Source of the DNA: Malacoraja senta
Lineage: Eukaryota
Length of the DNA: 64,000 bases
Assembly (NCBI GenBank): GCA_038087875.1
Contig: CM075988.1
Coordinates: 13,144,001 to 13,208,000 of the forward strand
Direction: 5' to 3'
The notes below the pieces were generated by a model. That model did not search any database and was not told where the DNA came from. It was given only the letters and a program-made list of their open reading frames with translations. Each line of letters begins with the position of its first letter. Within the stretch, counting starts at the first letter, position 1. The position numbers and the translations under genes were made by a program. Below are positions 1 through 64,000 of the stretch, one piece after another.

Positions 1-2009
1 AATGGTGGCATTGTCATGAGGAGACATTAAGCAAACTGGGCCTATACCTATTATATTATATGTTGTACATGGTGATTGCATTGAGGCATTAAAAGTTATT
101 ATCATGGGAAAGTGAGGATGATGTTTCCCAAGAAGAGCATGTTCGGAATCAGCATTTTCAGTTTCACAATAAGGAGGTCACCATTCTGGACAGGAAGGAG
201 AACAAATTCCTCCACCTTGAGGATAGAGGTCTTTGGAATTCTTACCTGGGTGGAGGCTCAGTCAGTTGAGAGAGAGATGGGGAGATTTTTGTGGATTATA
301 AGGGATATGCAGGAAAGTTGTATTGAGATAAAAGATCAAGTCAATGATCTTATTGAAGAGTTGAACAGGTGCAAGGGACCAATGGCCTGCATGTGTTCTT
401 GTGTGATGTGCAGCTTGAATGTGAATGTTTGCAACTTTTGGTACATTTTCTGAATTCCATCTGCTGTCCATCATCAAGATCGTAAAAAAAATACTCGCTA
501 TCTGCACCTGCCGCTGCTGACCTTAGCCCGTGACCTGACAAATCTCTCATCTGAATCATTTTTACTTTCAGATGGGGCTGTTGCAATGCTCTCTCTCCAG
601 CCCCATAGGCTTCTCTCACCTGTGATTCAGCCAAACCATGGTGTTAAGCATTTTGTCTTACACTAAACCTTATTCCCTTTATTGTGTATCTATACACTGT
701 GGATGGCTTGATAGTAATCATGTATTGTCTTTCTGCTCACTAGTTAGCTTTTCACTGTACCCTGAGTCGGAGTTTCAAAATTCCTCAAATCCACACTGCA
801 GATATCTCCTTGTTGTTGTAAACTTGCTTCCTACTTAATGCATATTATTGGAGAAAAAATGTTCATCCATCATTTATATAAAAAGGATAAACGGCTATTT
901 TAAGGCTTACCTCCATTTGCACAAGCAGTCCCGATCTATACAATAAAAAGAATTATACATTATTAGGGAAATTCTCCCATACGTGTTATTTTTTTCATCT
1001 GGAATCCGACTTTCATAATATAGAAAATTTGTTTTTATTCAATGCTTTGACACATTTGTTGATAGTCATAAAACATGGAAACATGCTCTTCAGCCCAACC
1101 TATCAATGCTGACCTAGATGTCCCATCAAGGTAGTCCCAATTGCCTGGCCCAGATTCCTCTAAACGTTTCCATCCTATGTACCTGTTCAAATGTTTTTGA
1201 AATGTTGCTATAAAATGCGTTTGGACAAGTACATGTGTGGTGATTTTTGTTTAAATTGATGCAATAACACCCCAGAATCTTTCACCTCCACAATCGTTCT
1301 GACTGCTGCTATTTGTATAACCTTGCTGATTGTTCCAAATTTTCAACAGGGAAATTCCATTTAAGAATCCTTCGTCTTAGCGATTTTTCAATGTCAAAAA
1401 GGAAAATATTAACTAAAGGTGAGAAAGTTAGGCATGATTTCACATGGGATATTTTGTAGCTCTTTGTGACTGGAGTGACCTGTTTAGAACTGGACATACC
1501 TTTACAACAGACATCGATATTAACTATTGTGTGCACCGTGACTACACTGTAAGATTCCCATGTTACCTTGCCCTTCAAAATCATTACTTGTCAATTTTTA
1601 TCCACTATTAAATTCCTTATTCCCATGAAAGATCAGCTTGTTGATAATATTTCAATTTCCTTTTTTCAATCATAATTTTCTAGTTTAACACTCTGCATTT
1701 CAAAAATCAGCCCATTATCTGCAACTTTCTGCATCATTTATATTTAAGTTTACCATCAACCTTTCAAATTATCATTTAATTTGACAACTGTTCTACACTG
1801 TGTAGAATGCTCATCCATCATTTTTGTCGGACCATCTCTCTGATTATTGCATGTTGCCACACTCTATTCAACTGTAATAATGGAGCTGACCATCGTAGGA
1901 ATACTTTATTCCATAGGTATCGTACCTTGAATTATTTTGTCATTCAAATTATTTTACTTCAATAAATAATCACATCAAGTGGGGAATGTTTAGGAAAGAA
2001 CTGCAGATA

Positions 2010-2192
2010 CTGGTTCAAATCGAAGGTCGACACAAATTGCTGGAGTAACTCAGCGGGACAGGCAGCATCTCTGGAGACATAAAATGCTGATGGACTGTCT
2101 GAAGAAGGGTCTCGACCCGAAACGTCACCCATTCCTTCTCTCCAGAGATGTTGCCTGTCCCGCCGAGTTACTCCAACATTTTGTGTCTACCT
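2010..2192 (+). mobile_element. Penelope-derived palindromic element with hammerhead-ribozyme-like core (2099-2126)
   Basis: Arms gacacaaattgctggagtaactcagcgggacaggcagcatctctggaga and tctccagagatgttgcctgtcccgccgagttactccaacattttgtgtc flank CTGAAGA-AGGGTCTCGACCC-GAAACGTC. Related copies lie near 5425, 9700, 16925, 25290, 27530, 46030, 46985, 49790 and 57200. Confidence 0.6.
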
Positions 2193-2246
2193 ACGTGGTG
2201 AATGTTAACAGCTATTAAAACTTCTGCTTCACATTTGTTTGTTTAC

Positions 2247-2336
2247 CAGTTAATTTGCCTTTCCTGCAGCAGAGCAGTAACAAAATCACAGTCGTCACGA
2301 AGATTGGCACCGTTACAAATCGGACAGGGAAATGAC
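2247..2336 (-). CDS. Ig receptor gene B, transmembrane exon with TM-proximal Arg
   Basis: Acceptor ttgttgtcttacag, donor G|gtaaac, 90 nt, phase 1-1. GHFPVRFVTVPIFVTTVILLLLCCRKGKLT: hydrophobic helix followed by a basic stop-transfer segment, similar to the gene A TM. Confidence 0.75.
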
Positions 2337-2366
2337 CTGTAAGACAACAAAAAATTGGGTTTCTTA

Positions 2367-2546
2367 TAGGCCTGTCTCACTTACGCGATTTTTTGGATGA
2401 CTGACGGCACCCGTCATGTTGAAAATCCAGCGGCGACCAGAAAAAGATACGACTCTTCGCGCGACTACTCACGACCATACAGGCGTCACCCTGCGACATG
2501 TGGTGCCGGCAGTCGCCGAAAAATTCGTGTAAGTGGGACAGGCCTA
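2367..2546. mobile_element. PIF/Harbinger-type MITE
   Basis: TIR TAGGCCTGT(C/T)CCACTTAC...GTAAGTGGGACAGGCCTA, TTA on both flanks. Confidence 0.8.
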
Positions 2547-2999
2547 TTATGGTTTGCTTCAGTATAAAAGAACGCTGGCAAATATCAGTTAAATTGCCTT
2601 CCTTGTGTATTGATTCAGTGCAGTATCGATATCATGAATTGCAAATTCATCTCTCATTAATGCTGCTGTAGATTCTCCATGCCATTATTTGTGAGATAGG
2701 ATTGTACCAGCCCATCTAGGTTTAGATTTCTCATTACCATGTTTACCAAGGTACAGTGAAAAGCTTTGTTTTGGATGATATCAAAACAGATCAGATATGC
2801 TGCATATAAATACAATCACATCAAACTCAAGTACAATAAATAAAGCAAAGGAAAAGATGCAAAGTGCAGAATATAGTTCTCAGCATTGTAGCACATCAGT
2901 TTCATAGACAAAGCCCATGATAGTAAGTTTGCAGATGATATCAAGATTGCTGGGGTCACGGACTGTGAAGAAGGCTGCCAAAGTTTACATTATTTTGGC

Positions 3000-3515
3000 T
3001 GTTTTTCTGAGACAGAGTGAAGTGTAGATGGAATCAATAGTGGGAAGTCTGGTCTGTATGATGGTCTGGGCTACATCTACTATTCTCTGCAATTTCTTAT
3101 GACCTTGGCAGGACTGCTCCCAAACCAAGATGTGTTGCTTCACTTCATTGATGGTGATTTGGGCATGTTTTGCACCACACTTTCAGACATTGGTAACTAG
3201 CTCGCTCATCTTGCGAACATTGAGGGAGAGGTTATTGTCAATATGTATAGACTTCTGTCCATATTGTCCTAACACCATTTTACTAAGTACTTTATCTCCT
3301 TCCTTTCTTGTCATTGTTCATGATCCAGCCCACCACACTGGTGTCATCTACAAATTTGTGGATGGACTTCGAACTGAATTTGGCTGTACAGTCTTTAGTG
3401 TATCGGGAGTACAGTAAGGGACTGAGAAAGCATCCTTGCAGGGCACTGATATTGACAATTATTTTGGAGGAGATGTTGTCAGATTGTAGTCTAGGCATCA
3501 GAAAATCAAGACATT
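3000..3515 (-). mobile_element. Rex1/Babar LINE RT fragment
   Basis: Minus-strand ORF SALQGCFLSPLLYSRYTKDC...IHKFVDDTSVVGWI, homologous to the 61551-62030 RT. Confidence 0.8.
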
Positions 3516-3519
3516 GAGG

Positions 3520-3905
3520 AATTTTTGCGCTGTCAATAATTGTGGAAATCAGGGTAGCCGTGAGACACATTTATCCTACTTCAGAATTCCAAAAGTGAAG
3601 AGAAATGATGGTAGAGAGAGGCGACAGCTGAAGGGACAACAACAGCTAAAGTGGTTGGCGAACATTGGCTGTGCAGATATCAAGATTGAAAATATTGGGA
3701 ATTATCACGTTTGCTCACTGCATTTCATCAACAGTAAGGCATTATTTGTGTTTTTTCTTGATTCCTTTGGTATCCAAAAAGTTTCAGAAGTGATAAATCT
3801 GACTGTAAAATTTTATAATCACCCATGGTTCTCAAGTGGGTCTTTACATGCAAAAGGAAAACGCCCATTTAATGAAATGAAGCCATTTTTAATTATTTGG
3901 AATAT
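3520..3905 (+). mobile_element. THAP-domain transposon fragment (same family as 43255-45200)
   Basis: NFCAVNNCGN...FRIPK...KWLANI...VCSLHFIN is a C2CH THAP signature, followed by a gtaagg donor. Nucleotide similarity to 43405-43620. Confidence 0.75.
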
Positions 3906-4654
3906 TGAATGGAGATGCATGAATTGGGGTATAAAGTATTCATTAGATAACTGAATATAAAAGTAACCTAAACAAGTATTGAACTATAGGGCAATCTGAA
4001 TATTTGAGAGAGTTGTATTTTAACAATTGTAAAACAAACAAATACTTGGCACAAGCTTGGCACAAATGGAGTAGATACTAACAGTGAAAGAAACACAAAA
4101 TTAAAATCAGTGATGGTGTTCATACCTAACCAATTTGTTACATTAAAGCTGCAGATGCTGGAAATCTGAATTGAAACGGAAAATATTGCAGACTATCAGT
4201 TGAACAGGCAGAATTTGTGAGAAAAAGAAACATTAACTGTTTCTCTTACCAGAGATGTAAGCTGTTTTGCCGAGTGTCTCTACCTTTCTCTGCCTTTACT
4301 TTATGATCTTTTACCTTGGCTGCATAACTCCATATCCACGAGCAGTAGCTCTACTCAACAGCCAAAAGTCTGTAGCCTCCTTTTGCTCTGATATTTTATT
4401 TCATTCCTCACATGTTTAAATTATAATGTTTTATTTTTAATTGTCTACTATATATCGTGTTGTTACTTGCGAGCAAAGAACCAAGGCAAATTCCTTGTAT
4501 GTATATATACTTGGCTAATAAAATGTATTCAATTCAATCACAGACTACAGTTAACAAAAATATCGCAATCAACAGGGCTGAATTACTTCTCATTGTTCTT
4601 GGTTAAATCACACTACAATTAATTAGCCTGGTTTCCAATGGGGTGTGATTCAGA

Positions 4655-5010
4655 GAAACATAGAAACGTAGAAAATAGGTGCAGGAATAGGCCATTCAGC
4701 CCTTCGAGCCTGCACCGCCATTCAATATGATCATGGCTGATCATCCAACTCAGTATCCCTTACCTGCCTTCTCTCCATACCCCCTGATCCATTTAGCCAC
4801 AAGGGCCACATCTAACTCCCTCTTAAATATAGCCAATGAACAGGCCTCAACTACATTCTGTGGCAGAGAATTCCAGAGATTCACCACTCTCTGTGTAAAA
4901 AATGTTTTTCTTATCTCAGTCCTAAAAGATTTCCCCTTTATCCTTAAACTGTGACCCCTTGTTCTGGACTTCCCCAACATCGGGAACAATGTTCCTGCAT
5001 CTAGCCTGTC
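4655..5010 (-). mobile_element. CR1 LINE 3' fragment
   Basis: RTRGHSLRIKGKSFRTEIRKTFFTQRVVNLWNSLP, with a (gaaacata)n-type tail. Confidence 0.9.
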
Positions 5011-5133
5011 CAGGAAGATTGTTATTCTTATTAGTGTATATCGCTGTTTCTGAATGTGGTATGATATGCAAATAAAATTAATCTGCACACATTATAGAAA
5101 TTGAATTTATACAGAATTATATAATTATTTTTG

Positions 5134-5366
5134 CATAAATCTGTATTTGTGTTCCATCGCTCTTTTTACATGATGGAGTGAACACACCTGGTATCTTCAC
5201 CTTGAGTGTAGTTATAATAGAGTGACAAACAGAACATTTTGTTCAGTGATACTGTGCAGAGTGATTTGTTCATTTGGTAAGTAGCATCAGGCCCCTCCCG
5301 GTGATGTCTGATACCAGGAAACATGGAGCCAGGCATCCACACTTCCATATGTAAATGCACAACTTA
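5134..5366 (-). pseudogene. Decayed third V-exon copy downstream of the gene B V exon
   Basis: Frame-hopping translation SCAFTYGSVDAWLHVSWYQTSPG/PDATYQMNKSLC-TVSL...YNYT/VKIPGVFTP...DGTQIQIY. It has frameshifts, a deletion between the two extra Cys codons, and its donor GT is replaced by CA. Confidence 0.8.
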
Positions 5367-5779
5367 TCACAAACTAATTGGGTAAAAAGCAAAGCTCAAT
5401 ACTCAGCCCGGATGTGCTTCTTTGAAACAAGGAACTGCAGATCCTGTTTAACAATAGATACAGAGAGTTGGAGTAATTAACAGGTCAGGTAGCATCTCAG
5501 GGTCTGAAAAAGGGTCCCGATTGCAAATGTCCATGTTCTCCAGAGATGCTGCCTGACCCGCTGAGTTACTCAAACACTCTGTGTGTACTGAAGTACCTCT
5601 TATTCATTTCGACTGAAACAAAATTTGTTTCTTCATCTGATTTCTAATTGGTTGTGCTTGATATTTATACTAACCTATCTGTAAATGTCTTGGTACAAAT
5701 GGCAACGCGTTTAACATTATCAATTTAATAATCATAAAGTGCAAAAAGTGGAGTCCCCATACTTTCGCAAATACTTTAC

Positions 5780-6127
5780 CATAAACCTGTATTTGTGTTC
5801 CTTGGCCCTTTTCATAAATTGGAGGGAAGACATTTGGTACTTTCACCGCACAAGTGTAGTTGTAAACAGTGTGACCAAACGATACATTTTCAATCTTCAG
5901 TGAGACCGTACAGTGTTTGAAACCATCCCAGAGGGGGTGAGGAATGCAGAGCAAGTTGGTCATTTTGTAATTAACATCAGGCTCTCCTGGTGATGTCCGA
6001 TACCAGTAAACGCGGAGCCAGGCATTCACTGTTCCATTATAAATAAATGTACAGTTTAACGTGACGGACGCGCCTCTCCGCACACTGACCAGACGTGGCT
6101 GGGCCAACTCTGTGATGAGCGGAACTC
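5780..6127 (-). CDS. Ig receptor gene B, VJ-type V-set Ig exon (paralogue of 46440-46787)
   Basis: Acceptor ttttccatcag, donor G|gtaaag, 348 nt, open. GVPLITELAQPRLVSV...TLNC...YWYR...YTCAVKVPNVFPPIYEKGQGTQIQVY. 39 nt differences from the gene A V exon by hand alignment (~89% nt, ~74% aa identity). Confidence 0.88.
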
Positions 6128-6902
6128 CTGATGGAAAATAAATTAATTTGTTATTTTTACTTCTATTAATATTCCAACATATACTCGCTTTAAACTACGC
6201 TGAAATGGGGAACAAAAACAGAATGCTGGAAGGTCTCTGTGGGTCAAGCAGCATCTCTGGAGGCAAAAGGTATAATATGATGTTTCAAGTGAGACCTTGC
6301 AATAGGACTGAGGGGGGGAACAAAAGATAGCAAGTATATAACAGGATGGAGGAAGATGGGATAGGGCTAGTCAGAGATAGGTGGTACAATGGGCAAAGGG
6401 GTGGATGATGAGGAGATCAAACCAGATAGGGGAGGAGGTCTGAATTGAAGATTGGATTTCCATTGTATCAATTATTTTTCTTAAATAATATTTGCCTTTT
6501 TCAGATTTAATTGTAAATATAAATGTTATGTTGGTTTGTGATGCAATGTTCTGCCTGAATTTGTTTCATTTGCAGACACCATCAGTTGTATCCGAATGTT
6601 GCCATTATGATACTTGGCTGATAATAACTTCAAGTTGTGAAGTGACTGCTAAAATCATAAGCAATAGCAGATTAAGGCCAGTCAGCCCATCACTGCCATT
6701 CAATCATGGCTGATCTATCTCTCCCCTTCAACCCCTTTCTCGTGCCTTCTCCTTATAACGCCTGACACACATTTTAATCAAGAATCTGTCAATCTCCTCC
6801 TTAAAAATATCTACTTTTATTGTATCTTTTAATAAATGCCATAATTATTTTTGAAAAAATGTACATTGCAACTTAAAATATCTAATCATTGTACTATCTT
6901 GT

Positions 6903-6958
6903 AGCAGGAGTTGAATCCTTCTCTGGTTCTGAATGTCCCTGATGCTAATTAAACTCTC
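6903..6958 (-). pseudogene. Damaged leader-exon homologue of gene B (ATG>ATT, 3' half and donor not found)
   Basis: The minus strand reads gagagtttaa...cagggacattcagaaccagagaaggATTcaactcctg, versus gene A gagagtttaa...cagggacggtcagaaccaggcaaagATGcaactcctc. Homology stops after about 4 codons. Confidence 0.65.
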
Positions 6959-7075
6959 AGCCTATCCCCTGCTCCAAGAGAACTTTGCATGACTTTGCTG
7001 AAAAACATCACCTATTCCTTCTCTCCAGAGATGCTGCCTGTCCCACTGAGTTACTCCAGCATTTTGTGTCCATCT

Positions 7076-8647
7076 TGTGGCGCCACCCCGGTGGTCAGGC
7101 CACTTACGATGCGAACCCTTGGCAGTCGAGGGTAGGGTCACGTGACTGGGTAATGGCGGGAAGGAGTTGTCACGAGGTTATGGGGTGTGCCCTAGTATAA
7201 GTATTCAGCCCCGGGTCAGCCTTCCCCCATTCGCGTGTGTGTTGTTCTCTTTACTTCACCAATAATGATCTCTTTGATTCACTCACTTAATCGCCCGCCA
7301 TATTGGTGACCCCGACGATCCAAAACGGTCATTTTTGCAGCCAACGATGAACCTCAACAGCCCGAGGTTGCTGACAATCCAGAACACTGTCTCCCTGAAG
7401 TTGCCCGAGTTCTGGACATCGCAGCCCCAGGTGTGGTTCCAACAGGCCGAGGCCCAGTTCCACGTTTGACGCATCACGGCTGATGACACCCGGTACTACT
7501 ATGAGGTTGGTGCATTGGATCAGGAGATGGCCGGTCGCCTGGTCCCTTACCTACGCTCGCCGCCGGATCAGGACAAATACGAGGGCCTTAAAGCGCTGCT
7601 CTTGCGGATCTTTGGGCTCAGACACCGGGACCACGCAGCGCGGCTCCTGCACATGGGCAGCCTCAGCGATCGCAAACTGTCGGAGATGATGAGCGAGATG
7701 CTCACCCTAATGACGGTCATCGGCCCTGCCTACACTTTGACGACGCCTTCCTGGAACAGATGCCGGACGACATCCGCCTGTTGCTCGCCGGTGAGGATTT
7801 CGCAGACCCCCTACAGCTAGCGGAGTGTGCGAACGAGCTGTGGCAAGACAAGCAGCAGGGCGGTGGCTCGATAGATCAAGTATAGGCGGTGCCTTGGCGG
7901 TCCCAGAAACCAGGCCCTGCGTCCACCGGGAGTTCGGCCGCGCTGCCCGTCCAGAAAGACCCCGGTAAGGGGAAGCGCTGGGGCCCGCAGCCCGTCAGTG
8001 CCGCCCACCCTGCTCGTATCCAGGAAATGCCAGGACTGGCCGCCAGTAGTCGCTGCAGTAGTCGGCCTGAAACATCGCCTCTACATGTGGGATCAACACT
8101 CGGGATGATGGTTCCTGGTTGATACGGGCGCGGAGCTTAGCGTTTTACCCGACGGGGGTGGACACTCGTTCTGGCAAGCAGGGGCCTTCTCTGACTGCAG
8201 TCAATGGCAGCTCTATACGGACGTATGGAGTTTGCACAATCCCGCTCATCTTTGGCCTCTGCTATTTCACCTGGACCTTTACGGTGGCCGACGTTTCCCA
8301 GCCATTGCTGAGCACAGATTTCCTCCGGGCGCAATCCCTGTTGGTGGATGTGCCTCGTTCGTCTATCCTTTCGGTTTTGTGCCTCCGGTTCTGGGGGGGG
8401 GGGGGTGGTCCTGTGGCGCCACCCGGTGGTTAGGCCACTTACTATGTGAACACTCTGCAGTCGGGGGCAGAGTCACATGACTGGGTAATGGCGGGAAGGA
8501 GTTGTCACGAGGTTTAGGGGTGTGCCCTAGTATATGTATTCAGCCCCGGGTCAGCCTTCCCCCATTCGCGTGTGTGGTGTTCTCTTTACTTCAGCAATAA
8601 AGATCTATTTGATTTACCATGCATGGCTTGCTTATTCGCCCGCCATA
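7076..8647 (+). mobile_element. Internally deleted Gypsy LTR retrotransposon (LTR-PBS-gag-protease-PPT-LTR)
   Basis: LTRs 7076-7302 and 8412-8647 (TG...CCATA), ATCT TSD on both sides, PBS TGGTGACCCCGAC, gag SLKLPEFWTSQPQVWFQQAEAQF, protease WFLVDTGAELSVLP, G-tract PPT. No RT or IN. Nested in a Penelope hairpin that has an ACTTTGCATGA TSD (6982-6992, 8691-8701). Confidence 0.92.
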
Positions 8648-8914
8648 ATCTTCGGTTTGAACCAGCATCTGCAGTTCCTGCCTATAACGGACTTTGCATG
8701 ATTATGGGTGATTTTATTACATGATCCACTTTGATTATCAGTTCAATCACTAATAATTTATGGTACATTTATTTTTTGTTATTGCATTTAATGTACCTGT
8801 TGAGCACAGCAAGTAAAAATGTCATTGTTCCATTCATAAATTGTTGCAAATAAATGCTCTTGAGAATAACTGGGTCAGCTTCCATCACTTTTGAGTAATA
8901 TGCATTTGGTAATA

Positions 8915-9050
8915 TGTTGCTGTTCTCTACACAGCTCCAGTGACCTGGGTTCAATCCCAGCCTCTGAGTCTGGAATTTGCATGTTCTCCCTATGACCTAA
9001 TGGGTTCCATCTGGGCACTTTAGTCTCCTCCCATGCCTTAAAAAAATATG
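8915..9050 (+). mobile_element. tRNA-derived SINE fragment
   Basis: B-box-like gggttcaatcc followed by the conserved gtttgcatgttctcc-type SINE core. Confidence 0.55.
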
Positions 9051-10709
9051 AAGGTTGGTAGAAGGAATTCAAAAAAATTTAAGTTCTTGAAAATCAGAAA
9101 TAAAAAGTCATTGAAAAACTTAGCAGGTCAGGCAGCATCAGTGAAAAGAAAGTCAATGTTTCATTGGAATCTTTTTGCAATTTTGATAAAAGAGTTGCCG
9201 ACCCAAAACATTGACCATTTCACTTTCCATGGATCCAGCCTGACTCACTGGGCTTCTTTTTGTTTTTTATATTCGTGCAGATTACTTGGTTAAATGGTCA
9301 CAGGATATAGATCTGTGGTAGATGATTCCACCACTAATCCACACCTTGCCCCCACCCCAGGGTGTAGATGAATGGTAGAATATAGAATGGGGACTGGGTA
9401 GTTGATGTGGCAAATAAAGTGGTTTACAGGAGGATCATTTTAGGAATGGGAGCCTTATTATTGGGGTGGATGCGTTGAAATGAAGGGTTTGTATCCATGT
9501 TGTTTCACTCAACAGTACAAGAAGTAAAACTCACCTCTGATTCAGATACATTTTCTGAAATCTACTTCTTCAGGGAAAGCCACTTTCTTCTTCCTTGTGG
9601 AAGACGGCACACAGCTCCGTGGAGAACTGAACAATCAGAAATGAACCTGTAGTCATTTGTATTGGGTAGAAGGCAAGCTAGATAGACTTTAGGTGTGTCG
9701 GAAAGAACTGCAGATGCTGGTTTAAATCGAAGGTGGACACAAAATGCTGGAGTAACTCAGCGAGACAGATCTTTGGAGAGAAAGAATGTGTGACTGTTTT
9801 GGGTCGAGCCCCTTCTTCAGATACCACTTAGACATTTCCTGTGCTGGTTTTTGAGGCAGTCAGTTATTGGTGAATGGTTTTTGCAAGTTCTCAATATCGC
9901 AGTGAAATTGTTTAAAATTTATAATGTTTTGTTTAAAAATGCATTCCATAGAAATGCATCATAATAGCTCACTAATTTAATTATTAATATACTAATTAAT
10001 ATACTAATTTTCCACTTAATCTGTAAAATCTGTAAACCACTCACAATTTTTGAACAGCTCATGTTTTAGCTTTCTCTGCTCAAAGCAGAATAATCTTAAT
10101 GTTTTTAATTAAATTTGAATCTTTAATTAATTCTGAGGTTCAACCAAGTAAATAAAATCCCACTTCCAAATTTTCCATTAAAATACAGACATTTTGCATT
10201 GTAAACACCCTCAGTCATGCAGCCACAGCCAATGAACTTACAAAATGGCAACCTTCCTTCTCCAGCTGTTCTGACATGATGCCTCAGCCAAGATAGAGGC
10301 AAGCTGCTCAGATCCCTGCTCCGGAGATCTAAGCTGCTTCTAGCCATTAGCTTCTGAAAATCTCCCCACAGACTGACCAACTAATCACACCACTAACACT
10401 TTGGCTTTTGTTAAATTTTTGTGATCATTTCAATCTATGAGCTGATTCCATAATACACAAGCTGAAAGAAGGATATTAACCAAGACACTGACCTGTTGAG
10501 TATCTCTGCTCCAGTAGGAACACCATCAGTTGCAATAAAGTGTTTCCTGCCAACATTCCCTTAATTTGGTACATTTCTTTCAAACTTCACAATATCCAAC
10601 TGTCACAGAATTCTCTTGTGCATTATATTCTCTCGTGATCAGTTCAGTTTCATCGCGGTCACAGTGGTTGAAGAGACACATCTGACCACGTACAATTAGA
10701 GAGGATGTA

Positions 10710-12299
10710 CAGTGCATTCGGAAAGTATTCGGAACCCTTCACTTTTTCCACATCTTATTACGTTACAGCCTTATTCTAAAATGGATTAAATTCTTTTTTT
10801 TTCATCAATCTCTACCATCAATTTATTATCAATAAAAAAGTGAAAACAGGTGTTTAGAAATGTTTCCATGGAATTTAAAAGAAATAACTGAAACATCTCA
10901 TTTACGTAAGTATTCAGACCCTTTACTCAGTATTTTGTTGAGGCACCTTTGGCAGCGATTACAGCCTCAAGTCTTTTTGGGTATGATGCTACAAGCTTGG
11001 CACACCTGTATTTTGGTAATTTCTCCCATTCTTCTCTGCAGATCCTCTCAAGCTCTGTCAGGTTAGATGGGGTACGTCAATGCACAGCTATTTTCAGGTC
11101 CCTCCAGAGATGTTCGATCGGGTTCAAGTTTGGGCTCTGGCTGGGCCACTCAAGGACATTCACAGACTTGTCATGAAGCCACTCCTACGTTGTCTTGGCT
11201 GTCTGCTTAGGGTCGTTGTGAATCTCCGTCACAGTCTGTGGTCCAGAACACTCTGCAGCAGGTTTTCATCAAGGATCTCTCCGTTCATCTTTCCCTCGAT
11301 CCTGACTAGTCTCGCAGTTCCTGCCGCTGAAAAACATCCCCAAAGCATGGTGCTGCCACCACCATGCTTCACCGTAGGTATGGCATTGACCAGGTGATGA
11401 GCGGTGCCTGGTTTCCCCCAGTCGTGATGCTTGGCATTCAGGCCAAATTGTTCAATCTTGGTTTCATCAGACCAGAGAATCTTGTTTCTCATGCCTTATG
11501 GCAAACTCCAAGTGGGCTGTCATGTGCCTTTTACCAAGGAGTGGCTTCCGTTTGGCCAGTCTACCATAAAGGCCTGATTGGTGGAGTGCTGCAGATGTAG
11601 TTGTCCTTCTGGAAGATTCTCCCTTCTCCACTGAGGAACTCTAGAGCTCTGTCAGAATGACCATCGGGTTCTTGGTCTCCACCATGACCAAGGCCCTTCT
11701 CCCCCGATTGGTCAGTTTGGCTGGGCAGCCAGCTCTATGGAGTCCTGGTGGTTCTAAAGTTCTTCCATTTAAGAATGACGGAGGCCACTGTGCTCTTCGG
11801 GACCTGCAATTCTGCAAAAATTGTTTTATACCCTTTCCCAGATCTGTGTCTCAATACAATCCTGTCTTGGAGGTCCACGGACAATTCCTTTGTCTTCATG
11901 GCTTGGTTTTTACTCTGACATGCGCTGTCAAATGTGGGACCTTATATAGACAGGTGTGTGCCTTTCCAAATCATATCCAATCTATTTAATTTACCAGTGG
12001 TGAACTCCAATCAAGTTGTAGAAACATCTCAGGGATAATCAATGCAAACAGGATGAACCTAAGCTCAATTTTGAGTGTCACAGCAAAAGGTCTGACTACT
12101 AATGTAAATGTGATATTTCAGTTATTTCTTTTTAATTACTCTGCAAAGATTTCTAAACGCCTATTTTTGCTTCTTCATTCCTGGTTATTGTGTGTAGATT
12201 GATGATAAAAAAAAAGAATTTAATCCATTTGAAAATATGGCTGTAATGTAACAAAATGTTTATAACGTGCAGGGGTCTGAATACTTTTTGAATGCACTG
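10710..12299 (-). mobile_element. Tc1/mariner DNA transposon with decayed transposase
   Basis: TIR CAGTGCATTCGGAAAGTATTC...GAATACTTTTTGAATGCACTG, TA flanks, minus-strand [10 protein letters not shown]...[19 protein letters not shown]. Confidence 0.93.
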
Positions 12300-12953
12300 T
12301 AAATGCTGGTATTTAAGCATGTTCCTTGGTGTGGTGGCAATGCGTAGAACAGATTTTAAGAGAAAAGATTGATGTGAATGCTAGTTGTTTTGTTCATTAA
12401 ATTAGGGAGCTTTTATCATACATTTCTGTGATATGATTTTTTAAACAAAATAAACATATTTTCAACATTTTCCGTTAAAAAAATCGTATGTGAAATGTCT
12501 AGTAAGAATAGCCCAAGGTCCATTTAAGTTTGCCTTCTCCCCAATACAAATGGCTACATGTTGATTCCTGAATACTTCAGTTCTCCATGGAGCTTTGCAC
12601 TGCCTTCCACAACATCGGAAGGAAGATAATTATGACTGCATGCAATGGAGGAATGTATTCCTTCAATAGCTAAATAATGCTTTTTGCAACTGACTGCAAG
12701 GGAAAGACATTACTTTGCACAAGCAAAGTCTCAACCCGCAATGTCGACCATCCTTTTGCTTCCACAGATGCTGCCTGACCCATTGAATTCCTCCAGCAGT
12801 TTGTTTATTGCTCCAGCTGCCAACATCCACAGTCTCTCGTGTCTCCATTTTACATTACATGAGGATGGATGTGAGCATCAGTGGTGGGTGGGCAAATGGT
12901 GACACAAAAATCTGCAGGCCAATTATTTTTTATTGCATATAATGTGCCTGTAA

Positions 12954-13273
12954 AAGCCCTGTCTCACGGTACGAGTTCATTCCAAGAGCTCTCCCGATTT
13001 GAAAAAAAATCAAACTCGTGGTAAGCATGGAGAATGAACGTAGCGGGTACGTCGGAGCTCTGGGACGTCTCTTTGCGCTAACGGCTGGTACTCGGGAAGA
13101 CTCGCTAATGGCAGGTAAGCACGGGAAGACTCGTGAAGATTCTTCAACATGATGAAAAATGTCCACGAGAGCCCCGAGTACCGACGAGTGGCCATTACCG
13201 TAAATCTCCGAATTCGAGTCAGGGCAAACTCGGGAGAACTCTTGGAATGAACTCGTACCATGGGACAGAGCTT
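12954..13273. mobile_element. PIF/Harbinger-type MITE
   Basis: TIR AAGCCCTGTCTCACGGTACGAGTTCATTCCAAGAG with its inverted copy at the right end, TAA TSD. Confidence 0.8.
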
Positions 13274-14279
13274 TAATGCAGCCGCAAGTAAGATTTTCAT
13301 TGTTCTAGTTCATAAGTCGTTGAGATGATAAATCAATGCTCTTGAGATTAACTGTTGATCAGTTTCCATCATCCATCATGAGATATTGTCCCTTAAGAAT
13401 AAGGTAAGGTGATGGAATTGGCTTTAGAGGTACAGTGAGGCTGTAAGGATTCTTTAATTCATTGAATCTGTTCTTGGTCTTGTTCAGTTGTGATTATGCC
13501 AATGATATATAAAGTTATGGGATTATCACAACATGGTAGGCAGGTAACACAGTCAGCATCTGATTTATTTTCCTGACTGCCACAGAGTGAGCTTGTGATT
13601 GCCTCTGCTCATTGTCATATCAGGAACCTGAGATTAATTTTATTTACCATTCACATTGCAGCAATGTCTTTGGGCAGAGTGTGCTTTCATTAATAAAGAT
13701 GGTCAACTGCAAAAGAAATTGACCAGAAATATAGCATAGCAACATATTATGCTCTGTGAAAACCAAGGCTTTGCTTTTGCAAAAGATATGAAGATGGGTG
13801 ATAAGAGAGGAAGAGATGTGTCTTGCATCTTGTCATTCTGCTTGTCTACAGAGCTACTGCATTCACAGTATTGTTGTAAAATCATACTTGAACAGACCGC
13901 TCATTTGCTAAGGACGAATTTCACTCATTGCAGTTCTTACAAATATTTTTAAACTACATTTTCTCGGCAGCTATAACACGATATTCTTTTCTCTTGCACT
14001 ACCTAATGTACTCGTATAGTATGAATTGTGTGGTTGGCACACAAAACAACATTTTTGACTATATCTTACACATATGGCAAAAAGCTTTCAGAAATATGGA
14101 CTTGAAGCAGTATTTTGTTTATATTCGGCATGTAGTTAACTTAGTTCGATAACCGAGAGCACACACTAAGAAGTTATTGACATTTATAGTTCTACTAACA
14201 TTATAGATGTATAATTCCCCTGAACTGACTTCACAATGAAGACCTCCTGAATTAAAATCTACATACACTGCAGCTTTAA

Positions 14280-14530
14280 CATCGTGGAGCTGGCGGTCCT
14301 TTTGTTAGGTATCGACTGCGAGAGCTCCAACTGCAGGAGCTTCAACTGCCCCGATCTCAGGAGCTGCGATCGCCCAAATGCAGAGACTTTGTTTGCCGAC
14401 TGCGGGAACTTCTATTGCCCCAACTGCAGTGGTTTTGATTGCCGCAACCGCGGGAGAAAAGGAGGAAAGAAGGGATAAGCTATTTGCCTTCCTTCACAGT
14501 GGGGAATGTGAGGTTGCTGAAGAAACAAGA
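14280..14530 (+). repeat. GC-rich SINE-like repeat family (related copies at ~51470-52260 and ~54170-54990)
   Basis: Internal actgcgggagct/cgatcgccc-type motifs and a shared ttgccttcc(a/t)tcacagtg 3' segment. The tail resumes at 16265 after the hAT insertion. Confidence 0.5.
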
Positions 14531-14668
14531 TGGATGAGCAGGCTGCACTGGTGAGGATGGTACAACTCTGGTCACATCACGGTGAAGGAGCGTGTGTGTG
14601 TGGCTCGAACATTGAACTGATGGCTGTGGATCTCTACTTATATTGTGTGCACTGGGGATTCTCACATG

Positions 14669-16264
14669 CAGGGCCGGATTTACGTATAAGCTTGACAAGC
14701 TTAAGCTTAGGGCCTCGAGATCTAGGGGGGCCTCAGCAGGGCCGGATCATAGGTTGAAGCCTAGGGCCTCAAAATCTAGGGGGCCTCCGGCCAAGGTGTT
14801 TTTTTTCCCAGAGTGAAAAAAATCCAGAGAAAAAAAAATTGGAGCGCTATCAGCGTTTCCACTTTGACGGAAATTACCCGAAATTCTGGTTCCGGCCGCT
14901 GGAGGTTTTGGAGAAAAAAATTGCCACCATCCGCGCCTGCACAGTTGGGGGAAGCCGGTGACGCAGTAGCGACGCAAAATGATGCTGTCTCTCCGCGCGT
15001 GCGCAGTATGCCCTGGCGGGTTCAGATCTCAATTTGCACTCCACACAATCACCTCGATGCCTCGTGTCTACTCCAGGTAAGTAGTGGAATATTGCGTTGC
15101 GGGAGCGCCCGTTTCTCCAGCCCGGGGGGCGGCTGCGGTGTCTGTGGCGTGGTGTCAGAGCCTCGCTGAGTGGGAGGGAGAGAGAGGGGGAGAGAGGGGG
15201 AGGGAGGGAGAGAGAGGGGGGATGTGAGAGGGGGAAAGGGGGGGTTGAGACAGAGGAGAGAGAGAGGGAGGGGAGGGGGGAGAGAGAGAGGGGGGAGGGG
15301 GAGAGACAGGGGAAGTGGGGAAGAGGGGGGGGAGAGAGGTGGAGGGAGAGGGAGGGGGAAAGAAGAGGGGGAGAGGGAAAGGGAGATTATCTTTAGTGAG
15401 ATTGCAAAATTAAGGTAGGTTTTAGAGCATTTATATTTTCTCCTCCATATGAATAATATCAAACAATTGGAACTGCTTTCTTTTCCTTGATAACAATACT
15501 GAAAAATATGAATTCCATAGTTTGCGACTTTCATTTTGCATCATTTTTAATGTGCACACACTAACACAGTTGAACAGTAACAGGCAATCAAATCAACACA
15601 CAAAACATTTTCTAAAAAAAGGTTTTATTTACAGCAAAAACTTACAGTATTTTACTTGCAGTGTTTGCATGCTCTTTTATAACAATTTTACATAACATTT
15701 TACAGTACAACTTGATTATTAAAACAAGGACAGCTTCAATTCTTGATTTAAAAAATGTATACAACAATGACCCCAATCATCCCATTCCAACCACTAATTA
15801 CTCTTGACAAGCGGGCTCTGGACCCCGGCCGCAAGGGTCTTTCAGCTTCGCGCTTGTGATATGCGCTGCGTGTACTTATTTCACATAAAATGTTTGTAAT
15901 CCTGCCATGCCACCCCCCTTTTTGAAAAGCTTCATATGGGCCTGGTATATAATATTTTTGATACTGTCATAGGCCTTTATACATATGCTGTCACAACGCA
16001 ATGTAGTCTCTAAACAACACTTCAGTAATTTTCCTTGCCCTCCATTTCAGAATAATAATGTTTTAAGCTGATAACTTGACACTAGCACTGGCAATAAATG
16101 AAAAGCGCAGCTTTCCAGCCCTTATCTCATTGGCCATGCTCGGCTGCACATCAGTGTCAATCTGATGGACTCTTCCATCTTCCTCTCGTCGTGGGGGTGG
16201 GGGATTGGGAGGGGCCTCACAAGTGAAATAGCCTAGGGCCTCTCTTCATCTAAATCCAGCCCTG
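14669..16264. mobile_element. Non-autonomous hAT transposon
   Basis: TIR CAGGGCCGGATTTA / TAAATCCAGCCCTG, perfect 8-bp TSD CTCACATG. Contains a CpG-rich block and an AG-rich tract (15170-15385). Confidence 0.88.
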
Positions 16265-16788
16265 CTCACATGCTATTGTGGTGGCTGTTTATGTTTAATT
16301 TTTATGTGGTTATATGTATCTTGTTGCTTTTTTGTATGACTGTTGGCAAATCAAAATCCTTGTATGCTTACTTACTTGGCTAATAAATTAATTGCAATTA
16401 CAATTACAATTATTTTAATTACAGAAATAGTGTTTAACCACCAGGAAAGTAGGTCAACATTATGGCATCGAGGGACCAAAACTTTTATCATATAGGTGAC
16501 CTGGATACAGACAGGAAGTAAGAAGAGACTTGAAGTACCGTCAATGAGGAAGAGCTATGCAAAACCTACTTTCCGATTTAAGTGCAAACTGCACCTTCTA
16601 TTGTAAATTTAATCTGCTACTTGCTTGGCCAAGTCCTGTCTTTATATATCCTCCGCAGTAAGACTGTAAAAAGTATAATTCTATTTCAGGACTCTCCGAT
16701 GTGCTGCATACTTTTGAAGTGGAGTCGTATTGTGATGCTTAAATTGTGGAAATCCAAGTTGAATGGAGTGGCGTCCCACAGTGAGTAA

Positions 16789-17453
16789 AGGGCCTGTCAC
16801 ACTTACGTGTCCTTGGCACGCTAATTACGCAACCTCATGGTCGCGTTGAGGATTGACGATCCCGCGAAGGTCGCGCGCGATTTCATGCGCCCGCACAGCC
16901 GTCTGGAGCACATGACGTCATTTGAAGATGGACGCAAAATGCAGGAGTAACTCAGCGGGACCGGCAGCATCTCTGGAGAGAAGCAATGGGTGCCGTTTCA
17001 TGTCGAGACTCTTCTTCAGTCTGAAGGAAGGGTCTCGACCCGAAACGTCACCCATTGCTTCTATCCAGAGATGCTGCCGGTCCCGCTGAGTTACTCCAGC
17101 ATTTTGTGTCTATCTTCAATTTTCTTGGCCCCACTCTGGGAGTAGAAGTGGGAGTGGATCCGGATCCGCAACGGCAGTGAGCCCCGGGCCGAGCTCGGCG
17201 ATCGCTTGCCTGTTTCTGCAGCTGTTGGAGGTGATACGTTGTGTCGCGCCAGGGTCTTAGGCTTGTCCCACTTTGGCCGTCAGTTACGCGACAGGCCGTT
17301 GGCGTGCGAAGATTTTGTTCGCTACAAAAATTTCGGAGCCCTGCGCTTCTCAGTGGGATCGGCCCCGCGCGGCCATAGGATGCCCGTGCGCCTCAACGCG
17401 ACCACGAGGTCACGTAATTTGCGTGCCAAGGACACGTAAGTGGGACAGGCCCT
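16789..17453. mobile_element. PIF/Harbinger-type MITE carrying a Penelope hairpin
   Basis: TIR AGGGCCTGTC(A/C)CACTTACGTGTCCTTGGCACG, TAA TSD, internal palindromic element at 16925-17120. Confidence 0.8.
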
Positions 17454-19499
17454 TAAAAAGTGAAAACACAATCTGTTGTTCAACGATAGGCAGGGCTATC
17501 GGGAGACTTCCACTGCTCCCTTTCAAAACATTGTTGTGATGTAATTTACCTGACAGGGCAAATTCTACGGGAGTTGTGAATCTATGGAATTCTCTGGCAT
17601 AGAATGCAGTGGAGGCCAATTCACTGGATGTTTTCAAGAAAGAGTTAGATATAGCTCTTTGGGCTAACGTAATAGTAAGATTAAATGAGAATTTACCAGA
17701 TTGAAGTTTGATCTTTATTTTATGAGGAGTTACGTTGAGGGATTACGTGAAGAAAAGCCCGTCCAGCCGCACACGCGTCAATCTTCAAAGCAGCGGAGTG
17801 AAATCACAGAAGACGATTACTGAAGTATGATAGTAAGATACATAAAGACTAGAACTACCAGCTCGATCTTTTATGAGGGTGGGAGCGGAGGGTACATAAT
17901 CCCTCAACGCAATTCCTCATAAAATAAAGATCAAACTTCAAACTGGTAAGTTCTCCTTTAATCTTACTATTTTACTTCGGAGTCACGTGAGTGACTACGT
18001 GAAGATTTCAAAGCTCTGTGATTTCAGGCCGTAGATTCAATCCAGGCGCTCACTGCATTGATTGACTCTAAATAAGTAAAATAATCAACAATGCACAACC
18101 ATAACATGGATGCAACCAGTTAATGGTTAATTTATCACCATAATAGTAACCCCTTTATCACAAGAGGAATATTTAATACTAAATCCAAAAAATAACACCA
18201 CCAAATAACCACAGGTATTATAATCTCCTTATGGTAATAGGTGAATTCTTTCACTTATGCCTGCAACCACGAGGATATGTTTTATTAGAACATCCAATTC
18301 CTTGGCCGTCAAACTTGATGGTGCCCTGGTGAAATAAGATTAAAATTTGTCAGTATCCATACCTGCATCAAGCAACACATGCTTTAGCCATTTTTTAAAT
18401 AGTCTAAACCGACACTTTCCTATGCAGCTATTTATGGCTAATAAAATACTCATACTGAACCTCTTTAAAGTTCTGATAGCTTCAATCTAACATTGTAAAT
18501 GTGATACCACACATAGACGTGGGTCCGTAGGATATGCTGAAACCCCAACTTACATCCTGTGATTCCACATCTACTCTGTTTAAGCAATTCATAGACATAG
18601 AACACAATAGTAACTGTTTGTCTCTTTCCATCATGTCTATTCTTACTTTCTGCAATAGTTGCACTCTCTGTGCATAAACCAGTCCCCTGAACTTGACTTC
18701 CTTAATGGTAATTCAAGCCAAGGACAGCACTGTAATAGGAGTCCATAAACAAAAAACAATATAGTATATCTCTTACATTCCAGATTATTGTATACTTGTG
18801 TCTAAGAGATATGGAATTAAAATCCTTTCATAAATTGCAGACCAAAGGGTGTAACCCTACAACATTTTATGCTGATTCCTCCATAGATATGCAGTAACGG
18901 CACTCCTTGCAGTATTCATAGCATTATAGCTTAACTGCTAATTAAATAAGAGTTTGCAGAACTCTAACACTACTGATATGTCTATAGTGTGATATGTAAT
19001 ATTCTGCTTAAACAAAACATATCCCATTTCTTTATGTAAGAAATGTACTACTTCTGGGTAATATCCCTCCAGATTGCAATAATATCCACAGTACAATCTG
19101 ATAGTCCTCTTCCGATAAATGTCACTCCTTAAAATCTGTAAATCAACAACCAATACGATTATGTAAAGGATGTGAATCATCAGTTATTGAGTGCACAAAC
19201 AGATTAATTCTGTTTGGAAATCATAAGAGGGTTTGTGATCATTTTAAACACCTCAGGGTACCATGGTTTTGTAGATCCAATCTAGTACCACCAATACTCC
19301 CAAAACAGAATCCTGTTTGCTCTTCTGTATATACTGTTAAATGAGAAAAAATGGAAAAATGTATACAAACATTTTACCCCAATGCAGCGAGAAACATCCA
19401 CCACTACTGCCCCAGTATCAGAATTTATAACATATATTTAGGTAATTGGTGGTTAAATCTGGATACAAACTAGTCATCAATCGTGCTATAATATTATTA

Positions 19500-20740
19500 A
19501 ATATTAATGGAGAGAGGATTGTTCCCCTTTTAATATAGGAGCGATACTTCTCTCACCAACAAAATTGAATAATACAATATATAGTAAAAATCCAATTATT
19601 CATAGTACAATTAGAATTTGGAAACAAATAAAATTAACTTTAAAATTAAGAAACCTATCGCTTCTCTCACCTATAGTTAATAATCCGTCGTTTAAACCAT
19701 CTATTATAGATAAATCATTTACATACTGGGACAGAATAGGAATTAAAACGTTTGGAGACATGTATGATAATGGAAATTTTTTATCATTTCACCAACTGCA
19801 ACTTAAATACAATTTGAGAAGTAATCAATATTTTAAATATTTTCAAATCCACGACTATTTGAAAAAATATACACAGGAATATCAAAATTTATCTCCAGAC
19901 CTATCAGACGATGCTATGAATATAAAGGCGGAATCAACTAACTTAATATCATATTTGTATAATATCATCTTAAATATAGAAATACCATCATCTGATAGAA
20001 TTAGAAGAGACTGGGAACAAGAACTAGCTATAAAAATCTCGAAAGAGAGTTGGGATAAACACTTGCTATATGTGCACAAATGCTCGATTAATGTAAGACA
20101 CATTCTAATGCAATTTAAAACTTTACATTGCATTAAGCTGTGATAAATGTCTAACCCAAGAAGCAACTATAGCACATTCTTTTGTTTTTTGTATAAAAAT
20201 TCAAAAATTTTGGAATGAAATCTTTGAAATGTATACGAAATTATTTAAACTAAAACTGAAACCGAATGCTGAACTGATTATTTTCGGAACAATGGAAGAC
20301 AGCTTTGAGCTGACTTCGTTTCAAAAGAGCTTCCTTAATTACGGCTTAATAATGGCAAAAAAACTTATACTGAAATTCTGGAAAATCGCTCCCACACCAA
20401 CGATAAAAATGCGGATTTCTAATATGTCCGAACTGTTACACCTGGAAGATATGAGATTCTTCTTAGCAGGCAGACCATTTCCAAAAGATTTGGTCTCCAT
20501 TTATCGACATTACAAACATAGGGTGCAACAAAACGTTGAAAATAAATGTGGTTCAGGTCCCTACGGGTTTCTCTGGACCACTCTTTCACTCACTCACTAT
20601 CTTTGCTAACTCTATCTTTTTTCTCTTTAAAGTTTAAATTAAGAAGTGGTACAAGAAATGTACAATTTTATTTTTGCTTGATATCACTGCAATGTACAAT
20701 ACTTCTAATAAAAAATAAGGAACAAATATATATATATATT
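19500..20740 (+). mobile_element. 5'-truncated L1 (ORF2 3' end) inserted in the DIRS
   Basis: NPIIHSTIRIWKQIK...HKCSINVRH, homologous to 38570-39530, with an A-rich tail. Confidence 0.9.
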
Positions 20741-21630
20741 ATGACATTTCTCACGATCCAACTGTATTATTATTGATTTACATGACTTTTGAGTCTTCAA
20801 CTATATTGAATCTACCTCATAGGTAGATTGCCAATCAAATATTTCTGGTAAACACCAGATCCAGATCACATTAGCCAGTCTATTACAAGATACTGACTTA
20901 AACCACTCGAATGATTGACATACGTTCTATTCTGTAGTCTCAATCTATGTCTAAACATGCAACTTTGCATATAAGAGCAATAAGCTTTAGGTCATAAATG
21001 TTCCTAAAACTTTCATAATGATCCCTTGTTATTGGATCAAAAGGTACTTTCTCCATATTCCATGTACATTCACAGCTGAAAATACTTATAAGTATGACCT
21101 CAACTTAGAGCACTACCATTAGTGTGTAGCATAATGGAAGGTGTTTTGCCAGAATCTCTCTGGAGGCATTTGAGACACTCCTGATTCATTAATATTCCAG
21201 TAATAACTGTAACTGGCAAATACATGGCCTGGCAAACTTACCATAAACTGTATTATCCATTCCTCTATCCATGCTTACTATAAACTCTGATAATGCCGCA
21301 GTCTAAATTCTACAGCTGAAAATAAGCAACATTTGTAAAATAGGCTTGTTTCCTGCCTAATTGAGGGTTGGTGCTCTGTAATGAGCTTAATTCCACTTCC
21401 AATTAAATGCCTAATTGAGGATTAGTGCTCTATAATGACCTTTATACAATGGTTGATGCTCTATAATGAGCTTCATACAACTTCCACTTAAATGCAGCCT
21501 TAATCCGCAATCGGATCAAATCATGTGTTCTCATTTAATGATGGAACCGAAATAATCAATAACTGTGTTTGGAAACTGTTTTAGATTTATCTCGATGGTT
21601 AACAAATATCCAAAGTGAGCTTTATTCTAA

Positions 21631-22202
21631 TGGCTCTGTCCCACGGGCAGGCAGTTACTGGCGGTGAAGCGCGGCGTCCCCGGAAGCGGGGACCATGCGG
21701 CCACCGCGGGAGCGCCGCGCGTATGCCGCGGGAGCACCGCGCGGATGCATCCCACGAGCATGCGGTAAGTTCAACCTTACCGGAAGCTGTTGCCGCGCGT
21801 ATGCCGGGTGGTCACCGCACGGGCTGTCCCACGGGCTGTCCCACGGGCCAACTGGAATGGACGTTGCGCGGCGTCGGATGATGACGTCATCGCGCAATGC
21901 AACGCGCTACACGATGACGTTGAGATAGCTTGCGGCGTACAGGCGGTGCTCGCAGCGCACAGGCGGTGCTCGCGGTGCACAGGCGGCGCATAGGCGGTGC
22001 TGGCGGCGGCTGGGCGGTAGGCCGAGATTTTTGTACAGTGTCAGCTTTTCTGAGCATCGCGCGGTGTCGGGACCAACTACATACGGTCCAGGCGGTCTGC
22101 GTGGGGCCGACCCCGCGGGTCATGCGCGGTCTTTGGCGGTCCACGTGCGGTCCCAACTTCCTGCTACACCGCCAGTAACCGCCTGCCCGTGGGACAGGCC
22201 TT
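21631..22202. mobile_element. PIF/Harbinger-type GC-rich MITE inserted in the DIRS
   Basis: TIR (TGGCT/AAGGC)CTGTCCCACGGGCAGGC, TAA TSD, internal short tandem motifs (cacgggctgtcc x3; acaggcggtgctcgc). Confidence 0.8.
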
Positions 22203-23539
22203 TAACACTCATGGTTCTGTTGTAGTCCGAATGTTTCCTACAATCAGAATATGGCAATAGACCATTACCAAATGGCCCTGAGATCTTAGTAAAGCTAATA
22301 TTAGATCCAACAACCTGTCAAATAGTCTCAAGTCTGAGACTAAACATTAATACAATGCTTTAAATTGGCATAATTGGCCTATCCAGATAAAATAGAAATA
22401 TCTATTATACCATACACAGTCACATAGTAAAATGCTTATTTGTGAAATTGGCTGCATAACATTAACAAATGTTATCCACTGTTTATACTGTACAAAAAAG
22501 AGTTAAAATTTGTCAGATCTAGAATAATTCTACACCCACCATCCTTATTTGCTCTCATAACATATTTGGCATTAATTGATGGTAATGGTGAACTGACTTC
22601 TTAATCATCTCTTTCCCACAATATTTCATGTTTTGTCTGAATCTACATATTCTCTTATTTTTAGAAAATATGTGTCTGGTTTCAAATCTTAGTAAGAGAA
22701 ACTACATTCTAAACCCCACAATACTGTACAGTATAATATCAATTTGCCATTTTTTAGTAAGAAATGTAATCTTCCCCAACTTGTAAGTGTAAAACATTTA
22801 ATATGTTTCTTACAGAACCAGACCTCCTCCTCAGGGTTTGCCTATGACAATTGTTATCCCCTGATCTTAGTGGAATATTATAACTTCCACATATCTCAGG
22901 AGTGCGCCTATAACGCACATATGGGAAAGACAGAATTGATACTTTACTATCCCCAGTCACCACATATTGGTAGGGAAAACTGCCTTAATTTTATCTGTTG
23001 ATCACACAGGATCATACCTTTTTTGGCTAGATCTTTCTAAAAACAGATTAATAGACAATTTAAATATTAGATGGTGTGCAGAGCCCCCAAACTTAGGGTA
23101 TATATTAGGTTTGATAGCACTTTTATAAATACAGTTATTTGAAAGTGCGCACTACACATGAGTGCTAATTCAACCTTGTTGTGATATAAATACATGCTCT
23201 CCATCCAACCTTTGGTCAAAAAAGCCTTAATGCCTGACCAGTAATTTCAATACCCTCTCCCCCGCTGAGACTTGCTTATCATGCTCAATACTGCGGGTTT
23301 ATATTTGTAGACAGCTCATACCTGGTTAGAACCTGGAGCTTCTGGGAGAGTAAGTATTTTATTGACATCGTTTATTTATCTCCCAATGGTTCCCTCATCT
23401 TTCTTGGAACCACAACTTTGATATATTGTGCCAACTCTGGTCCTTTGGCTCTGTATTGGGGTCTAGTCCTCATATGATCCGTTTACTTGAATCTTTGTAT
23501 GAAATAATCCTCCTCATGGAGGGGCGAATTTACATCCTG

Positions 23540-24065
23540 CTTCAGGTATCTCTAGCGCTGGCTCTCCCATAGGCCTACGCATAACAACCCTTCCAGTTGC
23601 TCTCCATGCGGGCACTCCTGTAGGCCCATTAGAGGCAGCCCTCTTTCAGGTGCTGCTGGCGCTGGCTCACCTGTAGGCCAACGCTAACTTCCAGATATAG
23701 TTGGCGCTGGCTCTCCTGTAGACCAACGTACCTTAACCAACCATTTGCTCACACTGGCTCACCTGTAGGCCAGCGCTGAACTGGACTTTCCCAAATATTT
23801 CCTATGCTGGCTCTCCCTTAGGCCAACATTGAGCCGGACCTTCTAAAGCACTCCATGCGCTGGCTCTCCTCTAGGCCAACGCTAAACCTGGACCTCCACC
23901 AGGCACTCCCTACACTGGCCCTGTAGGGACAATGCTAAACCGGACTTTCCCCAGGCATTTCATACACTGGCCTTCTCTAGGCCAACACTAAGCCCGGACC
24001 TTCCCTAGGCACTTCATATGCTGGCTCTCCTTTAGACCAACGGTAAACCTGGGCATTCCCCAGGC
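23540..24065. repeat. Degenerate ~55-bp minisatellite in the DIRS gag-side region
   Basis: About 9 recurrences of ctggctc(t/a)cct(g/t)taggccaacgcta. Confidence 0.7.
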
Positions 24066-26727
24066 ATTCCCTGCATTGCCCTGCAACTAGGTTTTTTAAA
24101 TATAACAACTAGTTACCTGACTCAGGCATTCCCTGCATTGCCTTGTAACTAGGTTTAAAATATAACCAACTATTTACCTGAATCGGGGATCTTCCGGTCT
24201 TACTTCTTTAACGGCCACCTCTTTATCTTATGCGCTCAAATGGCGCTAAACGGTAACCGTTTAAAAAATGTTTTTAAAGGGCGCCCACTACTCACAGACC
24301 CGCGGTCTATCTGAGCACTCTGCGGTACACCTCCACAATTTTCTTCATTATGACTTGTATTTCATTACTCACTCCAAACATCGGCACTCACGCTATGCGT
24401 CTGTACGATATGACGCATGTGCGGCTGGACGGGCTCTTCTTCACGTAGTCACTCACGTGACTCCGCAGTAAAATCAAGGGATATGGGGAGAAAGCAGGAA
24501 CGGGGGTACTGATTTTGGATGATCAGCCATGATCATATTGAATGATGGTGTTGGCGAATGGCCTAATCCTGCACCTATTTTCTATGTTTCGATGATGCCT
24601 CATTTATCAATTTTAACTGGTTTGAACTGCAATATGTCATCTCTAGCTGCTTTTCCTTTTCTAAAGGAACAACTGATTGCCAACACCTTTCCTTCACAAA
24701 CCACCTTTTATTGATCACTTTATTTCCATCTACTTAGTTTTTTAATCTTCCCTTCAATGAAAGTTTTTAATACTGCACCACGTCCGATTCTCTATTTTAG
24801 TATTTTTCTAGCTTTTTCCAATGAAATAAATATTGGTTATTAGTATAGTCCTAGTAAAAACAAGTTGGACGGAAGTAAGATCAACAATAAATATATTATT
24901 CATTTTTAATTGTCAATGCAATTGGAGGGAGTTCCAAATTAAGTTGACAGCTGTTCACTCACTTACCCGCCCTGTCATTCTGTAACAATAATGAACTGCA
25001 GATACTGGTTTATACCAATGTTTAACCCTATTATTTTCATGCTTTTGGGCTATTAACACATTTGTAATATTCTAGGAACGTACTTTCAGTTTAATCTGTT
25101 GTGGGAGAGACTTGTACTGGAGAGATGTCTGTGGCTGCTGAAGGGGGTGAATGGAAGTAATGAGAAAGCTTTTACCAAACTGGCACCTATAAAATAAACA
25201 CAGCTGTGTAGCATGATTTTGTATAAACATTAACAGAAATGCAGGAAGCACGCGGCTCCATGGACAACGTCTGTGGAAAGAGCAACCAGTTAAAGTAAAG
25301 CACCAAAATAAGACACAAAGTGCTTGAGTAACTCAGCAGGTCGGACTGCATCCCTGGAGAACATGGATAGGTGTTGTTTCGGGAAGAAGAGTCCCAATGC
25401 AAATTGTCAACTATTCATGTTCTCCAGTGATGCTGCCTGACCCACTGAGTCACTCCAGCACTTTTTGTCTTTCTTTTTCTATAAACCAACTTCTGCAGTT
25501 CCTCGTATCTCCACACAAAACAAAATGTGCTGGAGAAACTCAGCGTCTCAGGCAGCACCTTAAGACAGATAACTTTTCAGGTCAGGATACCATCCTTGGT
25601 GGAATGGTCCTAAACTGAAAGTCACCAGTCCATTCCCATACCGGACCTGTTAAGTTCCTCCAGTACTTTGCCCAATATTTCTGTATCTACAGTCTCTTGT
25701 ATATTCAGACAAGTTAGTGTTCAGGTTGCAGACTCTTCATCAGGACTATCCCTATAAACATTAGCCTATTTCCAGAAATACCGCATATTTTCCATCAAAA
25801 GCAAATTAATTGGGTTCAGGAAATCAGAAATACAAGCAGAAATCTTTTGCTGTCTTTTCTACCTACCGCATATCCTTGCACACTTAGCTGGCAACATTTA
25901 TCATCCAGAAATCACAATTCCATATCAGCAATTACCAAACCAATATTCGGTTCATCTACTTCTCTGTTATCAGGCTTCTGTATCATCCAGGAATACTGCC
26001 CATTCCCCTCGACCCTATTTCAGACATTGGACTTTGTCTCTAGAACTGATGCACTACAATGCTGGGAATTATATTCACTCTCTCTATCTTCCCATTTGCT
26101 CTACCTATATTTTCTGAATTTGGCTTGATTGTATTTATGAATACTATTATCTGATCTGATTGGATAGCATGCAAAACAAATCTTTTTCACTGTACCTCAG
26201 CACATGTGACAATAATAAACCTAAATGCTGTGTGCATTGAGATATATCTCCTTTAATTTTATCTTTTGAATATTTTTTTCGCTTTGAACCAATTTGCTGA
26301 TTGCCTTTGCTCCAGTACCTGTTTATTTCACTTACTACTTGTATAACTTGCATATCATGTTTTGTTTCTCCCCTTTCAGAATTCTCTCCAAGGTTCCCAT
26401 CCCCCTGCCAAGAATATTCAAATCCATCCCAACAGAAATCTCTCCAGTAAGGGTATTGATCGTTATTCTGATGCATTGCAACTTCAAGTCAAGATAGTTT
26501 ATTGTCATGTGTCCCAGATAGGACAATGAAATTCATCCTCCTTGCTTCAGAAATGGTTCCCAATTTATAAATGTAAAGCCCACCTTCATGCAGCATTACT
26601 CCATCCATACCTTCAGCTGCTTTGTCCCCTTATGTCTGAGCTCATCAGCACTTTACATAGTGAGCCATCCGCAGATTACTACCTTTGAGCTTCTGCAATC
26701 AAACCTCGTCTCTACCTTCAAAAAATC

Positions 26728-26842
26728 CACACAGCGCCTTTCCCGACTTCACACAGCAGCTTTCCCGACTCCACACAACGGCATTCCCGACTCCACACAG
26801 CGGCTTTCCCGACTCCACACAGCGGCTTTCCCAACTCCACTC
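26728..26842. repeat. 22-bp minisatellite, 5 copies
   Basis: Unit ccacacagcggctttcccgact, contiguous with no spacers. Confidence 0.85.
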
Positions 26843-26844
26843 TT

Positions 26845-27150
26845 GCGGACTCAATCAGCACGGCTTGTTTACTCAGCCCCGCCTCCGGGCATTTATTCTC
26901 CAGCGGGTGCCGGAAGGGGTGTTACCTTCATGGTGACCGACAGACGAGAAGACCAATCTGCTGATCTCACGATTTTTTAAACCTTCATAACTTTTCTCAT
27001 ATTTCTCCGATCGGAACAAAGCTTGGTGGCTTGGAGCAGAGGAGAACGGTGCGGAATGTGGCGAAAAAATCCTAGCGATATAGGGTACCGTTTTATAATG
27101 CAGACCGGATATGGTCTAGATGAGAGTTTTAGTAATAGTATAGAGAGCGA
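26845..27150 (-). mobile_element. Possible non-autonomous Helitron-like 5' end (related start at ~59745 on +)
   Basis: The minus strand begins tctatactattactaaaactc. The 59745 copy begins cttataactataaaactc and is followed by a GT-rich microsatellite. Resemblance to Helitron 5' termini is from memory only. Confidence 0.35.
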
Positions 27151-30079
27151 TGTGAAACAAATTCAACTCAAGATGTTTAGATATCAGCACAAATCAGTGG
27201 TTTCCTGTCCACACCAACAACAACCATGCTAACAGGTTGTCATGAATAGTATTTCTCGAAATTGGCTGGAAGTTACTCAGGTCAGATTCTATTTGTTTTA
27301 TGGGTCCCTTACAGGACAGGGATGGAAAAACTAAGATTGCTCTGAGATTAATTGCGCTGGTTTGTTCAAGTGGAATGTCTGTCCACTTCCTTGTGGCAAG
27401 TTTCTGCATCGCATCCTTTGATGAACACTGCCAAACTTACTATGTTTTGCCTTTGATCTCGTTGTTGTGCTTACAAAAAGATTCTGATATCCACCTGCCA
27501 ATAGAAAAGAAATGATGTTGGAAGGAACTGCAGATGCTAGTTTAAACCGAAGATGGACACAAAATGCTTGAGTAACTCAGCAGGACAGACAGCATCTCTG
27601 GAAAGAAGGAATGGAAGAAACATCACCCATTCCTTCTCTCCAGAGATGCTGCCTGTCCCGCTGAGTTTCTCCAGCGTTTTGTGTGCATCTTCACAAAATA
27701 AATGATATCAGTAGAGAACACAGTTTTCATAGTATTGTTATTTTGGGACTTCTTGATGTCATTCAATTGCTTTTGAAAGTCTTTAATTGTTCTTACCTTA
27801 AGAAGGAGATTTGAAGAATCTTCTTAAGAAGGAGAATACTTGGAGCTCACCAGTCCAACAATATTGCCCTGGAGTCAACATACATAAAAAATTGACATTG
27901 TACACATTGCTGTATTGGAAATAGAGGAAATATATCTGAATGAAAAAACAATCTACTTTTAGCTTACCTCACTGGTTATGAAAAACATTGGGAAGTGGGG
28001 AATTACTTGAAAAGACCTCTGAGGAAATGTCCTGCTAATATCGGCAACACTACAGTAGTGTCTCTGCTTCACCCACAATAAACAGTACACACCTGAAAAA
28101 AAACCTTAGTGTCAGAGTTGGAATCTGCAATGATGAGGAAAATGATTGGATTTCAGGGACTCTGTCATTAACTCCAACAATCCTTATTCCAGGAGTTATA
28201 CTTGAACCCATGCATGTTTGCCTGAACTTGAGACTACTGCAGGTTACAAGCTTGAACTGCAATGATGATGAACCCCATGCTATATCAGGTACGCACCCCT
28301 TTACAAATTGCATCATGTGACTAATGGCTAATTTCACAAATGTTTTAGTGCTGGATGTAGAATGCACAAGAAGGTTCCTGTCCCTACGTAAACTTTTCTT
28401 TTCTCTAATAAAGTAGCCTTGTTTACTTGAATCACTAGCCATTTTACAGTGTTTCAGAGCGGGAACCTGAGCTGCCAAGGCGCTTCTGGTGTGGGTTTTA
28501 TTAGTGATATTTGAAGTCAGTAATCTGATAGCCTCTGAGGTTGAATGCAGTTGAAATGTTCTTTGGGGAATTGTTCAGCGTGGGATTGTTTTGTTATATT
28601 TAAATGTCAACCTGAAAAGTCTGTTCTGAGAAGCGAGCAGTTTCAATTCACACAAGAGTCAGAACAGTCAATGAAATGTACTTTTTGTCACTTAAATCAT
28701 TCAAAATCACTGGAACTACTAAATATTGAGAGATATTACAACTTACCAAGACTGGGCTGGGGCATCCAGCAATTAAAGATTTGAGCCTTGGATGCTGCTA
28801 AATGATCTGAAGGAAATTCATATTGACTTTCCATAAAACTGTGTCCATTTTATGGGAAGTTAATATGAATTTCCTTTAGATCATTTAGCAACTTCCAAGA
28901 AACACTTTCTTTGAAAATCTGTGTTTGTTATTTCAAAACTGAAGATAGAAAGGAGAGATATTTGTACACCATTGCAGGTGAGAGCTTTGAAGGAGGTAGA
29001 TATTCACTGGGAACAGGCATGAAAATAAAGCTTGGATCCATGAAATATCCTTCGGTCGATATATCATAGCAGCCATGAACTCATTGAGTTGTGAAACAGG
29101 AAAGAAGGGCCAAATGGCTCTACTTCTGCTCCTGTCCTCTTCGTCTGAAGTCTTCCAACTGGAATTGACAACAACCCCACCAGCACCAACCAGAATAGCA
29201 TGACTGTACAAAATATTGGCCTGTGAATGACTCTAAAATAATTACCCTGCCACTTATTTTGTAACCTGAAATATAACCAGTTAATGCTGGGAATACTCAG
29301 CAAGTCATGCAATATCTGCAGAGAAAAGCTAAGTTGGCCTTTCAGGTTGAGTAAGTGCCCTCAGCATTTTGCTTGCACTGGAAATCTCACGACAGCTGGA
29401 TAATAAAGCAGGGAATGGTTGACGTACATAGGAGTATGTGATATACAATGCATTTATTGATTGCTGCTCTTAAGCAGATTAAAAGGAGCATTGAGTTTTT
29501 TTGCACCATGCCGAATTGTGGAAATCAGTGATCAGCAATATTAAATGTCATGTTAACAATCTCAATAAATCCTGGGTAAATTGCACATGTCAGTAGGAGT
29601 CGGCTGGTCAAGGTTAGACTTTCCCATATTGTACAACTGGGACTTTTTTGGTAGGAACTAATTCATTTGTATAGCCTTTGTTGCTTCTGTCTCCAATGTG
29701 CACGAGTCAGTTTCTCTGCTGAAAATTACATCTAATCTGTTACTTACCTTAGATCATAAATAGTTTTGAGACATGATTGAATGCTACTAATCCAAAAGAT
29801 TGCTAGTCCATTCCTTCCAGAGCTGCTTTCTGAGTCGGGTTACTCCTGCACTTTGTGCTTTACTTAAGAGGTGTTTGTTTTCTAAAGATAAAAAGGTGTA
29901 ACAGATGGTTCATTGAGCTGGTGTCAGGTGTGTGGTTTCAAGGTTTGCTCATTGACTCATCCTTGATGTGTTGATTTAAAAATTGAGTAGGAAAGTGCAC
30001 AGCCAGCCATTGTACGGAAATTAAGGCAAACTGCTTTGATTATACACATTTTTTATATCCATCGTGAATTGCCTCATTA

Positions 30080-31140
30080 GAAAACATAGAAACATAAAAA
30101 ATAGGTGCAGGAGGAGGCCATTTGGCCCTTCGAGCCTGCACCGCCGTTCATTATGATCATGGCTGATCATCCACAATCAGTAACTCGTGCTTGCCTTCTC
30201 CCCATATACCTTGATTCCGCTAGCCCTTAGAGCTCTATCTAACTCTCTTTTAAATTCATCCAGTGAATTGGCCTCTACTGCCTTCTGTGGCAGACAATTC
30301 CACAAATTCATAAGGGGAGTTGAGTATAGGAGCAAAGAGGTCCTTCTGCAGCTAATCAGGGCCCCAGTGAGACCACACCTGAAGTATTGTGTGCAGTTTT
30401 GGTCTCCAAATTTGAGGAAGGACATTCTTGCTGTTGAGGGAGTGCAGCGTAGGTTTACAAGGTTACGGATGGCGGGACTGTCATATGCCGAGAGAATGGA
30501 GTGGCTGGGCTTGTATACTCTGGAATTTAGAAAGATGAGAGGGGATCTTATTGAAACATATAAGATTATTAAGGGTTTTGACATGCTAGAGGCCGGAAAC
30601 ATGTTCCCGATGTTGGGGGAGTCCAGAACCAGGGGCCACAGTTTAAGAATAAGGGGTAAGCCATTTAGAACAGAGAAGAGAAAACACTTTTTCACACAGA
30701 GAGTTGCGAGTCTGTGGAATTCTCTGTCTCAGAGGGCGGTGGAGGCCGGTTCGCTGGATATTTTCAAGAGAGAGCTAGATAGGGCTCTAAAAGACATTGT
30801 GGAGTATATGGGATGAAGGCAATTAACACTGATTGTGGATGATCAGCCATGATCACATTGAATGGTGGTGCTGGCTCAAAGGGCCCACTCCTGCACCTAT
30901 TGTCTATTGTCTAAATTCACAACTCTCTGGATAAAAACGTTTTTTCTCATCACAGTTTTAAATGTCCTCCCCTTTATTCTTAGACAGTGGCCCCTGGTTC
31001 TGGACTCCCCCAACATTGGAAACATTTTTCCTGTATCTAGCTTGTCCAGTCCTTTTATAATTTTATGTTTCTATAAGATCCCTTCTCATCCTTCTAAATT
31101 CCAGTGAATACAAGCCCAGTCTTTCCAATCTTTCCTCATA
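30080..31140. mobile_element. Nested CR1 fragments (+ copy at ~30311-30912 inside a - copy)
   Basis: Plus-strand HLKYCVQFWSP...RTRGHSLRIRGKPF splits a minus-strand CR1 3' end. AAATTCA is duplicated at both junctions. Confidence 0.85.
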
Positions 31141-31229
31141 TGATACATTATGCAACTTTCCTCATTAATTGATCATTATAGGTTTATGCATATTATTTGA
31201 ATATAACGGTTTGAGAGCAGGATGTCTTA

Positions 31230-32108
31230 AGGGCCTGGCCACTTGGGTGATTTGTCAGTGGACTGCCGGCGACTTTCAAGTTCGCGACACTCGCTGAAAA
31301 AACGGGAACTGGAACGGCGAGTGNNNNNNNNNNNNNNNNNNNNNNNNNNNNNNNNNNNNNNNNNNNNNNNNNNNNNNNNNNNNNNNNNNNNNNNNNNNNN
31401 NNNNNNNNNNNNNNNNNNNNNNNNNNNNNNNNNNNNNNNNNNNNNNNNNNNNNNNNNNNNNNNNNNNNNNNNNNNNNNNNNNNNNNNNNNNNNNNNNNNN
31501 NNNNNNNNNNNNNNNNNNNNNNNNNNNNNNNNNNNNNNNNNNNNNNNNNNNNNNNNNNNNNNNNNNNNNNNNNNCACGGTGCAAAGCCAAGGTGATACAG
31601 CCAGGAAGGTTAAGACGGCTAGCACAGTGGGGGGAAGGAGTGGAGACACTTTAAAGAAGCCAGACAATTTTGAATAAGCCAGAGATACACAGTTGTGAAG
31701 TTTGGCGAGCATTTAACATTACCGGTTGGTTCTCCTTGGTTCTGAAAACTCATGCTTACGTTTTTTTATCCCCCAATGAGCCAATGAAAATGCCCGGTCA
31801 GCAAAGGCGATTAACTAAAACTACCTACGACTAGCTTGACTACCTATAACTACATGGCGACCCCAATACAACTGCACCTACGACTACAAAAGTATCGATT
31901 TTCTCCATGGCGACTAATTTTTGGTCGCAGAAATGTTTTCAACATGTTGAAAAATTTGTGGCGACCATACTGAGGCCGCGACTAGTTCCCAGAATGCGGG
32001 AACTCCTCATGACCATGAAGGAGACTCACCAGAGACCACCAGCAAACATGTGGCGAGCGCAGAGTCCCCTGCACTCGCGTAAAAGGTCGCCTAAGTGGGA
32101 CAGGCCCT
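31230..32108. mobile_element. PIF/Harbinger-type MITE spanning an N gap
   Basis: AGGGCCTGGCCACTT...AAGTGGGACAGGCCCT with TTA on both flanks. Confidence 0.75.
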
Positions 32109-32593
32109 TTAGAGAGAGAATTTCCATAATTTTGTTGAAGGCAGTATTTGAACCATTCGTCCATTCTTTTCTTAAATTCATGGTGTCATCACATCCAATA
32201 CATTCACTGTGTCAATAAGTTAATACATTTCATCTACAGAGAACCAATCCCAATTAAGTAAAACACAATGTGATGGAATAACTCAACGGGTCAGGCAGCA
32301 ACTCTGAGGTAATGGACAAGCGACGTTTCCGGTTGCGAGCTTCCACTTACGTGGCCTCTGTGAACATTACATCCTGAATCCATGGCCCCAGTTGTAACTC
32401 AATTGTAACCATGTAAGAATGAGATGCTTCTCATCAGGCACACACCCTGCCTGAGATCATCGACCACCAACTCCGAAACTGTCTGAGGCGACTCAAGGTG
32501 ACCCAAAATCAAACCTATTTCCATATTGGCACTGGATGTAGGAATCATCACTGTTGCATTTGTAAGCGTCTGATTTAGGTAGAATTATTTCCA

Positions 32594-35500
32594 TCTTCCG
32601 GTGGCGCCATGGAGCAGTGAGAGGCACAGCATTAAGCTCCACTCCCGATAAATCGCTGAAAAAGAAGTTTTGGAAGACGGGACCGATTTAAAAATACCGG
32701 AGCTGCTTGACATCGTGTAAGTGACGTCATCAGAAATCGCCGCGAAATAACGGAGAATACCGGCAGTTTTAAATGAGAAAGAGGAATCTGCCCCAGAGAC
32801 CTACAAGACCTGCTACAAGAAGCTTTCTGAAAGAACTTTTATCACTTTTATCTCCCATAGTTAATAACCCTTTGTTTAATCCCTCTACTATAGATAAATC
32901 TTTCACACATTGAGATAGACTAGGAATTAAAACGTTCGGTGACTTATATGAAACTGGAAAATTACTTTCATTTCAACAATTACAAATAAAATATAAACTC
33001 GGAAATAATCAATATTTTAAATATTTTCAAATATGCGACTATTTGAAAAAATATATAAAAGATCATTATAATAGCCCAGCAGATGTATTGGATGATGCAA
33101 TGCAGATAAAAGCTGAATCAGCAAACTTAATATCATATTTGTATAATATTATCTTAATTGTAGAAATACCATCTACGGAGGGTATCAGAAGAGACTGGGA
33201 ACAAGAGTTAGCTATTAAAATTTCAAAGGAAAGGCGGAATGAATAAAAGTGCATAAATGTTCGATTAATGTAAGACACACTTTAATACAATTTAAAATTT
33301 TACATAGATTATATTATTCCAAAACTAAAATCCATAAAATGTTCCCAAATGTATCATCCATTTGTGATAAATGTCAATCCCAAGAAGCTACTATAGCGCA
33401 CTCATTTGTTTTCTGTACAAAAATTCAAAAATGTTGGATTGAAATTTTCGAAATCTTTACAAAATTATTTAAAATAAAACTGATACCCAAAGCAGAATGG
33501 ATTATCTTCGGAATAACGGAAGATGGTCCAGAATTAAATGTGTTTCAAAAGAAACTAATAGACGTCGGGTTAATAACCGGAAAAAAGCTAATCCTAAAAT
33601 TTTGGAAGAAGGCTCCAATACCAACTATAAACATGTGGATTTCAAATATGTTCGAAACATTACACCTAGAAGAGATAGGACTCCTCCTGGCAGGTAAACC
33701 AGATCACTTCCACCTGACGTGGTCTGTATTTATAGAATTATTACAAAAATAGGGTGCAAAGGTACTTAAAAAAAAAAAACTGAGGTCAGGTAAGGGGGGA
33801 TGAAAGTTGGAGAGTTGGTATGTCCTATTTGCGTAATGCTCATAAAAACTATTTGTTTCTCTCTTTTCCCTCTTTCTCTTTCTCCTTCTTTTCTAGGGTC
33901 TATTTCTTAACTCTTTTTCTTTTGTTTTTAATTTTGTTCTTATAGGATCTTCGTTCTTTCTTGTTGTCACATTTTCTACACTTTCACGTTTTCCTTCACT
34001 TTCTTCTTTCTCTCAATCTCATCCTTTCTCTTTTCCAGTGTAAAAAACAAACGGAGTACATTAATTGTAAGAAGATATAAGTGACGAGTACTAATGTATG
34101 TGGTTGTAATGTAATGTACTTCTAATAAATTAAAAATAAAAAAATAAAAAAATAAAAGAAATCGCCGAGAAATAACGGAGAATACCGGCAGTTTTAAATG
34201 AGAAAGAGGAATCTGCCCCAGAGACCTACAAGACCTGCTACAAGAAGCTTTCTGAAAGAACTGGGGAAAACTTTACATACAGCAGCAGAAGAAAGCTCAG
34301 AAGAGGAATCTGAATCTCAAAGATCAGCCACGGAAATGGCTTCTAAGGAGAAACAGGTGGAGCAAATGGAACAATCGGTAAGAACCTCAGTAATGAGTGA
34401 CCTTGCTAAAATGATACAAGATGGGAATACTGAATTGGAGAAAAACCTGTCTAAACAAATTAAGTATGGTAACACGGAGGTCATTCAGGAAATCGCTACT
34501 CTAAGGAAACGTGTTGAAGAAATTGAGGATGATTTAAGTACAGAAATCAAATGGGTGGAGAAAGATTCCAACGAAAAGTTTGATGCTGTCCTCAAAACTA
34601 CTAAAGCATACAACACGGTTATGGAAGATATGGAAGCTGCGATGAATGATATGTCTAAAGAGATCAAGAGACTGGGGAAGGAGCTGGAATGTGTTTCGGG
34701 GCAACTAGCCAAAACGTCTGACAAATGCTTGGATTTGGAAGCAAGATCGAGAAGACAGAATTTAAGAATAGTTGGAGTCACAGAGGGAAGGGAATCTGGA
34801 AAGAACCCTCGGGAGTTTGCTGCAAACTTACTTAAACATGTATTTAAGCTGTCTGACAATCCGAGAATAGATGTGGCTCATCGGGTTCGACGAGCTCAAC
34901 CAAAGCTAGGAACCCTACCAAGACAGATCATAGTGAAATTTCACGACATTTCAGCTCAGGAAGATATTATGAAACAAATCCCATTCGGAACGAATTTGAT
35001 ATTTGAAGAGGAACATTTGAGATTCTTCCGAGACTATCCTCCAGAAATCGCCAATAAAATAATAATAATAATAGATTTTATTTTAAGGGCGCCTAATACC
35101 GAGGTCTCTAGGACACCTTACAATTTAAGAAACATATAAACATATAATCAGAGTAAAACAAGTTATAAAGACATCACAAATACACAAATTAAAAACAGAA
35201 ATTCGATCCAAAAAAAGACAACAACAAAATTCAGAAAACACAACATGACAGAGATGACAGATTCTGAAAGGAATCCAATCTGTAAGATACGGAATAATGT
35301 ACCCTGCAAAAATGAGTGTTACTTATAAGAGTGTAGAACGTGCCTTTACTGACCCAGAAGAAGCATTTAAATATGCACAAGAAATTGTAAAGGAGACCGA
35401 CACCTAAGTAAACAACACGATTATCAGAGTTGGTACTTTATAATATCGGCAGAGGTGAAATGGTGAAGATATTACTTTTTAATCAAAGAAAATGCTTTAA

Positions 35501-38500
35501 TTAAGATGGCGGAATTTTCGATGAGGCGTTGGCTAGACATTTTATCTCTTTGAAATGCTAACCCAAGGTCGAACTTTATGCTTCACTTTGAACGAAGGGC
35601 TTAAATACAAAGCGGAGCCGTGGAACATGGAAAATTAACAAAAAGGGACTTGAAAGCAAAAATTTATGATTTAACATTGTTTTTGTTTTTTTATTTTACA
35701 ATTTAATACTAACATATAAGTAATCAAGTAATTGAATTAACTTAGCAATAGCAAGCTAATATGATTTAGTACAATGTAACAATGACTAACTCCTCCGGGG
35801 GGGGAGGGGGAGAACAGCCAAGAGTCTGATTCTGGTTAACCCTTTGCAACCTGCTGCTGTCTAATATAAGAGACTGGGACCTAACTGGGAAGTAAAATGT
35901 AATAATTGTTAGTATATATTGGCATGTGCTAGTAGATATTAGTATATATCTAATGCTAGATTATTTGAAGATGCAGTTAGATATACAGACTCGAAGGTTT
36001 TTTAAAATATATATATATATCTCGCGGTTTTGAACTGGCCTTTCTTCCTTTTTACAATATTTGATCAAGGGAGCGGAGCTTAATGTAAATTAACATCTAC
36101 GGAAGTCCTTAAGAATTTAGCTACCACCAATAGGTGGTTATTTTTTTATGGTATCCTTTTTAGATACTATAATAGCACTTTTTTTATATTTCTATATCAC
36201 GTCACACTTTTTTGTCTTTTTTAAGGTTTATTTTGAAAGGGATATGCCAACAAAATCTAATAATTGCAGATGCCCACCCAACACCAGGAGGATTGAGGTA
36301 CTGTGTTGCACCATATGACTTAAAGGTATCAAATTGATTCACAATGCAAGACGATAAACAAAAGAAAATTGGAGGAATCACATTTTGTAGCTGGAATATA
36401 AGGGGCGCTAATGAGCCAATTAAAAGGGGTAAGATTTTCGCCCAACTAAAATCACTCAACTCTGACATGATTTTTTTACAGGAAACACACTTGAAACGAC
36501 AAGCTCAGACTAGACTGAAGGCAAATTGGATCGGGTAAACATATTACTCTTCATTTATTTCTAAATCTAGAGGCACAGCAATTATTATTTGTAAAGGTAT
36601 ACCATTTAAATCAAAGAATATTATAACAGATAAAGAGGGGAGATATGTTATAGTCACGATAGAGATTTATTCTACCCCCTTACTATGATAAACATTTATG
36701 CTCCCAATTTTGACAATCCCCAATTCTTTAATAAAATTCTGGATATAATTTCAGAGTTTAATTATCAAAATGTGATAATTGGGGGAGACTTCAATTGCGT
36801 TTTAGATCCATATCTGGACAAATCTGCGAAACAAAAGAGGATCAACATAAAATCTAAAACTAGTGAACTCCTAAATACATATATAAAAAACACAAATATA
36901 ACAGACGTATGGAGGATTGCTAATCCAGTTGGAAGGGAATACTCTTTTTATTCAACGGTACATAAAACTTATTCGCGTATCGACTATTTTCTAGTGGATA
37001 CGAAATTAATTCCGTACACAATTAATCCTAAATATCATAATAGCATCATTTCTGATCACTCCCCGCTAACTTTTTTCTTAAAAGTAGAAGGAATGTCTAA
37101 TAAAAAATCGTTTTGGAGGTTTAACCCCCAAATTTTAAACAACCCACAAGGTTGTACATATTTAAAACAACAGATGGAATTTTTTTTTGAGACTAACGAT
37201 ACTCCAGGTATCTCACACTCTTTATTATGGGAAGCTTTTAAGGCATTTATCAGAGGAGTTATAATTTCATATCAAGTTTTTCAAAATAAAAAGAATAATA
37301 CTGAACAAATGCAGCTGGAAGAACAAATTAAACAATTAGATACAGATAACGCTAAAGACCCAACCATTTAACTAGACAAAAATAAAAATTAAAAGACAGA
37401 CAGGCTGTAGGGGCCTCTGCAGTAATCCTGCGCCGCCCACTATCCTGCGAAGACCCTAGCGAGAAGATTGGGTAAATACGTTAGTAAATTAATAAATCCG
37501 GATCAAACGGGGTTTATACCGAAGAGATACTCATGCACCAATTTGAGACGTTTGTTTAATATAATGCACTCACATAAAATTGAAGAAGAAGACTTATCAA
37601 TTATTTCATTGGACGCAGAAAAAGCATTTGACCAAGTGGAATGGCAATACCTTTTTTTGCAAAAATTTCAAATGGGAGAGAATTTTATCTCATGGGTAAA
37701 ATTATTATATGACAAGCCGACTGCTAGAATACTGACCAATAACATACTATCTTTGAAATTTCAACTATCCAGGGGCAATAGGCAGGGATGCGCATTATCG
37801 CCCCTGCTATTTGCTCTTGTGATAGAGCCCCTAGCAGAATGTATAAGAATACATCCGAATATCCATGGTTATAATACCAAACATTCAAACAATAAAATGT
37901 CATTATATGCAGATGATGCATTATTATACATCACAAAATCGCAAATCAGCATACCAAATATATTAAATTTAATAGAGGAATTTGGTTCCTTTTCAGGATA
38001 TAGAATAAATTGGAATAAAAGCGAAATTATGACGATAAAACCTCAAGAGCCGACATACCTTTTAAAATTCCCTTTTAGAATTGCAACAGAAAAATTTAAA
38101 TATTTGGGTATCCAAATTACCAGAAAATATAATTCTTTATTTAATGCAAACTATATGCCTTTACTAACTAAATTAAATGCGTCGATTAAATTTTGGAAAA
38201 CACTTCTGATGTCTTTAATAGGCAGAATAAATGCTATAAAAATGATTTTCCTACCACATATTTTGTATTTATTTCAATCAATACCAATATACTTACCTAA
38301 AAAAATCTTTAAAAAACTTGACTCTGATATTACACGTTTCATATGGGACTATAAATCACATAGAATTCAAAGAAAACACCTGTGTAAACCTAAAGAATTC
38401 GGCAGACTGACACTCCCCAATTTCTTGTACTACTATTGGGCAGTGAATATTAAAAATGTAATTCATTGGCTGGACAACTCTGCTCAACAAGTAGACTGGA

Positions 38501-39863
38501 TAATAATTGAGACAGAGGATTGTTATCCTTTTAACATAGGAGCGATCCTTTTCTCCCCGATAAAACTGAACAATACAATATATAAGAAGAATCCAATAGT
38601 TCATAGTACAATACGAATTTGGAAACAAATAAAATTAACTCTCAAATTAAGAAATCTATCGCTCCTCTCTCCAATAGTTAATAATCCGTCATTTAAACCA
38701 TCTATTATTGATAAAACGTTTACCCATTGGGAAAGAATAGGAATCAAAACGCTTGGAGACATGTACGAAATGGGAAACCTTTTATCATTTCAACAACTAC
38801 AATTAAAATACAACCTGAAAAGTAATCAATATTTCAAATACCTTCAAATCCGAGATTACCTGAAAAAACACACAAGAATATCAAACCTTAACCTCAGATC
38901 TATTAGATGAAGGAATGAACAGAAATGCGGAAACAAGTAATTTAATATCATATTTGTATAACATCATTTTAAACACAGAAATACCATCGACAGAAGCAAT
39001 TAGAAGGGATTGAGAACAAGAATTAGCTATAAAAATTCCGAAAATCAAATGGGAAAAATACTTGCTATATGTACATAAATGCTCGATTAATGTAAGACAC
39101 AACTTAATTCAATTTAAAATTTTACATAGATTATATTACTCAAAAACCAAACTGAATACAATTTTCCAAATGTTTCTCCCATCTGTGATAAATGCCTATC
39201 TCAAAACGCTACTATATACACTCTTTTGTCTCTTGCATAAAACTTCAAAAATTCTGGAATGACATTTTTGGAATTTTTACAAAACTATTTAAAATAAAAT
39301 TGAAGCCCAATGCAGAACTGATTCTCTTCGGATCAATGGAAGACGGATGTAAGCTGACTTCATTTCAAAAATGTTTACTTAATTATGGCTTAATAACAGA
39401 AAAAAAATTAGACTTAAATTCTGGAAAAATGCACCCACACTGACGCTCAAAATGTGGATCTCAAACATGTCGGAAATGTTACACCTTGAAGATATGAGAT
39501 TCCTCCTATCAGGCAAATAAGACCAATTCTTAAAGATTTGGTCTCCATTTATCGACTTATTACAAGCATGTGGTGCAACACAACCTTAGAAATTAATTGT
39601 GTCATAACCGGCTGAAGGGTGGGTAAATATACGAAGGAGGCATATCCCTTTCATTTTCTCTCTTTTCTTTCTTTTTTTTTCTTTTCTCTTTCTCTCTCCT
39701 CTATTCTCTCTCTTTCTGCTTATTTCACATCACCTTCTTTTTTTTCTTTTTCGAGCTATATTATATTCTCTATCTTTATATTTCTTGCTTTTCTTACTCT
39801 TTTTTTTCTACTATTAATATAAAATTTGTTTAAAAAATAAAAAATTAAAAAAATTAAAATTAA
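32594..39863 (+). mobile_element. Full-length L1-clade LINE (ORF1 34198-~35400; ORF2 ~36344-39530, disrupted)
   Basis: 13-bp TSD AGAATTATTTCCA (32581, 39864). ORF1 LDLEARSRRQNLRIVG; APE WNIRG/LQETH; RT DAEKAFD, RQGCALSP, YADD. Frameshifts, a deletion near 37371-37468, and an inverted L2-like tail inserted in ORF1 at ~35055-35275. Confidence 0.95.
32838..34156 (+). mobile_element. 5'-truncated L1 inserted into the 5' end of the full-length L1
   Basis: ORF2 3' end, 3' UTR and A-rich tail, flanked by 106-bp direct repeats (32732-32837, 34157-34262). Confidence 0.88.
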
Positions 39864-40139
39864 AGAATTATTTCCAATGATAGCTCTTACACGGAGAGCA
39901 ATGTCTTCTTCTGCTTGTGCGTATGTCCAGTTGATTTTGATACCAATTTTCTGAGGCATTAAAATAAAGACAAATGAGGAATTTATTTATTCATGCCTTG
40001 AACAACCTTCTCAAATCCAACATTCTTAAGAAACATTTTGCCATTACAAATAGTCCCAGGCCTATATAAGGAGGTTTTTGGCTATTTGTTTCTCAAATAA
40101 AACTCAATACCGGTGAGTTTACTAAATTGGCATAATTTC

Positions 40140-41235
40140 TAGAGTCGTGGTGTCATACAGCATGGAAACAGGCCGTTCACCTCAACTGGCCCATGCCGAC
40201 CAAGATGCCCCATCTATACTGGTCCCCCCTACCCATGTTTGGCCCATATCTCTCTAAACTTTTTCAACCATTTACCTGTCCAAATGTCTTTCAAATACTG
40301 TTGTCGTACCTGCTTCAACTACCTCCTCTGGCAGCTTCTTCCAGAAACCCACTACCCTGTGTGTGAATAAGTTGCCTCAGGTTCCTATTAAATCTTTTCT
40401 CCATCACCTTATACATATGTTCTCTGGTTCTTGATTCCCCTACTGTGGGTAAAAGTCCTTGTCCATTCACCCTATCTATTCCTCTCATGATTGTATATAC
40501 CTCAATCAGATCATCCATCATCCTCATACGCTCCAAGGAATAAATTTCCAGCCTCTCCCTCTAGCTGAATACCTCAAGTCCCGGAAACATTCTCGTAAAT
40601 CTTCTCTGAACTCCTTCCAGTTTTATATTTGACCAGCAGATGGTGCAAGAACTACACTAGGATTCAGTACATAAATCAAAGTGCAGATTACTGCAGCAAC
40701 TGTAGCAATTTTGTTTCTGAAAGCAAGAAAACTACAAATATGGTGCCAAGTAAAAGTGATTATCCGACACACTTGGGAATTTGAAAGTTGGTTTATTGTC
40801 AAATTTTCCAGAATATTGAATGTTATTCCTATTCACGCCCTACACATTTTCAATTCATATGAAAAAATATTATATTATATTGCTGTGCTATATTTTCTAT
40901 GTTATATAATATAAAAAAACAAATTCAACACTGGAGCTATTGTATAAATAGACAATAGACAATGTGTTCAAGGGTAGGCCATTCGGCCCTTTGAGCCAGC
41001 ACTGCCATTCATTGTGATCATGGCTGATCATCCCCAATCAGTACCCCGTTCCTGCCTTCTCCCCATATCCCCTGACTCCGCTATGTTTAGGAGCCCTATC
41101 TAGCTCTCTCTTGAAAGTATCCAGAGAACCGGCCTCCACCGCCCTCTGAGGCAGAGAATTCCACAGACTCACACCTCTCTGTGTGAAAAAGTGTTTCCTC
41201 GTCTCTGTTCTAAATGGCTTACCCCTCATTCTTAA
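40140..41235 (-). mobile_element. Two CR1 3' fragments (40140-40620, 40945-41235)
   Basis: GESRTREH...FNRNLR and KPFRTETRKHFFTQRGVSLWNSLP on the minus strand. Confidence 0.85.
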
Positions 41236-42489
41236 ATTATTTCTTAAATTCTTAAATAGTATTTACTTTGGCTACCTCAAGAAAGTAATTGGTTCTTGCT
41301 TGATACCCTTATTTTTCCAAAGTAGAATTGTTCTTCCTTGCTGACTATCTAGCTTCTCCACATAAATGCCTTTCTTCATCTGCAAAGCAGTTAGAGAAGA
41401 CATCCAAATAATGGGCCAATTTATCACATGAGCCATCGTATTCAAGTACATTGATTTCTCACAACTGATCACCAATGGGAAAGGCCTATATATTTCACCA
41501 AATAGGGTGTAAAAGGTAGTCACCGTCATGGAGAGATACAGCGTGAAAACAGACACTTTGACCCACCAAATCTGTGCCAACTTATATTATATTTTATCAT
41601 TATACCATGTTATATTACATTTAATGCACCAAACCAAATGTATTTTAAGCATGTAACTGTGATGTTAAATGTATGCACAAGGTGGCGCACTGGTAGAAAA
41701 GATAGGAACAGCATCTACAGTGCCAATAGGTATAACTATGATATGGCCTTGTACGGATCCAGAGCAGTTCCACATATGCAATATAAGAGGTTAGTTCACA
41801 ATCTGACCCCAGAATATAATACAGAAGGGTAGAGTGAAAATCAAGTAAACACTTTAATGCCTCTGTTTATCACCTTCACTATGATCTTCCTACGAATCTA
41901 AAATTCAGTTCGACCCTTTCTTGCATCTCTCCCTTTTTCTGTATCTCTCTGTCTCTGTCTCAGAAGGCTAACAATCTAGTGACATTTAATATAGTCCAAC
42001 TGACTCCCACAATGATCTTTACAGGACTTCCTCCCACATGGTCTCTTGTAAACATAGAAAATAGCAGGACGAGGCCATTTGGCCCTTCGAGCCAGCACCA
42101 CAGTGCTGTAAGTCCACCTTTCTTTCCCTTTCTCTCAGTGTCACTTTTTCTGTTGCACCTATTCTCAAGAAGAGACTTTCTTTTCCAGAACTTAGGCTCT
42201 GGTGAAGTTATTTTCATCATAGGTTTAAGGTAATAGGGGAAAGGCTTAATAGGAACCTGATAGGGTGGAGGGTGCATGGAATGAGCTGCCAGAGGAGGTA
42301 ATTGAGGCAGGTACTATTGCCTGCAGCATTTAAGAAACATTTAGACAGGTACATGGATAGGACAGGTTTAGTGGGATATGAACCAAACGCAGACAGGAGG
42401 GTCTAGTGTAGCTGGGACATATTGGCCAGTATGGGCAAGTTGGGCCAATGGGCCTGTTTCCACGCTGTGACCCTATGACTCTATAACAT

Positions 42490-43160
42490 CTCAAATGTCC
42501 TCCAGGGAATGTGATTTCTCCTCTGCTGTGGTCGATGGACCTCCCGTTCACATTTCCTCCATTTAATAAAGATACTATTCCCTTTCACCTTTCACCTTAC
42601 CACCAGCTGCGATGGGATCCTACCAGCAGTCACATCTTCCCCATCTCATCTCTTCCTGCTTTCCACAGGGACCATTCCCTCTGCCACTCACTAATTCACT
42701 TATCCATTCCCACCCACCTCTCCCTGTCCCCTGGCACTTTCCACTGCAACCGTAAGAGATGCTGCACTTGTTCCTACATCTCTGCCCTCACTACCATCCA
42801 GTGACCTAAACAATACTTCCAGGTCAGATGTAGATTCACAATCTCCTACAACTTTGTCTACTCAATTTGTATTCCTGATGTGACCTCCTCTACATCGGCA
42901 AGACCATAAGTAGGTCAAGCAGCTGCCTTGTGGAAGTGCCCTGTCCCTAATGGCTATTCTGACTTCCCAGTTGCCAGACCTTTCATCTCCCCTTCCTACT
43001 CACACTGACCAGTCTGTCCTAGGCCTTCTCATGACCATGGTGAGGCCTAATCCAGATTGGAAGAACAACACTTCAGATGTCATCTGGGTAATCTACAATT
43101 TAGTATGAACAATGAAAATGGATTCATACATGTGTTCATATCTCCAATTTCAGGTAATCC
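42490..43160 (+). mobile_element. Penelope-like element, GIY-YIG endonuclease fragment
   Basis: RWDPTSSHIFP...AFHRDHSL...GTFHCNRKRCCTC, then decayed LLYIGKT and LEEQH segments. Confidence 0.8.
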
Positions 43161-43254
43161 TGTGCTCCCTTTTCTCTCATTTTTGCCATTGTGTAAAAAA
43201 AGTTGCCCCTCATATTCCTATTAATTCGCCCTTCACTTTAAATCTACGTGCTAT

Positions 43255-45200
43255 AGGGAGGTTTCACGGCAGTCGGGTCACGACCCCATGACCCGTACTG
43301 TTGCTACGCTACGCCACGCCAAGTGGAGTACACGCGATGAACTGCAGGCAGGCACTTACCATTGTTTCCAGCGTTGCGGGCCCGTTAAAACCCGCCGAAA
43401 TGGTCCATTTTTGCGCTGTAAATAATTATGGAAATCGGGATAAGCGTGGGAGACATTTAGCCAACTTCAGAATTCAAAAAGTGAGGAGAAATGACGGTAG
43501 ATAGAAGCGAGAGCTGAAGGGACAACAACAGCTTGTCGAACATTGGCCGTTTGCTCACTGCATTTCATCAACTAAGGCATTATTTGTGTTTTTTCTTGAT
43601 TCCTTTGGCATCTAAAAAGTTTCAGAAGGGATAATCGCCCCTGGTTCTCGTGGGTTTTTACATACAAAAATAAAACGCCTCTGAAGCAAAATTTACAACC
43701 AGATGTACCACTTCTGAGACTTTTTAGATACCAAAGAAATAAAAGCAAAAACAAATAATGCCTTACCGTTAATGAAATGCAGCGAAAAAACGCGTTAAAT
43801 CCCTATATTTTAAATTCCGATATCTGCACAGCCAATATTCGCCAAGCACTTTAGCTGCTGTTGTCCCTTCAGCTCTCGCTTCTCTTTACCTTCATTTCGC
43901 TTCACTTTTCGAATTCTGAAGTTGGGTACATGTCTCTCACACTTACTAGGTATGTTACAAAACTTACCTTCAGTCGCGCTGTAATTCTGCCACTGGCCGT
44001 GTGCGCGATTTTGGCGCCTTTAAGGGGGGGGCGGGGTTAAAACGCGGGTTTCTCCCTTGTCCTGGAAATATTTTGTTGGAGTACAAAACTTCGCTGACAA
44101 AATCGTTCCTACCGGCGATTTGTGAATTTTAAAAAAAAATTAAATCGTCAATGTCAGCGCTAGAGTCATTTTAAAAGCAGCTCCTGAAGCGTCAACGCCG
44201 ATAACGGGGACGGATTTCACACAATGGACAGGTAAACAAAAGTGCTTTCTTTAAATGTATAAAAGTGCTTCTTAAGAAGCCTTTAATTCACATTTTGTCA
44301 TGCGACACGGTGATTTTATTCCCCGAATTAACGGCAGTATTTTTCATGCCAATACGGGGTTAAATTCACCGCAAATGAACGTTCCAAAAGATCGCGTTCC
44401 AGTAATTCTCACTCGCAAGATGAATTAAATCCCCATTAATTTACAGGTATTAAACATTCAATTCCTTCCATTTGGCCTGTAAATTCATGAAAATTAGATT
44501 TAAAAATTATGTTATATTGTGAATTATTGTGTGAATGTTATTTGGACACTTAGGCTATTTAAAAATGTTAATCTATTCTTAAGAAATTGATAGATGTTTA
44601 GATCTAGTAATTGAATTTTGTAATTAGCTACAATTAGGTAACTAACTAATTATATGCTTTACTTTCATGTCTTCGAAGTAAGATTGTTTCATATTTGTTT
44701 CAGAATGCTTCAATCTATAATACCTGAAAATTTCTTTCAGTTACCATAATTTTTAAGAAAGTTATGGGCTTTTAACTGTCCTCGATCACAGCTTTTGTGT
44801 TAAGTCAATGGAAAAGCAATAGGGAACTAGATGCTAATTTCTGAGTATGATAATGGCCATAACTTTTTTAATACTGAAGATATGAAAGTGAATTAAGTGT
44901 CAAATTAAACTTCTTTTTATGCTTTATCTGATGGGATAAATTGCAGACTTTATTTTTTAAATCTCAAAATTTTGTAACATTGCTACACTTACCCCGTCTT
45001 CCACAATTTTTTACAGCGAAAAAAGTCAACATTTTGGCGGTTTTTAACAGGTAGGAATGTACGCGTTTCTTGTATTAATAACATATACTGGAAGTGACGG
45101 ATGTCCTCCAGATGGATTGAGCGGCTCCGAGCGTCAAGCCCTATGACCCGGTGACCCAGCGTCAAGCCCTATGACCCGGTGACCTTACGTGCAACCCCCT
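43255..45200. mobile_element. ISL2EU-like (PIF/Harbinger-related) non-autonomous transposon with two inverted THAP exon remnants
   Basis: Termini AGGGAGGTTTCACG / CGTGCAACCCCCT, AT dinucleotide flanks, subterminal atgacccg repeats. THAP remnants at ~43405-43600 (+) and ~43745-43945 (-). Confidence 0.7.
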
Positions 45201-45248
45201 ATAGGTTCAACAAGGGCGGGAAAAAACATTTTCCAGTGGTGCCCACTG

Positions 45249-45490
45249 CAGGAAGTGAGAGTTAAACTTTATCGAAATGCTTCAATGGGTGAAAGAAACT
45301 CATTTGAAGTAAGACAACCTTGCTGCAGCGAATTAGAAAAGGCACTGAAGTCACTCTGACGGCGTATTGACTGGGGCAGTTGTTTTAGATGCTGTGACAT
45401 TGTTTTTGATTCAGTTCTCTTCAACAAAGGCAGAGATATTAATCTAGGGAAAGTGAAAACTTCCTTCGGCTCGAACGTAACTTCCTCCGC
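45249..45490 (+). promoter_or_regulatory. Putative haematopoietic promoter motifs of gene A (ETS, IRF/ISRE-like, PU.1-like)
   Basis: CAGGAAGTG at 45249, GGAAAGTGAAA at 45448, and GAGGAAGTT on the minus strand at 45479-45487, 160-400 bp upstream of the leader ATG. Motif match only. Confidence 0.4.
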
Positions 45491-45645
45491 TCAGTACACC
45501 CTCTGGCATTTCACAGTCTGTGCTATTCTCCGTCTGAGATGCGAGTTCACAGCGGACGGATCATCCTCACTTGACATTTGCACGATTGGAGCTGGCCGCG
45601 GACGGAGAGTTTAACACTTCCAGGGACGGTCAGAACCAGGCAAAG

Positions 45646-45694
45646 ATGCAACTCCTCCTGAAGCTGCTTTTCCTCCTGCATGCAGGAACACAAG
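45646..45694 (+). CDS. Ig receptor gene A exon 1, signal peptide (MQLLLKLLFLLHAGTQ|G)
   Basis: ATG at 45646 opens 16 hydrophobic codons plus 1 nt, ending AAG|GCAAGT (GC donor, phase 1). It joins in frame to the phase-1 V exon at 46440, giving AGTQG-VPLIT. A homologous sequence lies upstream of the gene B V exon. Confidence 0.75.
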
Positions 45695-46439
45695 GCAAGT
45701 TATGTTGATCGGACAATCTGTGGACCAAAGAGCCGTGATGGGGATCATCATTATGTGGCATGTTGCATCGATAGGTAGTTCAGGAGCGAGTCCGTTATTA
45801 AAACAGCAAGTCGATGAATATTTCTGCTCAAAGGCCGAGAAACCCTTCAAAAGATTTAGTCTCCATTTAATCTATATTTTTAATGTTGGAATACAAGTTT
45901 TGCGTCTTCATTGCCTGCGATTGCCTGCAATGATTCAATTAGTTAAAACATTTGAGATATAATTCGGTCACTACAACTCCATCAGAGAGCACAAAGCAAG
46001 AATCTTACGAAGGTGTAGAAACGAGGAACAGCAGATTCTGGTTTGCAAGAGAAGACACAGAGGGCTGGAGCAACTCAGCGGGTCAGGCAGCATCCTTGGA
46101 GAACAGGAATAGGTGGCCTTTCGGGTCGGGACCCTTTTGCAGACTTTGAAAAGTCATCTCATCCATGTGCTCCAGAGATGCTTCCTGACCCGCCGAGTTA
46201 CTCCAGCCCTTTGTGTCTTTTCTAGCGTCCAAAGATCACGGTGCCACCAGCCACCGAATCTGATGAGAGAAGGCATTTGCAACCATCATGGAAGCGAGAA
46301 TCGTTTGAAAACGTCAGATTTGAATACGTTTCTTTTAAATATTGTTTCCGTTAGAAAACCCCTTGTTCGGTGTGTAAAGTGGATGTTTATTGAATTACTA
46401 ACGGGAGTATAATTGACAAATGTGTTTATTTTCCACCAG

Positions 46440-46787
46440 GAGTTCCGCTAATCACAAATTTGACCCAGCCACGTCTGGTCAAGGTGTGGAGAGGCGAGTC
46501 CGTCACGTTAAACTGTACATTTACTTATAATAGAAGTGTGAATGCCTGGTTCCGCATTTCATGGCTTCGGACATCACCTGGAGAGCCTGGTGTTACTTAC
46601 AACACGAACAACTCGCTCTGCATTCCTCACCCCCTCTGGGATGGTTTCAAAATCTGTACGGTATCACTGAAGATTGAAAATGTATCGGTTGTTCACTCTG
46701 ATTACAACTACATTTGTGCGGTGAATGTACCAAGTGTCTTCCCTCCAATTCATAAAATGGGCCAAGGAACACGAATACAGGTTTATG
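46440..46787 (+). CDS. Ig receptor gene A exon 2, VJ-type V-set Ig domain
   Basis: Acceptor ttttccaccag, donor G|gtaaag, 348 nt, phase 1-1, open. Motifs: TLNC (B strand), SWLR (C strand), SLKIENV (E), YNYICAV (F), GQGTRIQV (J-like G). Extra Cys pair (LCIP, ICTV). Confidence 0.92.
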
Positions 46788-47695
46788 GTAAAGTATTTGT
46801 AATACTATGATGATCTCCAGTCTCTGCACTTTATGTTTATGAAATCGATAATGTTAAACGCAGTGACATTTGAACCAAGCCATTTACAGATACTTTAACA
46901 GAAATAATAGCAAGCTGACCCAATTAGAAATAAGATGAAATGAACACATTTTGTTTCAACCTAAATGAATAAGGCATACTTAAGACGACACAAAGGGCTG
47001 GAGCAATTCAATGGGTCAGGCAGCATCCCTGGAGAACATGGATAGGTGACATATCGGGTCTAGATCTTCTTCAGACCATGTTCCCCTGAGATGCGGACTG
47101 ACCCGCTGAGTTACTCCAGCACTCTGTGTTCTTTTGTAAACCAAAATCTGCAGTTCCGTGTTTCACAGAGGTACTTCAAGGTTGGTGTTTCCAGCTTTTT
47201 TTTGTAAAACACGGCTTGTGATGTCTCATTTGATCTTAAATCGTATATGAAAACCAACAGTGACAATATTGCTCACCAACAGTGACAATATTGAGAAAAG
47301 AGCAGAGCAGGGTGCTGAGGGGTTGGTCTCCTTGGTTTGCAACAACTAAGTCTGAGGAGCAATTAAATTGCAGTGCATTAAATTATGTGAGGTCTCAACA
47401 CACAAACCAGAAAGGAGTTGGATCTCGTTGCCTGGAGTAACTTGGAAGCATAGATGTACAGTATGATAGCTGGTAGAAGAATTGGGTTGATGTTGTGAAC
47501 AAACAAATTCACTCAATCAGTGGCAGTGACTGGAACTCATCACCTGAATGGGTAAAAGAAGTAGAAATCTTCACCAAATTTCATGTACCCGAATGAGCAC
47601 TTGAAGTGCATCACCTGCAGGGCTTTGAACTAGAGAAGTGAGAGTAAGTTAAAAGTATGTTTAAGAGCAGCATGTATTCAATAGATCTCCTACAC

Positions 47696-47905
47696 CAGGC
47701 GTTCCCAACCTTTTTCGTCCTGTTTACCCCTGGCAACTTTAATAGCACATATCAATGTTATTTCACTTATTTATGAACAACTAATGATGAACAGATAATG
47801 ATGCCAGAAACAAACACAGTCAGTCAATGAAAAAACATATGTACAAATCCAGAATCAACAAATTTACCCCCTGGGGGTAAATTTATCCCAGGTTGGGAAC
47901 TCTTG
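47696..47905. mobile_element. hAT (Charlie-like) MITE in intron 2 of gene A
   Basis: TIR CAGGCGTTCCCAACCT / AGGTTGGGAACTCTTG, 8-bp TSD TCCTACAC. Confidence 0.88.
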
Positions 47906-48285
47906 TCCTACACCATAAATTTCTACAATGATTATCATTAACGCAAGCTACCACTAATGTCTCACTGAAATGTTTTACTGTGCATTACTGTGCATTACGA
48001 GTATTGTCAATACTAACCAAAAGACTACAGCATGTGAGTCTGTGTGATATACATAATCTCATTTAGCCAGGACCATGGAGTAATATTATAATGGTCCAGC
48101 ATTATTTGATCCTTGATGCTTCTCAGCTAAAGAAGGGCTCTATTATTATGATTCTACATCATTAACTTAAAATATTCTCTATGAAAATAGAGCAGAATTT
48201 TGGACAATTTACTCTGTCAGTAAGTTTCACTATCATTGAAATGTGTGATATATAGTTTAATACTTTATGCTTTATCTTCTCTCAG

Positions 48286-48576
48286 ATCTTCCAGAAATGT
48301 ATATACGGAGTGATACTTTGGTTGCTGGTCATGAATCCACTCTAATCTGCTCTGGCAGGAGATTGTACGGCAAGGATATCTCCTTTACATGGACATGCAT
48401 TTCTACAAATATCACTGCACCAACTTTTGAAACAGTCAGGAATGGCACACTAGTTGCCACCAGTCATTACAAGATTGTCCCAAGAGTGGAAGACAATGGG
48501 ACTGTTTGCAGTTGTCAGATAAATCATTCCACTTTTGGACGACCAGCTGTAAATACAATCAAACTAAATATTATGT
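48286..48576 (+). CDS. Ig receptor gene A exon 3, C2/CD80-like Ig domain
   Basis: Acceptor cttctctcag, donor T|gtaagt, 291 nt, phase 1-1, open. LVAGHESTLIC...FTW...TSHYKIVPRVEDNGTVCSCQINH...KLNIM resembles domain 2 of Siglec/nectin-type receptors. Confidence 0.9.
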
Positions 48577-50472
48577 GTAAGTATCATCTTTGACTTTTGA
48601 AGTGGTATTCACTGTATTGCTAATCTTTGAATTCTTATTGTATGCACATTATTGTGTTATAACTGATATGTACTGTATATCACCATCTATACCAGTGTAA
48701 CAGAATATCTTCTGCATCTGCTTTACCTGCTCATTGACCCATTCATTCCATCAGTTTTATCACTTACATTTTCTCTCATTTATATTGTTCTTGGTTTCTT
48801 CTATTTTGCCTTTCTCTCTTGTCCTGTTACTCAGACCCAAAGTTTCACCTTTCTCTACTGCTTTCAATCAATCTGCCCCAAATACTCTATCTTCTTACTA
48901 TGATGATTCTTTCCCAGATTTGAATCATTCTCAGATAAGTTTGTAGCCTCCTTATAGATATCTCTTGGTAATCCTGTGTGTGTCTCCCCATCTCCACTAA
49001 GGCAATCTTTGATGTACATCTGATGTTGATGCCTCCATTTATGGTGTCCTTGAGACCTCGTATGGTGTCCTTGAGACCTCGGTATAAGGCGCCCGTAAAT
49101 AAAATCCATTATTATTATTATTATTATTATTTAAGCAGTAAGCCCATCCTCTTTTCTTCCCACCCAACTAAAGGCTAATCCTGCTCAACTCAAACCCACT
49201 AAAGGCTAATCCTTCTAACCTTCTCAGTCAGAGTTTGCCACACTTACAGGGTGGATCAATATTCATCATCCCTCTCCTTTTCACATTCATATTCTGTTCT
49301 ATTCATTTTAGAATTGGACTTTTGCCATCTAAGCCCTCATTGTGCGTGTGTGCATTGATAAAAGTATTTCAAGTATAACTAATTGCTCCTTCTCCAAACT
49401 TCTTGGCCAAGGACTCACAGAGGTTCTATGTTCACTTTCACCAAAACTCACTTTCTTCTGTCCTTATCCATCTCCTGCAACACTTCACCCTTTTGCATCT
49501 CCTTCATATCTCTCCATTAAATTCTCTTTCTCTATCAAAAAAAGTTGATTCTTCTCTCCCAGCTTTTGCAATGGTATCTTCTTCTCTCTATTTTAAATGC
49601 CCATCTTATGTAGCTGTGGTATCTTCTTGTAGCAATGGTATCTTCTTCTCTCTATTTTAAATGCCCGTCTTATGTAGCTGTCTTAACCCTTACGTGTTTG
49701 AGTTCATAGCCCTCTGTCCTGCATTAACTTTGTTTAACTCCTCTATTCATGGCCACACCAACAATATTCCCTTTTCATGTGTGGGAAGAAACGGCAGATG
49801 TAGATTTAAACTGAAGATAGACACAAAATGCTGAAGTAACTCAGCGGGAGAAGGGTCTCAACCCAAAAAGTCACCCATTCCTTCTCTCCAGAGATGCTGC
49901 CTGTCCCGCTGAGTTACTCTAGCATTTTGTGTCTACCTTCCCTTCACAGGGGGCCCTACTACTCTCACCATATGCAGGGGTATCTGTGATCATTTGTGGT
50001 AACCAAAGAAATCACTTACAACCGCAAAACCACCTGTGTTCCGACAGGTGAAGAAAATCACTTAAGAATTATATTAGTGGCTTCACTCTTCAAACTGTTA
50101 ACATTTGGAACTCCATTTGCCACGTTTACCAAACACTTCATCTCTCTACTACCAGCTGTATAACCCTCGAACAATTCTACATTTCTCCAGTCGTAATGTC
50201 GAACTTTCATCATGCAAATGGTTCATTAAGCTCTACCATTCATTCCCCTTTCCTCTCCGCATCAATCCCTCACTCTCCACAGACAAGAACAAGCTTAGCT
50301 TTTTGTTACGTATTCGATTCTTTCCAACTTGGCTTCAGTAGCAAACCCTTGAGAATGATTAGCTCAGAAGTGCAAAGTTTGATTGTAAATAGCTGTTCTG
50401 TGTATACTTGCACATTAATTCTTTTCACATTGCTTTAATCTACAATGAAGTGTACGTTATCTTTACCGTTAG

Positions 50473-50790
50473 ATGGACCACAAGATCTATTAATAACATA
50501 CAGGTTGAAAGCAGTGGATACTTATCGACTGATCGATGATAGCATCATCTTTGTTGCTGCTGATTCATTCCTGGAACTGAATTGTCGTGTAGATAGTAAT
50601 CCGGTCTCCACTGTAAGCTGGACCAAGGCCATGGAGATTCATAATGTAACGTTTCAAACTGGAGTCGGGTTCAACAGTTCAAAAGAATGGACACGTTTCC
50701 AGCATAAAGATGAAGGAATGTATTGGTGCATGGCAAAAAACGGCTACGGCTGGAGAAACAGAAGTATCTCGATAAACACAAAACGGAAAG
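50473..50790 (+). CDS. Ig receptor gene A exon 4, I/C2-set Ig domain
   Basis: Acceptor ctttaccgttag, donor G|gtaaat, 318 nt, phase 1-1, open. YGPQ...LELNCRVDSNPVSTVSW...DEGMYWCMAKNGYG is a typical I-set pattern. Confidence 0.9.
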
Positions 50791-51193
50791 GTAAATAGAC
50801 ATGTAATTATACATGTGCATAGCTAACAATGTTTATTGAGGTAGAATCATTCTTAGCAAATAAGACCTCAGCTTAATTAGTTCAATGTCTTTTTTCTTGA
50901 TCTTAGTGATTGATCAATTGTAATATTTTATTCATTTTACAAATCATATATAGTAAAGACTCTTTAGTGCTGTCATTTTCAAACACTTTGATTTTATAGT
51001 TTTTCCATTGTAGATAAAAAAAATTAAACATGAGAGTGCTGCAGTTTTGTTTATAACTGGCAGTGTATCTCTTTGAAAGAAATATGTACCCTGCTGTCAA
51101 ATAAAGTTAAACGATTGCTGCGTATTTTTTTATAATTTTTATTTTCTTGTTGAAACATTAAATTTAGTTGACATCTTGAATTTTCTTTCACAG

Positions 51194-51292
51194 ATTATCC
51201 TTTTCTTTATGCTCTGGTCCTGGTCCCCCTAACTACTGCCATCATTTTGGCAATAATATATTTTTGCCTGTTCTGAAATAGGCAACGGAAAG
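51194..51292 (+). CDS. Ig receptor gene A exon 5, transmembrane exon with in-frame TGA at 51274-51276
   Basis: Acceptor ttttctttcacag, donor G|gtaaaa, 99 nt, phase 1-1. Translates DYPFLYALVLVPLTTAIILAIIYFCLF*NRQRK. The spliced CDS from 45646 to the stop is 1089 nt (362 aa). Confidence 0.85.
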
Positions 51293-52249
51293 GTAAAACT
51301 TAAAATAAATCGTTGGTTGTAGGTGTTAACCTTAAATTGACAACAATAACCAGCTGAAAAAGAATGTGGTTTTCAATCAATCGTGATATTACACAATCCG
51401 TTTTGATATCCTGTGTGTTGATTGTGGGTTATTTGATTCCTTGAGGAACGGCTGCAAAACAGCAGCCGTCCGTTAATTGTACTTTTTACCAAGTTTTTTA
51501 GTTTTCTTTAAGTCTTTGTTTTTATTTATTTTGCCTTTTGATGTGGGGGGATCAAGGAGAAATCACTTCCCGGTCCCTACCTGGTCGGTGAGGCAGCCTT
51601 CTCTCCGGCTGCCCAGTCGACCCGTCCTCGCGGCCTACCAGCGGGTGTGGAGTGGCGTGGAGCGGCGTTTCCTGGCGGGGGCCGCACAGCACCCTCGGCT
51701 TCGGTGGCGGCACGGCGCTGGAGCACTATTGTGCAGCGGAGCGGGCGATGCCTTGCCTGGGTCGCCGCGCTGGACCGACGCGCTGGAGCTCTGGTGAGCT
51801 GGATCGCCGAGCTCAACACCTCCGGGCTGCGGGACTGTGGAGCGGGCGGCGGCGCCGACTCCAACATCGGGAGCCTCGTGGCTCCAAATCGGCGCGGCCT
51901 TGTCGGCTTCAGGTGCTGCGGACGCCTGCGGGAAATCGGCCGTTCCAGCCGTAGTTACGGCCTCCGGTGTGGGATGCGGCCGTTCCAGGTGGCCCAGCTG
52001 CTGGAGGACTCTCCCGACGCCGGGGCTACATCACCCGGCGAGAACGGCCAGGATCATCGGGCCTCCGTAGAGGCAATAGCGGGGGCTTCATTTGGCCTGA
52101 CTTTTTTGGGGTGAACTGGGGCTGGGGACTGGACATTGTGCCTTCCCCCACAGTGGAAATCACTGTGGGGGGATGATTTTTGTATGTAATTGTTTGTAAT
52201 TGTATTTGTTAGTCTGTGTTCAAGATGGCGGTCGGAGGGGAAAGTGGAC

Positions 52250-52475
52250 GCTGGCGCGGTTTTCGTTGCCGCTGCTCTCTCCTCAAATTGTGCTTCTGAT
52301 TTTCTTTTTTTTGTCTTTTTGGAAGGAATTCTGTCCCTGATTTGTGTATTGGTCTTTATAACTTATTTTTTAAATTCTGATTATATGTTTCCTATAAATC
52401 TCTGTAAGGTGTCCTTGAGACCTCGGTATAAGGCGCCCGTAAATAAAATTCATTATTATTATTATTATTATTATT
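52250..52475 (+). mobile_element. L2-like 3' tail (also at 49045-49130 and inverted at ~35055-35275)
   Basis: gtaaggtgtccttgagacctcggtataaggcgcccgtaaataaaat(tat)n is repeated at the three sites. Confidence 0.6.
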
Positions 52476-52544
52476 TCCATGGCCAAGATCATGAAAGATC
52501 TTGTTCAATATTTTCCAGCAATGCCCTGATCTAAAAAATGAATT

Positions 52545-52830
52545 TAGTTTAGTTTAGAGATACAGCATGGAAACAGGCCCTTCAGCCCATCGAGACAGCA
52601 CTGGAGAACGATCACCCTTATGCTAGTTCTATGTTATCCCACTTTCGCATCCTAACACTGGGGGGGGAAATTACAGTGGCCAATTAACCTACGTCTTTGG
52701 AATGTGGGAAGAAACCAGAGCACCAGGAGAAAACCCATGCGGTCAGAGGATGAATGTAAACATTCCACACAGATAGCACCCTCGGGTCTCTGGTGCAGCA
52801 AGGCTGTAATTCTATTCCTGTGCCACTGTG
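52545..52830 (-). mobile_element. Elasmobranch-type SINE with CR1-like tail
   Basis: (tttag)n tail, agagatacagcatggaaacaggcccttc, and a gggaagaaaccagagcac core. Confidence 0.6.
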
Positions 52831-53534
52831 CTGCCCTATTTGAAAAATATATATTTTTATTAATTCATAGAATAATATTAAACTTGGCAAGCCATTTTCA
52901 AAATTTGAATCAGGAACTACATTACAAACGATGCAAAAAAATTGTAATATTAGTATGTTGGAGTAGTGAAGAAATTTTGAGTGAGCGTATTTTGGAAATA
53001 AAAATTAAGCCATTGGAATATATTTCCTGCTGTGAATCTTATCACTGGCGTTTCTTCATTGTCACTGCTTTGCTATTTCTTTTCATTTGCTTCACTCAAG
53101 GCTAAAGTACACCATCCCCCATGCATTTCCTGTTCAAGAGTGCATTGGAATCACCAAAAAAAAAAACTCAAGATGGCGGAACGCATTTCTAGACTGCTGG
53201 CCTGTTTGCGGCCTATAACTTTGAGAAGCAGCGGTCTCCAGTAAGAAATCTAGCAATGTACAGGCCTTTGTTAACCAAAGCGTGATGTGTTCTGACCACT
53301 ACATCTCCATATTTCTCATCACCCAGACCTTTTCAACATGAATGTACAGTATTATTTCACCACAACTATGGAGCTATATCTTGGAACTTGGAACATCGCA
53401 GAAATGAGAAGTAAACGGCAAACTTAGACATACCCGTGGGAACTCGGTTAAACTCTTGATCATAAACTTGGAGTCTCGTACGCAACCACGAGTCTTTCAC
53501 TCGGGGTCACTCGTGGGTCAACTCGCACAGGGCT

Positions 53535-53885
53535 TAACTTGGGCCTGGATAGAGTGGATGTGGAGAGGATGTTTCCACTAGTGGGAGAGTCTAGGACCAG
53601 AGGTCATAGCCTCAGAATTAAAGGATGTTCCTTTAGGAAGGTGATGAGGAGGAATTTCTTTCATAAGGACGTGGTGAATCTGTGGAATTTATTCTCACAG
53701 AGGGCTATGGACGCCAGGTCAATGGATATATTTAAGGCAAAGATAGATAGATTCTTGATTAGTACGGGTGTCAGGAGTTATTGGAAGAAGGCAGGAGAAT
53801 GAAGTTAGGAACGAGAGATGGATTAGCCATGATTGAATGGTAGAATGGCCTAATTCTGCTATTTTCACTTATGAACATGAACTGC
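53535..53885 (+). mobile_element. CR1 LINE 3' fragment
   Basis: GLDRVDVERMFPLVGESRTRGHSLRIKG. Confidence 0.88.
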
Positions 53886-56800
53886 TTATGCAGTTGTAGT
53901 ATTTTCTTTTAAAATTTACATTTTCTTGTAGTATTTTCTTTTAAAATTTACATTATCTTGCACACTCCTACCAAAAGTGAATATAAATGCCTTCAGAGAA
54001 GACAAAAGATCTCCTGCCACTGTATTGTCCGTACTCTGGTGTTCTGGACGTAAATCAAAGCAGGTTTACTTTTCCGATCTTTGACAGAATGGTCCAGATT
54101 TTTGGCTTTTCACCTCTCCCTGAAAATTGTATGGTTTTCTTGACTCCGGGTTTCATCGGGTGGCACCATCCATAACGGCAGCCTCGCCAGCAGTGTGTCT
54201 GTCATTTTGACTTTTTTTGTTTTTTAGTATGTCTAAATGTATGTGTTAATATTTCTCAGTATGTTTTTATGTTGGGGGCAGTGGGGGGGAATAGGAGGAA
54301 ACCGTTTCCAGTCAATTACCTCGGTGAAGATGCAACTTTCTCCTAGTCGCATTTTTGCCCTCCCTCACGGCCTAACAACTTGGAGTAATGCGGGCTTTCC
54401 CGGAGACAGTCCAGAGCTTCAGCAGCAGGCGCGGCGTGGACAGTAACGTCACGGAGCCAGAAGAAAGGCTCTGACCACGGGCCTGCTGATTTTAACATCG
54501 TGAAGCCGCGGTCTGCGGAGCTTCTAGCCACGGGCGTGGAGTGGACTTTACCATCCCAGAGCCAGGATCCCCTGCCGGGGATCGCCAGAGAAGAGCTCCG
54601 ACCGCTGGCCTGTCTGAGGCCTATAACTTTGAGAAGCAGCGGTCTCCAGTAAGAAAGTGGCCAATTCGGGCTCTCTAAGCGTGTTCCATCCATCCCGACG
54701 TCGGAGCTTCGATCATCCCGATGAGAGGTCTTGTGCATCGAGCCATCCGCAGCGGTGACTACGAGGGTCAAGGCCCCATACACGGGTGAACAAAAGGAGG
54801 AAGATTGACTGAACTTTATTGCCTTCCATCACAGTGATCACTGTGGTGGATGTTTATGTTAAGTTCTATCGTTCTTTTAATTGTGTTGTGTTCTTTTAAT
54901 TGTATGGCTGCATGGTAACTCAAATATCACTGTACCTTAACTGGTGCATGTGACAATAAATGTGAATTTGATTTGATTTGATTTGACTTGATCTTTCTGC
55001 TCTGCATTCCTCATTGGATGAGTTTCCTAACTCCACACTAAGATTTAATAAAAACATGTATTCATTTGGCAATTACCTTTTCCGTTCCACATTTATGACT
55101 TGTTGTATTGCTTATTTGGAGGGCAGATTGACTAACGGCTAGTGAATGGCCACAACGGGTTTTAAATCAGCAATTCAGACACTATTTAAATGCAAAAATA
55201 GAATATTGCAGTGAAGTGGCAGAAAATGGGAGCTAATGTATCAGCTACACATATACTGAATATAGGCCAGAATTATCTTGGTTGGTTTGGGGAAGATCTC
55301 GTGCTATACTACCCATTTTGCACAGAAAAAACAAGGCGCATTTCAACACTAATAATTATGATACTCAGTGAAAATCAATTATTAAAAATAGCTGAGTATC
55401 AAAATCTCACATGGTTTTTAGGTCCCAAACTTAAAATCAAAGAAAATTATGTAACAATTAAAAAATGAATGATTTGAATTTTAAAACATCTTAAGTTATG
55501 ATTAAAGTAATCCTCCTATTTCAGATTTTGGCTTTTCCTGTTAGTCACTGTTAGTCACTGAAGCAAATAAATTGGATTTTAATCACAGAAATATAGCATT
55601 GGTCCACTGATACATAATTTCTTCCATCTTAAAGAGGTTAAATGGTGTAATAGGGCAGGATTTGAGAAGTTCCAGTGTTCTATGCTCTGTTGTTCTTTTC
55701 AAAGAACAGAGGAAATAAAAAGTGGATGGTACAATAGCAGCCTTCATACATGCAATCGCATTTCAGCTTGCTTGTGCAGTGAACTGTTACAAGAAGAAAA
55801 GTATAAAGTAAACTTGCAAAGATTGGAAGGGGCAGTGGCTTTACTCTTGCAGTTCTTATGCTTGGCCTGGTTTGGAGCTACAGTTGTACAATGTGGTTAA
55901 CTGCAACATTTGTAAGTGAGAGCAGTGTGTGGTATGCAGCTGGATGTGCCTTTTGTATAGATCTGGTGACCACAGCAAAAAAAATAGTAGTCCACTACAA
56001 ACTGTCTATTTTTAAATTTTAATCATTTTATCTCAACTACAGATAAAATATCAGAACATTTTGGGAAGTGTTTGGAGTGAGATGTACGATCAGAGAAATC
56101 CTTTGCATACAGTGTGCAAGTTATTTTTTAAACAAATTCATTTGGGTTAATATTTTTTACTTAAAAAATTGTGAATTTATACCTGTAACCTTTGCAGCCA
56201 ATAATTAATTATTATTTTATGAATTATTTCACAGAGGTCAATGTTGGATTTAGCAGCCCAGTGGAGTAAATAAATAAAAGTTTTTGATCTTTTTTCCAAT
56301 GGTCAGATCCTCACTTCTCACCCCAAACTGACAGGAATAAGATCACTTTAGCAATACAGATTTGGGGTTCTTTGCATTGTTTTTCTTGTGGAAATGTGGG
56401 TAGTAAATGTTTACAAATAGCTTCACTGTAACATCTTTCAAAGTTAGGTCATTTGTTCTCATGTGGTTCCATTGTGTGTGACCAGGAGTTACTCTTGGAG
56501 AATAATAAAAAAATTGTCCTGAATCGTTTTTCTCTTCCATTTAAAATCTCTTTATGACTTGGTAGAACCATCAATTAGCTCTGCATGGATGAAAATTAAA
56601 TCTGAGAGCTTTCCTGTCTAAATGTTAAGTTCCATGCCTTACTATTCAGGGTGATATCTTTACAGATTAAAAGAAACATATGGAGATGTGCCATGAAAAA
56701 GAATATTCAGAGTTGTCATTTCAAATTTATATAATGATTCCATCATTGTTGAAATTCATTCAGACTGTAGATTCTTGTTAGTATCGACATATTACATGCA

Positions 56801-58716
56801 TTATTGCATGGCAGTGCCTGCATGTGTAGAATTGTAGCATGTGCCAAATGAATTTCACTGTGCAGTCGCATACATGACAAATAAAGCACCATTCTTATTA
56901 TCGATATCTGTGCCTTCAGATATTCATAGAAATATCCCACAAAGAACATTGTACATAAACAATTGTTAAAATTAGACTCCACTAGGATCTTAAGATAAAG
57001 CGCATTTAACTGTAAAATAAATAGTTCATACTACGAGATGACAGTAATGGTAAATGGTAGAGTAGTTGCTCTATACTTTTTTTTGTTACTGTACCTTCCT
57101 GATATGCTATCGAAACATAACAAAGTGGGGTTGGGTTGTGTGGAAAGGTTGGTCTTTGAGTAATAAACCTGAACAAAACCAGTGATCGATACTGGAGAAA
57201 CAAGGAAATGCAGTAACTCAGCGGGTCGGGTAGCATCTTTGGAGAACTTGAATAGGTAACATTTTGGGTCGGGGCACTTCTTCAGATTGAAGAAGGGTCT
57301 CGACCCAAAATGTCACCTATCTATGTTCTCAGGCTGAAGATGTGCCCCGATCTGAAATGTCACCTATCCATGTTCTCCAGAGATGCAACCTGACCCACTA
57401 AGTTACTCCAGCTCTTTGTATCTTTTTCAATGACATATACTGTTGCACACTGCCCCTCAGTTAATTCCATGGAAACAAATGTGAGCAGGTTGAGTCTAAC
57501 CAGCAGCACCATTTTTTTGTTTTAATTTACTACTAATGAGCAAAGGCGAATATCTTGAGTATGAAAGAAATTTAATTGAGCATGAAAGAAAAATAAGAAA
57601 AAAGTTAAGAGCAATAATTCTTTACTTTGGAAACTTCACTGCTGACCAGCAATCAAATGAAGTAAACCAGCAGCAACATAACTTGAGCTTGGCTAATGAT
57701 ACCTAAAAGACAGATTTGCATGGGTTCATTTCAATATGTTCCAATTAATATTTAGCCGACTCAGCCTCAATGGAAATAAACACATGCTTTGTCAAATGAG
57801 TAGCAAATGTTGCTGTGCATGTTTTGTATCTCTGCTTACGTCCAATTTAGCTTTTTTGTGTTGTTTCATTTCTGTATTTACAATCAGGAAAAAAGAACAC
57901 TATGGCTGCATTCACGGCTTGTTTCAAATATTTAAATTAAAAATTGATTTGAGATAAAAATCATATCTCAATTAAAAGATCTTGTTTTAGGCCGCCTTTT
58001 GTAATTCATGTTATCTCTAAGGCCTATCCTTCCCTTGATGTAGTCTGGCAAATGTCTTTTTATTTTTGTTTTCTGTAGATTGTTATAATATCCCTTATTT
58101 GAGCAAATTCTGGCTGAATGTCTTTTCCTTTTATCCTCGACCAAGTAATTTCCAATTCATTAATCTGAATAATCTTGTATTTGGGAGTGCTATCAATTAC
58201 ATAAGCATATATATCTGAAAATATCTAACAGGTCCATCCCGTCTTTAACCATGGATTCTATGTTAGCTTATACTTCCGAACATAACCTCAAGATCTCATA
58301 CATTTTTTTGGTGTTGTAAACTTTAATTTGTATTATCCGTATTTTCTAATTGATGGTCACACTTAAATCTTTGGTTACTAGTTTTATTTAGTAATTTCTT
58401 AATTTATTTGTGGTCCCTCTGATATTTTAAGTCTGTTTAAAGCTTCTATAATTCTCCCTGCCTCAGGTTATTACTTAGCATGGGCTGTGGAACCGGGGGG
58501 GGCTGCAGCCCTCCCACTTTTTTGGCTAGACATGTTTCAATGTCTCTGGCTTTGGACGAGGCGCTGCTGTGCTCTGAGAACCCTGGTCATGGGTGTTGGA
58601 GAGCCGGGGCGGAGGGAGGGATGGAAGCAGAAGCAGCGGCGGGGACAAATGCGGACGGGGAGCCGGGGCTGGCGAGTGTTTTCTAGGGTGGCGATTCGCT
58701 CGCTGCAGCTCCGGCC

Positions 58717-58860
58717 ATGGAGCAGCCTCACTACAAGAGTCCCGGGCCGACGGAGGCGTCGGAAGCATTGTGCCGCTGCCGTGAGAGTCTCTGCACCGAA
58801 TTCGCCCAGGTGACCAGCATGGACCAGGTTGCGGCTCGGTGCATCCTAGAGGAGCACCTG
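58717..58860 (+). CDS. TDP2: TDP2-like N-terminal UBA-like domain, exon 1 start, truncated by N gap
   Basis: Strong Kozak (gccATGG) in a CpG-rich tract, with an in-frame stop upstream. RESLCTEFAQVTSMDQVAARCILEE aligns from memory with the human TDP2 segment RRLLCVEFASVASCDAAVAQCFLAE. No downstream TDP2 exon recognised before 64000. Confidence 0.55.
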
Positions 58861-60209
58861 NNNNNNNNNNNNNNNNNNNNNNNNNNNNNNNNNNNNNNNN
58901 NNNNNNNNNNNNNNNNNNNNNNNNNNNNNNNNNNNNNNNNNNNNNNNNNNNNNNNNNNNNNNNNNNNNNNNNNNNNNNNNNNNNNNNNNNNNNNNNNNNN
59001 NNNNNNNNNNNNNNNNNNNNNNNNNNNNNNNNNNNNNNNNNNNNNNNNNNNNNNNNNNNNATGATCAAGTTGTACTGTTGTAAAATGTTATGTAAAATGT
59101 TGTAAAGGAGCATGCAAAAACTGCAAATAAAATACTGTAAGTTTTTGCAGTAAAGAAAACCTTTTTTTCGATTTTTGTGTGTTGATTTGATTGCCTGTTA
59201 CTGTTCGACTGTGTTTGTGTGTGCAGTGTACCTTTAATGGTCCTCCTGACCTAACAACTTCACATCACATCAATTTCAACATGGAATAGTGATGTGAATA
59301 CAACATTTAGTTCGACTTCAATTTCCATCATGAAAATTGAAGTCAAACTAAATGGTGCATTTACATTACTATGATCGCTTTCAAACTAACCTATTTACTC
59401 TCAAACTATTATAACAAATTCTAGTTCCATGATAAACAAGATCACAAATCACATTTTGAATTCCCAAACACAATGTGATTGTGAATAAATGCAGAGCTGC
59501 CAAGTTTCACCGAGCATTTCCGTATTTTGATGGCTGAAAATCAGTATTTTGTTGGGGAAATCTGTATTTCTCACATAAATGCAATAGAAAGTACTACACA
59601 AAAACTGGATTTTTGAAAATCAGTATTTTGCATGCAACCTCATGTTTTCTCAAATATCAGTATGGAATACTGAAAATCAGTACTACTGAATTGTGAAACC
59701 ATTTTTGAAATGTGAATTTATAATTCTTGATTTTGATTCAATCATATCCTTATAACTATAAAACTCAGATCTTGGATGTGTATGTGTGTATTTATTTATT
59801 TGTTTGTGTGTTTTCACATCTTCTCGAAAAGACAACATGCAAACGGGAAATTTTGTTAGAGATTTGTTATTCTGGTAGAGATTTACCCCCTGGAGTCCAA
59901 AATCGGCTTACCTGAAAATGTTGTGCTTTATTTCTTGAGTTATTAATAAAAATGTTCACAAATCCAATCAAACTTTGAAATCAAAATGCCTGTTTTTCGC
60001 TGATGACATGACAATGGATCTGCCTGCCTGCCTGCCGTCTGCTCGTGCTGCGACTGACGTCACCTACCACCCCTCCCTCCTCCCCCGGTTGTTCAAAAGT
60101 TGCCCTGTCGACTGAAGACCAAAGATCATAGCTGAAGACTGCGTCGGCCCAACCAGCGCTCCTTTGGTCCATGATCATTCGCTCGCCCACCCGCTCGCGC
60201 CTCGGCTCG

Positions 60210-60530
60210 GGTCTCTCCCCTTCCCCTTTCTCCCTCTCCCTCCCCTCTCTCTCCCTCCCATCTCGCTCCCTCCCATCTCTCTCCCCCCTCTCTCTCTCTC
60301 TCTCCCCCTCTCTCTCTCCCCCCTCTCTCTCCCCCCCTCTCTCACCCCCCCTCTCTCTCTCCCCCCACTCTCTCCCCCTTCTCTCTGCTCCCCTCTCTCT
60401 CCCCACTCCACCCCCTCTCACCCTCCCCCCTCTCTCTCCCCGCATTCTCTCCCCCTCTCTCCCGCCTCCCCCGGCTCTCTGTCTCAGCCTCTCTCTCTCT
60501 GTCTCTGCCCCTCTCTCTCTCTGCCTTTGC
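60210..60530. repeat. CT-rich low-complexity tract
   Basis: (ct)n and (cccct)n. It explains the spurious Pro/Leu/Ser and Arg/Glu/Gly ORFs. Confidence 0.9.
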
Positions 60531-60934
60531 TTGTTCACCTTATCTGAAAACACAACAGCAATAGTTGGGTAGATCACCCACGCCCCCTGACTCTTGTACC
60601 GCAGAAACGTTGCAGACAAGGGGGGCTTATAATTGGATCGGGGAGGGGGCAGTGGCGCGGTCTGCTCCGATAAGAAATGCCATAAATATTGGTGTTGGGC
60701 GCCCTTTCGGAGAGAGAACCTCAGCCTTGGACCGTGTCACGAACGGTGTCTGGTGATCTTGAACAGAGGTTTGAGAAGTTGACCCTGCGGCGTGCTCTGC
60801 TGTGTATTCTGGGTTTGCGAGTGCGTTCGGGGATATTCGGGGATACGTGAGTGTATGTGCCTTATTCAGTAGTATAATAAATGACTTAGTGAATCAAACT
60901 CTGTTAACTGAATCCTGTTTCTGTTCATAAAGAA

Positions 60935-62870
60935 ATGTGTGGAGGACTGCATCCCTACAAAAACCTTCCAAGTGTTTCCCAATCAGAAACCTTGGATGAA
61001 CTTTGAGATCCGCACTCTTCTGAAGACCAGACACCGGGCATTCATGTCTGATGATACAGTGGTCTACAAAAAGGCCAGATACGACCTTGGTAAGGCCATC
61101 AAAAAGGCCAAAAGGGACTTCTGCTCCAAACTGGAGGATGAGACAGATGTTCGGCAGCTGTGGTGGGGCCTGAATGCAATCACCTCCTGCAAGGCGAAAT
61201 CAGGAGGCAGCTCGAATGTCTGCGAAACATCACTCCCTGACGAGCTCAATGCGTTTTACGCATGCTTTGATCGGGAGAATACTGATGTGCCTTCCCGAGC
61301 CCCCATTCGCTGTGATGGTATTTCAGTCTCAGTCACAGAGGCCGACATCAGGAAATCCTTCAGAGGGGTGAACCCTCGAAAAGCGCCTGGACCTGATGGA
61401 CATTTTCAACCTCTCACTTCTGAGGTCTGAGGTTCCCATCTGCTTTAAAAGGGCATCAATTATACCAGTGCCCAAGAATAGCAAGGTGACGTACCTCAAT
61501 GACTATCGACCTGTGGCACTAACGCATTTGCACTAAAGTGCTTTGAGAGGTTGATCATGGCGCAAATATACTCCTACCTCAACAAAAACCTGGACCCACT
61601 GCAGTTCGCTTACCGCCACAACAGATCAACGGTGGATGCGATCTCGCTGTCCCTCCACTCCGCTCTGGACCACTTGGACAACAAAAACTCATATGTCAGG
61701 CTGTTATTCATTGATTACAGCTCGGCATTAAATGCAATCATCCCCTCCAAGCTGGTTACCAAACTCGCAGAACTGGGTCTCTGCGCATTCCTCTGCAATT
61801 GGATCCTCGACTTCCTCATTCACAGACCACAGACTGTTCGTATTGGTGGAAATGTGTCAGCCTCGATAACAATCAGCACGGGAGCACCTCAAGGCTGCGT
61901 GCTCAGCCCCCTGCTGTACTCACTCTATACTCATGACTGCGTAGCCGGTCATAGTGCGAACTCCATCATCAAGTTCGCTGACGACACCACTGTTGTGGGA
62001 CGTATCACAGATGGGGATGAGTCAGAGTAAAGAAGAGAGATCCAGCGACTGTCCATATGGTGCCAGCTCAATAACCTGGCCCTCAACACCAGCAAAACCA
62101 AGGAACTGATTGTAGAGTTTGGAAGGATTAGGATGGGGACCCACAGTCCCGTTTATATCAACGGGTCGATGGTTGAAAGGGTCAAGAGTTTCAAATTCCT
62201 GGGCGTGCACATCTCTGAAGATCTTTCCTGGTCCGAGAACACTGATGCAATTATTAAGAAAGCACATCAGTGCCTCTACTTCCTGAGAAGATTACGGAGA
62301 GTCGGTTTGTCAAGGAGGACTCTGTCTAACAGGTGCACAGTAGAGAGCATGCTGACCGGTTGCATCGTGGCTTGGTTCGGCAACTTGAGCGCCCTGGAGA
62401 GGAAAAGACTACAAAAAGTAGTAATCAATGCCCAGTCCGTCATCGGCTCTGACCTCCCTTCCATCGAGGGGATCTATCACAGTCGCTGCCTCAAAAAGGC
62501 TGGCAGTATCATCAAGGACCCACACCATCCTGGCCACACACTCATCTCCCCGCTACCTTCAGGTAGAAGGTAAAGGAGCCTGAAGACTGCAATGACCAGG
62601 TTCAGGAATAGCTACTTCCCCACAGCCATCAGGCTATTAAACTTGGCTTGGACATAAACTCTGAACATTAATAGCCCATGATCTGTTTATTTGCACTTTA
62701 TCAGTTTATGTATTCATGTGTGTATATATTTATATAATGGTATATGGACACACTGATCTGTTCTGTAGTCAATGCCTACTATGTTCTGTTGTGCTGAAGC
62801 AAAGCAAGAATTTCATTGTCCTATCAGGGACACATGACAATAAACACTCTTGAATCTTGAATCTTGAATC
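60935..62870 (+). mobile_element. 5'-truncated Rex1/Babar LINE (RT, disrupted)
   Basis: FPNQKPW; [18 protein letters not shown]; FIDYSSA; [20 protein letters not shown]; KFADDTT; (cttgaat)n tail. Confidence 0.92.
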
Positions 62871-63124
62871 CAGTAATTCTTCAAAAATTACATGTGGTTT
62901 ACATAAAATATCACCAAACGTGCACAGCAATAACTTTTGATACCATGAGGAAAATGTAGAATGGCTCGCGTGTTTTATAAAGACTGAACGATATAGTTGG
63001 CCAGCAATTATGTATTGCTATCATTGATTTTTACGCTCCCATTGCAGATATTATGCGTAAACTCTAATTAAATGCTGGACTTGAGTAAAGAATTGTAGAT
63101 CCCCTCTATCTAGCAAAAAATTTG

Positions 63125-64000
63125 ACTTATCATGCAGAATCCATTGCCCCAATTATAACCATGTAAGAATGAGATGCTTCTCATCAGGCACACACCCCGC
63201 CTGAGATCATCGCCCACCAACTCTGGAACTGTCTGAGGTGACTCAAGAAGGTGACCCAAAATCAAACCTATTTCCATATTGGCACAGGAGGTAGGCCTCT
63301 CACAACAGACGTGGATAGAATAGTAAGATAATCCACAGTCGCACATCTCATGCAATGGCTTCATCACTGATGCATTTGTAAGGGTCTGATTTAGGTAGAT
63401 TTATTTCCAATGATAGCTCTTACATGGAGAGCTCTTACATGTGCATATGTCCAGTTGATTTCGTTACAAATTTTCTGAGGCATTAAAATAAAGACAAATG
63501 AGGAATTTATTTATCAATGCTTTGGACAACCTTCTCAAATCCAACATTCTTAAAGAAATATTTTGCCATTACAAACAGCCCCAGGCCCATATAAGGAGGT
63601 TTTTGGCTATTTCTTTCTCAACTTAAACTCAATACCGGTGAGTTTACTAAATTGGCATAATTTCTAGAGTCGTGGAGTCATACAGCACGGAAACAGGCCC
63701 TTCACCTCAACTGGCCCATGCCGAGCAAGATGCCCCATCTTTACTGGTCCCACCTGCCCATGTTGGCCCCATATCCCTCTGAACCTTTTCGACCATGTAC
63801 CTGTTCAAATGTCTTTCAAATACTGTTGTCGTACCTGCTTCAACTACCTCCTCAGGCAGCTTCTTCCAGAAACCCACTACCCTGTGTGTAAATGTTGCCT
63901 CTCGGGTTCCTATTAAATCTTTTCTCTCTCACCTTATACATATGTTCTCAGGTTCTTGATTCCCCTACTGTGGGTAAAATACCCTGTCCATTCACCCTAT
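63125..64000 (+). repeat. Duplicated segment, paralogous to ~32375-32593 joined to 39864-~40520
   Basis: Colinear sequence lacking the L1 insertion but sharing the minus-strand CR1 at the same position (40140 versus 63665). Confidence 0.85.

Follow-up and report, generated by a model that had tools for sequence, protein, structure and literature searches.

A tail-less tandem copy and an inverted V-exon fragment of a distantly SIRP-like elasmobranch receptor family in the skate Malacoraja senta

Introduction

The SIRP family combines an inhibitory (SIRP-alpha), an activating (SIRP-beta) and a tail-less (SIRP-gamma) receptor, and in paired families gene conversion commonly keeps the activating and inhibitory ectodomains alike. 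CD33-related Siglecs carry a tail with an ITIM and an ITIM-like motif, and CD28 and CTLA-4 have the sequence MYPPPY in the FG loop. UrIg and UrIg2, which like the family described here occur only in cartilaginous fish or are best preserved there, share with it and with teleost NITRs a germline-joined VJ exon followed by C-type domains; homodimerising amino-terminal domains and an IgG Fc-like C2-C3 structure are reported for UrIg2, and the text does not mention an ITIM (Flajnik et al., 2025, PMC12227049). A survey published in 2024 on the CD28 family in chondrichthyans (PMC11599192) makes no mention of a three-domain family.

Here we analyse a window of 64,000 nucleotides from Malacoraja senta (contig CM075988.1, positions 13,144,001 to 13,208,000), in which a sequence-only reading had seen a head-to-head pair of immunoglobulin-type receptors, gene A and gene B. 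Our best explanation, to which we assign a probability of roughly two thirds, is that the locus represents a SIRP-like family of elasmobranchs, with gene A a tail-less tandem copy and gene B most likely a decaying or silent chimera. The window holds one real tail-less gene copy and an inverted fragment, and the latter may or may not still be a gene.

The elasmobranch family and its relation to described receptors

The family has the architecture VJ-type V, C1-like, Ig_3/I and transmembrane (TM) segment and is spread across elasmobranchs. All six close matches in a V-domain search of 1.84 billion representatives were elasmobranch proteins, and a further search yielded 13 family models from sharks, rays and skates. 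It had been taken for unannotated, but NCBI models exist in at least 12 elasmobranchs, under the names Siglec-12/13/14, MAG-like and sialoadhesin-like. The tail of the core gene contains an ITSM-like motif (TIYAVV), an ITIM (VSYADI) and an ITIM-like motif (SEYSVV), which are invariant, together with their tyrosines (Y397, Y429, Y478), in 11 species, and the full ITIM form is encoded by transcript-sized Logan contigs. The membrane segment of sister members (P0004, P0045-P0049, P0057) contains a conserved Arg, and their tails are short or absent. The proposal of an immune-type system that is paired in kind is borne out by these two groups, the label "paired-receptor family" is right at the family level, where an Arg-TM subfamily also exists, and the locus is not an orthologue of a non-immune adhesion gene. 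It would be a member of an elasmobranch-wide family of non-rearranging type-I membrane receptors, whose core gene most likely signals through its tyrosine motifs by SH2 phosphatase recruitment, a step that we infer.

The closest named family by sequence is SIRP, to which the elasmobranch family appears distantly similar; the elasmobranch family lacks the Siglec V signature. Alignment with SIRP-beta-1 in hhalign reached a probability of 94.6% over 293 colinear columns, BLASTP against pig SIRP gave 4e-8, and a search with P0004 retrieved SIRP-alpha and SIRP-beta. Both families have three Ig domains, a VJ-type V being followed by a C1-set domain, and both include ITIM-tailed members, basic-TM members and others that are uncharged and lack a tail. 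In the tail, xxYADI and SEYSxV presumably resemble TYADL and SEYASV of SIRP-alpha. However, the two families share no more than about 23-26% identity, and their third domains differ in type (Ig_3/I-set here, C1 in SIRP). The V domain of the elasmobranch proteins carries an additional, invariant pair of cysteines and, in its FG loop, a PP that does not vary either; the basic TM residue is an Arg near the outer edge where SIRP-beta has a Lys. One-to-one orthology with SIRP would at most be putative. SIRP-likeness at this level can in part be produced by general IgSF similarity.

Some weak matches of the V search resemble teleost NITRs, as judged by eye. In contrast to UrIg and UrIg2, proteins of the elasmobranch family possess a membrane segment, together with either an ITIM tail or a TM Arg. 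It shares with CD28 and CTLA-4 a VJ-type V with FG-loop prolines, (V/I)(Y/F)PP in the family, a likeness confined to this one loop, whereas the CD28 family consists of single-V receptors.

Gene A, a tail-less tandem copy

Gene A comprises five exons, joined in phase 1 at every junction, and encodes a predicted product of 362 aa:

45646-45694, plus strand: leader exon (MQLLLKLLFLLHAGTQ plus 1 nt), followed by a GC-AG intron with donor AAG/GCAAGT
46440-46787, plus strand: V exon, VJ-type V-set with four invariant Cys, a GQGT J-like motif and PP in the FG loop
48286-48576, plus strand: exon of domain 2, C1-like (Pfam C1-set, 23.7 bits, cut-off 21)
50473-50790, plus strand: exon of domain 3, Ig_3/I-set (Pfam Ig_3 E=1.5e-9, I-set E=2.4e-6)
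51194-51292, plus strand: TM exon with an uncharged membrane segment, in which a TGA (51274-51276) replaces a Cys codon

This five-exon model is correct and agrees with the sequence-only reading in exons, length and uncharged TM; the second domain, then assigned to C2, scores as C1-set. The leader is 95-98% identical, including the donor, to annotated first exons of Leucoraja and Rhinoraja, domain 2 is 90% identical to a Leucoraja protein, and the exons are 72-90% identical to elasmobranch family models. The V exon (Pfam V-set E=9e-10) has Ig lambda V domains as its best solved relatives, domain 2 weakly matches PVR/nectin-2 domain 2, B7-H6, CD33 and SIRP-gamma, and the PDB matches of domain 3 are Ig domains of neurofascin, contactin and MAG.

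Two further features concern the surroundings:

31324-31574, no strand: assembly gap within an intergenic insertion (30218-32154) that is absent from Leucoraja
63397-64000, plus strand: start of a second tandem unit, 91% identical to 39864-40475 and running toward the ITIM-bearing copy past the window

The insertion of about 1.9 kb lies in the spacer separating genes A and B, and the gap touches neither exon nor intron of either. Its flanks (29209-30217 and 32155-32593) are colinear with a gap-free Leucoraja contig (4677-5689 and 5686-6124), which supports order and orientation across the gap.

Of the two members of a tandem pair, gene A is the one that lies upstream and has no tail; its ITIM/ITSM-bearing partner begins just beyond the right end of the window. 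This downstream copy is its natural partner, and not gene B, as had been proposed. The second tandem unit aligns colinearly with what precedes copy 2 in Leucoraja (L002), where two colinear copies of the leader-to-TM exons are found; Rhinoraja has two adjacent genes. Since in Rhinoraja the TM exon is followed by the tail exons only after 15.7-27 kb, tail exons are expected outside this window. Orthologues of gene A are modelled by NCBI in three other skates, auto-named "Siglec-12/13".

Gene A is tail-less owing to a nonsense codon. Its TGA aligns with TGC in copy 2, and the former stop-transfer codons (NRQRK) and the donor G/GTAAAA are still present downstream. The stop is real, because the Amblyraja radiata model (XP_032905438) terminates at the same residue (...IIYFCLF); Leucoraja copy 1 has a TAA three codons later, and the last exon of Rhinoraja copy 1 is short and non-conserved. 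A tandem duplication in skates would have copied the gene's 5' part (leader, V, C1-like, Ig_3/I and TM exons), and gene A would be the upstream copy, a receptor that ends right behind its membrane segment. A stop at this position would make gene A a decoy-type or non-signalling partner that lacks a tail, similar to SIRP-gamma.

The V exon of gene A appears to evolve faster than the introns, as expected of a ligand- or pathogen-facing domain. Against Leucoraja and Rhinoraja, dN/dS is 1.6-3.1 for the V exon of gene A and 0.5-1.05 for the other two domains, values for which few synonymous sites were available (single pairs, p=0.08-0.11). Changes unique to gene A amount to 10/351 in the V exon vs 2/306 in the flanks (p=0.04), and the nine A-unique sites that were scored relative to each of the four sequences compared fall without exception on codon positions 1-2.

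Gene B, an inverted duplicate

Gene B, which is absent from annotation, is represented by the following features:

5780-6127, minus strand: V exon, frame open, both splice sites intact (Pfam V-set E=2e-9)
2247-2336, minus strand: TM exon, HFPVR-FVTVPIFVTTVILLLLCC-RKGK, with an Arg at the outer edge
6903-6958, minus strand: what remains of the 5' UTR and leader exon, matching 45605-45659 at 79% identity over 57 nt
5419-6161, minus strand: span of the inverted duplication that surrounds the V exon, matching 46406-47169 (blastn and repeat-pair search)
5132-5367, minus strand: pseudo-V, relic of an A-type V with two frameshifts and an internal deletion

The two V exons on opposite strands are of equal length (348 nt), as noted before, and share 88.8% of their DNA and 74% of their protein sequence (tblastn E about 1e-55) as well as the acceptor TTTTCCAyCAG/GAGTTC and the donor TTTATG/GTAAAG. 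Homology continues into the flanks (46406-47169 vs 6161-5419, 765 nt, 82%). The postulated inverted duplication also holds: leader remnant and V exon of gene B derive from an A-type 5' part, and they lie 775 nt apart vs 780 nt in gene A. The V domain groups inside the skate V-domain clade (support 96/96), with a predicted model of pLDDT 91.8, and the pseudo-V is up to 74% identical to a Rhinoraja V over 27 aa. The TM exon (2336-2247) has a strong acceptor and a G/GTAAAC donor; its phase fits the V exon, and its translation reads ..GHFPVR-FVTVPIFVTTVILLLLCC-RKGK. It is homologous to the TM of family members from sawshark (P0004), stingray (P0047), catshark (P0049) and bamboo shark (P0057) and, judging by these alignments, belongs to one conserved Arg-TM type of sharks and stingray.

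The exons and the edge Arg of the proposed V-TM gene are as described, but the homologous site offers neither start codon nor signal peptide. The remnant (6958-6903), the sole leader homologue, has ATT where gene A has ATG, the remaining leader is lost, and a usable start was not found. Searches with eight family proteins (tblastn) revealed no C1-like or Ig_3/I exons for gene B. Neither transcripts nor protein evidence were found, and none of 5.8 billion protein sequences was a protein of 64-203 aa sharing words with its V domain.

Changes unique to gene B are far rarer in the V exon (14/351) than in the flanks (55/306, p=3e-9), and its synonymous distance to other V exons (0.11-0.13) is near that between Leucoraja and Rhinoraja, the intron distance being three times larger. 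Gene conversion confined to the exon, with an A-type V as donor, apparently refreshed it. By a rough estimate, the chance of an intact V exon under neutral drift since that conversion is only about 1-in-10, which counts against a relic, as do the open frames and good splice sites of both exons. Gene B would descend from an old inverted duplication of leader and V, placed upstream of a membrane exon typical of a second, ancient, activating-type subfamily, and most likely a decaying or silent chimera and not a working V-TM receptor; that it is functional we find doubtful.

Alternative readings

The database names imply true Siglecs that bind sialic acids. Like the Siglec-5/Siglec-14 pair, the family combines an ITIM plus ITIM-like inhibitory tail with an activating counterpart bearing a membrane Arg and with gene conversion that keeps ectodomains alike, and its membrane-proximal domains show weak similarity to CD33-related Siglecs (Siglec-8, CD33, Siglec-5 and Siglec-10 are among the weak matches of domains 2-3). 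The V domain, however, keeps the canonical B-F cysteine pair and Trp41 instead of the Siglec disulfide pattern, the sialic-acid Arg is missing (the position following the F-strand Cys is occupied by A, E, V, I, T or L, and by Arg in 0/18 sequences), a J-like GxGT motif occupies the G strand, domain 2 is C1-like, and the best sequence and fold matches of the V are antigen-receptor V domains. In the family profile, V plus C1-like aligns with whole Ig light chains, whereas the best Siglec match, Siglec-8, spans only domains 2-3, and we regard true Siglecs as very improbable. It is somewhat unlikely, too, that gene A serves as an alternative ectodomain cassette within a single long transcription unit, whose transcripts skip the stop-bearing TM exon and the copy-2 leader-to-I exons to join the copy-2 TM and ITIM exons. 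The Leucoraja model XP_055516779 has V, C1-like and Ig_3/I identical to copy 1 and TM and tail identical to copy 2, so copy 1 may yield no separate tail-less protein; a transcript-like Logan contig (P0056) also combines copy-1-like and copy-2-like parts, and the copy-1 ectodomain exons are open in four species despite the stop. But gene prediction is prone to routing around in-frame stops, and assemblers create chimeras from paralogues that are 95-98% identical. Separate tail-less proteins are annotated by NCBI in Amblyraja and Rhinoraja, and in all species the splice sites of the copy-1 TM exon are perfect and its membrane segment is open. The stops of two lineages lie within three codons just past that segment, which fits a terminal coding exon, and a stop 16-18 nt before the donor should not trigger nonsense-mediated decay by the usual 50-nt rule.

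For gene B, the alternative is a working activating receptor of NKp30 (NCR3) type, as hypothesised from its V and TM exons: a signal peptide from an unrecognised upstream exon, one VJ-type V, a short stalk, an outer-edge TM Arg for pairing with an ITAM adaptor of FcR-gamma or CD3-zeta type that bears an Asp, and a short tail. Its two exons are open, in phase and well spliced, the TM motif FPVR..VPIFV..LLL..CC.RKG is kept from sharks to stingray, and the Arg is position 2 of the best 19-residue hydrophobic window. An Arg at that position, as in NKp46, NKp30 and GPVI, is typical of FcR-gamma/CD3-zeta partners. The well-preserved V exon and gene conversion between like ectodomains would also fit the usual behaviour of paired families, and a different leader may lie further upstream. 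Against this, the homologous leader lacks not only an ATG but also a hydrophobic core, and a search for alternative leaders, allowing GT or GC donors, yielded only one weak candidate (10556-10493), 4.4 kb away. All other members of its TM type retain the C1-like and Ig_3/I domains, the predicted stalk has five residues, and a tail exon of the subfamily type was not found within 1-2246. Contig depth over the V exon was zero in four runs, which are poor evidence, and about 2 synonymous vs 11-12 non-synonymous changes on the B branch give no sign of purifying selection. No specific sequence link to NKp30 was found, NKp30 being absent among the 60 solved matches listed, and the V of gene B is a recent copy of that of a three-domain receptor. 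We consider such a receptor unlikely and prefer a tail-less gene A beside a decaying or silent gene B.

Implications

The family is of interest, although it is already present in automatic annotation under a Siglec mislabel. If gene A served as an alternative cassette, two different V-C1-I ectodomains would be presented on one inhibitory tail. If gene B works, it would form with the tail-less gene A and the ITIM-bearing copy a three-way set like that of SIRP-beta, SIRP-gamma and SIRP-alpha.

Gene A and Its Tandem Copy

Gene A encodes a receptor of 362 aa from five exons on the plus strand, with every junction in phase 1:

45646-45694, plus strand, leader exon
46440-46787, plus strand, V exon
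48286-48576, plus strand, domain 2 exon
50473-50790, plus strand, domain 3 exon
51194-51292, plus strand, transmembrane (TM) exon

The exon assembly is exactly the leader-V-C2-I-TM order proposed by the sequence-only reading, with the amendment that domain 2 is better termed C1-like than C2, as Pfam scores it at 23.7 bits for C1-set and at only 15.8 bits for C2-set_2 (cut-off 21 for both). Domain 3 is Ig_3 (E=1.5e-9) and I-set by Pfam, not C1-set. The leader exon ends in a GC donor (AAG/GCAAGT); exon and donor reappear, with 95-98% conservation, as the annotated first exon in Leucoraja and Rhinoraja.

The window (eukaryotic DNA, 40.5% G+C) is colinear with a contig of Leucoraja erinacea at 90-92% identity and with contigs of Rhinoraja longicauda at 87-90%, and proteins of Amblyraja radiata match it at 82-92%, so that it represents a fourth species of skate. 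In skates, the leader-to-TM part of the gene is duplicated in tandem: Leucoraja carries two colinear copies inside one annotated gene, and in Rhinoraja the copies are neighbouring genes encoding 380 aa and 491 aa. The duplication unit starts with 39864-40475, and this stretch recurs in the final 600 nt of the window, so that the second copy begins just beyond it. Between gene A and position 64000, neither ITIM exons nor tail exons of the subfamily with an arginine in the TM segment (Arg-TM) were found; since the tail exons of Rhinoraja lie 15.7-27 kb beyond the TM exon, their absence inside the window is expected and means little.

Two assembly gaps interrupt the sequence:

31324-31574, in the 39-kb spacer between genes A and B, within a 1.9-kb insertion (30218-32154) that has no Leucoraja counterpart
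58861-59060, 200 N, after the gene A TM exon and before the next tandem unit begins

The first touches neither gene, and both of its sides are colinear with a gap-free Leucoraja contig, which supports order and orientation across it. Judging from the Rhinoraja and Leucoraja layouts, no family exon would be expected within the second.

Long ORFs in the window are mostly transposon pieces, and Rfam yields no match within it. A LINE insertion of 7.3 kb (32594-39863) with long open frames is absent from the colinear Leucoraja sequence and is therefore probably recent:

34198-35139, ORF1-like frame, 313 aa
36685-37371, endonuclease-like frame
37468-38910, reverse-transcriptase-like frame, 480 aa

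Directly after the gene A TM exon lies a G+C-rich block of 1 kb (51435-52484; 55% against a background of 40%, CpG observed/expected 0.95), which is missing at the Leucoraja and Rhinoraja loci and may be a CpG-island-like insertion. On both strands, spurious ORFs rich in Pro/Ser/Leu or in Gly/Arg/Glu arise from long purine/pyrimidine-rich simple-sequence tracts at 15049-15534 and 59981-60619.

Affiliation of the Receptor Family

A search with the V domain against 1.84 billion representatives returned six close matches, all of them (6/6) elasmobranch proteins, which their sources name Siglec-12/13, MAG-like, sialoadhesin-like or uncharacterised; 13 models from sharks, rays and skates came up in a second search. 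Full-length forms of the family (about 480-520 aa) have the gene A architecture plus a cytoplasmic tail with three tyrosine motifs, DTIYAVV, EEVSYADIVI and SEYS(V/A)V, (nearly) invariant in 11 species, a sequence pattern characteristic of inhibitory receptors.

In an alignment of 18 V domains of the family, the canonical Cys25 and Cys92 and Trp41 are invariant or nearly so, and a second, extra cysteine pair (Cys60 and Cys72) is invariant. The FG loop carries an invariant PP as (V/I)(Y/F)PP just before a J-like GQGT (46730-46787 in the window; GxGT across the family), recalling the MYPPPY loop of CD28/CTLA-4. The modelled V domain has a regular V-domain fold (pLDDT 91.8). Fold searches with this model gave only generic V-set matches (antibodies, TCR, PD-1, MPZ, PILRA and Siglec-15, Z 10-12) and did not discriminate between families. 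By sequence, its best solved relatives are Ig lambda V domains, and NCR3 (NKp30) is not among the best 60 of 808 solved matches.

With Siglecs, whose name database entries carry, the family shares the ITIM plus ITIM-like tail (VSYADI and SEYS(V/A)V), although gene A itself is tail-less. However, the sialic-acid-binding Arg that Siglecs have on the F strand is replaced in all 18 V domains, where Y-x-C is followed by A, E, V, I, T or L, never by Arg; and in place of the Siglec disulfide pattern (a B-E intrasheet bond, no B-F pair, and an interdomain bond) the B-F pair is kept. The defining features of a Siglec V domain are thus lacking. After V, Siglecs have C2-set domains; here, domain 2 is C1-like and domain 3 Ig_3/I-set by Pfam. 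With a family profile, V plus domain 2 aligned with whole light chains, and the best match to Siglec-8 was restricted to domains 2-3. That these are true Siglecs, as the names imply, is very improbable.

The VJ-type V followed by a C1-set domain, in colinear order, is instead the arrangement of SIRPs. A profile alignment of the family to SIRP-beta-1 (hhalign) reached a probability of 94.6% (E=6.5e-8) over 293 colinear columns, the Rhinoraja ITIM form matched pig SIRP at 4e-8 over V and C1 in BLASTP, and the sawshark Arg-TM protein P0004 matches SIRP-alpha at 1e-10 and SIRP-beta at 1e-8. The third domain differs, being C1-set in SIRPs and Ig_3/I-set here. From its V and C1-like domains we therefore class the family as non-rearranging, antigen-receptor-like and SIRP-like, without filing it as SIRP.

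ITIM and Arg-TM Forms

Close relatives of the gene A ectodomain are joined to ITIM tails in some family members and to Arg-TM segments in others. ITIM tails are found in P0002, P0005, P0034-P0044 and P0053 (family proteins), and the same three-domain ectodomain is joined to an Arg-TM segment in P0004, P0045, P0046, P0047, P0049 and P0057. One kind of Arg-TM is essentially tail-less and reads ..F(I/V)(I/V)RSI(A/S)VAA(Y/F)ILIL.. (P0045 and P0046, from sawshark and catshark). The other shows ..FPVR, FLLR or FTHR followed by ..(V/M)PIFV......L.W.., and its short tail terminates in (T/S)E(F/L) or SKL; carriers are sawshark (P0004), stingray (P0047), catshark (P0049) and bamboo sharks (P0057). No Arg-TM exon was found within the A-type loci of other skates. 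A paired-receptor family, as the sequence-only reading had proposed for genes A and B, is therefore borne out at the family level, in close ectodomains on ITIM tails or on Arg-TM segments with short tails; genes A and B themselves are a candidate pair. Nor is the family unannotated, as had been thought: NCBI already predicts gene A orthologues and their ITIM and Arg-TM relatives, under misleading names.

In the literature we found no description of the family. In the text of the UrIg/UrIg2 paper (PMC12227049) the words ITIM, SIRP and Siglec do not appear, and the molecule is an IgG-like homodimer according to the abstract; the CD28-family survey of chondrichthyans has single-V receptors as its subject (PMC11599192).

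Tail Loss in the Upstream Copy

The gene A TM exon reads ..IIYFCLF-TGA-AAT-AGG-CAA-CGG-AAA-G/GTAAAA. At the codon of this TGA, TGC (Cys) stands in the ITIM copies of Leucoraja and Rhinoraja, which read on into the tail; the upstream copy of Leucoraja has CGA, with a TAA three codons later, and that of Rhinoraja is open and spliced to a short last exon that is not conserved in the window. As the Amblyraja radiata model XP_032905438 terminates exactly at ...IIYFCLF, the stop of gene A is real and must date back at least to the divergence from Amblyraja. In 4/4 skates the upstream copy is thus without a signalling tail, a state reached by three different routes (a TGA, a TAA and an alternative last exon), and its ectodomain exons are open in all four species despite this loss. 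Lying 16-18 nt before the donor, the stop would not be expected to trigger nonsense-mediated decay.

The V exon of gene A evolves faster than its introns, with A-unique changes at 10/351 exon positions against 2/306 in the flanks, and the nine A-unique sites that were scored against all four comparison sequences all fall on codon positions 1-2. For V, dN/dS lies at 1.6-3.1, against 0.5-1.05 in domains 2 and 3.

Alternatively, the ectodomain exons of the upstream copy might be spliced as a cassette to the TM and tail exons of the downstream, ITIM-bearing copy. The Leucoraja NCBI model XP_055516779 (490 aa, 10001-55765 of the L. erinacea locus) has just this composition, with leader, V, C1-like and Ig_3/I from the first copy and TM and tail from the second, the TM exon with the in-frame TAA being skipped, and one transcript-like contig (P0056, from Logan) is mixed as well. 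Such a pattern could, however, come from a prediction routing around the stop or from an assembly of near-identical paralogues; XP_055516779 may reflect genuine cassette-type splicing or be an artefact of prediction, and we hold cassette splicing to be doubtful. We read gene A as a probably functional tail-less receptor, analogous to SIRP-gamma.

Origin and Status of Gene B

On the opposite strand, two intact exons and the remains of others make up the gene B locus:

6127-5780, minus strand, V exon
5367-5132, frameshifted relic of an A-type V
2336-2247, minus strand, Arg-TM exon

As the sequence-only reading stated, the V exons of genes A and B have the same length (348 nt each) on opposite strands, and their flanking introns are homologous (46406-47169 matches 6161-5419). 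Both are V-set by Pfam, their splice-site contexts are identical, and they agree at 88.8% in DNA and 74% in protein. The gene B V groups within the A-type V domains of skates (support 96/96), in a trichotomy with the Rhinoraja pair and a group of gene A and Leucoraja, and apart from the V domains of the Arg-TM subfamily. A further inverted-repeat pair (I2) does not stem from the receptor duplication but from a repeat containing a THAP-like zinc-finger ORF (pattern C..C...C..H). The ORF lies at 3514-3954 (plus strand), in the gene B V-to-TM intron, and related copies lie at 43407-43940 upstream of gene A.

Exon and introns of gene B differ in divergence. B-unique substitutions affect 16% of the downstream intron and 24% of the upstream intron, but only 4% of the exon (14/351 against 55/306 in the flanks, p=3e-9). 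The synonymous distance to other V exons is 0.11-0.13, about that between Leucoraja and Rhinoraja, and the B branch carries about 2 synonymous against 11-12 non-synonymous changes, which does not look like long purifying selection. Direct conversion from A to B was rejected, as only 1 shared derived site groups the two, so that the donor was not gene A in its present form. The simplest account would be an old inverted duplication that copied the leader and V part, replacement of the V exon alone by gene conversion, with an A-type V as donor, around when Rhinoraja branched off, and drift or diversification of that exon afterwards. The inverted duplication proposed earlier would stand for leader and V.

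The leader was included in the old duplication: a 57-nt match (79%) to it lies 775 nt upstream of the gene B V (780 nt in gene A); this relic has ATT for ATG, and homology stops 11 nt after it. When alternative leader-like exons with a GT or GC donor were sought, a single weak candidate came up at a distance of 4.4 kb. No C1-like or Ig_3/I exon was found between V and TM with the gene A exon translations and eight family proteins. The TM exon, whose acceptor is strong and whose donor is usable, continues the V exon in phase and encodes HFPVR-FVTVPIFVTTVILLLLCC-RKGK, with the Arg at residue 2 of the best hydrophobic 19-mer. It belongs to the second kind of Arg-TM described above, with 15/17 core residues identical to stingray; homology to the gene A TM exon at the DNA level was not above shuffled controls. 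Read through its donor, the protein would end 11 residues later, and no ITIM or subfamily tail exon was found on the minus strand below 2247.

The earlier claim of a V-TM gene with an Arg at the membrane edge is accordingly sound for both exons, their splice sites and phase, but the leader homologue lacks an ATG and neither transcript nor protein was found. No annotation of gene B was found anywhere, and no protein of 64-203 aa among 5.8 billion sequences shares words with its V. Contig depth over the V exon was zero in four 'RNA?' runs (1400-7300), which show very high depth on repeats only and, as they may be DNA or from other species, count for little. Gene B thus has a single V and an Arg-TM exon, as in NKp30, but no expressed transcript with a signal peptide was found. 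With intact exons on one side and a dead leader and no product on the other, we think a live V-TM(Arg) gene rather unlikely. The fuller version, a live exon-shuffled receptor in which a converted inhibitory-type V is joined directly to an ancient activating-type Arg-TM exon to give a three-way set, is unlikely too.

Implications

Were gene B live, this skate would possess an ITIM copy, a tail-less copy and a V-only activating copy, a set independent in origin of mammalian SIRP-alpha, SIRP-gamma and SIRP-beta or of NKp30. The repeated loss of the tail in the upstream copy suggests that a decoy-type receptor is useful, for example as a defence where a pathogen exploits its inhibitory partner. 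What the family offers is corrected names and a testable system rather than a new principle: public annotation systematically gives the wrong name, Siglec or MAG, to an inhibitory receptor that is conserved among sharks, rays and skates. Its ITIM, Arg-TM and tail-less forms, fast-evolving V domain and probable gene conversion indicate that the paired-receptor pattern was already present in cartilaginous fish.

Follow-up and report, generated by a model that had tools for sequence, protein, structure and literature searches.

The receptor genes and the two V exons

The window, that is, the whole 64,000-nt stretch of Malacoraja senta DNA that was analysed, contains two V exons in opposite orientation, A and B (Table 1), and the coordinates that an earlier note had given for them were exact. 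Both are 348 nt long, with phase 1/1, an AG acceptor and a GTAAAG donor. The domain that they are predicted to encode is a germline-joined V(J), placed N-terminally in the cell-surface Ig receptors of an elasmobranch family that forms a small tandem cluster. C25, W41, C92 and GQGT 107-110 all lie inside the 348-nt exon, as expected of a germline-joined VJ, and the V exon matches the Pfam V-set with E=1e-9 (AF2 model pLDDT 88). The Cys/Trp core, described before as invariant, is conserved in the family alignment together with the J motif.

Table 1. Features of the two copies and of the assembly gap (window positions)
Feature	Position	Strand	Description	Evidence
V(J) exon A	5780..6127	-	Intact V-set, 348 nt, phase 1	ORF, AG/GT, Pfam V-set E=2e-9
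Intron flank of A	5411..5779	-	Homologous to B flank 46788-47177	25-27% diverged
Pseudo-V fragment downstream of exon A	5135..5370	-	Split over three reading frames, with stops; lacks its central part and its donor	
Leader-exon relic of copy A	6903..6941	-	39-bp match to B leader region	82%
Assembly gap	31324..31574	.	Intergenic, between the two copies, in no exon	
Gene B leader exon	45646..45694	+	MQLLLKLLFLLHAGTQ + 1 nt, then conserved GC donor	
Gene B V(J) exon	46440..46787	+	348 nt	ORF, splice sites, AF2 model pLDDT 88
Gene B C1-set exon	48286..48576	+		90% aa identity to Leucoraja; Pfam C1-set in relatives
Gene B third Ig exon	50473..50790	+	Ig_3/I-set, C2-like	
Gene B TM exon	51194..51292	+	In-frame TGA 51274-51276 directly after hydrophobic segment	

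The family layout is a leader, the V(J), a C1 and a C2-like Ig domain and a TM, followed in the long-tailed members by an ITSM/ITIM tail, whose motifs TIYAVV, VSYADI and SEYSVV are conserved in the long-tailed relatives. Tail-less and ITIM genes stand in tandem in Leucoraja (L001) and Rhinoraja (L002/L003), which points to a paired-receptor arrangement, in which the ectodomains are alike and the signalling ends differ. NCBI names the relatives automatically as Siglec-12/13/14-like, and the public Leucoraja gene model merges two genes into a chimera. Our literature search found no paper describing this skate receptor family.

Gene B, with its leader, splice sites and three Ig exons all intact, is in its predicted structure a near-complete tail-less member and, by position, the orthologue of Leucoraja gene 1. 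The same type of leader exon, with its AAG|GCAAGT donor, occurs in two other skates, there in five gene copies. A tblastn search with the tails of the relatives gave no tail exons in the window, and the Leucoraja orthologue also has a stop straight after the TM, at another codon. Given its own stop after the TM, gene B could itself be decaying. The window is colinear from 24.5 to 64 kb with 0.4-26.2 kb of the Leucoraja locus and ends around 4 kb before the Le2 V exon; judging from this synteny, the ITIM-bearing partner of B probably lies just past the right window end.

Regarding the assembly gap, the distances to the two V exons are 15 and 25 kb, it interrupts no coding sequence, and it falls inside a 1.9-kb stretch that is absent from Leucoraja. 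Its two sides meet at one Leucoraja point with order and orientation kept, window 29209-30217 corresponding to L001 4677-5689 and, on the right, 32155-32593 matching L001 5686-6124.

Copy A is an orphan exon: of an old partial duplicate in inverted orientation, nothing else is intact. No C1, C2 or TM exons were found for it within 5.7 kb downstream. The leader relic has ATT instead of ATG at the start-codon position, loses homology after around 13 nt and encodes no signal peptide; a pattern search for an intact alternative leader returned the leader of B only, a very different leader still being possible. The Leucoraja and Rhinoraja loci that we compared begin around 18 kb beyond A, on its right side, and cover no counterpart region.

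Relation to known receptor systems

The CD33-related Siglecs (Siglec-5/14, Siglec-11/16) are likewise tandem Ig receptors with near-identical ectodomains and differing tails. Domains 2-3 of the skate receptor (P0034 residues 169-337) match Siglec-8 (7quh, E=1.9e-13), and the C2-set domains with an ITIM plus ITIM-like tail that mark Siglecs are present in the long-tailed relatives, whereas gene B is tail-less and the skate domain 2 scores as C1-set. The Siglec V-set has an essential Arg on strand F, and an intrasheet B-E disulfide replaces the canonical B-F pair. In the skate family alignment the F strand reads Y-x-C-A-V, keeping the canonical Cys with Ala after it and having no conserved Arg, and we rejected a Siglec-type V identity. 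The top matches of the V domain were antibody lambda, VpreB, TCR, IGSF6, NFAM1, CTLA-4 and germline VJ, none of them a Siglec V. Since the F-strand Cys is followed by Ala in place of Arg, sialic-acid binding by the skate V domain would not be expected.

SIRP alpha/beta/gamma share with the skate family a germline VJ-type V followed by a C1-set domain, as well as long inhibitory and short tails on similar ectodomains. The SIRP V domain is polymorphic and fast-evolving. Extensive polymorphism has been reported for SIRP alpha (PMC3974974). However, the third skate domain is Ig_3/I-set and not C1, and no SIRP was among the top sequence or fold matches. In the TM of the short-tailed skate member there is no charged residue for pairing with DAP12.

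CD28 and CTLA-4 are marked by a single V domain, a stalk cysteine and an MYPPPY ligand motif. The resemblance to them lies in a V(J) whose FG loop is rich in proline (V-F/Y-P-P) and precedes G-x-G-T; CTLA-4 clusters are among the language-model neighbours, and CTLA-4 ranked 12 among the fold matches. Membership was rejected on three Ig exons against one V, an FG loop of N/S-V-F-P-P-I and not MYPPPY, and a different tail and gene structure. UrIg and UrIg2 are elasmobranch genes that do not rearrange and whose VJ domain, contained in one exon, precedes C1; for UrIg2, gene conversion among domains and a V that diverges between species have been reported (PMC12227049). UrIg2 has 3-11 C1-type domains and hinge exons, with no ITIM tail in the part of its description available to us, and that description sets it apart from the skate family, which has one C1 and one C2-like domain and then the TM (PMC12227049). 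There were no UrIg2 chains among the best 60 PDB matches.

Substitutions in exons and flanks

A recount of the A-B alignment gave the same figures as the earlier note: 39 nt differences, with 30 of the 115 codons amino-acid-changing and 3 purely synonymous. By the Nei-Gojobori method (NG86) these correspond to Sd 4.5 and Nd 34.5 over S 80.7 and N 264.3 sites, that is, pS 0.056, pN 0.131, dS 0.058, dN 0.143 and a dN/dS of 2.47. The ratio of about 2.5 claimed before was thus reproduced, and our own pairwise ML implementation (GY94-F3x4) gave an omega of 2.96 with kappa 1.8. The excess has p=0.032 in a one-sided Fisher test and p=0.023 in the LRT against omega=1, for a pair that was chosen post hoc for its oddity. 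All the p-values against omega=1 are between 0.002 and 0.04, uncorrected, and rest on tiny synonymous counts (0-10 per comparison). The replacement excess between A and B is real, but its significance is only nominal or borderline.

The earlier note had proposed adding further paralogues. A region search with P0036 18-132 gave no further skate sequences, so the codon set stayed at six closely related V exons from three species (A, B, Le1, Le2, Rh1 and Rh2), which show concerted evolution, violating the single-tree assumption and possibly inflating the LRTs. The excess persisted in this set, with an omega of 1.78 (p=0.036 against 1), or 1.89 without A (p=0.037). In the same genes the V omega of 1.89 differs from that of C1+C2, 0.85 (p=0.008); the separate C1 and C2 omegas, 0.77-0.88, are not different from 1, and the whole ectodomain may be weakly constrained.

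Regarding the branches, omega was at the upper bound for B (p=0.002 against 1), where parsimony assigned 9-13 N : 0 S unique changes to the V exon, compared with 10 N : 4 S changes in the C1+C2 of B. For A, omega was 1.46 (p=0.55 against 1) with 11 N : 2 S unique changes, which fits neutral drift. The A-B excess stems almost wholly from the B branch. A test that does not use dS pointed the same way: between B and Le2 the pN of 0.110 is 1.95x the flank divergence of 0.056 (p=0.005). The V exons of Le1 and Le2 repeat the pattern with 15 N : 2 S. Altogether, V-domain omegas of 1.8-3.0 (p=0.002-0.04; six sequences, uncorrected, recombination present) suggest that in the V domain of this family replacement sites may evolve faster than neutral sites.

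The claims on where the changes fall fared less well. The 30 changed residues, said to be clustered, are no more clumped than random (scan windows of 10-30 residues, P 0.41-0.82), and the 12-residue invariant run around IPHPLWDGFK is not unusually long (P=0.56). For the C-C'-C''/FG face there is a trend only, with 32/63 positions variable against 17/52 elsewhere (sheet-based Fisher, p=0.06). Among the six exons, variation is highest in the C' strand (7/8 positions), and the FG loop proper is conserved (PxVFPP).

The comparison with the flanking introns, which the earlier note had asked for, gave an A-B synonymous divergence of 0.056 against 0.27 in the adjoining intron flanks, that is, around one fifth (Fisher, p=1.4e-5; four-fold sites alone, 3/46, p=0.002). 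The exon dS of A against the other V exons is 0.06-0.14. In contrast, the flanks of A differ from all the others by 0.30-0.39 downstream and by 29% upstream, where just 68 bp could be aligned, whereas flank K is 0.06 between B and Le2 and 0.08-0.10 between B and Rhinoraja. Because its dS is so far below the flank divergence, the discordance of A points to a gene conversion limited to the exon, and both the event and its timing are things that we infer. Conversion among members of the cluster is also seen in Rh1 and Rh2, whose exons and flanks are 99.5-99.8% identical; the Le1-Le2 V exon dS is 0.026. A parallel is provided by SIGLEC11/16, where conversion has likewise been described as confined to the 5' ligand-binding part and as involving a non-functional copy, SIGLEC16P (PMC5701461).

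The exon tree was ((B,(Le1,Le2)),A,(Rh1,Rh2)). Placing A and B as sisters was worse by 15.7 units (lnL -950.5 against -934.8), and a mosaic or patchy conversion inside the exon was rejected, the site patterns showing few conflicts. The earlier note had counted a low dS explained by patchy gene conversion as a refutation of its claim; the low dS is tied to conversion, but patchy conversion alone is a very improbable source of the ratio.

Explanations of the replacement excess

The account that we favour, with somewhat better than even confidence, is that A and B are receptor V exons of the cluster, A being decayed and converted and the B lineage being probably under positive selection. An old inverted partial duplication would have produced the copy A segment, whose exon, not its flanks, would have been overwritten by conversion from a functional family member, roughly at the Rajidae/Rhinoraja split, and would have drifted like neutral DNA afterwards. 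The A-B excess would be the sum of this neutral drift on A, a replacement-rich B/Leucoraja stem and a replacement-only burst on B. The burst would most likely stem from positive selection acting repeatedly on the domain that binds the ligand, as in other paired or fast-evolving immune-receptor clusters; we infer both this selection and any ligand.

Drift without any positive selection is possible too, although we consider it rather unlikely. A would be a pseudo-exon, the truncated gene B would be weakly constrained or dying, the two would drift near an omega of 1, and the silent shortage would be noise in a post-hoc pair. The A branch and the C1 and C2 omegas, none of them different from 1, would agree with this, as would the stop after the TM of B, p-values of only 0.02-0.03 for the A-B pair, and the open frame of A, since a frame would be expected to stay open in 56% of cases after 16 random substitutions. 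Nevertheless, the B branch rejects omega=1, the V and C omegas differ inside the same genes, Le1 and Le2 repeat the pattern, the leader, splice sites and three Ig exons of B are intact, and the pN of B is about twice the flank divergence, while drift cannot surpass the neutral rate.

The first reading of the pair was of two functional paralogues whose C-C'-C''/FG ligand-binding face had been driven apart by diversifying selection. The pair omega of 2.5-3.0, the variable C' strand and the conserved Cys, Trp and J motif are what it would predict, but A lacks a usable leader as well as C, TM and tail exons, its branch is neutral-like and it is not the sister of B; moreover, the clustering tests were not significant and the FG loop is conserved. 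We consider this reading improbable.

We give as little credence to the idea that exon A, inverted and without a leader but with its ORF intact, may have been kept as a V cassette, a reservoir for conversion with the working genes of the cluster. It would then be comparable, in the germline, to the chicken pseudo-V pools or to the conversion of SIGLEC11 by SIGLEC16P. If true, sequence would be shuffled between expressed genes and silent cassettes, the ligand-binding tip of the cluster being diversified in this way, and the frameshifted pseudo-V beside A would be an older member of the same pool.

Patchy conversion alone, with converted tracts losing silent and replacement differences alike and old unconverted patches happening to be replacement-rich, is very improbable despite the low exon dS of A and the obvious concerted evolution, because the differences are evenly spread (longest identical tract 37 nt, none beyond chance), the silent divergence of around 0.3 expected in unconverted patches is not seen, the site patterns fit one tree, and the pN between B and Le2 above flank divergence would have no account.

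Returning to the favoured account of a decayed, converted A and a fast B lineage, the A-B pair would thus be due to the fast evolution usual in an immune-receptor cluster and not to two working genes driven apart. The pattern is typical of paired-receptor clusters, and the case is real but borderline. There are two cautions here: a dN/dS above 1 between paralogous exons can arise from one decayed copy and one fast lineage, and reading dS correctly needs the divergence of the flanking introns. The public gene models and names are unreliable for this skate family, where a "Siglec-12/13" label stands on a non-Siglec-type V and the Leucoraja model is chimeric. As it stands, this would be a cartilaginous-fish case, in a family with a ready-joined antibody-like V domain that we did not find described in the literature, of a rule for clustered inhibitory and short-tailed Ig receptors, namely that the tips which bind the ligand change quickly and that gene conversion reshuffles them.

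The replacement excess between the two V exons

The germline-joined V(J) exons of copy A and gene B lie where an earlier note had placed them (see the table); each is 348 nt long, in phase 1 at either end, with an AG acceptor and a GTAAAG donor. That note had claimed a non-synonymous excess between them and had read it as diversifying selection on a ligand-binding face. Our recount matches all of its figures: 39 nucleotides differ, 30 codons encode a different residue and 3 carry only synonymous changes. According to the Nei-Gojobori method there are 4.5 silent and 34.5 replacement differences over 80.7 and 264.3 sites, which gives a dS of 0.058, a dN of 0.143 and a ratio of 2.47 (one-sided Fisher p=0.032). 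For this pair, picked post hoc in a family that evolves by conversion, pairwise GY94-F3x4 likelihood (own code) gave an omega of 2.96 (likelihood ratio test against omega=1, p=0.023). The differences at codon positions 1, 2 and 3 were 12, 18 and 9, and three of the 46 four-fold sites differed. The replacement excess between A and B is therefore a real observation. Nevertheless, the clustering of the changes found no support in scan statistics with windows of 10-30 residues (P=0.41-0.82), and neither did the invariant run of 12 residues (P=0.56).

Copy A and the discordance between exon and flanks

Read as one between two working paralogues, the contrast fails on the side of A. No C1, Ig or TM exon was found on the minus strand in the 5.7 kb that remain downstream of exon A, where there is only a broken V-like fragment. 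Upstream, 39 bp match the leader region of B at about 800 bp, the same spacing as in B. This relic has ATT in place of the start codon, ceases to resemble B about 13 nt further on and encodes no readable signal peptide. The missing exons, the broken fragment and the dead leader thus make A the orphan V exon of a partial copy that is inverted and decayed. That its reading frame is intact is no evidence of function, since 56% of simulated exons are still stop-free after 16 random substitutions.

Coordinates of the features in the window
Feature	Position	Strand	Remark
V(J) exon of copy A	5780-6127	-
V-like fragment downstream of A	5135-5370	-	three frames, stops, internal deletion, donor lost
Gene B, leader exon	45646-45694	+	GC donor
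Gene B, V exon	46440-46787	+
Gene B, C1 exon	48286-48576	+
Gene B, third Ig exon	50473-50790	+
Gene B, TM exon	51194-51292	+	TGA at 51274-51276, directly past the hydrophobic segment
Runs of N	31324-31574; 58861-59060
Non-LTR retrotransposon	32600-39860
zf-RVT piece	33249-33752
coiled-coil ORF1	34198-35139
endonuclease	36685-37371
reverse transcriptase	37468-38910
Related RT-end copies	19501-20550; 32840-33759
THAP-domain ORF	3514-3954	+	E=1e-9
Related THAP copies	43407-43679; 43688-43940
Repeat of about 350-600 bp	4652-5012; 30310-30913; 40944-41236

Regarding the flanks, their divergence (K) was taken from aligned intron sequence. It was 0.06 between B and Le2 (the V exon of gene 2 of Leucoraja erinacea), 0.08-0.10 between B and Rhinoraja longicauda, and 0.002-0.005 between the two Rhinoraja exons, Rh1 and Rh2. 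When A was compared with B, Le2 or Rhinoraja over about 400 bp of downstream flank, it reached 0.30-0.39 (p=0.25-0.31), and upstream only 68 bp could be aligned, 29% of them different. In the orthologues B and Le2 the exon dS of 0.039 agrees with the flanks. Comparing dS with the flanking introns, a check proposed in the earlier note, gave a different picture for A and B and indicates conversion: the exon dS is far below the flank, synonymous divergence being about one fifth of flank divergence (Fisher p=1.4e-5; four-fold sites against flank, p=0.002), and the divergence switches right at the exon edges. Therefore, the common ancestor of the two exons must be much younger than that of their surroundings. 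The simplest cause would be a gene conversion limited to the exon, which is still similar.

A sister relationship of the exons of A and B is ruled out by likelihood, as that tree reaches lnL -950.5 and the tree ((B,(Le1,Le2)),A,(Rh1,Rh2)), where Le1 is the V exon of Leucoraja gene 1, reaches -934.8. The site patterns among the six exons show little conflict: 13 sites are particular to A, 10 separate Rhinoraja from the rest and 8 separate B and Leucoraja from A and Rhinoraja, whereas only 1-2 join A and B against the others. On account of this tree and these patterns, the conversion of A may be placed roughly at the split of the Rajidae line and Rhinoraja.

As to the other contents of the window, the first gap falls between genes, a long way from either V exon, inside a 1.9-kb stretch missing in the little skate; its flanking blocks abut at one point of the Leucoraja locus with order and orientation kept, and no result here hinges on it. 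The second lies downstream of gene B between blocks colinear with 21.1-21.4 kb of the Leucoraja locus (L001). The retrotransposon is inserted relative to the orthologous Leucoraja interval. The THAP element, whose ORF is probably transposon-derived, has copies close to each of the V exons, arranged in opposite ways. The short repeat is also found within the Leucoraja and Rhinoraja loci, both in introns and between genes, with cross-species identity of at most 93%.

Gene B, its neighbours and the receptor family

The exons of gene B were placed by tblastn with relatives and then by inspection. In three skate species, the six intact copies of the gene all keep the GC donor after the leader exon (AAG/GCAAGT, in gene B at 45692-45700), and we regard it as real because five of these copies belong to the two other skates. 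The window from 24.5 to 64 kb is colinear with 0.4-26.2 kb of L001, which makes B the positional orthologue of Leucoraja gene 1. The TM exon of that gene also has a premature stop, a TAA three codons past the TGA of B (L001 about 16475-16486). Stops at different codons in two species suggest that the sequence past the TM segment is dispensable in this tail-less gene; no tail exons for B were found in the window.

Leucoraja gene 2, with V, C1, Ig and TM exons and three ITIM-tail exons, begins about 4 kb past the point that matches the end of the window. The public Leucoraja model P0036 (490 aa, 'Siglec-13') is a chimera over L001 10001-55765, which takes V-C1-Ig from gene 1 and TM and tail from gene 2, skipping the TM exon of the former and the Ig exons of the latter. 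Rhinoraja has the same tandem pair. Its V exons (L002 10889-11236 and L003 10920-11276) with 450-bp flanks are 99.5-99.8% identical, a similarity that indicates very recent conversion or duplication, and in the second copy a 9-nt tandem insertion doubles PHP within the conserved IPHP motif.

Pfam assigns both exons to the V-set. Only six close relatives came out of a HMMER scan over 1.84 billion representative proteins; all are from elasmobranchs, 243-494 aa long, with the V domain directly after the signal peptide. The NCBI pipeline names them "Siglec-12/13", "sialoadhesin-like" or "MAG-like". Their Pfam order is V-set, C1-set (a CD80-like C2-set also scores), Ig_3/I-set and a TM segment, and the motifs TIYAVV, VSYADI and SEYSVV are conserved in the long-tailed ones. 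The V domain has a Cys25-Trp41-Cys92 core, an additional Cys60/Cys72 pair, a VFPP FG loop and a J-like GQGT motif. The nearest solved or predicted structures to its AlphaFold model (pLDDT 88) are antibody lambda, VpreB and TCR V domains, and the germline VJ domains IGSF6, NFAM1, CD8 beta, CTLA-4 and NKp30; Siglec V domains are absent from them. Likeness to Siglecs appears only in domains 2-3 (Siglec-8 7quh, E=1.9e-13). The architecture of UrIg2, a non-rearranging elasmobranch VJ gene (PMC12227049), is unlike that of this family, of which our literature search found no description.

Probable selection on the V domain

The 39 differences were polarised with the four other skate exons. Changes unique to A were 11 replacement and 2 silent, and those unique to B were 9 and 0, plus four replacements at three-state sites; the others separate B and Leucoraja from A and Rhinoraja. 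From six sequences with single-digit synonymous counts, and with uncorrected p-values (0.002-0.04 for the evidence of selection), one ratio for all V exons gave an omega of 1.78 (p=0.036 against 1), and 1.89 without A (p=0.037). For the B branch the estimate ran into the upper bound and departed from 1 (p=0.002) as well as from the one-ratio model (p=0.012); for the A branch omega was 1.46 (p=0.55 against 1). Neither C1 (0.88) nor C2 (0.77) alone differed from 1, and the V value differed from the joint C1+C2 value of 0.85 (p=0.008). Changes unique to B were 10 replacement and 4 silent in C1+C2, against 11 and 0 in V. The comparison of pN with flank divergence sidesteps the tiny synonymous counts, and there B exceeded the intron rate against Le2 (0.110 to 0.056, ratio 1.95, p=0.005) and against Rhinoraja (ratio 1.6, p=0.03). 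Le1 and Le2 show the same pattern, with 15 replacement and 2 silent changes.

Among the six exons 49 of the 115 residues vary. The concentration of changes on a binding face is no more than a trend: 32 of 63 positions vary in the GFCC'C'' sheet and its loops against 17 of 52 elsewhere (p=0.06). Variability peaks in the C' strand (7 of 8 positions), and the FG loop proper is conserved.

The excess between A and B is the sum of three parts, namely neutral-like drift in the orphan, converted A, a replacement-rich stem of B and Leucoraja, and a replacement-only burst in B. Relaxed constraint may have contributed to this burst, since the truncated tail of B leaves room for it. Positive selection on the V domain is the best single explanation of the burst and somewhat more probable than not, as V and C domains differ throughout the family and pN exceeds the rate of the introns.

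The CD33-related Siglec, SIRP, KIR/LILR and CEACAM clusters are known for the same combination of a rapidly evolving V domain, long- and short-tailed partners and conversion that involves a dead copy. SIGLEC11/16 (PMC5701461) is the closest analogue of the skate cluster.
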